Source: Mytilus californianus
Lineage: Eukaryota
DNA: 64,000 nucleotides
Direction of reading: 5' to 3'
Assembly (NCBI RefSeq): GCF_021869535.1
Contig: NW_026262712.1
Span: forward strand, 79,360,001 to 79,424,000
This document shows positions 1-64,000 of this stretch, in pieces (positions within the stretch are counted from its first letter, which is position 1; each line of letters starts with the position of its first letter). The notes below the pieces were generated by a model, which was not told where the DNA came from, searched no databases, and saw nothing but the letters and a program-made list of their open reading frames with translations. The translations under genes were made by a program, and so were the position numbers.

Positions 1-3000
1 CTATGAAGAATGGTTCTTTCCATATGGCGCTTTTAAAGTACTCGGACGTTCTGCCTCAATAACTGGACTGTTGCAGTAAGGATCCTGAACAACCCTTAAC
101 CTGCTATTATTAGCATACGGCCTATGTACAGGTAACGACGGTTTTATTAAGGATGACTCAACGGTAGATTCACTCCATGTCGTTGCCATCTCTTTTGATA
201 TTGGTTTTGCAGAACAATACTTTCTATATGATGTTGTGTCTTTACTTTTACGTTCAGCTTCAGTAAATGTTTTGTTACAAGAATAATCTTTATTAACATC
301 TGTCCTATTTGTGTTGATTGGGTTCTTCTTGTGAATCCAAGTTGCTCGCAATAGTATTATCGTACACAAGATTAGGTCTTGTAGAAAAGTTTCTCGCAAA
401 AGTATTATCGTACACAAGATTAGGTCTTGTAGAAAAATTCTCTCTCTTTGATGATTTGTCTTTATTTTGACATTTAGCCGCAGTTAATGATTTGTTCCTA
501 AAAGAATCTTCAATAGCATCAATCCTTTTTGTATTAGAATGAGGTCTCTGGTCACGTAACGACGTTTTGCTTCAGGCTGAATCAATAAAATTTTCCCTGC
601 ATGTTGTTACCTCCGCTTCGTATTTAGATTTAATTTTTGAACGCTGTATTCCTTTATCGTGTACTAGAGGATCCCAATTGGTCGTATAGGCACTATCAGT
701 GACAAAACTAGGCCTTGAACATGTTGAAGAAAGTGTCTTTCTATGTGATGATTTCAATATACTTGGACGTTCAGCTGCGGTAAACGGTCTGTTAGAGTTT
801 GAATCTTGAAAACCCGATATCCTACTTTTATAAGCATTAGGTCCTGGGACACGTAACGAAATTTTGCTTTTGGCTGACTCAAGAGAATAATAGCTTTTGG
901 TGCCTCTTCGTTTGACTTTTTGGTTTCATTTGAAATGACAATTTGTTGATCAGGTACTGGTGAATCTAAGTTGCTCTTAAAAGTATTAACAGACAAAATT
1001 AGGTCTTGCGGGAAAATACTTTCTATATAATTATTTGTCTTTACTTTGAAGTTCAGCCTCAGTAATTGTTTGGTTACAAGTAGAATCGTCACTTTTATCT
1101 GTGCTACTTGTCAAACCACGAGCTTTTTGAGCAGGTAATGACGTTTTGTCTAAGTGTACCCCAAAGGATGATGAAATGAATGTCGTTGGCTCTTCTTTTG
1201 GTTTTCTTTTCTTACTATTGCTTGAAAATTTCATTTCTTGATCGGGTTCTTGAGATTTCAAGTTGTTCACAAAAGTATTATCAGAGACAACACAAGGTCT
1301 TGCCGAAATTGACTTTCTATATGGTGATTTACTTTGTCCGTCAGCCTCAATATATGGTTTGTTACAAGAAGAATATTTAATATCCTCTGTTCTTCGTTGC
1401 AATGATAACGATGTTTTGCTTACGGTTGACTCACAAAAGGATTGACTGCATACTGTTGTCTCTTCTTCAGATTTTGATTTTGTTCTGGAAAGCTGAAATT
1501 CTTCATCGGGTTCTTGAGATTTTATGTTGGTCGTAAAATCATTATCAGTGAGAAAACTATGCCCTGAAGAATACTTATTTCCGTGTGGTGATTTCAATAT
1601 ACTCAGACGTTCACCCTCCTCAGCAACTGGTCTATTATAGTAAGAATTTTGGATAACCCCTGTCCTACTGTTATATGCAGGAGGTTCTTGGACACGTAAC
1701 GAAAATTTACTTAAGGTAATCCATTAGAGTAATTACTGTTTGTCGTTTCCTCTTCCCTCGATTTTGTTTTTATACTTGAGCGTTCAATGTCTTGATCAGG
1801 AATTTCAGATTTCAAGTTGCTCGTTAAGGCATTATCAAAAACAAACTTTCTATATGATGATTTGTCTTTACTTTGACGTTTATCCTCAGTTAATGTTTTG
1901 TTACAAGAAGAATCTTTATTAACTTCTGTCCTACTTGTATCAGGATGAGGTCGATGTACAGGTGACGACGTTTTGTTTGAGGTTGACTCAAAAGAAGATT
2001 TACTGTACATCGTTGACCCTCCTTTGAACTTTGTTTTTATAGTTGAAAGCTGAAATCCTGTATCGAGTACTTGATATCCCAAATTGTTTGTAAAAAGTTT
2101 TATCAGTTGCAAAGGTAGGCCTTGTAGAATGGTCCTTTCCATGTGGTGATCTTAATATATTTGCTCGGTCAACATTCGAAACTGTTCTGAAATCATCTTG
2201 ATTAATATCTGTCCTACTTTTATAAGCATGAGGTACCTTTCCAGGTAATGATGTTTGGCTTAATGCTGACTCAAAAGAAGGTTCACTATATGTCTTTGCT
2301 TTTTCTCTAGATATTGATCCAACTCTTGAAAGTTTAATGTTTTGATCTGGTACATGATAGTCCAAGTTATTGTTAGAAAAAGTATTACCAGTGCCAATAT
2401 TTGACCTTGAATAATGGAATTCTCTGTATGGTGATTTGTATATAAAATGACGTTCGGACAGAGTGACTGTGTTGTAACAGTAAGTATCTGGAATATCATC
2501 TGTCTTCAGGGGTTTAGCCTGCGGTTCTTGTACACCTAACAAAGTTTTGTTTACGTTTGGCTCTATAGAATATTTACTACATTGTGTTGCCTCTTATTTA
2601 GATGTTGTTGTACTTGATAAATGAATTTCTTTATCGGATACTGGGGAGTCACTGTTTCTTACATAATTATTATCAAAGCGGAAAGTGGGTTTTAAAAAAT
2701 ATTTAATACTATAAGATGATTTGTTTTTGCTTGAACGGTAAACCTCAGCAACTGTTTTGTTATATAATGAATCTTTAAAGATATTCGTCTCACGTTCATG
2801 GGCATGAAAAGCAGATTCACTTACGGTATTTCCATTCAATTCCAGAAATGTGTTTGGTTTCCATGTTCTCCATGTATGGCCTCCGGGGTCTCTAGATCCT
2901 TGAATCTTTATCGAAATACCGTCATTGGTCGTAGTAAATTTTTTCCGTCTGAAAAGTCGCTGTGGAATTTCATCAACTTCGAATTATCAGCTGTGTAAAA

Positions 3001-3163
3001 CCTCCCATTTTTTATTACAACGGAAATATTTGGAATGTCCTTCGGTGAAATTGATTTAGTTAACAATTCATCTAAAGTGTCCCCTATAAATTTATCATTG
3101 AATTGTGTGTATTTACCCCAAGTGTTTGCAATAGAAAATTTCTGATGGTCTTAACTTCATCAT
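1..3163 (-). pseudogene. Copy A of the DNRR-domain/97-aa-repeat family; disabled; runs off the window edge
   Basis: ATGATG at 3163 begins MMKLRPSEIF. Relative to copy B it has a 14-nt deletion removing SQDS and an ~55-nt deletion removing RRLWVF...; GDTLDELLT, KDIPNISVV, GRFYTADN and KFTTTNDGISIKIQGSRDPG are still readable. About 10-11 repeat units follow, broken into ORF fragments (2594-2839, 2000-2542, 1711-2142, 1031-1597, 1-417). Confidence 0.85.
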
Positions 3164-3630
3164 TCCCGAATACGTCGACTACACAACACATGTTATCTAT
3201 TACACTACTGCTAATTTTAGTTGTACTTTCGATATCGATATTTTTAGAAAAGGGATATTTTGAGTTTTTTCAAAACGTTTCGGAAAACCAACGATTTGCA
3301 TATTCGAAACATCGATTACTAAATACCCCATACAAAATATCAATTCTAATTTGACACAAATAAAATGGATGTTCCAATTTCTCTGCACATGACATGTTTC
3401 TATGGAATAATCATCATCCTATTCTCGTTGGTACATCGAATTTCCAAACCAGACCAGATAGTGCTATTTTATTTATCATTTAACATCCACGATTCCTTAC
3501 CATATAATATGTTTTTAGAGTTTGTCTATCATCATGTGGTGTTGAAATACATAGCCATAGCATAAAACGTAATAATAATATAAAAGTTGAAAAAGTGCCA
3601 AACAAACTTCACACCAAGATTTATAATTGA

Positions 3631-3759
3631 TTTTTGATTTGATTTTTGTGTTTTAACGCCACTTTTAAGCACCGCTTTTGGGCTATTTCGTGGCGGTCAG
3701 TTTTTATTGGTGGAGGAAGCCGGAGTGCCCGGAGAAAATCACCGACCTTCGATAGGAAA
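3631..3759 (-). mobile_element. 5'-truncated SINE/retroposon fragment with 15-bp target-site duplication
   Basis: Flanked by the direct repeat aagatttataattga (3616-3630 and 3760-3774), with a (TGATT)n-like tail. The body ...gtggcggtcagtttttattggtggaggaagccggagtgcccggagaaaa... resembles a common bivalve SINE (recalled, not searched). Confidence 0.7.
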
Positions 3760-3819
3760 AAGATTTATAATTGAAAATTTGATAAAAGGAACAGGTTTAT
3801 AAACTGGGTTAGTTAAATA

Positions 3820-6800
3820 ACAACCCAAATATACAAAATGATAAAAAAAAAAACAAATTGAGGTCAATATGCGACATTCAATATAAGAGATAGGTGAATA
3901 TGCATTGTTATATATTCAACAGGTACTATCCCATAACTTATCTGAGTAGTTTTATACACCGAACAAACGGTTCAAAGAATTCAATGCGTATTTGATACGT
4001 TAATTATGTGAATGAATGATTTGACAAAACCAAAACATAAAAGGGGTCATATAGTATAGGTGCAATCAAAATAAAGTTGCTCAGGAAAAGACGAAACAGA
4101 ATTAACCCACCCCACGACACCCCAATCATTACAACCAGCAAAATTAAGCAGACACACAGCAGTTTATAAACTATTACACATAAACAAAAAACCTATTGCG
4201 AAATAAGGACTTTTTCATTTCTGGAATTTTAAAGCCATCTTATTTACTCTAATGGAATGTATTTTGATATGTGGCATTCGAATAGAGATGACTGTAATGT
4301 ATTTTAAGCTTGACCTTCGTAAAACTTGATGATTTTACGGTCGCACATATCCTTTTACCTAGCTCTGCTATGCGTAGAATTGGAGATAATTATATAACTA
4401 TAGTGAAGTAGACTGACAGCCAAAGCCTGATCTAAATGCTGCAAGAAATGAATTAAAGGTATTTTTGAAATGTTATGTACGATAGGACATTACTTGACAT
4501 CAGTATGTGAGAATTTCATATCGAGTTTGATAAGATGTCGAGTCTACTTTGGTGATTGTTTTTCTGTTTGGTGTGGGTTTTTTTTAATTTTATTCAATGT
4601 GTCTCGTAGGCATCTATCCTACTGCATTGCCAATCTTGTGATAACTTTTAGATTAAAATGACGGACTGCGCAAAAAGGGTTTTACGAAAGCTGTGTAAAG
4701 CATTTTGCTTGAACAAATAAAAACAAGTGTCCTCTATAATCACTTTCCTAATGGACTGGATTCATTTAACAATTAAACAACAGATACAATTTAAATTGCT
4801 GCCAAAGTGTTATAAAAATCACGATTGTATAGCATACACTATATTCTAAAGTTTTTCTAACATATTTTGTTGTTGTATTACCGAGTCATGGCATTTAATT
4901 AATGTTTAAAACTGCCAAACATACCTCATAAGGAGATCTATATTTAAAAGTTTAATATGAAGAACAGGTTTATTGAAAAAGAAAATATATATATACAAAT
5001 AATACGAGATACAGGTTTAGATACACATCAACCCAACGATATAAAATAATAAAAGAAAAATAGAGATCAATATGCGACATTCAATAAGGTATAGGTCATT
5101 TACATTACCAGAATTCCATCATATACTATCCTATATCTGCTTTGAACACTTTCTACACCCACAAACGTATTAATTCAATGCATATTATATATGTTAATTA
5201 AACGAAATATTGATTTGAGAAAAATCCATAATAGTTTACAGAAAGGGGTTATAAAATATTACGGGTGCAATCAAAACCAAAAAGTCGAATAACATATTTA
5301 ACGCCTACCACCCCCGCCCCCAAAGCTTCCTTCTCCCTTCGTTCCATTCAACAAAACTGAGCAGAAAAACAACAGTCTACAAAATATAACACATAAAACT
5401 AAAAAAAAAACACTTGGAAACAAAGACCCAACAAAATTAGAATTTAGAACAAGTTCTATTGCGTAAAATTGGTAAATAAATTTTATTTCATATAGCATTA
5501 TTGAAATAGTTTTTTTTCAAATGTACACTTAACCATTGTTTTTTATATACATGTTTTGTTAAAGTACAAAGATAATTTATGTTTAATTTTATCTTTGTAG
5601 TGATATGTTTGTAAACCTCATTATTTTTTTTCGAACAATCCTTCTATCTATAACTTACTCAATAAAAGTATTGTTTTAATGTATTCAGAAAACTTGATCT
5701 ATATATAATCTAGGTCGAATATTAGAACAATATCCTAGATTGATATTATCACCAAATATTTATGGCCTGGATTTGAACAAATATGAAAATGTTAGTAGGA
5801 AATAGCTTTAGAAAAAACCACAATACAAGACAGTGTTGATATATCTTAAAAATACAAGAACGTGATTATATTCTGAATATGTATTCCCTGCCACATTGAA
5901 CTTGTGGAATACGATACATTTATATATGAGACAATGGAGTTTCCACTCTCTTTAATCAAACAGAACACATATATGTAAACAAAAGGAGAAGGATTCCTTA
6001 TATTAGTATGTTGGAAACTATGTAGGACAATCTTTCTATTCACAACAACGATTGAATTCCATTGGATTCAATTTCCATTTATTTTGTACATAAATTAGTA
6101 GATTAAGTTAACAGTCGTAATTTGAAAAGTATTGATTTTACGGTTCTTAAATAACTGCGCGGAAACAATATGGTGTCAGATTCTAATCAATCATTTCCCA
6201 TACCTTTTTAACGACAAAAATAAAAACTCGTCAATATAAAACATATAACTTCACTTTTTTTCATCAGTAACAACATACTGAAAAGTTAAAAACCTTGTTT
6301 TAACAGTTTGTAAACTACATGAAGTGCCATCAATTAACGACTATATCTGCTGATCGGAAAATGTAAGAAATTGTCAATTATGAACTGGACCTCCATTTTG
6401 TCATCAGTAAAATTGAATGAAAAATTTAAAAGCATACGTAGGAAACTTCATTATAGTTATCGCATGACAAAAGCTGGAGCCGCCGGCTGTTTAACCCCTA
6501 AAAGCAGTGGCACTAACACCCAAAAGATATCTTTGAGTCAACTGGTACTTTTTAACAAAAGAAAAAGTGTCTACACACTTAATGTATGTCAATGTCTAAT
6601 TCGCCAAACCCGATTGATGCAGTTTCCCTTTTATCTTTTACATCTACTCCTAATACTAGATAGGATACAAATGCCATTTAAATACACATCTTTAGGACAC
6701 ATAATTACATCGGTTTATATCTAAGTATATGATTGCTCTTGCTATTTGGTGTGTATTTCTTATTTTATTAAATATCTAAGCATCTATCAAACTGCATTGT

Positions 6801-6900
6801 CTTTAAAAGCTTATTAATGAACATTTTTGATTGCAAAAAAGTGTTTTTCGATTTTTTTGTGAAACATATTGCTAACACAAATAAACAGAAAATATGATCG
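3820..6900. repeat. Duplicated upstream/intergenic block of the gene array
   Basis: 3820-4200 aligns by eye with 5025-5470 and 32885-33215; 4540-4730 with 6725-6900; 5550-6060 with 33220-33740; 6180-6720 with 38240-38770. Confidence 0.75.
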
Positions 6901-6999
6901 ATTGTTTTTATTATTTAGAATATTCCGTATTGATCGGATTCCTCTAACAAATAAATAACAGAATTAACTTGTTTTGTTGCAATCTAAGCTTTCGTCAAA

Positions 7000-7860
7000 T
7001 CACATTTTATGATATATTGTTAAGTCGTGAATATTATCGAAACTAGTCAGTAGTTTCCGAATAAAATCTTGCATATTTTGTTGGTTTGATCTGATATACA
7101 CGCGACTTACTTCCGTTATTTGTAGTTGAAATGCAAATAGTAGCAGTTTGAATCGTTGATTTTCTTCCAACAATAAACTATCCCTGTTGCAGTATGCTAT
7201 TGTTGGCCGATCGCGAGCTTTATTATTTTCTTCGTATTCCTCTTCACATTCTTTTACATTCTGCATACTAGCGGTTCCATGTTACTCGAAACGAAATTAT
7301 CATCACGCTTATACTTCATCTGTGGAGATATGCTATTGCTGTATGATGATTTGTATATACTAGTACTTGGAAGGCGATCATCATAATCTGAGTTTGCATC
7401 TTCCATCACCTCTGTCATTCTTATAATAGGAGATTCTTGGACACGTAAGGAAAAGCTACCTAATTCATTCTCATTATGTCCGCGACATACGTTTGGTTCC
7501 AATGTTAATGTTCTCCAGATTACACCTCCAGGGTCCCTTATCTGTATTGAAGTACCATCATTAGACGTTGTAAATTTAGTGCCAGTTTTAGTTCTTAAAA
7601 TTTACATTAGTTACTTGATGAGCATATATGTTATGTATAAATCTAGCTTCTTCGGCTTTTAGAAATACCCACAATCGTTGATTGTCTGCTGTGTAAAACT
7701 TTCCATTTGTCATAACAATAGTATTATTTGGATATATAATATGCAATTCGTCTTTTGATTTCTTTATTAGTTTTTCACTGCAAGGTGGTTGTACATCAAA
7801 TCTGTTTGAGATAGTGTCTTGTGAGTATGTTTTTAGCTGTAGAATATTTTATATACAACT
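7000..7860 (-). pseudogene. Copy E: compact, degraded paralogue (domain + ~1 repeat + tail)
   Basis: Minus-strand translation gives SQDTISNRFD, PNNTIVMTNGKFYTADNQRLWVFLKAEEA and RTKTGTKFTTSNDGTSIQIRDPGGVIWRT. One repeat-like unit follows (7254-7502), then an 88-aa ORF (7000-7266). The start codon is lost and frameshifts are present. Confidence 0.8.
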
Positions 7861-8362
7861 AAGCAAAACGTTTTCCTACTTCCTTACACACTATTTCAAT
7901 TCATGACATATGTGAAGGGGTATTTAAATAAAAAGGATATATTCTTTCAAACCCACCGATCTGATATATGAATACATAATTGTCAAAGATCAATAAAAGT
8001 ATTTACAAAATCAAATACCACAAAAACAGTCTAATTCTGTCTTGAAAAGTTGGAAGCATACCTTATATACGATCATTACGTACATATGACAATATAACAG
8101 GTTTGTTATTTTATTAGTACTTAAACTGCTGAAATGAGTCCTTGTGCAGTATCTATAATGTAGTCGGATACTTAGCGTATTAAGTATTAGAGGACGTAGT
8201 GTATCTAATCAGTAGACACACGTAGTGTACCCAATCAAAGGAGGTGCAGATATGAGAGTCATCTGCTTTTACAATGAAGTAAATACAGGAACAATTAGAC
8301 GAACTGTAAGATTATGGGAAGATACATAGATGATATACCTGATATAGCTACATACACATTAA

Positions 8363-8962
8363 ATGGGCATTAGCTACGAGATAAAGAAAAAACATGATTG
8401 TTTTGTTCAATCATTAATGAAAGTGAGAAAGTGCTCTAATCATTCGTTTTTAACAGCCAGTTTAATTTGATTTAGTTTTGTCAAAATAATCAAAGATGCA
8501 TTGCTAATGAATTATTCACTTGTAAGTGAATATTTCGACTTCATTAAATCCGTATTCATGTAGACTTCAATAGAATACCTTAGTTGCTAGAGATCGGTTA
8601 CCGCTATCAAAACGAAAAGAATATCAAGATTAAAAGTGAAACAAGGACTAACCTTTTGAGTGACTGATTCGATCTACAAAAATTGATTCTTGTCAAAAAG
8701 AAATAATAAACATATGTTTTAAACCTATAATATGAATTCAAACAGACATCAATGGTAAATTAGATGGCGTCTATACTAGAATATTCACGAATTGTTGATA
8801 CATATGATCATGTCCGTGCACCATCGATGGTGTATTTTATAATTCGACTTCAGTACATCCGTATACTTTTTTATAATTTGGATATACGTTTTAGTATGTT
8901 ATAAATCAGATATGAGAATTTGAGTCAAATCGGTTACCATGAAATTGACAGCTAATGTCCCT
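8363..8962. mobile_element. Non-autonomous TIR element (MITE) with TTAA target duplication, Kolobok-like
   Basis: TTAA at 8359-8362 and 8963-8966; termini atgggcattagct ... agctaatgtccct are imperfect inverted repeats. Confidence 0.65.
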
Positions 8963-9069
8963 TTAAAGGCTAAAGCTTAGTAGTCAGTTTAAATTATACA
9001 TCTAATCGTGTGTATATGTCATTAAAATTAGATCCATATAAAAATATATATCCATAAAAGCGCGATGTT

Positions 9070-9870
9070 TGGCTAGCCACAAAGCCAGTTTCAACCCATC
9101 ATTTTTTCTTAGAATGTCCTGTACCAAGTCAGGAAAATGGTAGTTACTATCTTATAGTTCGTTTCTGTGTGTGTTACATTGTCGTTTGGTTTTTTGTTGC
9201 ACTTCAGTGTTTCTGTTGTTTCGTTGATTTCTTCTTTGAGTTAATGTGTTTCCCTCGGTTTTAGTTTGTAACCCGGATTTGTTTTCTCTCAATCAATTTT
9301 TGACTTTCGAACAGCGGTATATTACTGTTGCCTTTATTAACAGGATTAGCATGATTAACAAGAAAGTATTTATTCTTGTGTTATCTTCTTGTACATTTCA
9401 AATTCATTACCGAAAAGCCAGACGCTGAACATATTCACAATGCTTTTGTTAAAATGATTAGAATTTGTATTTTACCCACATTCTGTGTTATGAAATATAA
9501 ATCACTATTTGTTAATAAAAAAGGGAAGAAATTCAATTTACCTTATGTTTTTATTTTATTTTCGTTTGGTCATATTATTATGTGAACCAAATATCTATAA
9601 ATTAGAAAAGAATCCATAACAGAAGTTGCTCTTAACTAATTCCATTATATTAAAGGCAACAGAAGTATACCGGTGTTCGAAAGTCATAAATCGATTGAGG
9701 GAAAACAAATCCGGGTAACCAACCAAAACCGAGGGAAACAAATGAACAACAGGAACACCGACGTGCAATAAAAACAAACGCCAACACACATAGAAACGAA
9801 CTATTGGATAACAACTGCAATATTGCTGACTAGGTACATGACATTTTAAGACAAATGGTGGGTTGAACCT
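9070..9870. repeat. Inverted pair of one dispersed repeat family (9070-9338 and 9649-9870)
   Basis: taaaggcaacagaagtataccggtgttcgaaagtcataaatcgattgagggaaaacaaatccggg at 9650 matches the reverse complement of 9270-9338. Confidence 0.7.
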
Positions 9871-10479
9871 TGAATCTTTAGCATTGAATTATTAACTTGT
9901 TTCATAAAGTAGAAAACAGTTTTAAGAAGACAGACCATAGTTGTTCAATTAATTTTTTCGACTCATTAACCCTTTTTAATCATTGTTCCGTATCAATTTA
10001 TTAGTGATCAAAAATAGTTTGTCGATTGGTAGTACAACCATGGCTGGTTTAATTATTTTTTAAGGGACGTAAAACTGTGTATGCGTTTGTTATTTTCTTT
10101 TCCGATAAAACAAGTGTACGATTAACAAGGGATTGTGACACTGAATAACGACAATGTTAGTACCTGCTTGTTTTTTGTACTTTGTGGTTTATAGATATCA
10201 CGTGGTTATTTCTCGGAAAGCCACCAAGATGGTTGTATAAGAGTAAAATATTCTCTATTTAAAATCGATGGTGACATCTTATCTAGAAGAATAAAACCTT
10301 AATAATTATATATGAATTTGTGCTTTTTAAACTTTAAATATCAATTTTCAATTTTTTTTTTTTTTTTTGCGAAGTTTCCTTTAAATATTGTTTTTATATA
10401 TAAATAAAGAGATCGTAACTTCTAAGGCAATGACAGGAAACATAATCAATACAAGAAAAGATGCTGTGGTATTATTGCC

Positions 10480-11010
10480 ATTGAGACAAATATTCAGTGT
10501 TTAACCCCTCTGCGTGTATGTGTGTATGTGCCTATGACAAGACAAGAGCCTGTAATTCAGTGGTAGTCGATGGTGAACTGCTGTCATGCTTGTGTTTTAT
10601 ACATTGCGTTGTTATAGGAAAAACCATAACTTTTCTCCTTTGATTTGTTTCACTTTTGTCATGGAGTTTTTTTCATCGTTGAAAGCTGAATTGCGATCTT
10701 TTGTTTTTAATGTACATACGTTTATACCCGCTGCATTTGTTTGCACCTGTCTTAAGGATTCTGTTGTTGGGTGGTTGTCGTTTGTTGATGTGGTTCATCT
10801 CGTCGTCTTGTTTTATATAGATTAGACCGCTAGTTTTCCTGTTTGAATGTTTAACACTATTGTTGTTGGGGTCCTTTATAGCTTGCTGTTCGGTATGAAC
10901 CAAGGCTCCGTGTTGAAGGCCGTACTGTGACTTATAATGGTTTACTTTACAAATTGTGAAATTAATGGAGAGTTGTCTCATTGGCACTCATACCGGTACA
11001 CATCTTCTAA
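10480..11010 (-). repeat. Abundant dispersed repeat (bivalve type); related copies at ~12700-13090 (-), 20590-21140 (+), 23790-24060 (+), 52730-52790 (-), 55280-55400 (+)
   Basis: The copies share parts of the core agaagatgtggtatgattgccaatgagacaactct ... gtacggccttcaaca ... cagctataaaagg, in either orientation. Confidence 0.7.
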
Positions 11011-11050
11011 TAACTACGTCGTATTAGCTCTGAATGATAGTTGTCCCTTA

Positions 11051-11870
11051 TTTTTCATAAAGATGTGAACAATTACTAGTCACCGCATGCACTTCATCAA
11101 TAAGTAAAATCCCTATAATCAGCTATAAAATGCCTTGACATTAAAAACCAAATTCATATAGAAAATGGAAGAATTTAATGGACACCATCATGACTTTCCT
11201 TCTTTTCCTTGATTGCGATATTAACAAAATTATTTGATTACTTATCACCAAATTGCACTTTCCATCAACAACACGACGGAGGACACATTTAGAGCGGGAT
11301 CACCTTGCCTGTCTTGAGATCAACCCTAATTATGTGGTGTGGTTTGTATTGCCGTTTTTTTTTTGTATGTCGTAGTTTGACGACTGTTGTTTGCCTTTTC
11401 GACGTTTAATGTTGGGTTTTTGTTTTGTCATAGTACTGTCGTTATTGTAGACTTGTTTTTCATAACGATGTGAACAATTACTAGTCACCGCATGCACTTC
11501 ATCAATAAGCAAAATCCCTATAATCAGCTATAAAATGCCCTGACATTAAAACCAAATTCATATAGAAAATGGAAGAATTTAATGGACACCATCATGACTT
11601 TCCTTCTTTTCCTTGATTGTGGTATTAACAAAATTATTTGATTACTTATCACCAAATTGCACTTTCCATCAACAACACGACGGAGGACACATTTAGAGCG
11701 GGATCACCTTGTCTGTCTTGAGATCAACCCTTATTTTGTGGTGTGGTTTGTATTCCCGGTTTTCTTTTTTTTTTTTTTTTTGTATGTCGTAGTTTGACGA
11801 CTGTTGTTTGCCTTTTCGACGTTTAAGGTTGGGTTTTTGTTTTGTCATAGTACTGTCGTTATTGTAGACA
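11051..11870. repeat. Near-identical direct tandem duplication, 2 x ~405 bp
   Basis: tttttcataa(a/c)gatgtgaacaattactagtcaccgcatgc recurs 405 bp apart (cataa at 11056 and 11461), and the downstream sequence matches almost base for base. Confidence 0.9.
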
Positions 11871-13299
11871 TATGATTTTTTATTGTCCCTTTGATGTCTT
11901 TCATCTATGTTTTACGCTACAATAAACAAATAAAAACAAAACAAAACACATTGAACATGTTGGATGAAGGTTCCTAGCTTGGAACATGTACCTAACAATA
12001 TGAGTGGTTTAGTATGTTTTTATTTCAGAAGCTTAGTCAATCTATAAGTATTGAAAGAATCAAGAACCATAAGTGGTAATAATTTGAGAGAAAATGCATG
12101 TAAGTTAAAATTTTAGCACAGATAAAGACAGTATTTAACTATGCATGTCATACCCAAACATCTTACTAAATGTAAGAGCTATCACATATCAACGTTCGAC
12201 GAGTTTTTGACACACAATAAACGAACAGACAGCTGACCATTACCAATATTGCAACTAGAACGGCAAGGTACATGAACAAGACATTGTTTACTTTTGATAT
12301 AAATTTGTTTCAACACCAAAGTGCATTGATTATAGTACCCACAGGTACCAGAGAAAATTTCAGGAAGCCAGGTATCATAACATATTGAAACAGTGTATAC
12401 AACATTACAAAAGATACGTTTTAAGAAATATGCCTTTCAAAGTTCAAAGGTTGATTGAAAAGTAAAATTACGATTTCGTCAAGTCTTGTATATTATCAGT
12501 GATATCTACAAATGTAAGTACTTAAATTGGCAAATCAAAACCTTTAATATTCAAATCATTTGTTTATCTTGCATCACATTTTGTTCATTTATGAAGATTA
12601 GTAATTTGTAATTTAGATGTCGCAACCACTTGAACTATGCAATTACAAATTAATATAGCAAACACGATGTTTTATCTCACTATTGTTTGAACACCCAATT
12701 ATATATCAAACCATTGATTGTATAGTGGTTCTCATGTTGGACTGTGACACCACTGTCCAATATTAGGGAATGGTTTGTGCTTTCAAACTTGTTTAACCCC
12801 GCCAGATTCTATATGTGCCTATCCAAAGTCAAAACCTTGTAGTTCAGTAGTTGTGGTTTGTTGCTGTATATCATTATGTTTTGCGTTTATCATTTAGCAC
12901 ATAAATCAGACCTTTAGTTTACTCGTTATAATTTTTTACATATGAGATTTTGGAGCCTTTTATAGCTGACTATGCGGTATGGGTTTTATTCATTGTTGAA
13001 GGCCGTACGGTGACCCATAATTGTTAATTTCTGTATCATTTGAGCACTTGTGAAGAGTAACTAGTATCTCATTGGCAATCACACCAAATCTTCTATCGAG
13101 TATACTTCATTTCACTGTTGATTATACATCATGTCACGTGTAATGTAAAACACTGTAGAAGATAAAATCCAAAATTTCGATAAGGGATAGAAATTAACGA
13201 TGGGATACCTCTGGATCTTTCTGTATGATCTTTGCTTTTTCTCATCGAAAGGAATATTTCCAGATGTGTTTAGTGTTTTTTTCTTTTTTTTGTAAAGCA

Positions 13300-14450
13300 G
13301 CAATCAATTAAAAAAAGTCTAGGCAAATTTATGTTGGACTTACGCATCGACTTTTCAATCATTCACAATACATGTACTTGTAAATATCTAGCAATCTTAT
13401 TAGGATGTTTGTTGTCTCACCTAACAGAACTTATGTCTATTGTTATTTTCTGTCGTGTTCAATTTGTTCAAATTCTTTTTCAGAATTGTTTCCCGCTTGG
13501 TCCATGAGTGTGACTTGGAAGTATACCTCAAACATTAAATTTTTCTTTTTTACTTGAAATATCTAGAACTGCATGAACAGGTTTATATTTTAATTCTTCC
13601 TCACGTTTTGAAATTAGCATACTTTTAACTGAATTTCTTTACCGGCTATTGCGAATTTTGAATTGTTCGAAAAACTTGGCTGCGACGAATGTCATATTTA
13701 AATGATGATTTCTACATATTAGACAAACGGTTGTTTTGTTTTGAAGAGAATCTTTATACTTTTATTTTCGGGATCTTTTTAACAAGTATTCAATAAAGCA
13801 TTTTCCCATGGACAAATTATGTAGTTGTGTCTTATTGTGGAGTCGACAGAAGATTTACATCCTAGCTATAGCGTTGGTTGTTCATCAGCTGTTGATCATT
13901 TTATACTTGAACAGTGAATTTCTTTGTCTAATACTTCAGCTGGACATTCTCTGCTACTCTATTTTTTTATTACTGTATAATTAATAACTGTAATAATTGG
14001 TATGTACTTCAATTGTGAGCATCGATAACTGTTTGTGGTTCAAAAGGAATCCTGATTAACATTCATAATACTCTGATTAACAAGAGGTCCTTGGACAGGT
14101 AACGATGTTTTGCTTAAGATTGACTCGAGAGAAAAATCTTAATCTTTGTGTTGGCTCTTTTTTCAGCTGTTGAAATTTTTAACTTAAACGATGAATTTCT
14201 TCCTTGGAAACTGAGGTTTCACAATGCCAAAACACATTATCCAAACCAACAGCAGACTTTTTAGAAAGGTAATAACTATATGATAAATTATATGTACTTG
14301 AATTCTGAGTTTCGGTAACTGTTTCGTTACAGAAAGAGTCTTGACTAACATCCGTCCTACTTTATGATAAGCATGAGGTCTGTGGTCATGTAACGAAGTT
14401 TTTCTTACGGTTGACCTGAGAGAAGATTTAATATTAAGTGTTGACTCCTT
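13300..14450 (-). pseudogene. Decayed continuation of copy B: further repeat units plus the shared 3' tail
   Basis: After the TAA at 14451 the frame continues KESTLNIKSSLRSTVRKTSL (repeat consensus) and then frameshifts. 13320-13620 is homologous to 25650-25860 and 40200-40420. Confidence 0.7.
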
Positions 14451-17396
14451 TTAAGTTGTTGATCTCTTCATATTTGAACGATGATTTTTTTTGTCGGATA
14501 CGTAATATCTACAGTTACCCAAAACATCATTATCACACCAAAAATGAGGCTTTCCAGTAATGTTATCTTTATATGATGATTTGTATGTATTTGGATGTTG
14601 AGCCCCGGTAACTGTTTCGTAACAGAAGGAATCTTGACTTACATTCATGCTACTTTGATTAACAACAGTTTCTTTGACTCGTAGCGAAGTTTTTCTTACG
14701 GTTGACCTGAGAGAAGATTTACTTTTAAGTTTTGGATCTTTTTGAACTGTTGATCCTTTTATACTTACACGTTGAATTATGTTGTCGGATGATGGATATT
14801 TACAGTTACCCAAAAAATCATTAGCATATCGAACATGAGGTTTTCCAGTAATGTTATCCGTATATGATGATTTGTTTGTACTTGGATGTTGAGCCTCGGT
14901 AATTGTTTCGTAACAGAAGGAATCTTGACTCTCATCCATGCTAGTTTGATAAACAATAGGTCCTTGAACACGCAAAGAAGTTGTTCTAATGGTTGACGTG
15001 AAAGGAGATTTACTACGTTTTGGCTCTTTTTCACCTGTTGATTTTTTTATACTCGAGAGATGAAATGTTCTGTCGGATACTGGATATTCACAGTTGCCAA
15101 AAAAATCATTATCAGAACTTACATCAGGCTTTCCTGAAATGTATTTACTATATGATGATGTATATGTATTTGAATGTTTAGACTTGGTAATTGTGTTGTT
15201 GCCGAAGGACTCTTGATTTATAGGTGCTCTTCTTTGATTAACCAGAGGTTCTTGTACAGGTGGCGAAGTTTTTTTTATGGTTGACTCGAGAGAAGATTTA
15301 CTATTAAGTGTTGGCTCTTTTTCAGCTGTTGATCTTTTTATACTTGAACGGTAAATTACTTTGTCTGATTCTGGGTATTCACAGTTGCGTACCAAATCAT
15401 TATCCCATCGAACATCAGGCTTTGCAGAAATGTAATCATTATATGATGGTTTGTATGCACTTGGATGTTGAGCATCGGTAACTGTTTTGTTGCCGATGGA
15501 ATGTTGATCAACTTTCGTCCTACTCGGATGTCCTTCGACACTTAACGAAGTTTTGTCCAAAATTGAATCGAGAGAAGATTTACTTCTTCGTGTTGGTTCT
15601 TCTAGAGCTGGTGATGGTTTTATAATCGAACTGTGAATTTCTTTGTCTGATACTGGAGAGTCATAGTTGCTCGAAAACTCCTTACAACTCCTAACATCAG
15701 GCTTTGCAAAAATTAATTCATTATATGATTGGAATGTACTTGGATGTTGAACCTCGTGTTTTTTAAAGACGGAACATTGATTATCACTCGACCTACTTTG
15801 ATTTTCATGAGGTGCATGGACATGTAAAGAAGTTTTCCTTAAGCTTGACTCAAGATATGATTTACTGCATTGTGTTGCTTCTTTTTCAGCTTGTGATCTT
15901 TTTATAATTGAGAGCTGAATTTCTTTGTCAAATACTGGAGGTTCAAGATTCCTTGAATGAGCAGCATTAGACCGATAACTAGGCCTGGAATAATAGTTAT
16001 AACAGTATGATGATTTGTATGTACTTGGATGTTGAGACTCGGCAACTGTTTTGGAACGGAGGGGATCTTGATTTACATTCGTCCTACTTTGATTAACAAG
16101 AGGTCCGTGGACACTTAACGCAGATTTTCTTGCGGATAATTCGAAAAAAGATTTAGTTCTTCGTGTAGGCTCTTCCTCAGCTGTTGGTTTTTGTATACTT
16201 GAACGATAAGGTTTTTTTGTTGATACTCTAGATTCGCTGTTGCTTGAGAAATCATAATCATAAAGACAATCAGTCTTGGCAGAAATTTTATCAATATACG
16301 AGTATTTATATGTACTTGCATGTTGAGCCTCAGTAACTTTTTTGTTGCCGAATGAATCTAGATTAACATTCGTCCAACTTTGATGGCCTTGGGCGCGTAA
16401 CGTAGTTTCACTTGAGATTGACTCGAGAGAAGATTTACTACGTGTTTGTTTTTCTTCAGTCGGTGATGGTTTTATAATGGGACTGTGAATTTTGTTGTCC
16501 GATGCTGGAGAGTCCCACTTGCCCGAAAACTCATTATAACTCCGAACATCAGGCTTTACAGAAATGTAATCACTATATGATTTAAATGTTCTTAGATGTT
16601 TAGCCTCGCTTGCATATTTGTTAGAGAACGAATCTGGATTAACACTTGACCTACTTTGATTTACGGGAGGTCCTCGGACATGTAATAAATTGTTCCCTAC
16701 GGTTGATTCTAGAGTCGATTGACTGCATTTTCTTGTTTCTTTTTCTGCTTTTGGTCTTATTATGGTGGAAAGCTGAATTTCTTTGTCAGCTACTGGAGAT
16801 TCGACGTTGCTGGAATGAGAATCATCAGACCGATAACTAGGCCTGGAGTAATAGTTTTTACAATGTGATGATTTGTATGTACTTGGATCTTGATACTCGG
16901 AAACTATTTTTGTACAGAAAAAACCTTGATTTACATTAGTCCTATTTTCAATAGCATAAATCTTACGGGAACGATAGGCAGAACTGCTCACTGTGTTTTC
17001 ATGTACTTTCCGAAATGTGTTTGGTTTCCACGTTCTCCATATTTGCCCTCCGGGGTCTCCAGATCCTCGAATCCTAATCGAAATTCCACCATTAGTCGTT
17101 GTAAATTTTGTTAGATTGACATGTCGCTGTGTAACTTGATCAAATTCAATGTCATCTAAAAATCCCAATTCTTCTGCTTTTCGAAAAACCCACAGTCTCC
17201 GATTGTCAACAGTGTAAAACTTTCCATTTATTAGTACAGAGGTAATATTTGGAATGTCCTTCAGTGAAATAGATTCAGTCAACAATTCATCTAACGTGTC
17301 TCCTATAAATTTAGCATTGAAAGCTGTGTGTTTACCCCAATTGTTTGCAATAGAATCCTGTGAAAAGAATATTTCGGTTGGTCTTAACTTCATCAT
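14451..17396 (-). CDS. Copy B: uncharacterised protein, ~120-aa ParB/sulfiredoxin-like DNRR domain + 9 Ser/Lys/Thr-rich ~97-aa repeats (981 aa from MMKL; 990 aa from the upstream ATG at 17423)
   Basis: Uninterrupted ~2.95-kb ORF in AT-rich DNA. Domain spans 17028-17396, with DNRR at 17196-17207. Repeats begin QHPSTYKSSY-like. The MMKL start is shared with the paralogues. Confidence 0.8.
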   Translation of the reverse strand: MMKLRPTEIFFSQDSIANNWGKHTAFNAKFIGDTLDELLTESISLKDIPNITSVLINGKFYTVDNRRLWVFRKAEELGFLDDIEFDQVTQRHVNLTKFTTTNGGISIRIRGSGDPGGQIWRTWKPNTFRKVHENTVSSSAYRSRKIYAIENRTNVNQGFFCTKIVSEYQDPSTYKSSHCKNYYSRPSYRSDDSHSSNVESPVADKEIQLSTIIRPKAEKETRKCSQSTLESTVGNNLLHVRGPPVNQSRSSVNPDSFSNKYASEAKHLRTFKSYSDYISVKPDVRSYNEFSGKWDSPASDNKIHSPIIKPSPTEEKQTRSKSSLESISSETTLRAQGHQSWTNVNLDSFGNKKVTEAQHASTYKYSYIDKISAKTDCLYDYDFSSNSESRVSTKKPYRSSIQKPTAEEEPTRRTKSFFELSARKSALSVHGPLVNQSRTNVNQDPLRSKTVAESQHPSTYKSSYCYNYYSRPSYRSNAAHSRNLEPPVFDKEIQLSIIKRSQAEKEATQCSKSYLESSLRKTSLHVHAPHENQSRSSDNQCSVFKKHEVQHPSTFQSYNELIFAKPDVRSCKEFSSNYDSPVSDKEIHSSIIKPSPALEEPTRRSKSSLDSILDKTSLSVEGHPSRTKVDQHSIGNKTVTDAQHPSAYKPSYNDYISAKPDVRWDNDLVRNCEYPESDKVIYRSSIKRSTAEKEPTLNSKSSLESTIKKTSPPVQEPLVNQRRAPINQESFGNNTITKSKHSNTYTSSYSKYISGKPDVSSDNDFFGNCEYPVSDRTFHLSSIKKSTGEKEPKRSKSPFTSTIRTTSLRVQGPIVYQTSMDESQDSFCYETITEAQHPSTNKSSYTDNITGKPHVRYANDFLGNCKYPSSDNIIQRVSIKGSTVQKDPKLKSKSSLRSTVRKTSLRVKETVVNQSSMNVSQDSFCYETVTGAQHPNTYKSSYKDNITGKPHFWCDNDVLGNCRYYVSDKKNHRSNMKRSTT

Positions 17397-17419
17397 TCCG
17401 GAAACGTCGACTACACAAC

Positions 17420-17740
17420 TCATGCTTTCTACTCCCTTTTACAACTGCTCATTATAATTTTACATTCAATATCGATATTTTTGAACGGATATTGTAAGTT
17501 ATTTCAAAACGTTTCGCATAATTGATTTGAATATTCGGAAAATCGATTATTAAATACCCTATACAAAATATCAATTTCATATTGACGGCTTTTTGTATAT
17601 ATTTTGGTTTTATATACTAGGTCATCAAATATCTTCTTTCAAAACGTATTCATGTGATGAATTGTTTCATTGGTATTTGTTATTTGTTCGTAAACAAAAT
17701 GGTGGTTCTAATTTCTCTAAAACATTTGTGTCACGTCATT
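17420..17740 (-). promoter_or_regulatory. Conserved upstream block (putative promoter/5'UTR) shared by copies A, B and C
   Basis: aaacgttt...gaatatt...atcgatt...aaatacc(c)ca/tatacaaaatatcaatt is shared with 3190-3345 and partly with 32480-32570; 17650-17730 matches 32640-32720. TATCGATA lies 70-74 bp upstream of the ATG in A (3233) and B (17470). Function is not demonstrated. Confidence 0.45.
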
Positions 17741-18419
17741 CTATTGTTGCACCCGTTTTTAATTCAGTTAATAGGCTATCATTTACCTGTAAGACACTAG
17801 TATGTTAGCTTTAACTGTCTAAAAGTAACCCTACTCTTTCTTACAAATGTTGGACAGCTGAAGGTAGCATAGTTGACTTTTACAAGATAGTTCAAGAACT
17901 GAAAAAAATCATTCAATTCGCACAATCCTTTTTGTTTCATATGAAATAAAAAATACAACGACAGAAGCAAATGACAATTACACAAACACATATTATTAAA
18001 GTCATCCTCCAATATATTAACTTTGTGATTCATCAAAACATTTCTTGGGTAAAGATTCAAATTGATTTTAACACTGCCAAAACATATTTCACAGCTATTT
18101 TTGTCATGTTTTTGGTTGTCTCTATAATCTCCAAATTAATGAGTTCGGTTGATAATGATCGTTCATTCTAATTAAAATATAGAACTCTGATTTCCTTCAA
18201 GAGTATAACAAAATCAAGAGTTCTTTATTTTAGTTAGACTGATGCTCGTTGTAAGATTGTTTTTTTTTTTTTTTTGTTGCTGCTTTTAGGTATCTCATTT
18301 TGCAAAAGATTTATACTCGTCCGTCTTCTGATATAAAAACCGACCTTTGGTGTTGATCTCACTCGCCCTAAGATTATTTTTAGCTACAATTACAAATCAT
18401 GGTATCTTTGTTGTTATGA

Positions 18420-18900
18420 AAAAAATAAAATCACAAAAATACCTAACTCCGAGGAAAATTCCAAATGGAAAGTCCTTTATCAAAGGCCAAAATCAAAATC
18501 TCAAACACTGCAAATGAATGGATAACAAAAGAGGGGTAAAAATACTAAAGGGACAGTCAAACTCACACTCACAGATCGAAAATAAACTGTCAACGCCATG
18601 GCTAAAAAAGAAAAAAACAAACAGATAAATAATATTACACAAGACGCAACATAGAAAACTAAAGAAAAAGCAACACGAACCCCATCAAAATCTAGGGGAG
18701 ATCTTAGGTGCTCCGGAATGGTAAGCAGATCCTGCTAACATATGGCACCCGTCGTGTTGCTCATTTTATTACAAAGCCGGAAAATAGTCTTATTCGGTAG
18801 GTCACATTCGTGAAAAGGAAAGGGGATTGTCATATTCCTGACTTGGTTCAGATATTTCGTTTTGTAGATAACGGTGGATTGAACCTGGTTTTATAGCTAG
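18420..18900 (+). repeat. Composite dispersed repeats; homologues at 39755-40000 (+), 27020-27130 (-), 32975-33085 (-)
   Basis: gggacagtcaaactca...gatcgaaaataa...ctg..aacgccatggctaaaaaagaaaa...gctccggaa.g.taagcagatcctgct...ggcacccgtcgtgttgctca is shared by 18545-18770 and 39775-39990. The aaaatcacaaaaatac...gaggaaaatt unit recurs inverted at the other two sites. Confidence 0.75.
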
Positions 18901-19824
18901 CTAAACCTCTCACTTGTATGACAGTCGCAGAGTTTACATTATATTGACAACGACAACAACAAAACAAACAGACATAATAATTGAAAATGTTGACAACGAC
19001 AACAACAAAACAAACAGACATAATAATTAAAAATGTACAACAGTCAACATTGTGTTATAATCATATAACAAAAAGACAGAAATTTACCATAGCACAATAA
19101 CACAATCACGGGATGTACAAGTAAATGAATTTATTGTACTCCAGCTGATTCTCGCGTATTGTTTTTTTTTGTGGACTCTATTTTTGCTATTTTCTCAATC
19201 AGTGTGTTTACTGAAGAGATGTATCCTGCCGATCTGACTTTAAATAAAGCTAATACTAACAAGATCTCTGCCCTTTTCTGGATCTTGATTATGGAACGCC
19301 GGAACTGTCTTATAGTGTAAATATTTAATGTGTTTTGTCGCTTTGCCTTTACGTCCTGTCATTTCTTCTTTATGTTATGTGCAGGTGCCTTTATTTACTG
19401 ACACTGCATCTCTGTTTTATGCCAAATTTATTATGTGTTTGGTCAAACAATTGTATGATATGTCATTGCTAAACTTTGTTGTGTGCAATAGGCATTTCAT
19501 TTTGCTGTAACTTCTATATATTCTGTGAATACCTCCAAACTTTATGATCAACCACCTATACATTCTTTCATATTTTCTCTCTGTTGTGTCTATTCTTCCT
19601 TTACGTAAGTCAGTTAATAATTGCGTCCTGTCTCAAATGTGATTGTCATGCTGAATGTTCTAAACGTTTTGTTTTGATACATCTTTGTTCTATGAAAACC
19701 TCATGATATTATAGTCTAACGGCTTTATGTGGTGTTTTTACATATGTATATCCAGTGAAAAACATAATACATCATGGTATAGTTCATATGCGTTTTGCCG
19801 AACAATTGATACTCTCTGTAAGCA

Positions 19825-20230
19825 TTCATTACGTTATGTGCAATGCCTTTTACATTATGTTCAGACACCTAATACATTATGTGAAACACTTATTACGTTA
19901 TGTGCAAACAGCTTATACATTTTGTGCAAACATCGTTTACTTTATGTGCAAACAGCTTATACGTTTTGTGCAAACATCGTTTACTTTATGTGCAAACACC
20001 TATTACGTTATGTGCAAATGCCTATTATATGTTGTGCAAACAACTATAACGTTATGTGCAAACACCTATTACGTTATGTACAACACCTATTTCATTATGT
20101 GCAAACACCTATTACGTTATGTGCAAATGCCTATTACATTATGTTCAAACATCTATAACGTTATGTGCAAAAACCTATTATGTTATGTGCAAACACCTAT
20201 TACGTTATGTGCAAACACCTATTACGTTCT
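19825..20230. repeat. Minisatellite, ~22-bp unit attacgttatgtgcaaacacct with variants
   Basis: Direct inspection; this explains the two overlapping low-complexity plus-strand ORFs. Confidence 0.9.
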
Positions 20231-22310
20231 GGTAAACGCTTTTTTGACACAGATTAAAACAAAACGCATCAATGATTTACACTTTGAAAATTAAGAATAT
20301 TACTAGTTTGAGCTTTTTAAAAAGCTGTGGACTGCTTCGCTGTAAATATTTGTGCATCGGTTTGTTGATTTAATATTGGAAATGTGGTATTTTTAGATAT
20401 TGATTGATATAAAAACGCTAAATAAATATTTAGATTTTAGGGGAAATTATGTTGTTCTACTTTAAGAGTGTGCGTTATACAACCATGCTTTTAAAATTTT
20501 GTTCACTTTACTTGTTGAAGGTCGTTGAAAATTAAAACATTTACAAATATACAAACACGACTCTAGTTTCCAAGAAATGCAATCGAATGGAACAATACAA
20601 TATAAAAAAGAAGATGTGGTATGAATGCCAATGTGACAACTCTTTACAAGAGACCACATGACGCAGAAATTAAAAACAATAGGTCACAGTACGGTCTTCA
20701 CCAATGAGCAAAGCCCGTACCGCACTGTCAGCTATTAAAGGCCCCGAAATGACAAATATAAAAAACAATTGAAACCAAAAAACTAGCGGCCCAATTTATG
20801 TACCAAAATATGAACTAAATACAAATAAGTAACGCAACAACAAACGACAACCACTAAATTACGAGCTCCTGACTTGGGACAGGTACATATAGAATGTGGC
20901 GGGGTTAAACATTTTAATTGGAGCCGAACCCTTCCCTTAACATGGGACAGTGGTGTAACACTACACCATAAGAACAAACTATAAAAACTAGTTGAAAAAG
21001 GCTCAACTCATGAGTTGGATACATATAGAAATACATCTAACAAAAACATAGAGTGGACCTGGCCCAGTACTTGTATACGTACGGCCCAACAAAAAAGAAC
21101 ACTAAGTACAGATCTGAGAGTACTCGCAGTTACTAACAGCCGTTAGTTCAAAGTTCCCATTGTTTCTCCCGACTGCAACCTCGAACTAGAAATATAACGG
21201 GTGTCAGGATGATTTGTTATTACCCTCCCAGTAGGCTATTCTAGCGAGAAACGTGAACCAGTTTAATGCTACCAATGCAATGACGTCTCCCACGATTTAT
21301 GTATATAGCAGCTAAGGAATCCTGCAATAAAATTAAATAAATGATTTTGGGTATTTTTAAAAGTCCCCTTGAGTTTAGAAAAAAAAAATCCGCTCACGCT
21401 TCCAAAGATTATTCTACAATTTTGAAATTGACAAAACAAATTTAATGTATAACTAAAGTCAGTTTCTTACTTTAAAGGTATTGTTCAACATTGGTCATGA
21501 GTACTCAAATGTTTCCATTTTCGTTTATATGTATTTTGTTTTTTTTTTGGTGATCATTGTACTGAATTTCCAATGCATGGAAGTAATTAAAGTCGTAGTC
21601 ATGCGTAAATCCTAAATTTTCAATTTTTACCACCCTCTTTTCAAGACTTTCAGAACAATTTCCCTCTGAATTTTACACTACCTCATGTGAACTGCATTAT
21701 CTTTACTTGAATGGTAAAGATGAGCCTCTACCACTTTGAATTGTCGAAGATATTTATTGACTTGGAAAGTACAACCATATTAAATGGACATAAAACATAT
21801 ACAAAATATATTATACAGAAATTCGTATGTTCCTGGTATTAAATAACACACATTCATAGGTTTTTTCTTCTGTATGTTCGTAATCTAAGTATGCACACCT
21901 GATATGTGCAAATTATAATTTACCTGAATTAGGATAATATATATATTCCGATCTGCAATAATAAACGATTTCAAGTAAGATTGAGCATTTGGGTTAAAGA
22001 ATCTACTTGATCATGACTTACACCTTCCCTTTGCAAATCCGTTACAGTTGATAAACCCAGAACAATGACGAGAAATTATGCTTTTCTTAAGATGCTTTAA
22101 AAGAAAGTGTGCTTAATAAACATGATAGATGTTGTTGTTATTGGTTCTCATCATGGTTCTTTTGATTAATAGTCCCACAAAAATTAGAACATTCTCGTCA
22201 CTTCAATTCAAAACCATCAAATGAAAATTGCATAATAATACATTTTCTGTACGCACGCAAATATTTGTATCACCTTTTTTTTTATTTTGGATGAATTGCA
22301 ATTATAATAC

Positions 22311-23566
22311 TGGGGCCTGTTTATCGAAACAATCTTAGAACTACATGTAGGACATGTCCAAAGATCATCTTAGGACATATCTTAGTCCTAAGTTGGTTTA
22401 TCAAACATGTCGCAACTTTGGACAGGTCGTAGGAATCGTTCTAACTTTAGGACACTTAAATATGTGTATTAAGATAGTCTTAGGATGCTCCTAACTTTAG
22501 TATATATTTTATGATGGTTAATTTGTAAATATATATGATTGCCTTCTTAATATGGATCCCCTATTTCTAAATATTTTTTTATTTTCATTCATTTAATGTG
22601 TTCCTGTTCTTATTCAAAAGATATTACATAACACAGTTGTATATGTATGAGACGACTCTATTCATATTTTCTACGTGTAAAATAATAAGAGAGGGGCATC
22701 GTATATATATATATATATAAAGCCAATTAAATAAAAGTACATAGGTTAAATTAATAAAAACTGTTTACTTTGAAAAAAAGTCCAGATAAAGATGGGTCCA
22801 TTATCCAAGCGCATATCATCCGTTAAGACATACTTAATGTATTCCTTATTTTTATGTAGGATACACGAGACTTGTATTTGAACTGTATAAAGTATAAAAC
22901 CGTGACACATAGAATAAAACTCACTCAAAAAAAATATAATAAAATTGAGAATGGAAATGGGGAATGTGTCAAAGAGACAACAACCCGACCATAGAGCATA
23001 CAACAGCCGAAGGCCACCAATGGGTCTTCAATGCAGCGAGAAACTCCCGCACCCGAAGGCGTCCTTCAGCTGGCCCCTAAACAAATATGTATATTAGTTC
23101 GGTGATAATGGACGTCATACTAAACTCCAAATTATACACAGGAAACTAAAATTAAAAATGATTGTTTTCAATTGTCTTTCACTAGTTTTCACTGTTACTG
23201 CTGTTTACAAATGTTTTTCAATTATCATGTAAAGCGTTGTTACATTTTTTATGTTTTTGGTTTTGTTTCATAAAGTTGGAATATACTATATTTAGATGAA
23301 TATCATTTATTTTCTTTATGATCATTCTTATAATACTTTAAATGTTTTACTACTGATGAATTCCTTGCATTCTTAAAATTTAAAAATTCCAATTTGTTTA
23401 CGCTAACACTTAGAACAGTGGTTAGGACATCCTATCTACGACAGTCTTAAAATAGCTTCGGTGTGCATTCTGATGCATGTTGCAAGTCGATTCTAACATT
23501 ATCCTATTTTATTCTTAAGAGAGATTTTAGGACAAATCCTAGGACTGCTTCGATAAACAGGCCCCA
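22311..23566. mobile_element. Non-autonomous TIR transposon, PIF/Harbinger-like, containing a nested dispersed repeat (~22935-23160)
   Basis: Perfect 18-bp TIR tggggcctgtttatcgaa / ttcgataaacaggcccca with subterminal taggac/gtccta repeats; no exact TSD. Confidence 0.65.
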
Positions 23567-25649
23567 TATCTTTTGCTGTGATTTCCTCTCAAATAATTCC
23601 TGAAAATCCGTTAAATCAATGAATTATGAGTAAAAATCATTTGAAAATTGTCAGAAGACGTATGAACTTACCATGAATGCGAGTAAATAACGCGTTAAAC
23701 GGTCGTATTTGCTGTGAAAATGAAAATGACTTGCATATTTCGATGAAATACACGCAAGTGTGAAATTTGATAATAAACATTAGCTGAGGGCCACGTTCGG
23801 ATGTTGTCTCTTTGACATATTGCCAATTTTCATTTTCAATTTTATTAGACATTTTTATAATTTAAACAGTAAAACATCAAACGTTACAGTTTTACGGCCA
23901 AATTCATGTACAAAATAATAAACGAAAAACAACAGTGTTACACAGCAACAAACAACAACCACTGCATTACAGCCTCCTCACTAGGGACAGACCAAAACAA
24001 CATGTGGCGGCGTTTGAATGCGCCAACCCTCCACTAACCTGGGAGTGTGTGGTTACAAGTTATAAGCATGCCTACTAGACAATGATATGAACAATTACTA
24101 GTCACCGAATTACTCTAAGAATGAACAAAACGTACACCGTATAGTAAGCAATACAAGGCTCATGTGTGACAAAAAGTGATATATTTTTAAACTTGGAAAC
24201 TGTGACAAATGCGATGATCCATACTTTCCAATTGTAAATTTTACAAGTTCCAAGCAGTAACATACACTCTGCGCTATCGTTTTGTTTTAACATAACATAG
24301 TTGACACGTTTTGTTCGTGCATGTTCGAACTATATGGATTTCATTTCCAGGGGTGTGTTCCTCACAAAAAAAACGCTTCATTAGAGTTATGATGTAGAAT
24401 TACTGAAATTGACACAACAATTAATTTAGATGAATATGTCGAAGTCTCAACTCACTAGCAATATATATCTTATATACAACTATAGTCATCTGATCAATAA
24501 TCTTACCGATTGTGTCCAGTTACTAATTGTGACATTTTGAACTAGTGTGAAACCACATTGTGGTTAATGCAAGGATGGTAGAAGAGCCTGTCAACGCACC
24601 TAGTATCGTTTTTTTTTTTTCGATTCTATCCGTTTTTGTTTGCAACCGTATTTTGTCGCTTACTTACTTTTTGATTTAATCATCGGTAAAATTTAATCTA
24701 TTGTTTAAATCTGAAGACGTCAACTTGTTTTCCTATTCATCTCGATGGTGCTATCAACGAGTGTCACTTTTAATCAACAACACATGAAGAATGGTGTTTG
24801 CTTACCCTTCCAGATCGTCTTAGATCACACTCGTTTAAATGGGTTTTGTGTTGCATTTTTTTTTCTATTTTTTGTAAACTACAACGTATTACGTTGATCG
24901 TCGACCTATAATTTTGGATTGTATCTTTAATATCTTCTTTTTTTATGAAACAACAATGAACGAAAATTTAAAATAAAAACTGGATTGAAGGTGACTGGCA
25001 TGGTTAGGCTATACTGGTATTAACTGTAAATTGCGATAAGAAAGGACATTGAACATCATGCTAGTACTTTAAGTTAGCAAAACAACAAAAACTAACACAT
25101 ATAGACCATTCTAAGTGTACCGGCAGTTTCAGGACGCTAATTCAAAACAAAATTACACGTAAAAAATACATGTTTACCATGTCTTTCAGACTAAAAGTAC
25201 ACCTGAATCAGATTAGTTGTTTTCGTTGATGTTTTATCTTTATCTTTTTGTATAAATGTTGGACACTCAACAAGCTCAAGTCTATAAGAAAGGATATTCT
25301 ATTACACAAGTATTTAACAATAGACGGAAGTTTTTGTTTATGATATTGACTACACGATGTATTAGTTTTCCATGCATTTTAGCATACTGATATTATTGTA
25401 ACTTCATTTCACTGCGGATTATATATTGCTTTGACTTTCTTTTCACTGTTAACAATTTTCGAACTGTGGAGAACTTTCTTAACTTATACATTTCTAATAA
25501 TGAACTGAGTCTTACAAAAGGTATACTGGAAAACACTTTAGAGCATATACGCTGCCATTTCCTCAAGAGAAAGAATTTAAGAGTGGAGATTTTTCTTCGA
25601 TTGATTTTTTTCCAGAATATGTGGAGTGTAGTGTCGTGTAAAGCAGCGA

Positions 25650-28600
25650 AAAATTAAAAAAAAAACTGTTTTCTGGTTTGCATTACACGTCGACTTTACA
25701 ATTATTAGCATGTCATTAAATATCTTAACAAATCTTCATAGGATTTGTATGTTCTTGCATTACTGTTGGCTACATGTACTTGTATTTTTTTCTTGTTGAA
25801 TTTGGTCAAATATTGAGAAAATTGTTTTATCTTGGTTCAAACAAGTGTGGCTTGAGTTTTTCAGGAGGTCTTTGGAAACGAAACGGAATTTTTCTTACGG
25901 TTGACTCAAAAGTATATTAACTGAATAGTGTTGACTCTTTTGATCTTCATCTGGTATTTGCGATTCTATATGTACGTTGCCATAAAAAGGATAGAAATTA
26001 TTGTAAGGTTTTTATTATTGTGAATACTGCGACTGAGTGACGATCACAATAATAGTCAGAGCTCGCTTTCTGATATCTAATATATATATACAGCTGTATG
26101 AGGGTATTTTGAAATCGCAATGCTTAAACTCGCATTTCGGTCCATCCTTCAATAATAAATGCACGCAATGTTTGTTTTTTTTTTCTTTCTGAATTTACAG
26201 TATCAAAAACAAAACTAGTCCTTGTACAAAAGTAATTTCTATTTGGTGATTTGTATATACTTGGACGTTCCGTCTCAGTAATGGTTTAATTACAGGTAGA
26301 ATTTTGAATATTCTCTGTCTTGCTTTTATTAGATTGAGGTCCATGAACACATACAGCAGTTTTGCTTGACGTTGACTCAAGAGAAAGTTGACTGTTTATA
26401 AGTGCTCTTACGTCAGACTTGATTTTTCTTGAAAGCTGAATTTTCAAGGTACCTTTAACAGGTACTTGAGATTTCAAGTTCCTCTAAAAACTACTTTACT
26501 TTGTCTAGAAGAATATTTGTTTCTATATGGCGAATTGTCATTACATGGTAGTTAAGTCGCAGTAATTTTTTTGTTATTAGACCAATCTTGAATAACATGA
26601 ATAACCTCCGTCCTACTTTTATAAACATAAGGTTTTTTGACAAAAAACATGGTTTAGCTAAGTGATGACACGCAAAAAGACTGATTGCATAATATTAACT
26701 ACAGAATTTCGGGCACTCAAGATTCAGATTTATTCGAATAAGGATTTTCACAGAAAAGATCAAACTTTGTAAACATTTAGTCACAAGTAGTATATGATGG
26801 TTTGTACATATGTACATGTATGTACTTAGAGGAATTTTGATAAATAATCGTCTTACTTTGATCAACAAAGTTCCTTGGACACGTAACGAAGTTTTTTCTT
26901 AAGGTTGAGTCGGAAGAAGATTTATATCTTAGTATTGTCTCGTATTCGGCAGCTGATCGTTTTATACTTGAACGGTGAATTTGTTTGTCGGATACTGGAG
27001 ATTTGCAGTTGCTTGTACTAAGTCAGGAATATGACAGTTGTTTTTAATTCGGCTTATGTGTTTAAGCTTTTGATATTGCCATTTGATAATGGATTTTCCA
27101 ATTTGAATTTTCCTTGGAGTTCAGTAATTTTGTTATATTACTTTTTTGCCCGAAAAAGTACATTGGATACAAATGTATCAGGCATTGCAGAAATGTAAAC
27201 ACTATGCATAAGTTGTCCAATGGTTTTACCCTGATGTTGAGCCTCGGTACATGTAACGTATTTGTTTCTATAGAATTCTTGATTAATATTCATCCTACTT
27301 TGATTAGCAAGATTTCCTTGGACAAGTAACGATGTTCTTCTTAAGGATCATTCTAGAAAAGATTTTTCTTCGTGTTGACTTTTCTTTAGCGATTGATTTT
27401 TTTTTATACTTGAACGCTGAATTTCTTTATACTAGAGATTTAAAGATATATAAAACGAATCGACAGGAATCTGTTAAGTCAGCATAGGAAGAATAAGCAA
27501 AACAAACTGATACCTTTACCTATCGAATCGAACCATCCACAAAACTCAAAATACCAGTAAAATCAATAGATCAGTGCAACAAACCACATAAGTCTTCTGT
27601 TCCAAAGTAAGATCTCCACCCCTACCCACAACGATGTCATAAAACTAATCATATATACATCATTGTTTTACCTAACTCCAAAAAAATAAGCACCAATATT
27701 AGTCAGGACCATTGACAGGCACCCAGGACTAAATTTAAAGAAAATACCATTAAATATGGTGGTGAACAAATCAATTCCAAATATCTGAGAGACATTGGCA
27801 GACCCTAATTTTATTATATGCTTGCAAGAGTAATGGTTATTTGAATACAAAACAAATTCTTTTTAAACATTTTCCATTACATATTTTTTACACTTTATCA
27901 CAATAACACATCCGTACCAAATTGTGAAGCACACCGAGGTCAGGCAAGTATGGCCAACATATGGCCAAACTTATAGATGGGAATTCACAAAATATTACTA
28001 TACAAGTAAAAATAGAAAACCATACAGTATTTTACATAAACACCCACACGCCAACGTGGCCAAAATTCACAAAACAGTTGTAGAGAAATAGATATAGACA
28101 TAGTGTCACACAGAAATATTGATAACACTGATATTCTCTGTGGTGACTTAAACATGTTAAACGGACATATAACCGAATAGTAAAACCCTATGATATACTC
28201 CCAATAACCTTCCAAACTCAAAATAAATAGATTAATAAAGACAATCATTTGGTAAACGACACTTTCTCTCACCACAACGAGCTATAATTATCTCGAATAG
28301 ATTACATACTGACACAATGAATATTTAACAAAATTAAAAGCTTTTCTTAAAAAAAACACTAATCAGATTTAACGTTTATTGAACTGGTTGGAAATTAAAT
28401 GGATTGTCCTAAAATAAGCAAACATTTGTGCTATACCAGAACAATTACGCTGAACAGTGCCAAGCTCAATGTTTCGGCGGAATCCGAAAAAATCTACTAA
28501 GCATTAGGCAACAAACACATACGATTTGGGACATAGTTTGACAAAAAAGGTTCAGATAACTCTTCCAAACAACTTAAGGTTAATATATTTTGGAACGAAA

Positions 28601-31600
28601 GAGAAACCATAAAGAGGAAAATTTCGACAATCAACTCGAACAGAAACCTCCATAAAAAGACTTGTTTTAACATATAAAATGAAAATTTGCCTGTAACACA
28701 CATTTAGTAACTCTGGTTTATATCACGAAGATTGAGACGTCACATGTTCAGACAAATAAAGAGGAGTTCTTGCAGATCATTAAAAAAAACCTAGCCAACC
28801 CCAAAAACCAAAATTAGTGTAATGAGGATAATATTCACATGTGCCAGCTTTGTTGCGATATATCTAACGACCTGTCGGGAAATTACTACGAAATTTTTTT
28901 TTTAAATCTATTCAAAATCTGAATTTGGGAAAAGCAGGAGACGAATATGGGATATAAGCCGAACATTTGAAATTATCACTTATCGTTCAAATGTATTTAG
29001 AAAGAAAAACCAGCGAACAATTCAAGTCTGGTATAAAAACACCAGTCTTTAAAAATAGCAAAGACGACAGCATATTGGAATGAATGTTTGAATTCAAACA
29101 TTTTCTTATAATATCTATAGAAACTACATTTCACCTCACTTACTTTTCAGCCTTGAGGTTTTACCTCTTACAACTGGCCTAATCAATGCTTTGTGTAAAT
29201 TCCACTTATCCGTTTTAATAGTTATCAAAGGTACGAGGCTAATAATTTAATATGCCAGAACGCGCGTTTCGTCTACATAAGACTCATCGGTGACGCTCAG
29301 ATCAAAATAGTTAGAGAGACAAACAAGTACAAAATTAAAGAGCATTGAGGACCCAATGCTATTTAAGTTATTTCAACAAGAACAGCGTCAATAGCAGTAT
29401 ACTCCCTAATTAGCGACATCCCTATACATGTAGTAGCAGAGTTTCATGATAAACAATAACGCCTTCTACACTCAATTCGTGCTTTAAAAAATCAAACTAT
29501 AAGTGCGCCAGTACCAAATACAAATAAGCAATGGAACGTTGCTCCACAGAACTGAAATATCCTTCGTCAATATAGTCTAGTCTCCCAACAAAAGTAAAAT
29601 GGAAACAGATTGTTAGATCTGCTATAAGTTTTAGATCAATACATTTAGGTCACTTAGTACAGAGAAATCAACCCTAAATCAGCTATGTATTGGCAATATC
29701 AGTGATTGAGAAATATATCCAGTTTGGAAAACTGCAACAGAAAATCAAGGGGAAATAATGAAATCTACTAGTATAACAAAACTAGGATACTTACCAGAAC
29801 ATACTTCTTACAAGCAAATAAAGCAATACATATATTTAACATAGGCAGTACAGATCCACTTCGCCCGTTATGCAAACTCGAGGAAGAAAAACTCCAACAT
29901 TTTCGAAATAGATGCCCAACTCTGGAAGGGGTTTGAATGACCTTTCCCTATTAATACAGGCTTTATTTAATTAAATTGGAATTGAACAATTGAAAACAAA
30001 TTTTCAGAATAGTTACTCCTTGGGCCAATTTATTGTTAAATTCAGAAAACTACTTGGCTCTATACTGCCAAAAAAGATAGTTTCCTGAATACTCTTCAAT
30101 CGGTTTCTAGGAGCTGTTATAAATTATATCATCAGGGGTTAACTCAGCTAAACGCTCGAACATTACAAATATTATCATTCATTGCATATGGATTTGAATG
30201 TTAATCAATACTTTTCAGAGTACAAACAAGTTGTGCATATAAAATACAGTTAGATGTGTACACGAAAGAAATAGTTGTATTTTGGTATAGTGAAGTTGAA
30301 TTATTATACAGGCAGTTGATATATAGACAGCACTAAGCTGATGTACGTAATTGAAAGAGTCCTCCATATATGGTGCGTCATACCACGGTTGACTATCGCC
30401 ATAAAGTTTATTAGTAATGTTTTCAGATTTCAGACCTTTAGAAACTTTTAGAAGCGTACAACTTAGTAATATAGTGTATTTCTTTTGATATCTTCCATGT
30501 AATACAAGCCCATTATATTATTAGAAAGTGCGTCTTAAACTGTAATAATTCAATAGTTAGTTTAGCTATTTTTGTCCCTGTAATATAAGCCCACTGAAAA
30601 AATCCAGAAATTGCCGTGCTCCTAACCACAAAAGGAAGTTACAAAAAGAAGCAGAAGAAGATTCACAGATGTCCAAACAATCATTGTCACATCGAACATC
30701 AGTCTTAGCAGAAATTTCATCACTATATGATGATTTGTTTGTACTTGTATATTGAAACACGGTACCTGTGTTGTTACAGACGGAATAATAATTAACTTTC
30801 GACGTTTTTTGTTTAATAACAGGTCCTTGGACATAACAAAGTGTTTTTATTGCTGGCCTCGAAAGAAGATTTACTTCTTAGTGATGACTCCTCTTCATCT
30901 ATTGATCTTTTTAGGCTTGAATGTAGAATTTTATTTCTATGTTGGGTATTATAGATTCACTGTTGCTCCAAATAGCATTATCACACAACAAGTCAGGCTT
31001 GTCAGAATTATTTTTACTGTATACTAGTTTGTATGTACTTGGATGTTGAGCCTCGGTGACTGGTTTGTTACAGAAGGAAGATCGATTAACACTCGTTCTA
31101 TCTTGTTTAATAATGGGACCTTGTACACGTAACAAAGTGTTTATTTTTGCTCGACTCGAAAGAAGATTTACTTCTTATTGATGGCTCCTCTTCAAATGAT
31201 GATCTTTTTATACTTTTTCGTCGGTGTAATATCAGCCCAATGAAAAAATCAAGCAATTTATGTGCTCTTAGCCACAAGAGGAAGTTACAGAAAGAAGAAG
31301 AAGATGCTCTACAGATGCCCAAAATCATTTTCACATAGAACATCAGGCATAGCAGAAATACAACCACTATATGAAGATTTGTATGTACTTGTAAGTTGAG
31401 CCTTGGTAAAAGTGTTGTTACAGCAGGAATTTTGATTAAAATTCGGTCTATTTTGATTAATAAAAGGTCCTTGGACCAGTAAAGAAGTTTATATATTTCT
31501 TGACTCAAAAGAAGATGTACTTCCTCTTGTTGGATCTTCTTTAGCTGTTGATCTTTTTATACTTGAATGCGACATTACTTGGTCGGATACTGGAGAATCC

Positions 31601-32373
31601 CTACTGCTCGATGATGTGTGTATATTTGGACTGTAGAAATCTTGAGTAACATTTGTCTTATTTTGATATACAGTAGGTCCTTGGACACGTAACAAAGATT
31701 CTATATATTTTGAATCGAAAGAAGATTTCGTATGTTTTGATGACTTTTCATCAACTTTTGTTGTTTTTATACTTGGAAGCTGAATTTTTTCTCAATACTG
31801 GAGTTTCGCTGTTGACCGAAAAAGAATTATCACACCAGACATCAGGCGTTGCAGAATTGTAATTGTTATATGATGATTTAAATGTACTTGGATAGTGAGC
31901 CCCGTTACAGAAAGAATTTTTAATAACATTCGTCCTACTTTCATTAGCATGAATTACATGTGAACGTAATGCAAATTTTTCTGTATTTTCTTTTTTATCC
32001 TGATTTGTTTGGTTTCCATGTTTCCATGTTTTCCATGTTATACCTCCGGGGTCTCCAGATCCTCGAATCTTCATCAAAATTCCGCCATTATTCGTTGTAA
32101 ATTTTATCGTGTAACATGATTAACTTCGATTGTATGTACAAATCCCAATTCTTCGGCTTTTTGAAATATCAAAAGTCGCCGATTGTCAGCTGTGTAAAAC
32201 TTTTTATTTTTAATTACAACCGTAATATTTGGAATGTCCTTCAGTAAAATATGTTCAGTTAGCAATTCATCTAACGTTTCCCCCATCAATTTTGATCTGC
32301 AGGATGATTGTTCGCATCATTTGTTTGAAATAGAGTCCTGTGAAAAGAATATTTCCGATGGTCTTAACTTCAT
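25650..32373 (-). pseudogene. Copy C: disabled paralogue, repeat region interrupted by insertions
   Basis: ATG at 32373 gives MKLRPSEIFFSQDSISNK*(TGA at the W position)...GETLDELLTEHILLKDIPNITVVIKNKKFYTADNRRLLIFQKAEELGF...TR*, then RGSGDPGG and an 8-nt duplication (catggaaa) frameshift. Repeat remnants lie at 30570-31950 and 25860-27450, and the tail at 25650-25860. Confidence 0.8.
27460..30500 (+). mobile_element. Heavily degraded L1/Tx1-like LINE remnant inserted in copy C
   Basis: Plus-strand motif relics in the expected order: SRIDYIL (~28291), GWKLN (~28385), IWDIV (~28523) and LCKLEEEKLQHF..RCP (~29870). No long ORF. Confidence 0.5.
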
Positions 32374-33750
32374 TATTCCCGAATACGACGACTTCATAAA
32401 ACATCCTTCTTACATCCTTTCACAAAAATCCTTTCATTTTCCTATCACAACAGCTAAATTTAGTTGCACATTCAAGGGATATTTTGAGTTATAATAAAAC
32501 GTTTCTGAAAACTTAAAGATTTGAATTTTCGAATAATCAAATATCGAATATCCCATACAAATTACCAATGTTATCATAAAAACTTGTCATATAATTGAGA
32601 TTAAAACTATATCCTGAAAATATTCTACTTTCAATATGACTTCACGTGAAGAATTGCTTCCCTTACATTTGTGATTTGTTTGTAAACGAAGAGGTACTTT
32701 TAGTTTCCCTGCGAATGACATGTTTCTATTGAATTAGATTCTCGTTGATACCTTGAATTTCAAAATCAGATAGTATTATTTTATCTATCATATCAAATAA
32801 CATCTCGATTTCATAGCATAGTATATTATATATAAATTAAATATAATAGAATATAATAGAATATAATATAAATAAGTCCATTAAATATCAACCCAACGAT
32901 ACAAAAAGAAGATGATAAAAAACAAATAGAGGTCAATTTGTGGCATTCAATAATAGAAAGGTCAATATATATTACTATTGTTAGCCATTCGTTTGATGTG
33001 TTTGAGCTTTTGATTTTGCCATTTAATTAGGGACTTCCTTTTGTATTTTCCTCGGCGTTCAGTATTTTTGTGATTTTACTTTTTACTAGTATTCCAACAG
33101 ATACTCTCCTTCATCTGCTCTGGGTACTGTTATACACCCAATAAACGTAACGTTTCAATGTATAATAGATACGTTGATGATACGAAGTGATTTTGTAAGT
33201 CTTTCAAGAAGGGGTCATGAAATAGTACAAAGATAATTTGTGTTTTTTTTATTTATCCTTGTAGTAAGACTTGTTTGTGAACATTATTCATCGTTTTCCA
33301 GTAATTCACCTATTGATAACTTACTCAATGAAATTATTATTGCAATGTTTTCAGAAAATTGGTCTAAATATAACTTACTTAAGGTAATATTTGAATCGTA
33401 ACATAGATTGATACTCGACACTAAATATTTACGACCTGGTTATCTTCTTAAACAAATATATTAGAAATAACAAAAATACAAATCGAAGTTCAGATATCTT
33501 AAAATTTAGTACAGGAACTTGAATATATTCTAAATATGTCTTCCGTGTATCATCATTACCTATGGAATAAGATACCTTTAAATATAAGACAATGCGGTTT
33601 ACCTTATCTTTGATTAAACAACACATATGTTTGTAAACAAAATCAGGACCAATTTTCCATGCATTATAACGTTTGATCTCCCTCAATTTCAATTTCTATT
33701 TTAAATGAATTACTAGATACAGTAAACCGTCGTTATTTGAATAGAGTTGA

Positions 33751-36700
33751 TTCAATTCAATTCAATTCAATTCTTTATTAACCAAATGTTTTACAACATA
33801 TAGGTACATGTATAATCAATATATACTAAATATAGATTACAAAAATATACGATCATGACAAAACAGACAGAAGTATTAAATACACAAAACATAAATACAT
33901 ATAAATACAATTCCAAAAAGCAAATATATGTAACAAATGAATTACAAATCAACTTACTGAAAACAGTCATTTCTGAGCTTCAGTGCTCTAAATATATATT
34001 TTCCTAAGTTGCACAAGTCTTTTACATTAGTAGTGCTTAATAATTGTAAAAGTTTATGAACAGATGGCTTACGCCAATAATATGGTTTTATCAAACATTC
34101 ACGCAAATTTGAATATAAAGGACATGATAAAATAAAATGCATTTCATCCTCAATATCATTAATACACAATGAACAGGTTCTAAGGTTTCTTTTTACATTA
34201 GAATACCTTCCCTTCTCTATAGCTAGATTATGTGATGACAATCTAAATATAACAATACACTTTTTGTAAATTTCGGGTATTGGTTTACATAAATATGACT
34301 GCAAAGAAAAATTGGATATCATATATCTATACAAAAAACATGTTGATGAACTATCTAAAGTAGCATCAAACTCTTGTTTGACAATATCGCATAGTCTCTG
34401 TTTAATAACCATGATATGATCTTTACATAAAGAATTTTGTGAATACCACAAATCATTTAAACCAAGGTGGAACAATTCCTTTCGTATATTACAAACCAAG
34501 TTATTTTTGTCCTTTGGATTCTTCAAACACATATCATATAAATAATTGTAACAACCAAGTAATATACAATTGTTATCATTCAATACCTTAATCCAATATT
34601 TAAATATACGCAATTTCCTGGTTACTTACATTGGAAATCTGCCAAGTTCATAATAAACCATGACATTCGGTGTACTTGTTTTAACATTCAAAATTCTTTT
34701 ACAAAAATCAATATGTATTTCTTCTATGTCTTGAGTTTTATGGAAGCCCCATATTTCAGAACCATAACATAGAATACTACTCACATATGTATCAAATAAT
34801 GACAATAACGTGGCAAAATTAAATGAAATTGTCTAATATTACTAAATAAACAAAACATAGCTTTTCTACCTTGTTCTGCAACTTTTTTTTGTGCAACAGC
34901 AAATTTTCCATTAAAATTTAGATAAGTAAATTTGTTAACAATATCTATTTGTACATCATCATAAAACCATTTATCTTCTTCCTTTACTAATCCACCATTT
35001 CTAAAAATTACAATTTGGTTTTATCAATATTAACCGTTAATTTCCATTTCTTAGTATAAATATACATTGCATTGAACATCTCTTGCAAACCATCTTTGGT
35101 TTCCGAAAAAATGATCATGTCATCTGCATACATTAATAAAAATAAACTTGATTCTTTCAACTCTACAGCTTTACAATTATTGTTTATAAACTCCATCTCA
35201 AAGTCATTAACATATAAAGCAAACAAAAGGCGACAATACCTCCCTTGTATTAAACCAACATTATTTTTGAAAAAAGTCTGTGTAAAACCCATTTATTGTA
35301 ACACATGATTTGACATTTAAATACATAGACTTAATAACTGACAGTCATTTTCCTTGTATACCAATTTTAGACAATTTAAATCATAAATTCATTCGATCAA
35401 TAGTGTCAAAAGCTTTTGTATAATCAACAAAACAGCAATAAAGTTTCTTCTTTTCTGACAGTGTTTTTGAAATAATACATTTTAGAAAAAAAATTGCATC
35501 AACAGTAGAAAGTCCGTTTTCTAAATCCGAATTGAGCATCAGTTATTGTATCATACGTGTTTGCCCATGCAATTAGTCTATTGTTTATAATGTTTGTGAA
35601 AAGTTTGGCTAAGCAACTGACTAGGCTTATGCCTCGAAAGTTATTCGGTTCACTTTGGTCGCCGCGTTTGAAGACTGGTACCATAACTGCAATAGACCAT
35701 GATTCTAGAAAAAGTTCAGAAACTAATATACCATTATAAAGTTTATTGAACACTGGTATCAACATATCCTTGGATTCGATGAAATATTCATTCAACAATC
35801 CATCAATACCATGGCTCTTACTTCTCTTTAAACTAGATATAGCACATACAATTTCTGTATTGGTGATAACACAATCTTATTCCTCATAAACCGGTATTTT
35901 ATCATTTCTTGAATTTCCATTTCTGAATTAATTTCGGACGCTTTTCTTTTAAAATGATAAAAAAATTCCTTTCCTGTAGCTTTAGGTTTAACTTTACGCT
36001 TAGATGAAAATTTTAAATAGAATAATTTAGGATTTTGTCGCTTTAAGCTTTCTAACATATTTCCGCATGCTTTTTATAATTCCGTTTCAGTTTTGCTTCA
36101 AGTAATTTATAATTTCGTTTTGCTGTTACTAAGTTCAGATGATGTGTACTACACTTGCTATGATTAAACACATTAAGACATTTTTTATATTGATTATACA
36201 GACGTTTACATTCATCGTTAAACCATGGTTTGTCTTCAATCGTAGGAATAATTCTGTCATGTTTCTTCCGAGACGTACTCCCTTGTGGCTTAACTTTAAA
36301 GTATGGCGATATAATTCCATTTAAAAATTCACTGAAGTCGAAAACGGTTTTATCTATGCCATCCTGTGATTCCAAATTTAAATTTTCACACAAAGAGTTC
36401 AGATTGTCAATATTATTAGACAGTGCTTCTTTACATTGAGATTTGTATTCATCCCTCCATTTAAAAGTTTTCCTTTCAACTCCATTATCAAGTTCACAAT
36501 CAGTAATTAATTTATCCGTAAAATTCACATTCCTAATTTTTATTTCAAGGTGCAAACTTGCGTGATCAGAAAATTGCGTAAAACTTGATACAATAAATGT
36601 GTCAATAATGCTGAATAAATCAACAGTTGTTAAGAAATAATCAATAACTGAAAATGACTTTGGGCCGCAATATGTGTAGTCATTTGATAATCCATCTTTA

Positions 36701-38205
36701 TGACGACCATTTAATATCCTCAATCCTGTCGATTTACATAATTTTATTAGTTTCGAACCATAATAATTAAATATAGTATCTGGATTTATGCGTGTAGATT
36801 ACGAAGAGTCATTGCTATAATTGAATAGATTTGGTAGTTGATTTTGTAATGTTATATGGACTGTATCATCTTCAATGAAGTCAGAGACATTTGACGTTCT
36901 GCAATTCAAATCACTAACAAGACTGATTTTTCCTTTAGATGAATATGAAATTATGTTGTCTTCCATTAATCGAAAAATATCACACTCATATAGTGAATGG
37001 TACTTTGAATTAATTGGAGGTATGTAGGCACCACATACATATAAATCCTGATCAAAATCAAATAGCAATTTGTCAATTTTCTAACCACTCGAATGTATCA
37101 GCAATAGATTCAATAAAGGAAATATATGGACTGTATATGGTATTTATCATCACACATAATCCACCCCCTTGCGTACATTTTGATTTATTTCTCGGAATTG
37201 CGTTACACATAAACCCTTCTATGTCGAAAGTAAAATCATTACTTATCCAACATTCCGAAAGTATAACAATATCATAAGTTTGTAAATAACTAACAAAAGC
37301 TTCGTCATCCAGTTTATTTTGCAAACCACCGTTGACATTCCATGCTAGAAATTTAATATTGCTATCTGGTAAGAAAACTTCACGTCTGTCCTAGTTCCCG
37401 TTATCACCACCTTGAGCGCCCCCTTCATCCATAGCCTTGGGCTGTTTTATTAAGTGACTGTGTTTGGTTTTGTCAAAAAGTTCACCATCAATATACAATT
37501 TATCACGTTTAAGTACTGATTTGAGTTTTGCTTGCGTGCTTCTTTGTGTATTGGTAGTAGCTCTTTACGGATTTTCCTAACTTCATGAGGAAAATGTTCA
37601 TTTACTCCGAAAGGTTTCCTCTTTAGGTGTTTAGGGGCTGCAAAATGAATGTCTTGTCGATCATTCCTGTTTTCAAATTTTACAACAATTGGTCTCATTT
37701 TCCCATCACAATTTTTTCCTATTCTGTAAGATTTAACAATAGGAATTTCATGAACGATCTCGAGCTCAGTTCTAACAAAGGCTTTAACTAAGTCATCAGT
37801 TACTTCATCCGTTTGTTCGTCAATACCATTAAAAACTAAGTTTTCGTTCAGCTTTTGACACTGCAGGTCTAGTACAGACTATCTCAAGCGCTCGTTTTCT
37901 GCTTTTATAACATTTAAGCAATCTAAACTAACATTGTCAGATTTAGATTTTTTTTCATTTGCAATTTTCGAAATTTCCGCTTTAAAAACAGTGTTTTTCT
38001 TTTCGACTGAAGCTATTCTCTCGTGCAACATTTTATTTTGGTTTTTTGAGACTGCCATATTGTTTTTGTTTTCTTTCGTAATATCGTTAAGTTTACCGCT
38101 CACAAAAACTGAACTTTTTTCAACATCTCCTAACCGTTTATTAACTGCAACTATATTTCCTTCTAAATTTTGCATTTGGCTGATTAAACGGTTCTCAACT
38201 TAGAC
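33751..38205 (-). mobile_element. Non-LTR retrotransposon (APE endonuclease + RT; RTE-X/CR1-group, clade not resolved), 5'-truncated in ORF1, frameshifted
   Basis: ORF1 fragments (RPIVVKF...FGVNEHFP), endonuclease (FLAWNVNGG...DIVILSECW; SVIDYF; SDH), RT (NFRGISLVSCLAKLF; LLMYADD), C-terminal CSLC...EDEMHFILSCP, and AATAAA plus an (ATTGA)n tail at 33751-33778. Confidence 0.9.
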
Positions 38206-40199
38206 ATGTTAGAGCAAGACAATAACATAAAGTATCTAATTATAATCAATCGAGTTCCATAACTTCTTAACAACAAAACCAAAACAAAAAGTCGCCAATA
38301 AACAACATAAAATCAATGTTTACCATCAGTAACAATATATTGAGATTTGAGAGGCACGATTTTAACGGTTTGTAAGCTTTTTCATGGATCAACAAAAAGT
38401 GCCATTAAATAAGGACCATATAACTGCTGAACGGAAAATGCAAAAATTGTCAATATTGTACCTGACCTCTGTTTTGCAATCAATAAAATTAAATGAAAAT
38501 TTTAAAAGCATACGGAGAAAAATTCATTAATTGTTGCATGACAAAATCTTGAGCCGCTGGCCCTTTAATGCCTTAAAAAAAATGGGGTCAACGATCACTT
38601 TCAACAAACGATGAATGTCTACACAGAATTACAAGCTTTAATCATTCGCAAAACCTAATTTGTGAAATTTTACTTTTCCATTTACCTCTTCTCCTCATGA
38701 CATAGGATACCATTTCGTCTAAATCGTCCATCCTGAGTTAACAAAATTCCATCAGTGTATACGTGTTTCTAATTCAAATGTCATTCGTTTGGGACAATTA
38801 TTTTCATTGGACGTATACTAATATTTTTTTTATTTTTATAATTAATATAAGATTCCACGTTCTACCATTCCGCAACTAAGGAAAAAAACCTATACCCTAT
38901 AGTCAGATATAAATGGTCCCGATATGAAAAATGTGAATCAATGTAAACGAGAAAACTATTATCATAATTCATAGCAATGTGCACAATTAACGAAAAACAT
39001 TTTTGTATGACTGACATGAACCGAAAACATCCACTACAGTAATGGTTCCTAAATTAGGACAGGCGCATAAAAATGCGATGGGCTTTTACATGGTGAGCGC
39101 ACTATCCTCTCTAACCCGGGACAGAAATGCAACAGCATATGATACGAACTGACTGTAAGAATCAGTTACAAATTGTTTATCCTAATGGTCAAAAAACAAA
39201 TAACATATAATCAACAGACACAAGGCACGGATATAAGAGTACTCACAATTACTGTATACTAGTTGTAATTACAACTTACACATCAATCATGTTTAAAGGG
39301 TACTTGCAGTTCCTCAAAGATAATAAAAAAATATACTTTTCAATAGAAAATTAACCAGGAAATTCAGAACAAAATGTAATCAGTATACCTCCAACAGATT
39401 TGTTGTAAACACGTAATGATAAGCTGTTTTTATTAATACTAATTATATTGACTACAACATGTATTATATTAGCTGTTCACGTATGATAGTAGACTGTTGG
39501 TCACTTAAACTTCGTTCTCCTGTGAATTGTATTCTAGAAGAGCCAATTATGTTTAAAATAAAATAACTAATGCGATGTGGTAAGATTCAAATGAAACAGC
39601 TATGAGGCAAAGACCAAAAGGATGTTTTAAATATCTATAAGAATTAGTTTGTTGGTTTAATATAACATAAAATACATGAAAACTGTACCCTGTCATCGTT
39701 ATATCACTTATCTCTCTTTTACATTGTATGTTGAACACTGTAGAAAATATTAAAAAAGAGGGGCGAAAGATACCAGAGGGACAGTCAAACTCATAGATCG
39801 AAAATAACTGAAAACGCCATGGCTAAAAAAGAAAAAGACAAACAGGCAAATAACAGACCACAATACACAACATAGAAAACTAAAAACTAAGCAACACGAA
39901 TCCCACAAAAAGCTGGGGTTGATCTCATGTGCTCCGGAAGGTTAAGCAGATCCTGCTCCACATGTGGCACCCGTCGTGTTGCTCATGACGGGTGCCACAT
40001 GTGGCACTTCTAGCTGTCATTAGCTGTCATTTTTTGCAAGGGAAAGCACTCAACTATGGAATTATCTTGATCATTCTGTATGACGTTAGATCTTTCTCGT
40101 AAAAATCAACATTTCCAGAGTGTAAAGTAATGTTTCCCGTACAGCAAACACCAATAAAAATGCCCTAGCCAAATGCTTTAAAATTCTTGTTTGACAAAC

Positions 40200-41290
40200 G
40201 CCATCATGTCAGTTTATTCTCCATTCTCAAAACTATTGAAAAAACTTCTCTCCTAATAGTACGGCCGGAATTTGATATTTTCTTTCTTGTGAATTTGCCA
40301 CGGAAGAATTGTTTCGCCTAGTTCATACAAGTGGTGTTTCGGAGAAGACAACAAACGTTCATGAATTTATTTCTCTTTATTTTTTGTTGGGTGAACAGTT
40401 TTGTCGAGCTGTCTTTTTCATTAGAGAATTTTTAATACCCTGCATACTAGTATATTGTTTTCATTTTAGAAGGCCTTTTGACAGTCAAAGACATTTTAAG
40501 GTTGAATCGGAAGTAGATTTACTCTATATTGCTGCTATGTTCTTTTTGAAAAATTGAAGTACTTTCTCGAGTAATTGAGATTCCAAAGTGCGCGATAAAG
40601 CAATATCACAGACTATACCATTAATAAAAGTAATTTCCATTTGGCAGTTTGTCTTTACTCGAATGTTGGTTTCATTCTTCCAGTCTGATGAACTTTTTTG
40701 TCACAGGAAAAGTTTTGATAACCTCTGTCCCACTGTTATGCGCATGACGTCTTAGGACACGTAACGAAATTTATATTAAGGTTGATACGAAAGTATATTG
40801 ACTACATAATAATGTTTCTTCTTTAGCTTTTGATTTTATTATAGTTGAAAACTGACTTTCTTTGTCCTATACTAGAGATTTACAGTTGCTCGAAAAAGCA
40901 ATATCACTTGAACGCCGACAACTAGCCTTCCGTGCATTATAATTAATAAATGATGATTCAAATGTACTTGAATGTTCAGCTAGGCTAACTGCTGTGTTAC
41001 AGAAAGAATCTTGAATAATATATGTCCTCCTATTATTTTTAAGAGGTGGAAGAACATGTAACAAGCTAGGTTTCACATAAAGTAAACGTTTCTTACGCTT
41101 TGAAATTTCTTTTCTTAAAAACTGAATTTCTTTTTGGAATACCAGTGATTTATGGTGTTGCCGAATAGAAATTACTATATGATGATTTGTACATGCTTCG
41201 ATGTTGAGCCTCGTGATCAGTAACGGTTTTGTTTTAGAAGGAATCTTGATTATCGTTCGTTCTACTGTGGTTAATTAACAAAAGGTTCTT
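40200..41290 (-). pseudogene. Copy F: repeat units and 3' tail without a detectable N-terminal domain
   Basis: Repeat signatures (ggacacgtaacgaa, tactagagatttacagttgctcgaaaa, atgatgatttgtaca). The tail cacttgtatgaactaggcgaaacaattctt (minus strand) matches the tails of B and C. Confidence 0.65.
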
Positions 41291-44200
41291 ATATTTTATT
41301 GTACAAAACAAATGGATTAGACACAAGTTGTTCAACTTAGTTCCGTCTTCTCCATAATATACATGAATATACGTTATATTTATATTGCACATTACATAAA
41401 TTTGTAATTTTCTAATAAGCATGAAGGCACGAAAAATAATTAAATAAATAACAATAACAATAATTGTTATTATAATATTTATAAACAAGAAAATAATGGA
41501 AGCGGCTCAATGGATATCAAACGTTTTAATTTTGAATAATCAAACACACCCGAGGTAAATACCAAACGATCGGTTCAAATAGAAAACACCTACTGATATG
41601 CGTGTGTTTTTCAAGGACTTTCTATTTACCTAAATAATTTGTAAATAGTAACGTGCAATATATATTATTGTGATACGGATATTAAATTCTGACGTTAAAA
41701 ATACGGATAAAGAGATGACAAGAACATAGATTTAATGTAAGTATCCTTTTTGTATTAACTTAATAATCGAAATCCATTGAGACGAAACATTATGTTAAGG
41801 TTTATGACCCCTTCTGTGGCCTGTGAATTATGAACTTTTCAAATTGCAATAGCGTCAAAACAGCAAATATAATGAATAATAAAGATCGATCATTTTTACA
41901 TATACCGAGGGGAAACTTCGTTCAAAGCATAATTATGTATAGTTTCATTGTATTTAATAGAAAAGGGGAATTTGGTGAAAATGAAATCAAAAATTTTGTA
42001 GAAAATCCACAGACTTTAATACAGAGATTTTTGTTATAAAATTTGAAACATAGATTACTCACTTGTTTTTCTTTGATCAGCTAGCGTTTATTGTTTACAA
42101 AAAGTCCTAAACAACCTTTAAATTTCAAAATACCTCGTGCTGAGTCACTAAAGTCGAGCGCACCCTAGAAGGTGTACTTTAATTGGTCCATATTTTTATT
42201 TATTTTAACCAATATCTAAATTTATAAACTTGTTTCAAGGAAATCATTGCTAGCACTGCATGCAATAATCATAAATCTATCAAGTACCGAATTGCCAAAT
42301 ATGAGAGTACAAGGGGAAAGGCTGTGGATGTTCTATAAAATTTCCATATGTTTAGCATTGAAACAACACAAGGGTACATAATCTTTAACCGTTATGAACA
42401 GCAAATCGATCATTCGAACAATGCAACGATACTGTACTGTAGTAAAGAAAACAATAACCAGCAAGGTTGTTATCAAAGTGAGAAACGTTGTGTTTCTTTT
42501 ATATATTTATGTACTGAAGAAAATATTACAAGATTGTCATTTGTATCTAAGTTATCATTACCAAACAATAACAAATCAATTGTAACGGGAATGTCTAAGT
42601 GGGTCAGTTCAGTAAGCATAACATTTCTTTGCCGTGCAAAGTTATTACAATATAATAAATAGTGTTGGACACTTTCACTAATGTAACCACATGCACAATA
42701 TGCATCCTGTACTAAATTGGCCTTGTATAAATCCGCCCTAAGTGCACTGCACTTATTGCGAAGCCTTGCATATAATATAGATAATAGTCTATCTCCATAA
42801 AAATAGTACTTAGGAGGCTTTACGTTATGAAAATACAATTGTTGCAATTGCAACTTGAAGGAAAAGAAAGTAAGAATTTGACGAATATGCAAATCTAATT
42901 TATGCCACAATGTAATAGATAATGGAAAATAAGACTGGTGATAAACTGATAGACGGTTCTGATGGTATATTAATGTTATGTCTATTTCGCAGGTTATAAT
43001 TAGTAGTATATGATACATACGGAGGAACCAATGCTTGTAAATAATCCGGTGTTTGGTTATTTACAGTTTTATAATACATGGTCATTTTTTTAACTTCCCT
43101 TCTTACACTTAATTTCTCCCATATCGTCTCTCTATAAATAGAATTAATACTAGCATAACATGGTAAACCGGTAACTATATGTGCTGCTTCAATCTGAATC
43201 TTTTCTAACCGTTCGGAATTAATTTGCCCACAGTTGTCCCAAACTTCAAATGAATATTCCAAAATAGGACGAATAAAAATCATATAAATCTTTTCAAGAT
43301 ATTCCCTTTTTAGTTTAAATTTTAGTTTCCTCAGTACGTTTACTTGTTTTGACGTCTTCTCTATCAGTTTATCAACATGCTTATTCCATTTACAGTCACT
43401 ACTAAAAATATTACCTAAATGCTTATGTGTATCTACAGGAGCTATTGAGACTCCACCAAAATCAAAAGTAAGGACGTTCTGCATATTCCTAGTATTAAAA
43501 ATCATGATATCTGTTTTATTAGGATTAAATTTTAGCATCCACTTTTCAGACCAATTTTGCAAATTATCTAGATCAATATCTATCTAAGTCTTCAGACGTG
43601 TAACATCAAGTGCAGTATGGCCAATAGATGTGTCATCAGCAAAAAGTCTACTGAACCCTCTTAGATCATCTGCAATGTCATTTTTATAAACCAAGAACAA
43701 TAATGGACCCAGTACCGACCCCTTGGGCACACCAGCTCTTAAGCAGCCCAATGTGGACAGTGAATCTGTCATAACCACTCTTTCTGACCGTCCCGATAAG
43801 TAACTGTTCAACCAACATAATAAATCGCTATTAATGCCATATTTTTCAAGTTTATATAAAAGACCTTTGATCCAAACTCTATCAAAAGCTTTATTTATAT
43901 CCACAAATTTTATACTAGTAACTTGCTTGTCGTTTAATGCCATTATAATATTATTATACAACTCGATCAACTGGTGGGTAGTAGAATATCCGAGAATAAA
44001 TCCCGATTGAAACTTGTACAATAGATTATGTGAATGCAAATGATTAAAAATATTTTTGAAAACTATTTTTTCAAGAAGTTTGCTAACACAAGACAATAAA
44101 GAGACAGGTCTATAATTTGAGGGCAAAGATTTATCACCACTTTTAAATAATGAAATAACATGTGCAATTTTCCACTGGTTTGGGAATATTTTATCCCGTA

Positions 44201-45666
44201 ATGACCTATTGAATAATAAACAAAATGGTTTTGTAATTTGATTTCTGACAGCAAGTAACATTCTGTTGCATATAATATCAGGCCCCACCGCTTTATTAAC
44301 ATCAAGTGTGGAAATTATATCGTGCACGTTTTGTTCACTAACTATAATCAATGACAGGAAATCAACACAGCGATTGTTAAAGACTTGTAAATCCTTATCT
44401 GGATTCTCTAAATTAGCTATAGAACAAAAATATTTATTCAAAATTTCTGACTTTTCAGTACTCTCGTATGCCAAATTATAATTTTGATTAGGATCCTTCA
44501 AATGCGGTACGTCATGAACAGTCATGTCGTTTTAATGTACATATTAATAATCTTCCAATACTGTTTCGGATTCGCTTGTTTGATTTCATCTAAACTTTCA
44601 TTTAAACTAGCGTATATATGTTTTTTAGCCTGCTTTTTCAAGTTATTTACTTTTTTTCGCTGTTGTTTAAACTTAAGTTCAGCCGAAGCTGATTTCAAAC
44701 GTCGAAATAATTTACGAAATCTGTCGCGCTTGCGCATTTCACGACGCAAGTTAGAATTATACTAAATTTTGTCATCACATCGTACTACAACTTCTCATGT
44801 AGGTATACATTATGATGCTATGTCAAGGAGTGATTTAGTGAAATTAGTGCAAGCAACATTTATATTATCTGCGTCAGAAATCAAATGCTCCAAATCGGTC
44901 CCTAACACCTTTTGATTCATGACGTCAAAATCCCCATTTTTATAATCTTCCGCTTATAAGTACGACTACTTGTAAATCCGCAATCAATTGTGACATATGT
45001 TCCATCGTGATCACTGATCCCTCTATCAATAGGTATTGTGTCTTTATCGACAACAGGTACTGAATCTTAACTAAAATAGGATCAAGCAACGAAGTGTTAC
45101 CTGTACGTGTATCAAAGTGCGTCGGCTTATCTATAATATTAATAAGGCCGTTAATGAAAATAATATCTTTTATATTTGACGGTATAACTGACATGACATT
45201 TTTGTTCAGATCGCCGAAACAAATTATACTACTATTTTCATCTAAAGCCCTTTTCAACATCATATCAAAATTTTCCCAGAAATAAACTGAAGACTGTCGT
45301 TCTCATCTATAATTAATATTTATCAGTATTGACCGAAGTTTCGTCCTTAATTCGAACCACATACTTTCAACTTGACCAAGTTCTAAATCAACCCGACGAA
45401 TAATATTAATAAAACTTTTATAATACATAATTATGCCACCGCAGTTGGCATTCCGGTCTTTTCGAACTGGTGTCTCAAAACCCAATAAGGATATATCCAA
45501 ATCAGTAACGTTAATATCTTAATGTGATTCGGTAAAAAATACAATATCAAAATCTTCAATTATGTCAATTCAGTTTGTTTCTTAGGCTTCTAATATTACC
45601 GTGGAAAATTGACAATGTTTTTTCGGGTGTGTCTGATGTGCCTCTAGGACCAGGATTACTTTCTAT

Positions 45667-47450
45667 GGGTGCATTTCTTTCTAACCTAAATTTTGTAAAC
45701 GTTGTGTGGCGTTTGTTGTCGTTTTCTAAACGCTACAAAAGTAGAAACAAATACATCGTTTAATTATTGTTTTCTGACCCTATTTGAACTTTCAATAATG
45801 CATGCACATGTTGTTGGTAAATACTAAACAGACTTATCATGCTTATTACACGGTTATAATTAAATGCGGTTCCTTCAACCAACATACCTAATAAATCTCA
45901 AGACTTTACACCGTTATTTTTCTATTTCATATGTATGAATGTTTGTTGCCTATAATTAAGATTATTACTAACATGCAGTGTTTCGGGAGTTTTTGCTTAT
46001 ACTGTTAAATCATGGGTCCCTTTTCAAAAGTCTCCCAACTATTGCCTTGATTTAGCAAGTTATTCTTTTATATTTTTGTTGCGTTTATACGCTATTATAG
46101 GCACTACTAAGGGTGAAGATTTCACTGCATTGTTTGTCTTTTTGCAGATTGTTCCAATGTTTTCTTATAATTTTACTTAGAGTGCATTTCTTTCTAACCA
46201 AAATTTTGTAAACGTTGTGTGGCGTTTGTTATCGTTTGCTAAACGCTACAAAAGAAGAAACAAATGCATCGTTTAATCCGTGCTTTCTGACCCTGTTTTG
46301 AACTTTCAATAATGCATGCACGTGTTGTTGGTAATTATAGAATAACTAATCGAAGAATTCAAATAGAGTGACCGAGTGACCGAACAACACATTAATTCAC
46401 GAATGCGCGTAGCGCATGAGTTAATTATCAGTGTTGTTCGGTCACGAGTTGAATATTTTTCGATATTTGAATTCTTTGATTAGTTATTCTTTTTATTACA
46501 TTGGCAAATGGCTTTTTTTTTATGAAATTAAAGTAGAAAATGTAAGGAACTATATCTTTTTCTACGCATTCACAATTTGTTTTGATCCGACGTTATCGAC
46601 GTCTTGACAACGCCTATTGTTGTATGACGTCAGAGGAGTGAAATAACCACGTTTATTTCACATGTGAAATTATCGGTTTTTATTTCACTGGGAAATCAAT
46701 GTAATTCATTGCAACCAATGTAATAAACAGATGTATCCCCATAAGTGAAATCAAATTCGAACCATTCTAAAATATTACAAGAAAGGTAAAATATAGGGGA
46801 TACTTGATGAGGATAGGCCTAGGTCTACATGACCATAACCGAAACACCTCTTTGTAATACTGGTAATAAAAACACATACCAGATATGAATTTCTATTCTT
46901 AAAATACACACATAAGTTTCATACTACAAGCATGCAAGTATGAATTATGAAAGAAACAATATGTATCATTCACAGAGTTATACCAGCTCTAAAATTACTC
47001 AAAATGTATGCACATAGAAAATGGATGAATTACGAAGGATTATAATAAGATATACTGGATTGGTCCTGGACCCGATTGATTTTAATATATTAAAGGTTGA
47101 AGTTAGAAACAAATGTAGCGTTTGTACTAACAAACGACAAACTGCATACGCATTTTTGGCGAGTGCATAGTTTGTCAAAGTTTATATAAACGTATGTTTG
47201 AAACAAATGATCAAAACATGTGCGTCGTTTGTGCTAGAAAGAAATGCACTCTAAAATTCAAGGTTGAAGTTAGAAACAAATGTAGCGTTTGTACTAACAA
47301 ACGATGAACGACAAACTGTAGACGCATATTTAGCGAGTGCATAGTTTGTCAAAGTTTATATAAACTTTGCAAACGTATGTTAGAAAGAAATGATCAAAAC
47401 ATGTGCGCGCTTAGCCGTTTGCATCGTTTGTGTTAGAAAGAAATGCACTC
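45667..47450. mobile_element. Non-autonomous TIR element (PIF/Harbinger-like) with duplicated ends, inserted in the LINE 2A-like codons
   Basis: TIR g(g/a)gtgcatttctttctaac at 45667 and its reverse complement ending at 47450; 3-bp TSD tat (45664-45666, 47451-47453). A second left end lies at 46180 and a second right end at 47251. Confidence 0.8.
46336..46728. mobile_element. Compound hairpin MITE nested in the TIR element
   Basis: agaataactaatcgaagaattcaaata pairs with tatttgaattctttgattagttattct (1 mismatch); gtgaccgaacaacac/gtgttgttcggtcac and ttattacattgg/ccaatgtaataa pair exactly. Confidence 0.7.
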
Positions 47451-49469
47451 TATATCACCACATATTAACAATAAGCTATATAACAATATATAAAATGATA
47501 CAATATCAGAGTATGATTTGTATTTATTTAGTATCCATAACTTATATTTCTCCAAATTTACACATATTTCAAAAAGTACATCATTAAAACTACCAGTATG
47601 TTTAATAACTGTTTTTACACACCCAGAGCTAATTTTGCAATTAAACAGTCCTATTGATATTCTGTGTGCAACAATATCACTACCCATTGTCGAAAACAAA
47701 GCATTCTAATATTTAAAAAATAGGACCGTTGTATGACATTTAAAGAATACAAACAATAACACTTCGAATGATCACAATTGAGTTTTTCAACGGCATTACA
47801 TGCTGTAAAAATGATGTACAAATTGAGGTATAACAACGTAAAAGTTGAACACATTGAAAAAGGGGGTGGTCGCGAAATTAAACGAGAGAAGTTCATGATA
47901 ATCTAAGAAATAGCATTTCTATGGAAGAGATAAATAAAAGTTATTGATGATCAGATGCAAAAAAAACAGAAATTATGGTATTTTCAATTACTATTAACGA
48001 TAAAAGGAATTAGAGGCGGAGTCTACTTTGTTTGATTTTAAGGTCATACGTTATTTACTACGATCCATCACGCTAGAGTAACCATGACACCTGAATGTGA
48101 AATAACAACACAAAAGAATTTATATCTTAGTTTTGAAACTGAGATCTGTACTCATACATTTATTACAGTATTTACAAACTCAAGTGTCTGTAAACAGAAC
48201 CACGTGCTATGTCATATAATAAACAATAACAAAACACAGGATAATACAGTTCAAAAACACAAGAAAACTTTATAGACACAATCGTCTGAATTTACTAAAT
48301 ACAACCCAATTTTATACAGAATTTGTTAGTACAAAAATATGAAACTTGGTGTCTAATCCTCATCTTGGTTATCACCCTCAAGGACTTCCCCACAGAGTTT
48401 ATATATATCTTGTCTGGAGTTTACCTTTTTCGGGCTGGATACATCAGTTTTTTTCACAAGTATTGTGCCGCATGTGTCCAGAATGAATGTATTTTTTCTT
48501 TGGTACGCAGAGTACTAAGTCTGTTTATCAGATCATATCTGTGTTTCGTCAGGTTCTCAGCTATAAAAATCTTGTCGGGGTTGTTTTAAGTTTCTTTTTA
48601 TTGCTGAAGACCATGTTACGCTGACGATAAGAAAGGAATCTTACGATAATGGAGATTTTCCGTCTCTCATTTCACCAATGGGATGGGATCGACCTATGTC
48701 GAAAATACTCAATTTGTCTTTGAGTTTTTTTGTTACAAATGCGTAAGACTAGATCATCTGTATCAATTGGTGTTATGATTGCACCGTTATCATCAGTAGG
48801 CACAGGAACATTATGGAACCTTAAACTTGTTCTCCTTGAATATTGCTCTTGTTCCTCTATTCTAGATTCTACCTTGCCTAGCTTGGATTTTAGGGATTTT
48901 ATTTCGTCGCTTTGTTTTTTTTTCAATTCTGCCTCTTGCAATATCAGAGCATCTTTGTTTTGAGTAATCGTGTCAATATATGGTTGGATTCGGTCATCAA
49001 CCATTTCTATTATTTTGGGCTTCACTTGATCCATGATCTTTTCTGTTATCATAGGAATAATGGTATTGATGAATGCTTGGTCGTTTAATGTAGCACATAC
49101 CACTTCTGAATACTGTTCCATATTCAATGGATTTTGCAAGAATGTGCTCAGCATGTGGAATATGATTATCATTATCATTATCATTATTATCATGACTTTG
49201 GGATGTTTCAAATTCTTTTAGCTTAGCTTGTTTTTCGACCTGTTGCGAAGAAGGAGAAGATAAGTCTGGACTAATAGCTGGTTGATCACGTTTAGCACTA
49301 GACTTAGATGTTGTGTTGATAAAATTATCTAACTTAGATTGTTTATCTTTGTTTACTAGGTCGGCCATGTTGCTCATTATTAATTCAACTCACTTTGATT
49401 GATATTCAATTTCTTCAAAATACACACTTCCACAGTTTGTTGATGACTGAATTCAGCATACAGATATCT

Positions 49470-52400
49470 CATATAATAAATGTTCAATTCAATCCATTCA
49501 TACTTTGACAAGAAATACTTCATAATATAGATTTTCTCTCGTTTTTTGCTGCTCTGAAAATTTTCAAACCTCCATACTCAAGGGCACATAACTGGATCTT
49601 GGTCAGGTATCGCAGATTTTCTTTTTAAAGTTGACTGGAAAGACGATTTACGTCTAAGCTTTCTCTCTTCTACAGCGTTTAATCTTTTTATTCTTGAAAA
49701 CTGAAATTCTTTGTCGGATACTAGAGATGTACGGTTGTTCAAAAAATAATTATCTCCCCGAAAACGAGGACTTGAAAAAGCATTCTCACCGACACAACTA
49801 GACCTTGAATAATTGTCATTACCATATGCTGCCTTATATGTTTTTTTATGGTGAACCACTGTATCTGTTTTATTACCGAAAGAATATTGAATAGCATTCG
49901 TTCTTCTTTCTTTCACAGGAGGGTCATACAGACGTAACGAAGTTTTTCTAAAGGTTGGCTCGAAAGAAGATTTACTTCTCAGTATTGCCTCTTTTTCAGC
50001 TTTTGAAGTTGTATATTGAATTTCTTTGTCGTAAAGTGAAGATTCTGTGTTGCTCGAAAAATGATTATCTCCCCGAAAACTAGGAATCGAAAAAGCATTC
50101 TCACAGACATAACTAGGCCTTGAATAATTGGCATTACCATATGATGATTTGTATGTACTTTGATGTTGATCTGCGGTAAATGTGTTATTGCAGAAAGCAT
50201 CTTGAATAGCATTCGTTCTTCTATGTTTTACAGGAGGTTCAAAGATGCGTAACGAAGTTTTTCTAAGAGTTGATTCGAAAGAAGATTTACTTCTTAGTGT
50301 AGCCTCTTTTTAAGCGTTTGGTCTTATAAAAGTTGTATATTGAAATTCTTTGTCAGAAAGTTAGATTCTTTGTTGCTCGAAAAATAGTTATTTCCCCGAA
50401 AACTATGACTTGAAAAGGCATTCTTACAGACATAACTAGGCCTTGAATAAGTGGCATTACCATATGATGATTTGTATGTACTTTGATGTTGATCTGCGGT
50501 AAATGTGTTATTGCAGAAAGCATCTTGAATAGCATTATTCCTTCTTTGATTAACAAGAGGTTCATAGCCACGAAACGAAGTTTTTCTAAAGGTTGCCTCG
50601 AAAGAAGATTTACTTCTCAGTATTGCCTCTTTTTCAGCTTTTGAATTTGTATATTGAATTTCTTTGTCGTAAAGTGAAGATTCTGTGTTGCTCGAAAAAT
50701 GATTATCTCCCCGAAAACTAGGAATTGAAAAGGCATTCTCACAGACATAACTAGACCTTGAATAATTGGCATTACCATATGATGATTTGTATGTACTTTG
50801 GTGTTGATCCACGGTAAATGTGTTATTGTAGAAAGCATCTTGAATAGCATTCGTTCTTCTATGTTTCACAGGAGGTTCAAAGATGCGTAACGAAGTTTTT
50901 CTAAGAGTTGGTTCGAAAGAAGATTTACTTCTTAGTGTTGCCTCTTTTTAAGCGTTAGGTCTTATTAAAGTTGTATATTGAAATTCTTTGTCAAAAAGTG
51001 TAGATTCTTTGTTGCTCGAAAAATAGTTATCTCCCCGAAAATAATGACTTAAAAAGGCATTCTTACAGACATAACTAGGCCTTGAATAAGTGGCATTACC
51101 ATATGATGATTTGTATGTACTTTGATGTTGATCTGCGGTAAATGTGTTATTGCAGAAAGCATCTTGAATAGCATTATTCCTTCTTTGATTAACAAGAGGT
51201 TCATAGCCACGAAACGAGTGTTTTCTTGAGGTTGGCTCGAAAGAAGATTTATTTCTTAGTGTTGGCTCTTTTTCAGTTTTGGATCTTACAAAAGTTGGAA
51301 ATTCAATTTCTTTATTTGATACTGTAGATTCACAGCTGCTGTGATTTCTATATGATGCTTTGTATGTATTTGGGTGTTGAGCCTCAATTACTGTTTTATT
51401 GCCGAAAGAATTTTGAATAGCATTCGTCCTTATTTTATTCACAGGATGGCCATAAACATGTAACAAACCTTTCCTTAAGGTTGGCTCATAAGAAGATTTA
51501 CTTCTTAGTGATGCCTCTTTTTTAGCTGCTGATCTTATACAAGTTGTAAACAGAATGTCTTTGTCGGTAACAGCAAATTCACGGCTGCTCGAAAAATAAT
51601 TATATTCTCGAAAACTAGGACTTAAAAAAGCATTATCACAGACATAACTAGGTCTTGTATATTTGGCTTTATCATATGATGATTTGTATGAACTTTGATG
51701 TTGATTCTCAGTAAATGTTTTGATACCAAAGGATTCTTCAATAGCATTCCTCCTACTTTGATTCACAAATTGAAGTTTTCTGTCGGAAACTGTAGATTCA
51801 CAGTTGCTCGAAAATGCATTATCACATCGACTAGTTTGTGTCCTGCTTTGATTTACAGAAGGTTCATGAACTCGTAAAGAACGATATCTAGAGGTTGACT
51901 CGAAAGATGAATTATAACATATTGTTGCCTCTTTTTCAGTGTTTGATCTGGTAATACTAGACAACTGAATTTCTGTTTCGGATAATGGAGATTCACGGTT
52001 GTTCGAAAAATAATTATCTTCCCTCAAAAAAGGCCTTGAAACATTATTTTCACAGACAGAACGAGGCTTTGAACAATTGTAATTTCTATATGATGATTTG
52101 TTTATACTTGGGATTAAGCCGCGATAACTGTTTTGTTACAGATAGAATCTTCAATAACATTCCTCGCCTGACATGTAATGGATGTGTTTGGTTTCCATGT
52201 TCTCCAATGTCTACCTCCTAGGTCTCTTCGAATCTTTATCGAAATTCCATCATTATTCGTTGTAAATTTGGTCCCTCGTTTAGTTCTGAAATTTTGTTGT
52301 GTACCTTGAAACACTTCTATTTTTCATGTAAATATCCAAATTCTTCGGCTTTTCGAAAGACCCACAGTCTTCGATTATCAGTTGTGTATAACTTTCCATT

Positions 52401-52568
52401 TATAATTACAGCGGTAATAATTGCAATATCATCAAGTGAAACTGATCAGGTTAACAATTCATCCAATGTTTCCCTTATCAATGTATCACTGTAAGGTGTG
52501 CGTAGATCCCACCTGTTTGAAATAGAGTCCTGTGAATAGAAAATTTCCGATGGTTTTAATCTCATCAT
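49470..52568 (-). pseudogene. Copy D: disabled paralogue with ~8 longer (~107-aa) repeats
   Basis: ATGATG at 52568 gives MMRLKPSEIFYSQDSISNRWD...RETLDELLT*(52446)...NGKLYTTDNRRLWVFRKAEEFGY, then an A-run frameshift, then RTKRGTKFTTNNDGISIKIRRDLGGRHWRTW. Repeat ORFs lie at 50948-52027, 50324-50869 and 49578-49916. Confidence 0.85.
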
Positions 52569-52812
52569 TTTCGAATACGTCGACTGCCCAAAAACGTTTT
52601 CCTGCTTCCTTGTACGATAGCTTACGAATTCAGATAACATTATTTTATGATTTTAACAATTTGATATCAACTCAACGATATATAAATGTATACTTTGACG
52701 TATAATGGTTTACATTTATAAATTGTGACTTGGATGGAGAGTTGTCTCATTGGCACTTATACCACATCTTCTCATATCTATATAACAAAAAAAAAACAAG
52801 AAAAGGTCCAAA

Positions 52813-53749
52813 TGTAAAGCAAAATTCTATCCGGATGAAATATCATCTGGGGGAAAAAATGTTACAGAAGTTGTTGTTATTTTTTTATCCGGAGGAAAAT
52901 ATTTCACTGTGATATATTATCCATTGCCGTGAAATTCTATCTGGGAAGTTAAAATATTGAATAGTTAATAAAAAAAACTTAATCTTTGCAAATACTATGT
53001 ACTAATAAAAGTGTAATTGAATATAAGCTAAATTAGTAAATAAAAACCAAATAAATGTATTATAATGGGAAATAATTTCACAGATTATAATTGAAAATAA
53101 TATCCTGAAATATTAAAGTAAATATCATTCTTTTAAAAGACAAATATCATGAAACATATGAAACAAAACCAGAAGTAATTTCACAGATCTTAATTGTGAA
53201 ATAATATCATGATCAATTTAATAAATAAAATAAGGTAAGTGAAATACAGGTAAAAGTGAGTTGTTTTCAGATCTCAGTACAAATAAAAAAGTAAAGCATT
53301 AAGGTAGAAATATGTTTTTTTTTAATCATGTGTTAAGTCATCTTTTTATATAAATTAATATAAAAAATTAAGAATAAAGGAAAAATTTCAATATGAAATA
53401 GATTCTGGTCTCTGGAATATAATATCTGTAAAATATAAATGGCTCATAATTGCCTCCCTTTGATTGATAAATTATGCAAATATGTTCTACCTTGGTGAAA
53501 CATTTATAATTATGGTCAGGTATATTTTGATTGCGAGTACCTTACATTGTAGACAGTGGGACTCTATTTCACAAGGTTCTGTGAAATATGGAACGGAAAA
53601 TATATACTGGTAAATACTATCCGCATAAGACAGATAGAATTTCACTCCTATGGATAAAATCTACCTGTGAAATACCATGTCTGGAAAAAAATTTCTGTGA
53701 CAAATTATCCCCAGGATAAAATATCACAGAGGAAGAAATAAACCGTTAC
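52813..53749. mobile_element. Putative non-autonomous TIR element with TGT...ACA ends (Ginger-like?)
   Basis: Ends tgtaa / ttaca; gtgaaattctatctg (~52929) is the exact reverse complement of cagatagaatttcac (~53632); several ggataa/ttatcc subterminal motifs; flanks caaa/taaa are imperfect. Confidence 0.45.
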
Positions 53750-53899
53750 ATAAATGCGTCTTTCAAAAAGATATAGATGCATACTATGAAAGACCGTTGT
53801 TGACATCGCTCATTTGAAATTTGACACTTCAGATTCACAAATCAACATTAGTCAGTTCTAAAGGAATCATCTTTAATATCATGAATAACCCTTTATACC

Positions 53900-54420
53900 G
53901 AATGTTCTTATCTCTCTTAAATTATCATTTATATCATGAATCTCTCTACCACCCACCCACCCCTAATACCTCACGAATTAATTATATCTTAAGAATTATA
54001 CTTACGACCATAAATCACTCTTAATACCTCATCCTCTTATCACACTGTATTTATCCTGAAGACCATGTATCGCTATTCCAATTCATAATACCTCACCCCT
54101 TATCTTACTGGTGTTATATCTAAAACCATGAACCACTGTACCCATCCCTAATACACCGTGGTCTGTCCCTTAGACTATGAAAGTCTCTACCAACCCTGCA
54201 TACCTCATGGTCTTATCTGTCTGAAATTATCCTTAGGACCATAATTCACTCTACCCATCTTAAAACCATATATTCCATTCACTCTAGAATTATCATTTAG
54301 ACCTTAAAAATCACTCTACCCACCCTACTACCTCATGGTCCTGTCTCTCCATAATTTTTGTCTTAATCGCTCTACCAAGTTTGAACCCTTAATATCTCAT
54401 AGTCTTATCTCTCTAAAATT
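53900..54420. repeat. Degenerate minisatellite, ~60-63-bp unit
   Basis: Recurring aattatc...gaccat...cactctacc...aatacctca...cttatct elements at ~60-bp spacing. Confidence 0.65.
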
Positions 54421-56052
54421 ATTCATGTCCATGGATCAATCCTCATGTTTATCTTTTAACAATCAGTTTTTAACAGTTTAAACGTCATTTTTATTTTTTA
54501 AATAATTTTAGACCACCAGTAATATGCCAGAGCAAATACAAAATAGTTGTAAAGATTGGAGAAAAGAGTGTGTATACATTTCACACAGCTCGAACGTAGT
54601 TGTACAAATTGTGCTGCTTACATTTTGGTCTTGAAGGATAAATTAAACTTGTTATTATGCTGATAAATGGTTTCTTCAAAGTAACATGAGTTATAATAAA
54701 TTTTGATTTTTTAGATTACCGTATTTCCTCAAATATATGTTAAGATGTTTTATCATTTTCAATATTCTGGATCTTACAAAAAGGTGTGGATCACCAAGTT
54801 AACCCCAACAAACAACACACATTTTATTATTTTGAAATTTAAGAACAACATAGCATTACCTCCTTTTAATAGCATTTTTATATAACGTTTTGTTTTCTTT
54901 AGCAAAATTCACTCTAGATATCCTGAAATAAAAAAATCACTGACACATGAAATACATAAACAGTAGAAAACATTACTTAAAAAAACACAACCGGTAAAAT
55001 TGAATCCATTGGTAGTTAAAATGTACCCTTGTTAGGATTCCGAGTGATTCTGAACGTTGGTGACGTAAGACCAAAAGACTAAATAGTTACTTATAGATAC
55101 AATTCGTATAATATCATTTGTGAATAAGCGAATGATTGGGGTTGTAACTATTTTAGAAAAAAAAAAATTTTGTAACCCTTGAACATTTGTAAATAACCCG
55201 ATTCGATCGAATATAACCATTAATTTTTTAGCGGATGAAAATCATTTCCTTTCCTCATTAAAAAAAATCAAATAATATTAAGAAGATGTGGTATGATTGC
55301 AAATAAGACAAATATTCACCAAACACCAAATAACGACGTAGATTTAAGCAGCTATATGTCACCGTATACATGGTTATAATTATACCATGCAAAACCCATA
55401 CTGTATTAAGCCAAAAAAGGCAAGGACTCGATCATCACTTTCAATGTTGTTTATTGATACTCAATTTCGTTAGTTTCACTTTGTACAGAATGTCCTTTTC
55501 GATTTAATAATCATAAATTTAACTTCAAAAATGCAACGAATTTCATCAAAAACTATGTTTATTCAATGTAAAGTTTGTGTTTTAAAAATAGATTTAAAAT
55601 TCTAAAATTAGATATTAGATTTCCTATTTCATGTTCTTATCATTGTTTTTATTTAAGTTATATAGTGACTCGAATACTTAAGCCTTTCTTGGTGAGAAAG
55701 ATATCTGCAAGGTAATGTCTTAAATGTTGTAAATGATGACAAAAATGTTTTAAAATTTTTTGGTAGACTCTACCGCTGGGTTGCTGCTGTTTGATTGACG
55801 AAAATGCCACGTGCGTAGCATTGTTTTTTTTTTTATTCCTAATCAGTTGTATAAGTGCATGCGCTCAATTTACCATAAAATAGTCTGACTGCATTAGTTA
55901 AGACCGATTTCCATGAGGTGAATGTATGTAAAGTATACAATGCAACTGACAACTATCGAGTTCGTTACATTTCCGTTAATAACTTTGGTTTGAGTGAACA
56001 TAATTCGTGCGTTCAGGTTCGGGGCCATAGGTGCTTGAGGAACTCCCCGAAG

Positions 56053-56336
56053 GGATCCTGTTATGAGCCCCCATAGTCCCTCCCCTTATTATCATAAATC
56101 TTAGATATTTCAATATATATCACTTATATGTACCATATATATATACTAATATACCATATTTTATTATGTTTACTTCGCTCTATAGTCGAGATTCACGTTG
56201 ATAGTAAACATGAATATTTAGAGTAAAAATATGGTATGTTAGTATATATATGGTGCAAATAAGTGATATATATTGAAAAATCTAAGATTTATGATAATAA
56301 GGGGGATGATAATATATGGGGCTCATAACAGGATCC
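56053..56336. mobile_element. Fold-back MITE with ~105-bp inverted arms
   Basis: ggatcctgttatgagcccc...cttattatcataaatcttaga...tatatcactta...ccatatt pairs with the reverse complement ending gggctcataacaggatcc. Confidence 0.8.
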
Positions 56337-57199
56337 TGTCCTTAATTACCTTTGTTCGGGGCATCGTCACTTCCTTGCCATGTTAATTAATCGAGCGGTT
56401 GTAAAAATATTTATCAATTATGGACTTTTGACGAGGTCAATACGTTATATATGGACCTGTTCAGATTATATTGACCGAGGACGAAGTTGTAAATAATGTA
56501 TTAGGAAAATGGCGTTCAATGTTCTTTCAGTGTATTTTCAAATTGTATTTTGCAAGAATTTTAACATGTTATTGAAACTATCAATATTTTTAACAACTTC
56601 ATAGTTTGTTACATTATAACTTTCTTGTATTCTTAGCGTCTACATTTAACATAAAATTCTTGAAATATCCTGATAAACTTGCAAATTTTCTTCTTGTCTG
56701 CTGCGGCGCTTCCTCTATGGTTGTTACGTGTGACGTCATGACGTCATAAATCTAAATTTGGCAAGATTTTTCTTATATTGACCGCCAATATACATATAAA
56801 TAGAAACATAGCGTCAATTTACCTAAAAATAGAAACAATTAAGGCTACGGTTACGTACAATAACCTTTGAAACATGTGATCGTAATAACCAATGAAAATA
56901 GTAGAATGCTACACCATATGTAATATAATGCTATATTGCATGAATAATGCGGCAAATCAAATTCTTGTTATTGATAATCAGCACATCTTTCATTGGGGGA
57001 CTGTGCATAATTACATGTAAGTACCTACGGAACAAGCATTATTTCTAGTTATTTCTGCAAAGTGAAGATAACGCCTGATGAAATTTAATAGTGCAGGGAT
57101 ACAGGCGATCTCCTCAACCTGGTTAATGACGTCATAAAGGCGCGCATAATTGACGAACTTTTCCGGTGAAGGACATAACTCGAAACTTAATAAATATAT

Positions 57200-58243
57200 T
57201 GTAACGCCGGCCTTCCCCCCTTTTTATAGTAAATCTATGTCTGTATAGTTTCTGGAAATTATTGAGGATAAACGATAGATGTTAGTGAGATGTCCAATGA
57301 TGAAAATAATATAATACCTATAATTTGTTATTTTGGCTGTTGTTTCAAGGATACGACAGATTTGTGTATGTTAGGAAGTTTTATTTCACGTACTGATTCC
57401 ATATTTTCGCGGTAATTACCTTGTTAGACTATATACTCAAATAAAACTCTTCTAATGATCTACTAATAAATTTAAAGTCAATTTGAAGATCAATCCATGT
57501 TTACCAACAATATCAACATTACGGGAATTTCCCTTATGTGATCCATGGTTGCCGATTGGTACAAGCTCTGTCATTTGTCGACAGTATAAAGCAAAAGCAA
57601 CAACAGAACCGGGAGAGTGTTGGTTTGACAAAGAACGGGAAGTGACAAACTTTAATAGAAGCTGGAATATGTCTGAGAAATACAGACAGGCGTTGAAAGT
57701 TAACTTTGTTTTAATTTAAGATTGTCGGTGCCGGTGACGGTGCTAAATACGGTTTTGGGTGCCGGTGACGGTGCTAAATACGGTTGTGGGTGCCGGTGAC
57801 GGTGCTAAATACGGTTGTGGGTGACCGCGACGGTGCTAAATACGGTTGTCGGTACCGGTGACGGTGCTAAGGTTGTGGGTTACGGTGCTTAGGTTTTGGG
57901 CGGTGGTGTTAAATAATATTGCCATTGACAGTGGTAAAGTGTTATTTTGCCTGTCTCGCTGAGCTCTACGGTTACCCCAGGGGCTAATGCAAGCTATGCT
58001 AAGTGTTAGAGTGCCCTTACCGTCCTACTAGGTGTCAGTCCCAGCTAACCTCGTCAGGTCCCAGATATCAGGCGCCTTGCCTTTCTCGTTCCGCGGCCAG
58101 AGAGACATGCACTCGAAGTAGAGGCTGGAAGTACCCAACTGTTACCCTTGTGTCATGTGTCCCTTCGGATCCCTCGGTGCTGTACTAGTACCCTCGTGAC
58201 AGGCTGGGGAAACCCCCTAGAACTACAGGGCAATTACACTACA
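57200..58243 (-). mobile_element. Putative 3' LTR (~1.04 kb) of the Gypsy-type element
   Basis: On the minus strand, the polypurine tract ggaggaggg (58244-58252) is immediately followed by TGTAG; the LTR ends CGTTACA at 57200. The 5' LTR is outside the window, so this cannot be confirmed by pairing. Confidence 0.6.
57725..57900. repeat. 31-bp tandem repeat (ggtgccggtgacggtgctaaatacggttgtg) inside the LTR
   Basis: Units start at 57727, 57758 and 57789; further copies are degenerate. Confidence 0.9.
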
Positions 58244-59211
58244 CCCTCCTCCATCTTAAAAAGGAGGAACTACAGTTCCGACAAAAACGACTGTAAAATC
58301 TTACAAAAACTCCCCAGGGGAAGACTGGCAGCGTTTTTTACTAACTCAACCATGACACAAGGTATCTAAAATACCCCCCTAAATCCTAGATAAGGGGGAA
58401 ATTGAACAAACTTAATCTTTCCCTAAGAAAAAAAAAATATTACCCTTGAAAATTCAGGACTGAACAGCTATCTAGCTATAGAGTATCCAAACTCCCAACA
58501 ATTTAAACACCAGAGTTGCCACAGGGTGCTAACCTAAACAGGTTCTTCAGGACAAATAACAGTCTAACTCCATGTTGACCATAGCCATATGCTATTCCAA
58601 CATATCAAGTCCTGGACACAGGTCTCACTACAAGACAATAATCTGCGTGCTCAACACGTCTAAAATCCCTGACTCTGTGTTATGTTCACATGCATGTACA
58701 TGTATCAACTGTTCAGACCTGAACTGACGGAAACATGATACTTCACAATATAAATGTACAATATAAAACAATCTTAAAGTCCTAACGACAAGTTCATTAA
58801 TACCGCCCTGAATTTCCAAATGAAATAACTTATATGTATACCCTTATACCTAATTTACAACCGACAAAATAATATATGTCTGTAATCCCATGACTGGGAA
58901 GGATGTACATGACCATAAATAATTTGACTCTTGTCAAAAATCCCACCTATATAGTGCATCTATATAAGGATACATTTAACTATTTTACTACTGTAATAGT
59001 TAGTACTTATACTATTTACATAATATCAGGATCATGACACCGCTCTTAATAATGGTTGCAACTATTTAACATATTTGTACACTTTACATGTGAGTGTGTG
59101 AAACAAAAAATTATTAAAAATCACATAAAATACAATAATGGTTCATACTCAACACAATTTCAAACGCGTTAAATCCCAATCTGGGAAAACTGTTCTGTTC
59201 TGACAATTTTA

Positions 59212-60408
59212 CTACTGAAGGCGCCTCACCTCAATGTGAGGACGGTGACCTAACAGGTCAAAGCATTCACTATCATCTAAGACTGTTCCTTCACAGATCT
59301 GTGAAACATTCCCACTTTCAGGGAACCGTTCTGTAACCACATTGTACAGTTCTGCCATAGAACTAACCCTTGACATACACTGCAAACCTTCATACTGTAT
59401 AACTACAAGTATTGGAACTTGAGGGCTCTGGATTGGCTTGAGCTGCGAAGAAGAAGGCTCTACCTGGGATTTAACTAGTTGTGAAACTTGGCGTCCCAGG
59501 AGAATTGCGGTTTCATTCTCCGGAGTATGTTGTGCATCTGTGTCATTGTCAGCAATATTGGACTGCAATTTCCTCTTTTTGCTAGATGTGTCAGTGTTCG
59601 AACTTTCACTCTCATAGTGAATTTCTTCTATTTTGTCCATTACTATGGTACGTTCTTTTTGTTCAGACTGAACATTGTCTTCCTCCCCTTCTTTTTGAAG
59701 GATTGCTGACTCAACTTGAGTTTTATTAACAAACATTGGCCAGAAACTGGCAAGTTCCTCAGGATCTGGAGGATTTCTAGGATTGTAGTTAAATCCTTCG
59801 GCTACCATATCTTGTTGTTCAGTGGTTAAAAAGTGTAGAACTGAAGTTAGGACTCTCCAGTTGAGTAAACAAGCAGGGCTGTCTATCGGTCTCAAGCTAT
59901 ACCTGAAATAATTTGTCCACCCCATCTCTTTACACACTGTACGATGAATTTGCATATGTATCCCTGTAACATGTATAGAACGAGGCATAAAAGACTTCTC
60001 ATTAAGGAAGTTCACCAAATCTTTGGCAGTCATTGTTTCCTGCCTGGTTAACCATTTTCCTATGAGCATAAGCACATAAGCTCTATGTTGGTGAAATCCC
60101 CTGTCGTTCAGGAGTCTTTTGGAATGATAGGTCTGAAAGATTTCAGAAAGATGTTCTTCAAAACAATGTCGTTTTACGTCTCTTCTATCTACCACTACTG
60201 GGCAGTTCTTTACAGGACATTTACGGTCTGTAAGACTTTGAACACAAGTCTTCTCCCTTTTCCCACTTTTAGGACAAGTATAAAACCAAAGGTTTTCTCT
60301 TGATTCTACCTTGATAGTACAGCACTGATCCTTACTGTCTCTACATTGACAAGGCTTTTCTTGTGTTTCTCTCTCATCAGATTCCTGGGTAGATGTCGAG
60401 GCCATCAT
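59212..60408 (-). CDS. Accessory ORF of the LTR element: C2H2-like zinc finger plus unknown helical domain
   Basis: Intact 398-aa ORF between the protease and the PPT, with CPVKNC-x11-H-x4-H and SPACLLNWRVL motifs; no RT, RNaseH or integrase motifs. Confidence 0.65.
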   Translation of the reverse strand: MMASTSTQESDERETQEKPCQCRDSKDQCCTIKVESRENLWFYTCPKSGKREKTCVQSLTDRKCPVKNCPVVVDRRDVKRHCFEEHLSEIFQTYHSKRLLNDRGFHQHRAYVLMLIGKWLTRQETMTAKDLVNFLNEKSFMPRSIHVTGIHMQIHRTVCKEMGWTNYFRYSLRPIDSPACLLNWRVLTSVLHFLTTEQQDMVAEGFNYNPRNPPDPEELASFWPMFVNKTQVESAILQKEGEEDNVQSEQKERTIVMDKIEEIHYESESSNTDTSSKKRKLQSNIADNDTDAQHTPENETAILLGRQVSQLVKSQVEPSSSQLKPIQSPQVPILVVIQYEGLQCMSRVSSMAELYNVVTERFPESGNVSQICEGTVLDDSECFDLLGHRPHIEVRRLQ

Positions 60409-60462
60409 GCCTAGGTTAGACTCTACTTGAGGAATGACTGTTTCATAATGAAAATCAGCACT

Positions 60463-61250
60463 TTATCTGCTGAGTTGTGTGGCTGTGCACCTTTGTGTTG
60501 ACCCTTCTGTTCTGGGTTTCTCATCAGATGATGAATCTGAACCATGAACTATGTTGACAATTGGTTCATGAGCAGTATTATCATTCCCTAGGATTAAAGG
60601 CATGTTCCTGTTCTGTACAGTGATAATTAATTCTCCAATATTCAAGACAACTTTGTTATGTATGATAAAGTCACATCCCAGTATCATATCACATGAAACT
60701 GGAGCTACATACAGTTGTTGATTGAACTGCATATGTCCAATTTTGAACTTGATAGGACTAGTAAGCCTGCATGGCATTGTCATGTTGGTACCAGCACCAT
60801 ACATGGTGGTCTCCCTGATAACATAGGGATTAGGCTCCAAAGTGTCAAAAATTGTGTCCTTTAGAATAGTAACTTCAGAACCAGAGTCAACTAGAGCAAG
60901 TACTTTCTTTCCTGCAATATCTACTTCAACTCTGAAGAGTTTGGCTACTCCTAGTGATCTCACTGTACTGATTCCTGGTACTACTCCTTCAGAATCATAA
61001 AAATCATCTTTGTTAATCTCATTAAAAGATACTTGTTGGGATGTTGGCTCTTTCTGTACTGACTGACGACTGTCTGTGTCTTGTACATATAGGTCTGGAC
61101 AGTCTTTGATATAATGACCTTGCTTATGACAATTAAAGCATTCATTATTATAATAACCACGTCTGGTATATCTCCTGTCACCCGAATTATTCCTCCGCCC
61201 ACGACCTCGGCCATAATTACGTCTAGGCGATAATTGGAAGATCTGTTGTC
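60463..61250 (-). mobile_element. Gypsy-type zinc knuckle and aspartic protease (one reading frame)
   Basis: CFNCHKQGHYIKDC (61099-61140) is in frame with LALVDSGSEVTIL and DMILGCDF. Confidence 0.9.
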
Positions 61251-64000
61251 TTGGTTAGGTGACCTAGAGATGGTACTGGTTCCCTGTGTGGCTGATTGTT
61301 CTTGAACCAAACTGGTTACTGTTGACATCATTTTCTCTATATATTCCACTATGCGGGAGAGACGGTTGTCCATACTGGACTTGTTGCTACCTACACCAAG
61401 AACTACTGGTGAGTTACCTGGCTTCTCTGAACTAGATTCAACTGCCTTCTTGCCAGTTTTCTGAATGGCACTGACTGCCTTTCTAGTGTGCTGACACCAT
61501 CTTATCATGTCCAAGGCTGCATCCATAGACTTAAGTTTTGAGATACAGGCTTCTGTTCCTGCAACGGTATCATTGCAACCCTGGCAAAATCTCATAATTG
61601 CCTGTTCAGTCATTAGTTGTTCACTGTATCTGCTGTAGGCTCTAGTGGCAAGAGATAATACTCGTTCCGCCTACTCCTCCAATGTTTCTTTTTCGCCTTG
61701 GGCACTTGTCTGGAACTGGACCTGTGAGGTTTCTCGCAGTTCTTGATGACCAAATCTCTTGTTCATATTGGATATGATATCAGTAAAACTCGCTGTTTTG
61801 TTGTTTTCCAGCATTAAGGTGTAATACTCACTGGCTGCATCATCTAGACACCAACAGAGATGTTCCCTTTTTTGTTCATCAGTCGACTCGGCAATTTTAG
61901 CATAACCAGAAAATTTAGTATAAAAGGCTTTCCAGTTGCCTTTCCCACTATAACGGAGCGTTTTAGGAATTGAGGACAGAAGTTGTCTCTTCTCAATCTT
62001 TTTGGTTTTCTTTGACTGACTCCTCGAATGTCGACTGTCTGTCTCAGATTCTGATTGCGACTCTCTAGCAGTAAGGCTTCTCCTAGAACTATGTCTACTA
62101 TGTGCTGGAGAGGTCCTTGCACTTCTTACTGGCGAGAAGTCTTGGCGTGAATTATCACGAGTTCTATAGTAAGCAGGTTCTGACCTTCTCTTATTCCTGG
62201 TCTGGCGGTATGGTGAAGCATCTGACGTGTCAGAATCACCTGTATAATTATGACCTGGATCACTTCTGCGTTGTCTCTCATAATAATCACTATTATAAGG
62301 ATATTCCTTCGGCCTGGCTGAAGGTTGGTTGTAATGTGTCTGTGGTGCTCCTGATGATGAGGTTGCTGCTGTTGCACAGGTAATGTGTGTGACTGTGGCT
62401 GATAGTTACTTGTGTCTGGAGGCCTTGAAAAGGTAGACTGGCCCACGACTGGGTACGTTACACTAGACATGTTTTGTTGGTGAAAGGACTGTGTTGGTCC
62501 TTGTGCTGGTGGTCCACCCATAGGAGGTTGAAACATAGAAGTTGGGTGACAAATCATTATAGGTGGTTGGGTCCTTGGTACAAAACTTGGTGGTTGGTAC
62601 CCTGGTTGTTGATAAACGGTTTTTTGTTGATTTGGCTGCTGTTGAGGTAAGGAAACCGGTGCTGCAGTAGGATTTTGTTGTTGTATAGGTTGTGCATAGT
62701 TGTTGACCCCAATTTGAAGCTGGGCTAGTAGTTGGTGTAGGCCTTGTACCTGTTGTTGCAATTGCACACCTTTTTTGAGCTGGCAACATTGGTTGTTGAA
62801 CCTTGTTGACACTTGGTTGTTGGTTGGTGGAACCAACCTGATATTGGGGTACCTGTTGATGACTCGGTACATAAGTCTGAGATTGTACCGTTTGTTGTTG
62901 AACCCTGTTGACACCGCTTTGCATGTTGTTAATACTAAGTTGGTATTGATTAGTTGAAGGTATGGCTGTTGAACATTTTCCCTGTGTACTTGGTTGAAAA
63001 TGATGGGATGTAATATCCTGTTCTTGACGGTTGTAACCTTGTATTCTTGATTCTGTATGCTGAACATTCGGTGAGAAGTGAACATGATCAGAAGGAAACC
63101 TTTCTGGTTGATACTTGTTGAAGTCGTGTTGTTGACCTACATGGTGAATTGGCTGTTGATGTTCCACCAATTTGTTGGATATTGGTGGAGGGCTGTGAAT
63201 ACCAGATGTCTGATGTACATGCTGGTTGAATTCTGGTTGACGGTGGTAGTCATCATGTTGAATAGGCGGTGGGAATGGTTGAACACGTTCAACTGTTGGC
63301 GTGTCAGGTTGGTATATATCCCTATGTTGTTTTACAGGATTTTCACTAGTTGACGACGTGAGATATGCAGGTGAAGCCTGTTGAAGGTTGCTGCCTACCT
63401 GTTGATCTTGTTGACGGTAGATGTTGTCATGTTGAACACTTGGTGGAAAGTGGAGAACATGGTCACTTGGCATTTCATCAGTCGTCACAGTTAATATATC
63501 TTGTTGATGGTTGTTGTTGACTGGTTGAGGTCTGTTGATAACCTGTTGGTCTATTTGTTGAAAATTTGGCACAGGTGGTACTTGTTGATTCTCAACTAGC
63601 CTGATATCATGGCTATGTGTACTCAGGTCTAGAACTTGTTGCCGCTGTAGGCTGTCAGCAAAATGTTGTTGTTCTTGTTGGTGTTGAACAACCATATTGG
63701 TCCGAGGGGAAGGTGTCAGACTATCCCTATCCGACACATCACTGAGATGTTCCAGCTCACCGAGCAAACTATCTATTTCACCAGACACCTTCTCTATCTC
63801 GGACTCAAGGACTGATTGCATTGCAATAGGTGAGATTGTTTGTCTGAAATCAGGCTGTTCAATCGATTTCAGGTGTGGTTTGACCTTATAGGAACCTGTG
63901 TGTGTGGTGTCCCTATTAGCATGGTGTTCTTCAATCCAATTACTGACCTTATTACCAAAATTGCACATCTCTGCAATCTTATGCTTGTTCTCCTCATGTT
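61250..64000 (-). mobile_element. gag: Gypsy-type gag with long Gln/Pro-rich and Arg/Ser-rich N-terminal extension; frameshifts and a premature stop
   Basis: A frame not shown in the ORF track reads IPKTLRYSGKGNWKAFYTKF...HLCWCLDDAASEYY...KRFG...ETLEE*AERV...AIMRFCQG, a Gypsy capsid-like domain (TAG at the usual W). The Q-rich ORFs 62463-63968 and 62126-63085 lie upstream. Confidence 0.8.

Follow-up and report, generated by a model that had tools for sequence, protein, structure and literature searches.

What is encoded by a run of tandem mussel genes in which one copy is open and its neighbors are broken, and is any part of that run alive? The question was raised by a stretch of 64,000 nucleotides (the window), which a preliminary description had assigned to a mussel and had read as a rapidly duplicating and decaying family that joins an uncharacterised, putatively enzymatic domain (the head) to a long repeat region (the tail). 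The window lies on Mytilus californianus chromosome JAKFGE010000006.1 at 79.36-79.42 Mb, and the assignment to a mussel is correct. Here, we describe the gene copies, the identity of the head domain, the state and age of the array, and the explanations that have to be weighed for it.

A tblastn search of the window with residues 1-135 of the open copy, copy B, recovered five minus-strand heads of about 125 aa at the starts given previously (3163, 7860, 17396, 32373, and 52568). The matches are B itself (17423-17019, 100%), copy D (32382-32021, E 8e-41), copy E (52574-52186, E 6e-33), copy A (3196-2852, E 5e-23 and 4e-17), and copy C (7827-7491, E 5e-19). Matches to the repeat region are likewise confined to the minus strand, at 4-2887, 13800-17018, 26247-27428, 30659-31993, 40720-41281, and 49587-52111, and the proposed same-strand tandem family is real. 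The sixth, repeats-only piece of the preliminary description exists, but its detectable homology spans 40720-41281 rather than 40200-41290. A second repeats-only relic at 26247-27443, absent from that list, is a seventh piece. B is the sole open copy in the window (990 codons) and its coding part is a single ORF without an intron, both as first described. The heads of A, C, D, and E all carry in-frame stops and frame changes, in agreement with the independent decay that had been claimed for them, and each is substituted at an invariant or near-invariant family position: the DNRR motif is altered in A and C, whereas D is changed at the W that follows RRL and E at the G of IGETLD. The contents of the window are mostly pseudogene (Table 1). 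The cluster itself extends over at least 200 kb, with intact same-strand paralogs 66 kb (P0006) and 144 kb (P0252) below the window. Further broken heads adjoin both of these paralogs.

Table 1. Positions in the window of the Tox-ParBL1 head and repeat-tail gene copies, their parts, and their relics.
Feature	Position	Strand	Remarks
Copy B, intact single-exon CDS, 990 aa (P0001)	14451..17423	-	Conserved start probably Met10/Met11 (MKLRP)
B head, 125-aa Tox-ParBL1 (ParB/Srx-fold) domain	17019..17393	-	Fold model, toxin-tip matches, motifs
B tail, about 8.75 tandem units of 92-97 aa	14454..16964	-	291-nt period, 3-unit super-period
Probable B 3' UTR, with degenerate repeat units past the stop (13800-14450)	13411..14450	-	Repeat homology and contig ends
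Upstream stretch of B, in common with A and D; probable 5' UTR/promoter of the duplicated unit	17424..17718	-	blastn
Copy A, pseudogene; head 2852-3196, repeats 4-2887	4..3196	-	May extend past the window start
Copy C, pseudogene; head and short tail, internal deletion, frame changes, DNRR to DNQR	7003..7845	-	
Repeats-only relic; distal part of D or separate remnant	26247..27443	-	33-44% identity to tails
Copy D, pseudogene; head 32021-32382, repeats 30569-31993	30569..32397	-	
Copy F, repeats-only relic	40720..41281	-	Up to 47% identity to P0006 tail
Copy E, pseudogene; head 52186-52574, repeats 49587-52111 (315-nt period)	49587..52574	-	

The head had been called uncharacterised and the system undescribed, a claim that does not stand since the head fits Tox-ParBL1, a domain published in 2012 (PMC3482391). 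Tox-ParBL1 was defined computationally by Zhang, de Souza, Anantharaman, Iyer, and Aravind through a conserved [ST] and an [NT][RT][RT] motif, mostly N-R-R; its members are polymorphic toxins of bacteria and proteins of eukaryotes, metazoans among them (PMC3482391). Its conserved N-terminal Ser/Thr is absent from classical ParB, its type member is NGK_2271 (MafB) of Neisseria gonorrhoeae, and ParBL1 was taken by these authors as an acquisition from bacteria separate from that of sulfiredoxin (Srx) (PMC3482391).

Searches of the PDB by sequence and by profile with the mussel head returned chance-level matches only, and neither Pfam (at E ≤ 1) nor NCBIfam assigned a family to the head, to the whole protein, or to a bacterial stand-alone homolog. 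The AF2 model of the head reaches a pLDDT of 92.8 from an alignment of 61 sequences and of 31 from a single sequence. The best 49 PDB matches of this model are to ParB, Noc, KorB, Srx, SbnI, SerK (a serine kinase), and Atu1540, and the Swiss-Prot models give the ParB/Srx picture again. The enzyme domain proposed earlier is plausible. Across the 61 family members, R66, L67, and W68 are invariant, and conservation is 90% or higher at S6, Q12, D63, N64, and R65 and in the SQDS motif. In the AF2 model, DNRRLW stands at the start of the helix formed by residues 64-75, after a hairpin at 50-61.

In shape, the head lies nearer to toxin tips than to classical ParB. A search of the Atlas gave TM scores of 0.72-0.74 to the tips of PT-HINT and RHS toxins, 0.68 to PT-VENN, and 0.58 to classical ParB_N. 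MafB clusters are also found among the Atlas neighbors of the head. In AFDB, an RHS protein of 402 aa matches the head at 31% identity over positions 300-401, and C2H2 and MYND zinc-finger fusions occur among the AFDB relatives. By tblastn, the mussel head finds direct matches on bacterial plasmids (E 8e-5 and 2e-4). On a Bacillus toyonensis plasmid, the domain ends an orphan RHS C-terminal cassette (L007:3533-4339), which has an 84-aa ORF after it and an AHH cassette as its neighbor. An hhalign comparison of the mussel-family profile with this cassette gave a probability of 97.6% (E 4e-12), with the motifs FSQDS, IP.I, DNRRL, and KFTT..G.S..VRG in register. In a scan of bacterial genomes, the single locus recovered was in a Thermomicrobiales MAG, which encodes a stand-alone homolog of 101 aa without toxin context. 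The head matches Tox-ParBL1, a divergent branch of the ParB/sulfiredoxin fold whose bacterial kin form the C-terminal warhead of RHS, CdiA, MafB, and HINT toxins.

The family has expanded greatly among bivalves. There are 821 clusters at 50% identity (E ≤ 1e-3), and the named matches stem from more than 12 bivalve genera; no paper was found that describes how large this expansion is or that its genes form tandem clusters in partial decay. Scanned against Pfam, 150 family members revealed no partner domain that recurs (no TIR, Death, NACHT, or the like). An Atlas search with the tail returned low-complexity look-alikes only, with scores of at most 0.62, and was uninformative. The gene family is real but only moderately surprising.

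Copy B has the properties of a living gene. Its head carries PTEIFFSQDSI, IGDTLD, IPNI, DNRRLW, and KFTT.NGG.S..IRG..DPGG and keeps every invariant family position, with Thr in the first position (PTEI) and SQDS retained. The tail is rich in Ser, Lys, and Thr, with a pI of 9.35, and its predicted state is disorder (ESM pLDDT 0.38). In the M. coruscus ortholog, the tail is longer by 301 residues, or about three units, and 357 and 909 open codons flank a single homopolymer (A-run) shift. The probability that B has remained without a stop by chance since the species split lies between 8e-3 and 6e-5, at 35% GC and with indels uncounted. The frame of B is held open by selection, and B looks functional. 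No signal peptide is predicted, and the B-type proteins are therefore predicted to be intracellular. The homology among copies reaches upstream of the coding sequence, since blastn aligned 16631-17718 with 31638-32710 (70%) and 16987-17576 with 2820-3345 (72.5%).

Whether any copy is transcribed had been posed as a check on the preliminary description. Three runs labelled as RNA, a label that is itself a guess, gave contigs over 13411-17155 at a depth of 2-6; these contigs bottom out at 13411-13450, and the next 1 kb upstream is bare. About one-fifth of the B 31-mers also occur in a second organism, in a dozen runs that carry the RNA label and stem from about seven studies. Low-level transcription of B is probable, although the RNA labels are guessed and the single raw RNA-seq run (X21), read to about 6%, contained zero reads on B.

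In copy A, the chain of HSPs passes through frames -2/-1/-2/-1 with stops, and the closest intact relative is P0252, the paralog that lies 144 kb away. Copy C was dead before M. californianus and M. coruscus split; its lesions are matched in the M. coruscus copy (L004:19970-20371), and it clusters with P0010, a protein of M. edulis. Over the head, copy D shares 85% identity with P0004, which is intact in M. coruscus; D groups with P0004 at a support of 96/99, but its own chain contains at least three frame changes and at least five stops. The head of copy E has one stop and one frame change, and its M. coruscus counterpart is broken too, at other places; the grouping of E with the M. coruscus model P0021 rests on the first 82 residues of E. 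P0021 had been considered as an intact gene, but the model is stitched over a stop and frame changes, and the idea of an intact E in M. coruscus was therefore abandoned. Another M. coruscus candidate, P0249, was also rejected as an intact gene, its 73-nt 'intron' spanning a 1-nt shift in an A-run. M. coruscus further carries a fragment equivalent to the relic at 26247-27443, about 2.9 kb downstream of its D ortholog. The transposon insertions that had been placed inside the copies are not supported. Remnants of LINE reverse transcriptase occupy the spacers, near 35.0-35.8 kb and 43.6-44.5 kb. The one candidate for an insertion is a gap of 3.2 kb (27443-30659) on the downstream side of D, and a search around it (27.4-30.7 kb) revealed no terminal repeats.

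The array is old, and its synteny is conserved. At the DNA level, its copies match one another at 62-75% identity, and the dS of the heads is 0.20-0.43 between paralogs vs. 0.024-0.071 between M. californianus and M. coruscus orthologs. The M. coruscus contig CACVKT020005342.1 holds the counterparts of E, D, B, and C in identical order and strand, and in a tree each window copy has its own partner among the proteins and gene models of other Mytilus species or of a public dataset. Rapid duplication, as first proposed, finds no support in the low identity of the copies, in a paralog dS far above that of orthologs, or in the order conserved in M. coruscus. Among paralogs, the head dN/dS is 0.34-0.54 (Fisher p 2e-4 to 0.04), whereas between B and its M. 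coruscus ortholog it is 0.86 (6 non-synonymous vs. 2 synonymous changes); the pooled dN/dS for this pair is 0.72 (p = 0.09), and neutrality is not rejected. The suspicion that dN/dS might be about 1 throughout is thus met by paralog heads below 1 but by a recent ortholog pair that is indistinguishable from 1.

We consider it likely that the window is part of an old, same-orientation cluster of at least 200 kb, made up of single-exon genes with a Tox-ParBL1 head and a basic, Ser/Lys-rich, predicted disordered tail of fast-changing tandem repeats of about 95-105 aa, in which B is the only functional copy of the window, the head uses a nucleotide, and turnover is slow. The head chemistry is drawn from the superfamily because no activity measurement for Tox-ParBL1, bacterial or eukaryotic, was found in the literature searched. 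The head would bind a nucleoside triphosphate through S/T-Q-D-S, G-E-T-L-D, and D-N-R-R, with N-R-R occupying the position of ParB GERR and Srx GCHR at the start of the helix that follows the beta-hairpin. It would then hydrolyse the nucleotide, or transfer the phosphate to or cleave a target in the mussel's own cells. The repeat tail may act as a length-variable tether or as an interaction platform. Tandem duplication, pseudogenisation, and the unequal exchange of repeat units would together drive a slow turnover of the family.

The toxin ancestry of the domain and the expansion of the family suggest, as a plausible possibility, a part in immunity or genome conflict. A fuller account would have domesticated ParBL1 warheads acting inside mussel cells against viruses, transposons, or transmissible cells, with the tails as variable modules of recognition or activation and with a gene content that varies among haplotypes. 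This account, a more specific version of the slow-turnover reading and also that of the preliminary description, is possible but doubtful. The domain derives from toxins of bacterial inter-strain warfare, its bivalve expansion is large and lineage-specific, and comparable expansions are known in other bivalve immune families (PMC8195603); the repeat number shifts between orthologs, by 301 aa, pseudogenisation differs by species (D being intact in M. coruscus and broken in M. californianus), and the amino acid constraint is weak, yet the frame is kept open. The age and synteny of the array do not fit rapid turnover, however, the head dN/dS is below 1 rather than above it, and the proteins have neither a signal peptide nor a recognisable sensor or adaptor domain, a recurrent partner being absent from the 150 members scanned. 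The boldest form is more speculative still, and we regard it as unlikely: that bivalves multiplied a bacterial Tox-ParBL1 warhead into hundreds of intracellular, clustered genes serving as a nucleotide-consuming or nucleic-acid-targeting effector of immunity or against selfish elements, with tails that set recognition or activation and with live members that vary by individual.

A housekeeping or germline protein of nucleic acids or granules, with a nucleotide-gated head like that of the CTP clamps and a basic tail that binds RNA or DNA or drives condensates, is an improbable alternative. It would accommodate the CTP-switch proteins that are the closest solved structures, the basic (pI 9.35), low-complexity tail of predicted disorder, the missing signal peptide, and the zinc-finger fusions among the AFDB relatives. 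Most members of the cluster are pseudogenes, however, with fast-changing repeat number and sequence and very weak expression, and the shape of the head is far nearer to toxin tips than to the clamp ParBs and comes with no HTH or dimerisation domain.

That the unit is transposon or Helitron cargo, or a functionless and dying family with B open by luck, is very improbable, for although the family is very large, every window copy but one is broken, the spacers are filled with LINE and LTR remnants, and the dN/dS of the ortholog pair is not significantly below 1, the homology of the copies covers the CDS and some 300 nt before it, neither common ends nor inverted repeats are present, the copies are of old date and their order is conserved in M. 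coruscus, the chance of retaining a 990-codon frame is at most 0.01 before indels, and the heads keep their invariant residues at a paralog dN/dS of 0.34-0.54. The comparison that bears on mobile cargo, a possibility allowed for by the preliminary description, covered the window copies and the M. coruscus contig.

The cluster matters for what it offers to comparison. Tox-ParBL1 has a wide distribution, among the toxins of bacterial warfare as well as across many eukaryotes. The locus supplies an intact eukaryotic member (B), a near-identical ortholog from a sister species, and naturally dead copies with altered motifs, and therefore forms a ready comparison set for the function of the N-R-R head. 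It also adds one more bacterial-conflict domain to the families that have multiplied in sessile marine animals, although that such an array exists is in itself no great surprise.

Several known systems resemble the mussel genes in part. Domain expansions of immune type have been described in bivalves, such as TRADD-N in Crassostrea (PMC8195603), and share with the mussel family a domain derived from bacterial conflict systems that has multiplied in sessile marine bivalves and architectures that vary among related species. Unlike those families, the mussel proteins have disordered tails only, without adaptor, sensor, or receptor domains, and ParBL1 is unmentioned there (PMC8195603). The CTP clamps ParB, Noc, and KorB share with the mussel head a common core of beta-hairpin, helix, and strand and an arginine motif at the start of the helix; they are the top PDB matches, yet weak ones (E about 1e-2, TM 0.40-0.47). 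The mussel head differs from them in having no HTH, dimerisation domain, or ParA-binding motif, and past it lies a predicted disordered repeat tail only. Srx, like the head, is a small eukaryotic protein of the ParB/Srx fold, and it uses ATP (PDB 1xw4, 3cyi, and 7lj1 are among the matches); the two are alike at a TM of only 0.40-0.55, and the mussel head has DNRR and no catalytic Cys in place of the GCHR of Srx.

CdiA-ToxB, of the classical Tox-ParB toxins, is a ParB-fold warhead that binds and hydrolyses ATP and is toxic in bacteria and in plant cells; it was identified through PF02195, and its ParB Box I-III motifs are retained in altered form (bioRxiv 10.64898/2026.05.05.722872). ToxB and the mussel head both have the ParB fold without an HTH, and ToxB serves as the working model, although the mussel head has no Pfam match, has DNRR in place of the GxxR box, and belongs to the separate ParBL1 branch. 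With the Tox-ParBL1 toxins themselves, the mussel head shares the predicted ParB-like fold, the N-terminal Ser/Thr, and N-R-R. In the mussel, unlike in bacteria, the domain is N-terminal and predicted to be intracellular, is without a trafficking or RHS/FHA region, and shows no adjacent immunity gene among the 20 intergenic and flanking ORFs scanned in the window, which yielded no SUKH-type, Imm44, or other Pfam domain. Peculiar to the mussel genes, and beyond what PMC3482391 describes, are the fusion to a Ser/Lys-rich tandem repeat, the tandem clusters, and the large bivalve expansion.

The window (Mytilus californianus GCA_021869535.1, JAKFGE010000006.1, 79,360,001-79,424,000) holds a minus-strand tandem array of genes in which copies A, C, B, D and E, named here from low to high coordinate, begin with a Tox-ParBL1 head domain followed by a repeat tail. 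Heads were located by tblastn of the window with the first 135 residues of the copy B ORF as the query, and repeat-type sequence, searched for with the copy B tail, is confined to the minus strand. The five head-bearing copies and the repeats-only sixth piece reported in the preliminary description are real, although a further relic at 26.2-27.4 kb was not listed there. Copy B is, as had been stated, the only open copy: in A, C, D and E the head contains in-frame stops and frame changes, and the HSP chains of these copies against their nearest relatives switch frame at least three times each and contain more stops. Each dead head also bears a substitution at a position that varies little or not at all across the family; B retains all invariant family residues. 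In all analyses the pseudogene copies were either split into separate pieces or given an X at every break. Below the window and on the same strand, the intact paralogs P0006 (887 aa) and P0252 (755 aa) lie 66 kb and 144 kb away, each flanked by one more broken head, and the cluster extends below the window in M. californianus.

Features of the window (coordinates in nt; heads from tblastn, repeats from matches to the copy B tail)
Feature	Position	Strand	Remarks
Copy B ORF (protein P0001)	14451-17423	-	990 aa; 79,374,451-79,377,423 of JAKFGE010000006.1
Copy A head	3196-2852	-	
Copy C head	7827-7491	-	
Copy B head	17423-17019	-	
Copy D head	32382-32021	-	
Copy E head	52574-52186	-	
Repeats	4-2887	-	
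Repeats	13800-17018	-	
Repeats	26247-27428	-	relic without head
Repeats	30659-31993	-	
Repeats	40720-41281	-	repeats-only sixth piece
Repeats	49587-52111	-	
22-nt tandem repeat	19828-20228		~18 copies, 78% matches; inside mechanically called plus-strand ORFs at 19727-20294, no Pfam match
Broken LINE-type elements	33954-38175, 42473-47700	-	fill spacers between family copies
RVT_1	43584-44525 (E 8e-23), 35008-35292, 35499-35798	-	in LINE-type elements
31-nt tandem repeat	57722-57870		
Long ORFs	59212-60408, 60981-61613, 62126-63085, 62463-63968	-	no significant Pfam family; best match sub-threshold DUF4729

The window copies are old. Pairwise DNA identity is 62-75%, homology covers only the coding region and ~300 nt upstream, and head dS among paralogs is 0.20-0.43, whereas B differs from its M. 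coruscus ortholog by a dS of 0.024 (head) and 0.035-0.071 (tail). On M. coruscus contig CACVKT020005342.1, copies corresponding to E, D, B and C keep their order and orientation, and a repeat relic lies ~3 kb below D as in the window. In the head tree every window copy has its own grouping partner, a protein or gene model of another Mytilus species or of a public dataset. That the copies are transposon or Helitron cargo, an outcome the preliminary description had put against its own reading, is unlikely, since despite the LINE remnants in the spacers the copies share no ends, are old and are syntenic.

Copy C shares its DNQR change and its internal deletion between the two species and so died before they split. 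Copy E is broken in both at different sites, and copy D, badly broken in M. californianus, is an uninterrupted ORF of 447 codons in M. coruscus. The M. coruscus B ortholog, longer by 301 residues or ~3 repeat units, has a single interruption, a 1-nt shift within a run of A, which is spanned by an annotated 73-nt "intron" and could be an assembly error. The proposed birth-and-death evolution is therefore upheld, but its described rapidity is not: given the 62-75% identity, the syntenic order and the shared lesions of C, turnover has been slow.

P0249 and P0021, the M. coruscus models for B and E (CACVKT020005342.1 segments L004:10001-13802 and L010:10001-12130), contain false "introns" in otherwise intronless genes, which only bridge a homopolymer frame shift or, in P0021, join pieces across a stop and frame shifts, so protein databases overstate the number of intact members. 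Among bivalve relatives, the predicted proteins P0003, P0008, P0015, P0024, P0026, P0031 and P0038 have 2-3 ParBL1 heads each, and may be either genuine or fused from neighbouring tandem genes.

Several observations bear on whether copy B is alive. Substitutions between orthologs would under neutrality place 5-10 stops in the B frame, and the chance of finding none is 8e-3 to 6e-5, with indels not yet counted. The heads of intact paralogs have dN/dS of 0.34-0.54 (Fisher p 2e-4 to 0.04). B and its ortholog, a recent pair, give 0.86 for the head alone, from 6 vs 2 changes, and 0.72 when pooled (p = 0.09); constraint on amino acids is thus weak here or hidden by low counts. Contigs from three runs of the same species, labelled as probable RNA, span 13411-17155 at a depth of 2-6 and leave 17274-18243 uncovered, a pattern that fits, without proving, a weakly expressed, 3'-biased minus-strand transcript. 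No B reads were found in the ~6% sampled of one raw RNA-seq run. In a second organism, a dozen RNA-labelled runs contain about one fifth of B 31-mers, as expected from an ortholog ~5% diverged.

Elsewhere in the window, contigs from the three RNA-labelled runs pile up at 18244-19000 (summed word depth ~50-3,300 vs 2-6 on gene B) with numerous loose ends, and a 46-nt tandem duplication occupies 18944-19036; this segment resembles a short interspersed element that is highly repeated and possibly transcribed. GC climbs to 0.40-0.44 at 58000-64000.

Sequence searches of Pfam, NCBIfam and PDB returned nothing for the copy B head. An exhaustive HMMER search recovered a family of 821 clusters (50% identity) at E <= 1e-3, 282 of them at E <= 1e-10; most have the domain at the very start of the protein, which suggests that B starts at Met10/11. 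A 61-member alignment shows the motifs PSEI.(F/Y)SQDSI, IGETLD, IP.I.V, DNRRLW and KFTT.N.G.S..VRG.PGG, and yields a confident AlphaFold head model (pLDDT 92.8). Its best 49 PDB matches all belong to the ParB/sulfiredoxin superfamily, yet are weak (E ~1e-2, TM 0.40-0.55); reviewed UniProt models agree and include no nearer relative. Predicted structures match far better: in the ESM Atlas, PT-HINT and RHS toxin tips reach TM 0.72-0.74, PT-VENN (CdiA-type) 0.68 and classical ParB_N 0.58, and in AFDB residues 300-401 of a 402-aa RHS protein are 31% identical to the head model. Other AFDB relatives come from molluscs, tunicates, amphioxus, cnidarians, dinoflagellates, a fungus, a choanoflagellate and a kinetoplastid, the taxa being inferred from accession numbers.

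The B tail (residues 154-990) comprises ~8.75 units, each 92-97 aa long, with 30-60% identity between units and a three-unit super-period, the best pairs being 1/4, 2/5 and 3/6. It is rich in Ser (17%), Lys (9%) and Thr (7%), has a pI of 9.35 and a stored ESM model of pLDDT 0.38, and finds relatives only among Mytilus family members. Beyond the stop codon, degenerate units carry on through part of the probable 3' UTR. The repeat period is 315 nt in copy E vs 291 nt in copy B.

To our knowledge, all characterised members of the ParB/Srx superfamily bind NTP at an arginine motif after a beta-hairpin. CTP is bound by ParB, Noc and KorB, and ATP by Srx, SerK and SbnI. A CdiA toxin with a classical ParB fold has been shown to be an ATPase that poisons cells of bacteria and plants (bioRxiv 10.64898/2026.05.05.722872), and phosphotransfer or nuclease chemistry was argued for by Zhang et al. 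2012 (PMC3482391). On these grounds the mussel head is expected to bind and turn over NTP, or to apply it to a target. The proteins would act within mussel cells, because they have no signal peptide and place the head first, and the basic, disordered tail would tether or multimerise the head. No recurring partner domain was found among 150 relatives scanned. An immune-effector role, attractive given the toxin ancestry of the head, the expansion in more than a dozen bivalve genera and the changes in repeat length, is conjectural; the family may act in immunity or genome conflict, have a switch-like cellular role or do little at all.

The Bacillus toyonensis plasmid p246 (L007:2304-5838) carries a textbook polymorphic-toxin array, with orphan RHS C-terminal cassettes in a row downstream of an RHS gene. 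The ParBL1-tipped cassette adjoins one with an AHH toxin domain, a small ORF follows each, and an HBL/NHE enterotoxin gene lies nearby; the PLSDB gene table lacks the ParBL1 cassette.

Tox-ParBL1, whose type protein is NGK_2271, was defined by three traits: the fold predicted for ParB, a [ST] that is conserved, and a motif [NT][RT][RT], mostly N-R-R. It occurs in toxins of the MafB, RHS, FilH and HINT types and also in eukaryotes, metazoa among them (Zhang et al. 2012, PMC3482391). The mussel head matches bacterial plasmids directly (tblastn, E 8e-5 and 2e-4). A stand-alone bacterial homolog (L003) matches the B. toyonensis plasmid where an orphan RHS cassette has the domain as its C-terminal tip: YD/RHS core motifs precede FTQDS...DNRRL, and an 84-aa ORF follows the cassette. 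With hhalign, the mussel-family profile aligns to this cassette at 97.6% probability (E 4e-12) with all motifs in register. Membership of the head in Tox-ParBL1 is therefore well supported by comparison with bacterial plasmid and RHS-cassette sequences. A literature search found neither a later paper that applies this name to the domain, nor experiments on its members, nor a mention of an expansion in bivalves. The domain family and its metazoan presence were already published in 2012 (Zhang et al., PMC3482391); what is new is the joining of an N-terminal head to long repeats rich in Ser and Lys, a tandem cluster that is large and in part decayed, and how far bivalves have expanded this family, whose head has the same fold and motif profile as Tox-ParBL1.

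Follow-up and report, generated by a model that had tools for sequence, protein, structure and literature searches.

A 64-kb stretch of the Mytilus californianus genome (herein the window) contains a long, uninterrupted reading frame whose N-terminal part had been suggested, on motif pattern, to adopt a ParB/sulfiredoxin (Srx) fold and to be linked to bacterial polymorphic toxins. The question raised by this locus is what such a domain does in an animal. The reading that we favor, and hold to be fairly probable, is that the gene encodes a divergent ParB/Srx-fold domain, homologous to the tips of RHS toxins, which acts as an NTP-using, intracellular, domesticated effector or regulator.

That a ParB fold can be an ATP-hydrolyzing toxin was shown only recently (Kaljevic et al. 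2026, bioRxiv 10.64898/2026.05.05.722872), and the branch described as ParBL1 is overlooked by genome annotation because it has no Pfam, NCBIfam, or PADLOC model. Added here are the very large size of the family (4409 cluster representatives at E ≤ 1e-3), the pairing of the domain with a conserved DUF7660 partner in bacterial RHS/PAAR toxins, its expansion in bivalves as an N-terminal head on membrane-anchored or repeat tails, and an intact Mytilus copy among decayed paralogues. The locus offers an entry point into how an animal genome tames a bacterial warhead, with the conserved residues as the putative active site.

An Intact Single-Exon Gene with a Conserved Head and a Repeat Tail

The gene and its parts are located in the window as follows.

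14451 through 17423, minus strand: intact single-exon open reading frame (ORF) of 990 aa, composed of a ParB-like domain at the N terminus and a repeat tail after it
17028 through 17396, minus strand: ParB/Srx-like (Tox-ParBL1-like) domain, ORF residues 10 through 132
17349 through 17366, minus strand: FSQDSI motif (residues 20 through 25), holding the conserved N-terminal S21 and S24 as well as Q22
17196 through 17207, minus strand: DNRR motif (residues 73 through 76), proposed phosphate-binding motif at the N terminus of the helix that follows a β-hairpin
17085 through 17108, minus strand: KFTTTNGG motif (residues 106 through 113), conserved in animal and bacterial members
14451 through 17003, minus strand: Ser/Lys/Thr-rich repeat tail of ∼8.5 degenerate 97-aa (291 bp) units
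13800 through 14450, minus strand: decayed, noncoding continuation of the repeat array past the stop codon

Translation of the domain (17028 through 17396, minus strand) gives 123 stop-free codons running from MMKL to WRTW and includes FSQDSI, DTLDELL, IPNITSV, GKFYTVDNRRLWVF, and KFTTTNGG; every motif quoted in the initial annotation is found in it, and the lack of introns that had been apparent there holds for the coding sequence, which is a single exon. The true start of the ORF is probably 17396 or 17393, as homologs start at the second or third Met. A protein identical to the 990-aa product exists as record P0079, and full-length relatives are present in three other Mytilus species. The counterpart from Mytilus coruscus is 1242 aa long and 77% identical to the mussel protein, with 95% identity in the domain and 74% in the tail; in five other relatives the corresponding ranges are 72 to 78% and 29 to 52%. 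The tail evolves faster than the domain.

A frame of 990 codons cannot stay open by chance at 35% G+C, and this, together with the stronger conservation of the domain relative to the tail, argues for a real gene. The G+C content of the gene region is 0.35, like that of its flanks. The 97-aa repeats are probably disordered; the tail has no match to any known family in Pfam and contains no membrane anchor, and no signal peptide is found in the 990-aa protein.

The Domain Is Predicted to Adopt a ParB/Srx Fold

Two AlphaFold2 models of the domain (pLDDT 86.8, pTM 0.81; and pLDDT 91.9, pTM 0.86) were compared with known structures using Foldseek; the second was built on an alignment (A2) without the locus-derived bacterial rows. 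The best 50 and best 45 matches in the PDB are all ParB/Srx-fold proteins, among them Noc, ParB, KorB, sulfiredoxin, Atu1540, SbnI, PadC, and a serine kinase. In a viral structure library, nearly all named matches are “ParB/Sulfiredoxin” proteins, and several are annotated “ParB-like nuclease domain”. The scores are weak (best E of 8.8e-4; TM of 0.33 to 0.55, ∼0.4 when normalized to the query; rmsd of 3 to 6 Å), and the resemblance, as modeled, is remote but highly specific. The fold assignment made earlier is therefore upheld by the structural comparison, both models matching essentially only ParB/Srx folds. In the model a β-hairpin (residues 60 through 71) is followed by a helix (residues 74 through 85), with DNRR at the helix start. 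Based on this position in the secondary structure and on the statement of Zhang et al. (Zhang, de Souza, Anantharaman, Iyer, Aravind 2012, Biol Direct 7:18), we propose that DNRR is the counterpart of the ParB/Srx phosphate-binding motif.

Sequence-level searches of Pfam, NCBIfam, PADLOC, and the PDB gave no link between the domain and ParB. Pfam returned nothing at E ≤ 10 for either the domain or the whole ORF and no real match for 34 relatives; NCBIfam and PADLOC gave no match to the domain, nor did PDB sequences when searched by phmmer and two profiles. What these searches brought up was confined to low-complexity or chance matches.

Relatives at the C-Terminal Tips of Bacterial Toxins

A phmmer search with the window domain reaches bacterial proteins at E 1e-5 (database of 5.8e9 sequences), and an HMM built from animal sequences only matches 40 of 42 bacterial tips (best E of 1.8e-19 at Z = 1.8e9). 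The bacterial ORFs range from ∼100 to >2100 aa, with the domain ending 0 to 3 residues before the stop codon; the long ones carry RHS repeats, the RHS core, and DUF6531, one of them with PAAR/prePAAR and one with an eCIS core. Directly downstream, 28 of the 42 loci have a related ORF of ∼84 aa, in which DUF7660 was identified in 9 of 10 cases tested. One locus lies inside a Tox-HDC cassette region. These sequence comparisons show directly that the mussel domain shares homology with the toxic tips at the C termini of RHS-type polymorphic toxins from bacteria; the tip and its adjoining gene have the layout of a polymorphic toxin–immunity pair, which makes DUF7660 a candidate immunity protein. 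The suggested connection with polymorphic toxins is confirmed, a purely animal profile reaching RHS/PAAR tips that mostly adjoin a DUF7660 gene. DUF7660 itself is not mentioned in the searchable literature. The sequences separate into an animal and a bacterial group; identity is 46% among the animal members and 32% across the divide.

Near-Invariant Polar Residues

Conservation of the DNRR arginines in homologs had been named beforehand as a check on the assignment, and both are retained: among 216 animal-type relatives, R75 is found in 211 and R76 in all 216, alongside D73 (210), N74 (215), and L77 (216). The N-terminal strand is similarly constrained, with S21 in 185 (Thr in 13 more), Q22 in 207, and S24 in 194 (Thr in 14 more), as are K106 (210), G113 (211), and R119 (205). 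Ser or Thr therefore occupies position 21 in 198 and position 24 in 208 of the 216 sequences, and both positions in 39 of 39 bacterial tips. The 39 bacterial sequences keep the same residues outside the DNRRL pattern with which their loci were gathered; conservation at positions 73 through 80 in the bacterial set is circular because of this collecting pattern. Where classical GxxR has its Gly, 210 of the 216 animal-type sequences have Asp. The terminal Arg is present, and so is the Asn that the toxin ToxB carries in its GNHR motif. Cys occurs only once in the motif columns (D, N, R, R) of the 216 sequences, at R75.

A Large Animal Family with Variable Tails

The cluster representatives were collected by a profile search of 1.8 billion proteins, and the best 150 of the 4409 are all animal-type. 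Many bivalves have relatives, as do a tunicate and an annelid; when the query alignment combined bacterial with animal sequences, the best 120 matches were all bivalve proteins. Of 220 animal-type proteins, 206 have the domain starting no later than residue 15. This constant head is joined to very variable tails, including tail anchors, CaaX-like ends, repeats, and an HSP70-12-like fusion; a CaaX-like box ends 32 of the 226 proteins collected, and 55 of the 226 have a hydrophobic tail. The searchable literature holds no experimental study of any family member. Searches for ParB-like proteins in metazoa, or for ParB with sulfiredoxin, toxin, or Rhs, yielded nothing on the family, and the literature on bivalves and horizontal gene transfer, including an eLife 2021 paper, does not mention ParB.

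Comparison with Known Systems

The family that the mussel domain resembles in description was published computationally in 2012 as Tox-ParBL1, with a predicted ParB fold and a conserved N-terminal Ser/Thr that classical ParB lacks (Zhang et al. 2012, Biol Direct 7:18). According to the same authors, its [NT][RT][RT] motif, mostly with RR, is equivalent to the DGHHR of Tox-ParB; it forms the C-terminal tip of RHS, FilH, and other polymorphic toxins, with Imm-SUKH and Imm44 listed as immunity partners; and it also occurs in metazoans and other eukaryotes, the ParBL1-type domains and sulfiredoxin being separate eukaryotic acquisitions (Zhang et al. 2012, Biol Direct 7:18). The mussel domain fits this account in its predicted fold, its N-terminal Ser/Thr, its N-R-R, its toxin-tip relatives with a downstream gene, and its metazoan presence. 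The likeness is one of description: the type protein, NGK_2271 of Neisseria gonorrhoeae, was not a named match among the matches listed in our homology searches. The bacterial partner is classed here as DUF7660, whereas the 2012 list names Imm-SUKH and Imm44. The bivalve expansion, the N-terminal placement, the membrane-anchor tails, and the Mytilus 97-aa repeat tail are not part of the 2012 description.

ToxB (Tox-ParB), a classical ParB-fold tip of a CdiA toxin with its own immunity gene, whose product iToxB covers the nucleotide pocket, is the only toxin of ParB fold studied experimentally; it binds and hydrolyzes ATP, needs the motif Arg for toxicity, and does not bind DNA (Kaljevic et al. 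2026, bioRxiv 10.64898/2026.05.05.722872). The proposed phosphate motif of the mussel domain (D73-N74-R75-R76) ends in Arg, as does that of ToxB (G105-N106-H107-R108), but has Asp in place of the Gly. ToxB is found by Pfam PF02195, whereas the mussel domain is not; SQDS and KFTTxNxG are specific to the mussel-domain family; and ToxB passes between bacteria, whereas the mussel domain is encoded by the animal's own gene.

The best structural matches are the CTP-dependent DNA clamps ParB, Noc, and KorB, in which the motif likewise follows a β-hairpin at a helix N terminus. When structurally aligned, the sequences agree at no more than 10 to 19% of positions, and the mussel protein differs from these clamps in lacking a helix-turn-helix (HTH), a dimerization domain, and a PF02195 match; beyond the domain it consists of the 97-aa Ser/Lys-rich repeats.

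Sulfiredoxin is a eukaryotic ATP-dependent phosphotransferase with a catalytic Cys inside its phosphate-binding motif. Like the modeled mussel domain, it is a ParB/Srx fold reduced to one domain, and no other match has a higher target-normalized TM (0.46 to 0.55). The two differ in that the mussel family has no conserved motif Cys, and similarity between them is not detectable in sequence.

Proposed Activity and Cellular Role

Taking fold, relatives, and conservation together, we infer that the activity of the domain is most likely NTP binding or hydrolysis. D73-N74-R75-R76 at the helix N terminus and the S21-Q22-D23-S24 strand would together line a pocket that binds the nucleotide, after which it would be hydrolyzed or its phosphate transferred; ToxB, as a sister toxin with ATPase activity, and sulfiredoxin, as a phosphotransferase, would be the precedents for this mechanism. 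The animal proteins are expected to act inside their own cells, often at membranes, rather than as secreted toxins, because the domain is N-terminal, there is no signal peptide, and the C termini of many paralogues are hydrophobic or CaaX-like. In the Mytilus subfamily the long, probably disordered 97-aa repeat tail would take the place of the anchor. The animal proteins may thus be domesticated, lineage-expanded effectors or regulators, plausibly in stress or immune responses.

A more specific proposal for the clade is possible, although we hold it only tentatively and rate it rather doubtful. The animal proteins might be more than a leftover toxin: bivalves and some other marine invertebrates (a tunicate, an annelid) might have domesticated them into a large family of ParB-like effectors that consume NTP inside the cell, often tethered to membranes, and that serve cell-autonomous immunity or regulated cell death, with the variable tails (97-aa arrays, the HSP70-12-like fusion) serving in sensing or targeting. 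If this is true, the animal clade would be the eukaryotic counterpart of the ATPase toxin ToxB, minus the bacterial DUF7660-type inhibitor.

The same fold and origin could also belong to a nuclease that cuts DNA or RNA. Toxin tips of ParB type were first predicted to have such an activity, and it has been argued that nucleases are the prevailing kind of polymorphic toxin tip and that ParB domains may cleave phosphodiesters (Zhang et al. 2012, Biol Direct 7:18); several of the Foldseek matches bear the nuclease label as well. The same work, however, traces that label for ParB to erroneous assumptions, ToxB hydrolyzes ATP and does not bind DNA (Kaljevic et al. 2026), and Pfam recognizes no nucleic-acid-binding domain in the mussel protein, so that we consider cleavage of nucleic acids unlikely. 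An improbable reading, too, is that the domain is noncatalytic and serves as a switch gated by nucleotide, much as ParB uses CTP, or as a module for interactions; in animals it would then be the regulatory head to which variable tails are joined. The CTP-gated ParB, Noc, and KorB are indeed its nearest folds, and a constant head on changing tails is the pattern of the animal family; yet the near invariance of the polar residues across bacterial tips and animal proteins, and the pairing of the bacterial tips with an immunity-like gene, favor conserved chemistry, and the HTH and dimerization domains are missing.

Decayed Paralogues Surround the Intact Gene

A tblastn search of the 64-kb window identified four further copies of the domain, all on the same strand as the intact gene.

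1 through 3196, minus strand: disrupted paralogue A, with the domain at 2846 through 3196 and repeats downstream, running off the window start; DNRR and SQDS lost
7470 through 7827, minus strand: disrupted paralogue B, more divergent, domain alone; DNRR and SQDS lost
30659 through 32382, minus strand: disrupted paralogue D, with the domain at 32021 through 32382 and repeats; motifs retained
49587 through 52574, minus strand: disrupted paralogue E, with the domain at 52183 through 52574 and a repeat array of 315-bp period; motifs retained

Each of the four spans two reading frames, and the matched stretches contain eight (2846 through 3196), zero (7470 through 7827), one (32021 through 32382), and two (52183 through 52574) in-frame stops. 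KFTT persists in all four, and DNRR with SQDS only in the 32-kb and 52-kb copies. The initial annotation had described the motifs as conserved across divergent copies; this is true, but the local copies bear it out only in part, all four further ones being disrupted and two having lost DNRR and SQDS. Conservation outside the window is much stronger evidence. Decay of four of the five local copies fits rapid turnover and is uninformative on function.

Such surroundings could suggest that the ORF itself is a nonfunctional relic, either a pseudogene of recent origin or a passenger of a repeat-rich region, in a decaying tandem cluster: four of five copies are disrupted, the repeat array decays just beyond the stop codon, and transposon fragments lie around the cluster. 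Against this stand the 990-codon open frame, the conservation of the domain relative to another species (95%, against 74% for the tail), the motif residues, all intact, and the full-length relatives in three other Mytilus species, which leave a relic very improbable. That the stretch is contamination from bacteria, or was transferred so recently that it is not yet integrated into host biology, has a negligible chance of being correct even with bacterial toxin tips as the nearest non-animal relatives, since the gene has the G+C content of its flanks (0.35), has paralogues and fragments of animal retroelements on either side, and carries the domain at the N terminus, ahead of a eukaryote-type tail, relatives extend across many bivalves to a tunicate and an annelid, animal and bacterial sequences group apart (46% versus 32% identity), and no relative of the DUF7660 partner is found in the window. 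Neither P0083 nor P0084, the two annotated relatives from M. californianus, is encoded within the 64 kb. Extra repeat fragments are present near paralogue D, at 26744 through 27428.

An Intact Gene among Disrupted Copies

The ParB/sulfiredoxin (Srx)-like domain and motifs that the initial annotation described at 17028-17396 (minus strand) were recovered as a 123-residue translation with no stop codons and with each quoted motif. The domain occupies the 5' end of an uninterrupted 990-codon open reading frame (ORF; 14451-17423, minus strand) whose G+C content (0.35) is that of its flanks; G+C is 0.30 to 0.36 across most of the window, which contains no N. From about residue 135 onward the protein is a Ser/Lys/Thr-rich tail with a period of 97 residues, encoded by 8.3 copies of a 291-bp unit (71% matching), and stop-riddled remnants of this repeat extend past the ORF to ~13800. 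Long tails of this type occur in Mytilus coruscus, M. galloprovincialis, and M. californianus. Identity to the window protein is 95% in the domain versus 74% in the tail for the M. coruscus counterpart, and 72 to 78% versus 29 to 52% for five other relatives; this difference suggests that the domain is under constraint.

A tblastn search of the window with the domain revealed four further copies on the same strand, each needing two frames:

2846-3196, minus strand, domain copy, 8 stops in the matched stretch
7470-7827, minus strand, domain copy, 0 stops in the matched stretch
32021-32382, minus strand, domain copy, 1 stop in the matched stretch
52183-52574, minus strand, domain copy, 2 stops in the matched stretch

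Repeat tails follow three of the four, and the DNRR and SQDS strings are gone from two. As all four are disrupted, the sequence reads as a cluster of one intact gene and four decayed paralogues, barring assembly errors behind some of the frame changes. Isolated fragments of the 97-residue repeat tail are found apart from the domain copies (40732-41253 and 26744-27428, both minus strand); insertions or rearrangements have evidently fragmented the cluster.

Relatives and Domain Architectures

Searches of Pfam, NCBIfam, PADLOC, and the PDB, using a single sequence and two profiles and covering the domain, the whole ORF, and 34 relatives, gave no matches. A word-indexed search found 78 relatives, all unnamed or "uncharacterized" (named species belong to Mytilus, Saccostrea, Magallana, Mercenaria, Mizuhopecten, and Sinanodonta); three of these are bacterial-looking, with the domain at the C terminus. 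Among 1.84 billion cluster representatives, 4409 matched a profile at E ≤ 1e-3; of these, 2181 reached E ≤ 1e-10 and 244 reached E ≤ 1e-30. Matches with recovered names add Tegillarca, Mya, Pinctada, Mactra, Potamilus, Pecten, Argopecten, and Ruditapes and, outside the bivalves, the tunicate Styela clava and the annelid Dimorphilus gyrociliatus.

Some relatives of the window-domain kind (animal-type) are unnamed proteins from metagenomes and read archives, with unconfirmed source organisms. The domain starts within 15 residues of the N terminus in 206 of 220 animal-type proteins (median length 232 residues), and 12 of the 220 hold at least two near-full copies; two or three tandem copies are seen in P0091, P0092, P0094, P0096, P0099, and others. 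Many short bivalve paralogues (P0003, P0005, P0021, P0022, P0026, P0029, P0031, P0064, and others in family alignment A1) end in a hydrophobic tail-anchor-like segment or a CaaX-like C-x-I-L, endings that suggest attachment to membranes on their cytosolic side; the window protein has neither. In P0156 (Mactra antiquata, 784 residues), named "Heat shock 70 kDa protein 12A" in its source record, an N-terminal ParB-like domain is fused to an HSP70-like region.

Predicted Fold and Conserved Residues

AlphaFold2 models were obtained from family alignments A1 (pLDDT 86.8, pTM 0.81) and A2 (pLDDT 91.9, pTM 0.86). In the models, two short strands precede a helix, which is followed by a β-hairpin (60 through 65, 68 through 71), a further helix from N74, and a strand (92 through 97). 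The best 50 and best 45 Foldseek PDB matches of the two models are ParB/Srx-fold proteins only: Noc, ParB, KorB, sulfiredoxin, Atu1540, SbnI, PadC, a Pyrococcus hypothetical protein, and free serine kinase. Nearly all named matches among predicted viral structures are "ParB/Sulfiredoxin" proteins. These matches score modestly (best E 8.8e-4; TM 0.33 to 0.47 by query; identity 10 to 19%), the highest target-normalised TM, up to 0.55, being to sulfiredoxin; we read the modelled relation as remote but specific at the fold level.

In the models, the helix that follows the β-hairpin has DNRR (residues 73 through 76) at its N terminus. Phosphate is bound by G105-N106-H107-R108 in ToxB, a classical ParB-fold CdiA toxin tip, and by G101-E102-R103-R104 in Caulobacter ParB (Kaljevic et al. 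2026, bioRxiv 10.64898/2026.05.05.722872); according to Zhang et al. (2012, Biol Direct 7:18), the ParBL1 arginine motif corresponds to DGHHR in classical ParB toxins. The models and their matches support the initial annotation, which had proposed a ParB/Srx fold with DNRR as its motif, and the DNRR arginines are conserved in homologues. Bacterial counts at positions 73 through 80 are not independent, since those loci were gathered with the pattern DNRRL[WE][VA]F[RK].

Residue conservation (animal-type; bacterial)
P15: 211/216; 37/39
S21: 185 + 13 T of 216; 37 + 2 T of 39
Q22: 207/216; 38/39
S24: 194 + 14 T of 216; 38 + 1 T of 39
D73: 210/216; not independent
N74: 215/216; not independent
R75: 211/216; not independent
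R76: 216/216; not independent
L77: 216/216; not independent
K106: 210/216; 38/39
G113: 211/216; 38/39
R119: 205/216; 36/39

Bacterial Toxin Tips and a Candidate Immunity Protein

Scanning one genome per bacterial species identified 42 loci with the domain in many phyla (hosts include Chloroflexota, Planctomycetota, Verrucomicrobiota, Proteobacteria, Armatimonadota, Elusimicrobiota, Chlamydiota, Entotheonella, and others). The domain ends 0 to 3 residues before the stop codon in nearly all 42, in ORFs of ~100 to >2100 residues. The long ORFs are RHS proteins (RHS repeats, RHS core, DUF6531), one of them also with PAAR and prePAAR; a 447-residue protein has an eCIS core domain. Directly downstream of the tip in 28 of the 42 loci, usually overlapping by 4 nt, are mutually similar ORFs of ~84 residues, 9 of 10 tested being Pfam DUF7660. 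Downstream DUF7660 ORFs, the first three from set L003-L044 and the fourth from L001, include:

L004:6352-6606, DUF7660 ORF
L011:6326-6589, DUF7660 ORF
L013:6313-6567, DUF7660 ORF
L001:3384-3614, DUF7660 ORF

Another locus adjoins a Tox-HDC cassette, again with a DUF7660 neighbour. Judged from sequence, these loci are laid out as is standard for a polymorphic toxin tip and its immunity gene, and the DUF7660 protein, given its position, is a candidate cognate immunity protein. DUF7660 has no mention in the searchable literature and no relative in the 64-kb window.

An animal-only HMM recognises 40 of the 42 bacterial tips (best E 1.8e-19 at Z = 1.8e9), so the suggested link to bacterial polymorphic toxins holds as homology. 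The sequences separate into an animal and a bacterial group (identity 46% within animals, 53% within bacteria, 32% between), and a bacterial sequence is the nearest neighbour of only 1 of the 216 animal-type ones.

Relation to Tox-ParBL1

Tox-ParBL1, a second group of ParB-related toxin tips, was joined to ParB via HHpred (93% probability), has a conserved arginine motif (tabulated [NT][RT][RT], mostly RR) and a Ser/Thr conserved near the N terminus, is carried by RHS, FilH, MafB, LXG, and WXG toxins, and also occurs in several eukaryotes, metazoans included (Zhang et al. 2012, Biol Direct 7:18). The window-domain family shows all descriptive features of this definition; as the likeness is to the published description, membership is probable, not proven, and the domain may instead belong to a third group of ParB-like tips, as a sister family. 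The immunity partners listed for Tox-ParBL1 differ from DUF7660, the partner of the bacterial tips here. Because its features match those described in 2012, the family is of a known kind. It is unannotated and unstudied. The only experimental work on ParB-fold toxins in the searchable literature concerns the classical branch, where ToxB hydrolyses ATP and its toxicity requires the motif arginine (Kaljevic et al. 2026, bioRxiv 10.64898/2026.05.05.722872). The bivalve expansion, tail architectures, Mytilus repeat subfamily, and DUF7660 partner appear to be undescribed so far.

Proposed Function

The near-invariant polar residues common to bacterial and animal members would form a site that binds NTP and either hydrolyses it or transfers phosphate; possible alternatives are that the domain is a nuclease or a non-catalytic switch. 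Animal proteins place the domain N-terminally, before variable C-terminal tails, and those that do so lack a signal peptide; they would act inside cells of the animal itself, in many cases at membranes. The family may have come from bacterial toxin systems and expanded afterwards. Our guess, which draws on this origin, on how copies have multiplied and rapidly turned over, and on the HSP70-like fusion, is a role in immunity, stress, or cell death.

Other Features of the Window

19828-20228, 22-bp minisatellite, ~18 copies
33954-36723, minus strand, two ORFs of ~220 residues, very AT-rich (G+C 0.29)
42473-44525, minus strand, non-LTR-type reverse transcriptase fragment (Pfam RVT_1 on ORF 43587-44525)
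57722-57870, 31-bp tandem repeat, 4.8 copies, 90% matches
59212-63968, minus strand, run of ORFs, higher G+C (0.40 to 0.44)

Long repetitive "ORFs" at 19727-20294 were rejected as genes because the minisatellite generates them. The two ~220-residue ORFs have no Pfam match and may be pieces of another retroelement. The reverse transcriptase fragment is a decayed retroelement copy, as adjoining ORFs lie in other frames. The run at 59212-63968, which includes a retroviral-type aspartyl protease domain (60466-60963) and a Gln/Pro-rich 501-residue ORF, is probably part of an LTR-type retroelement.
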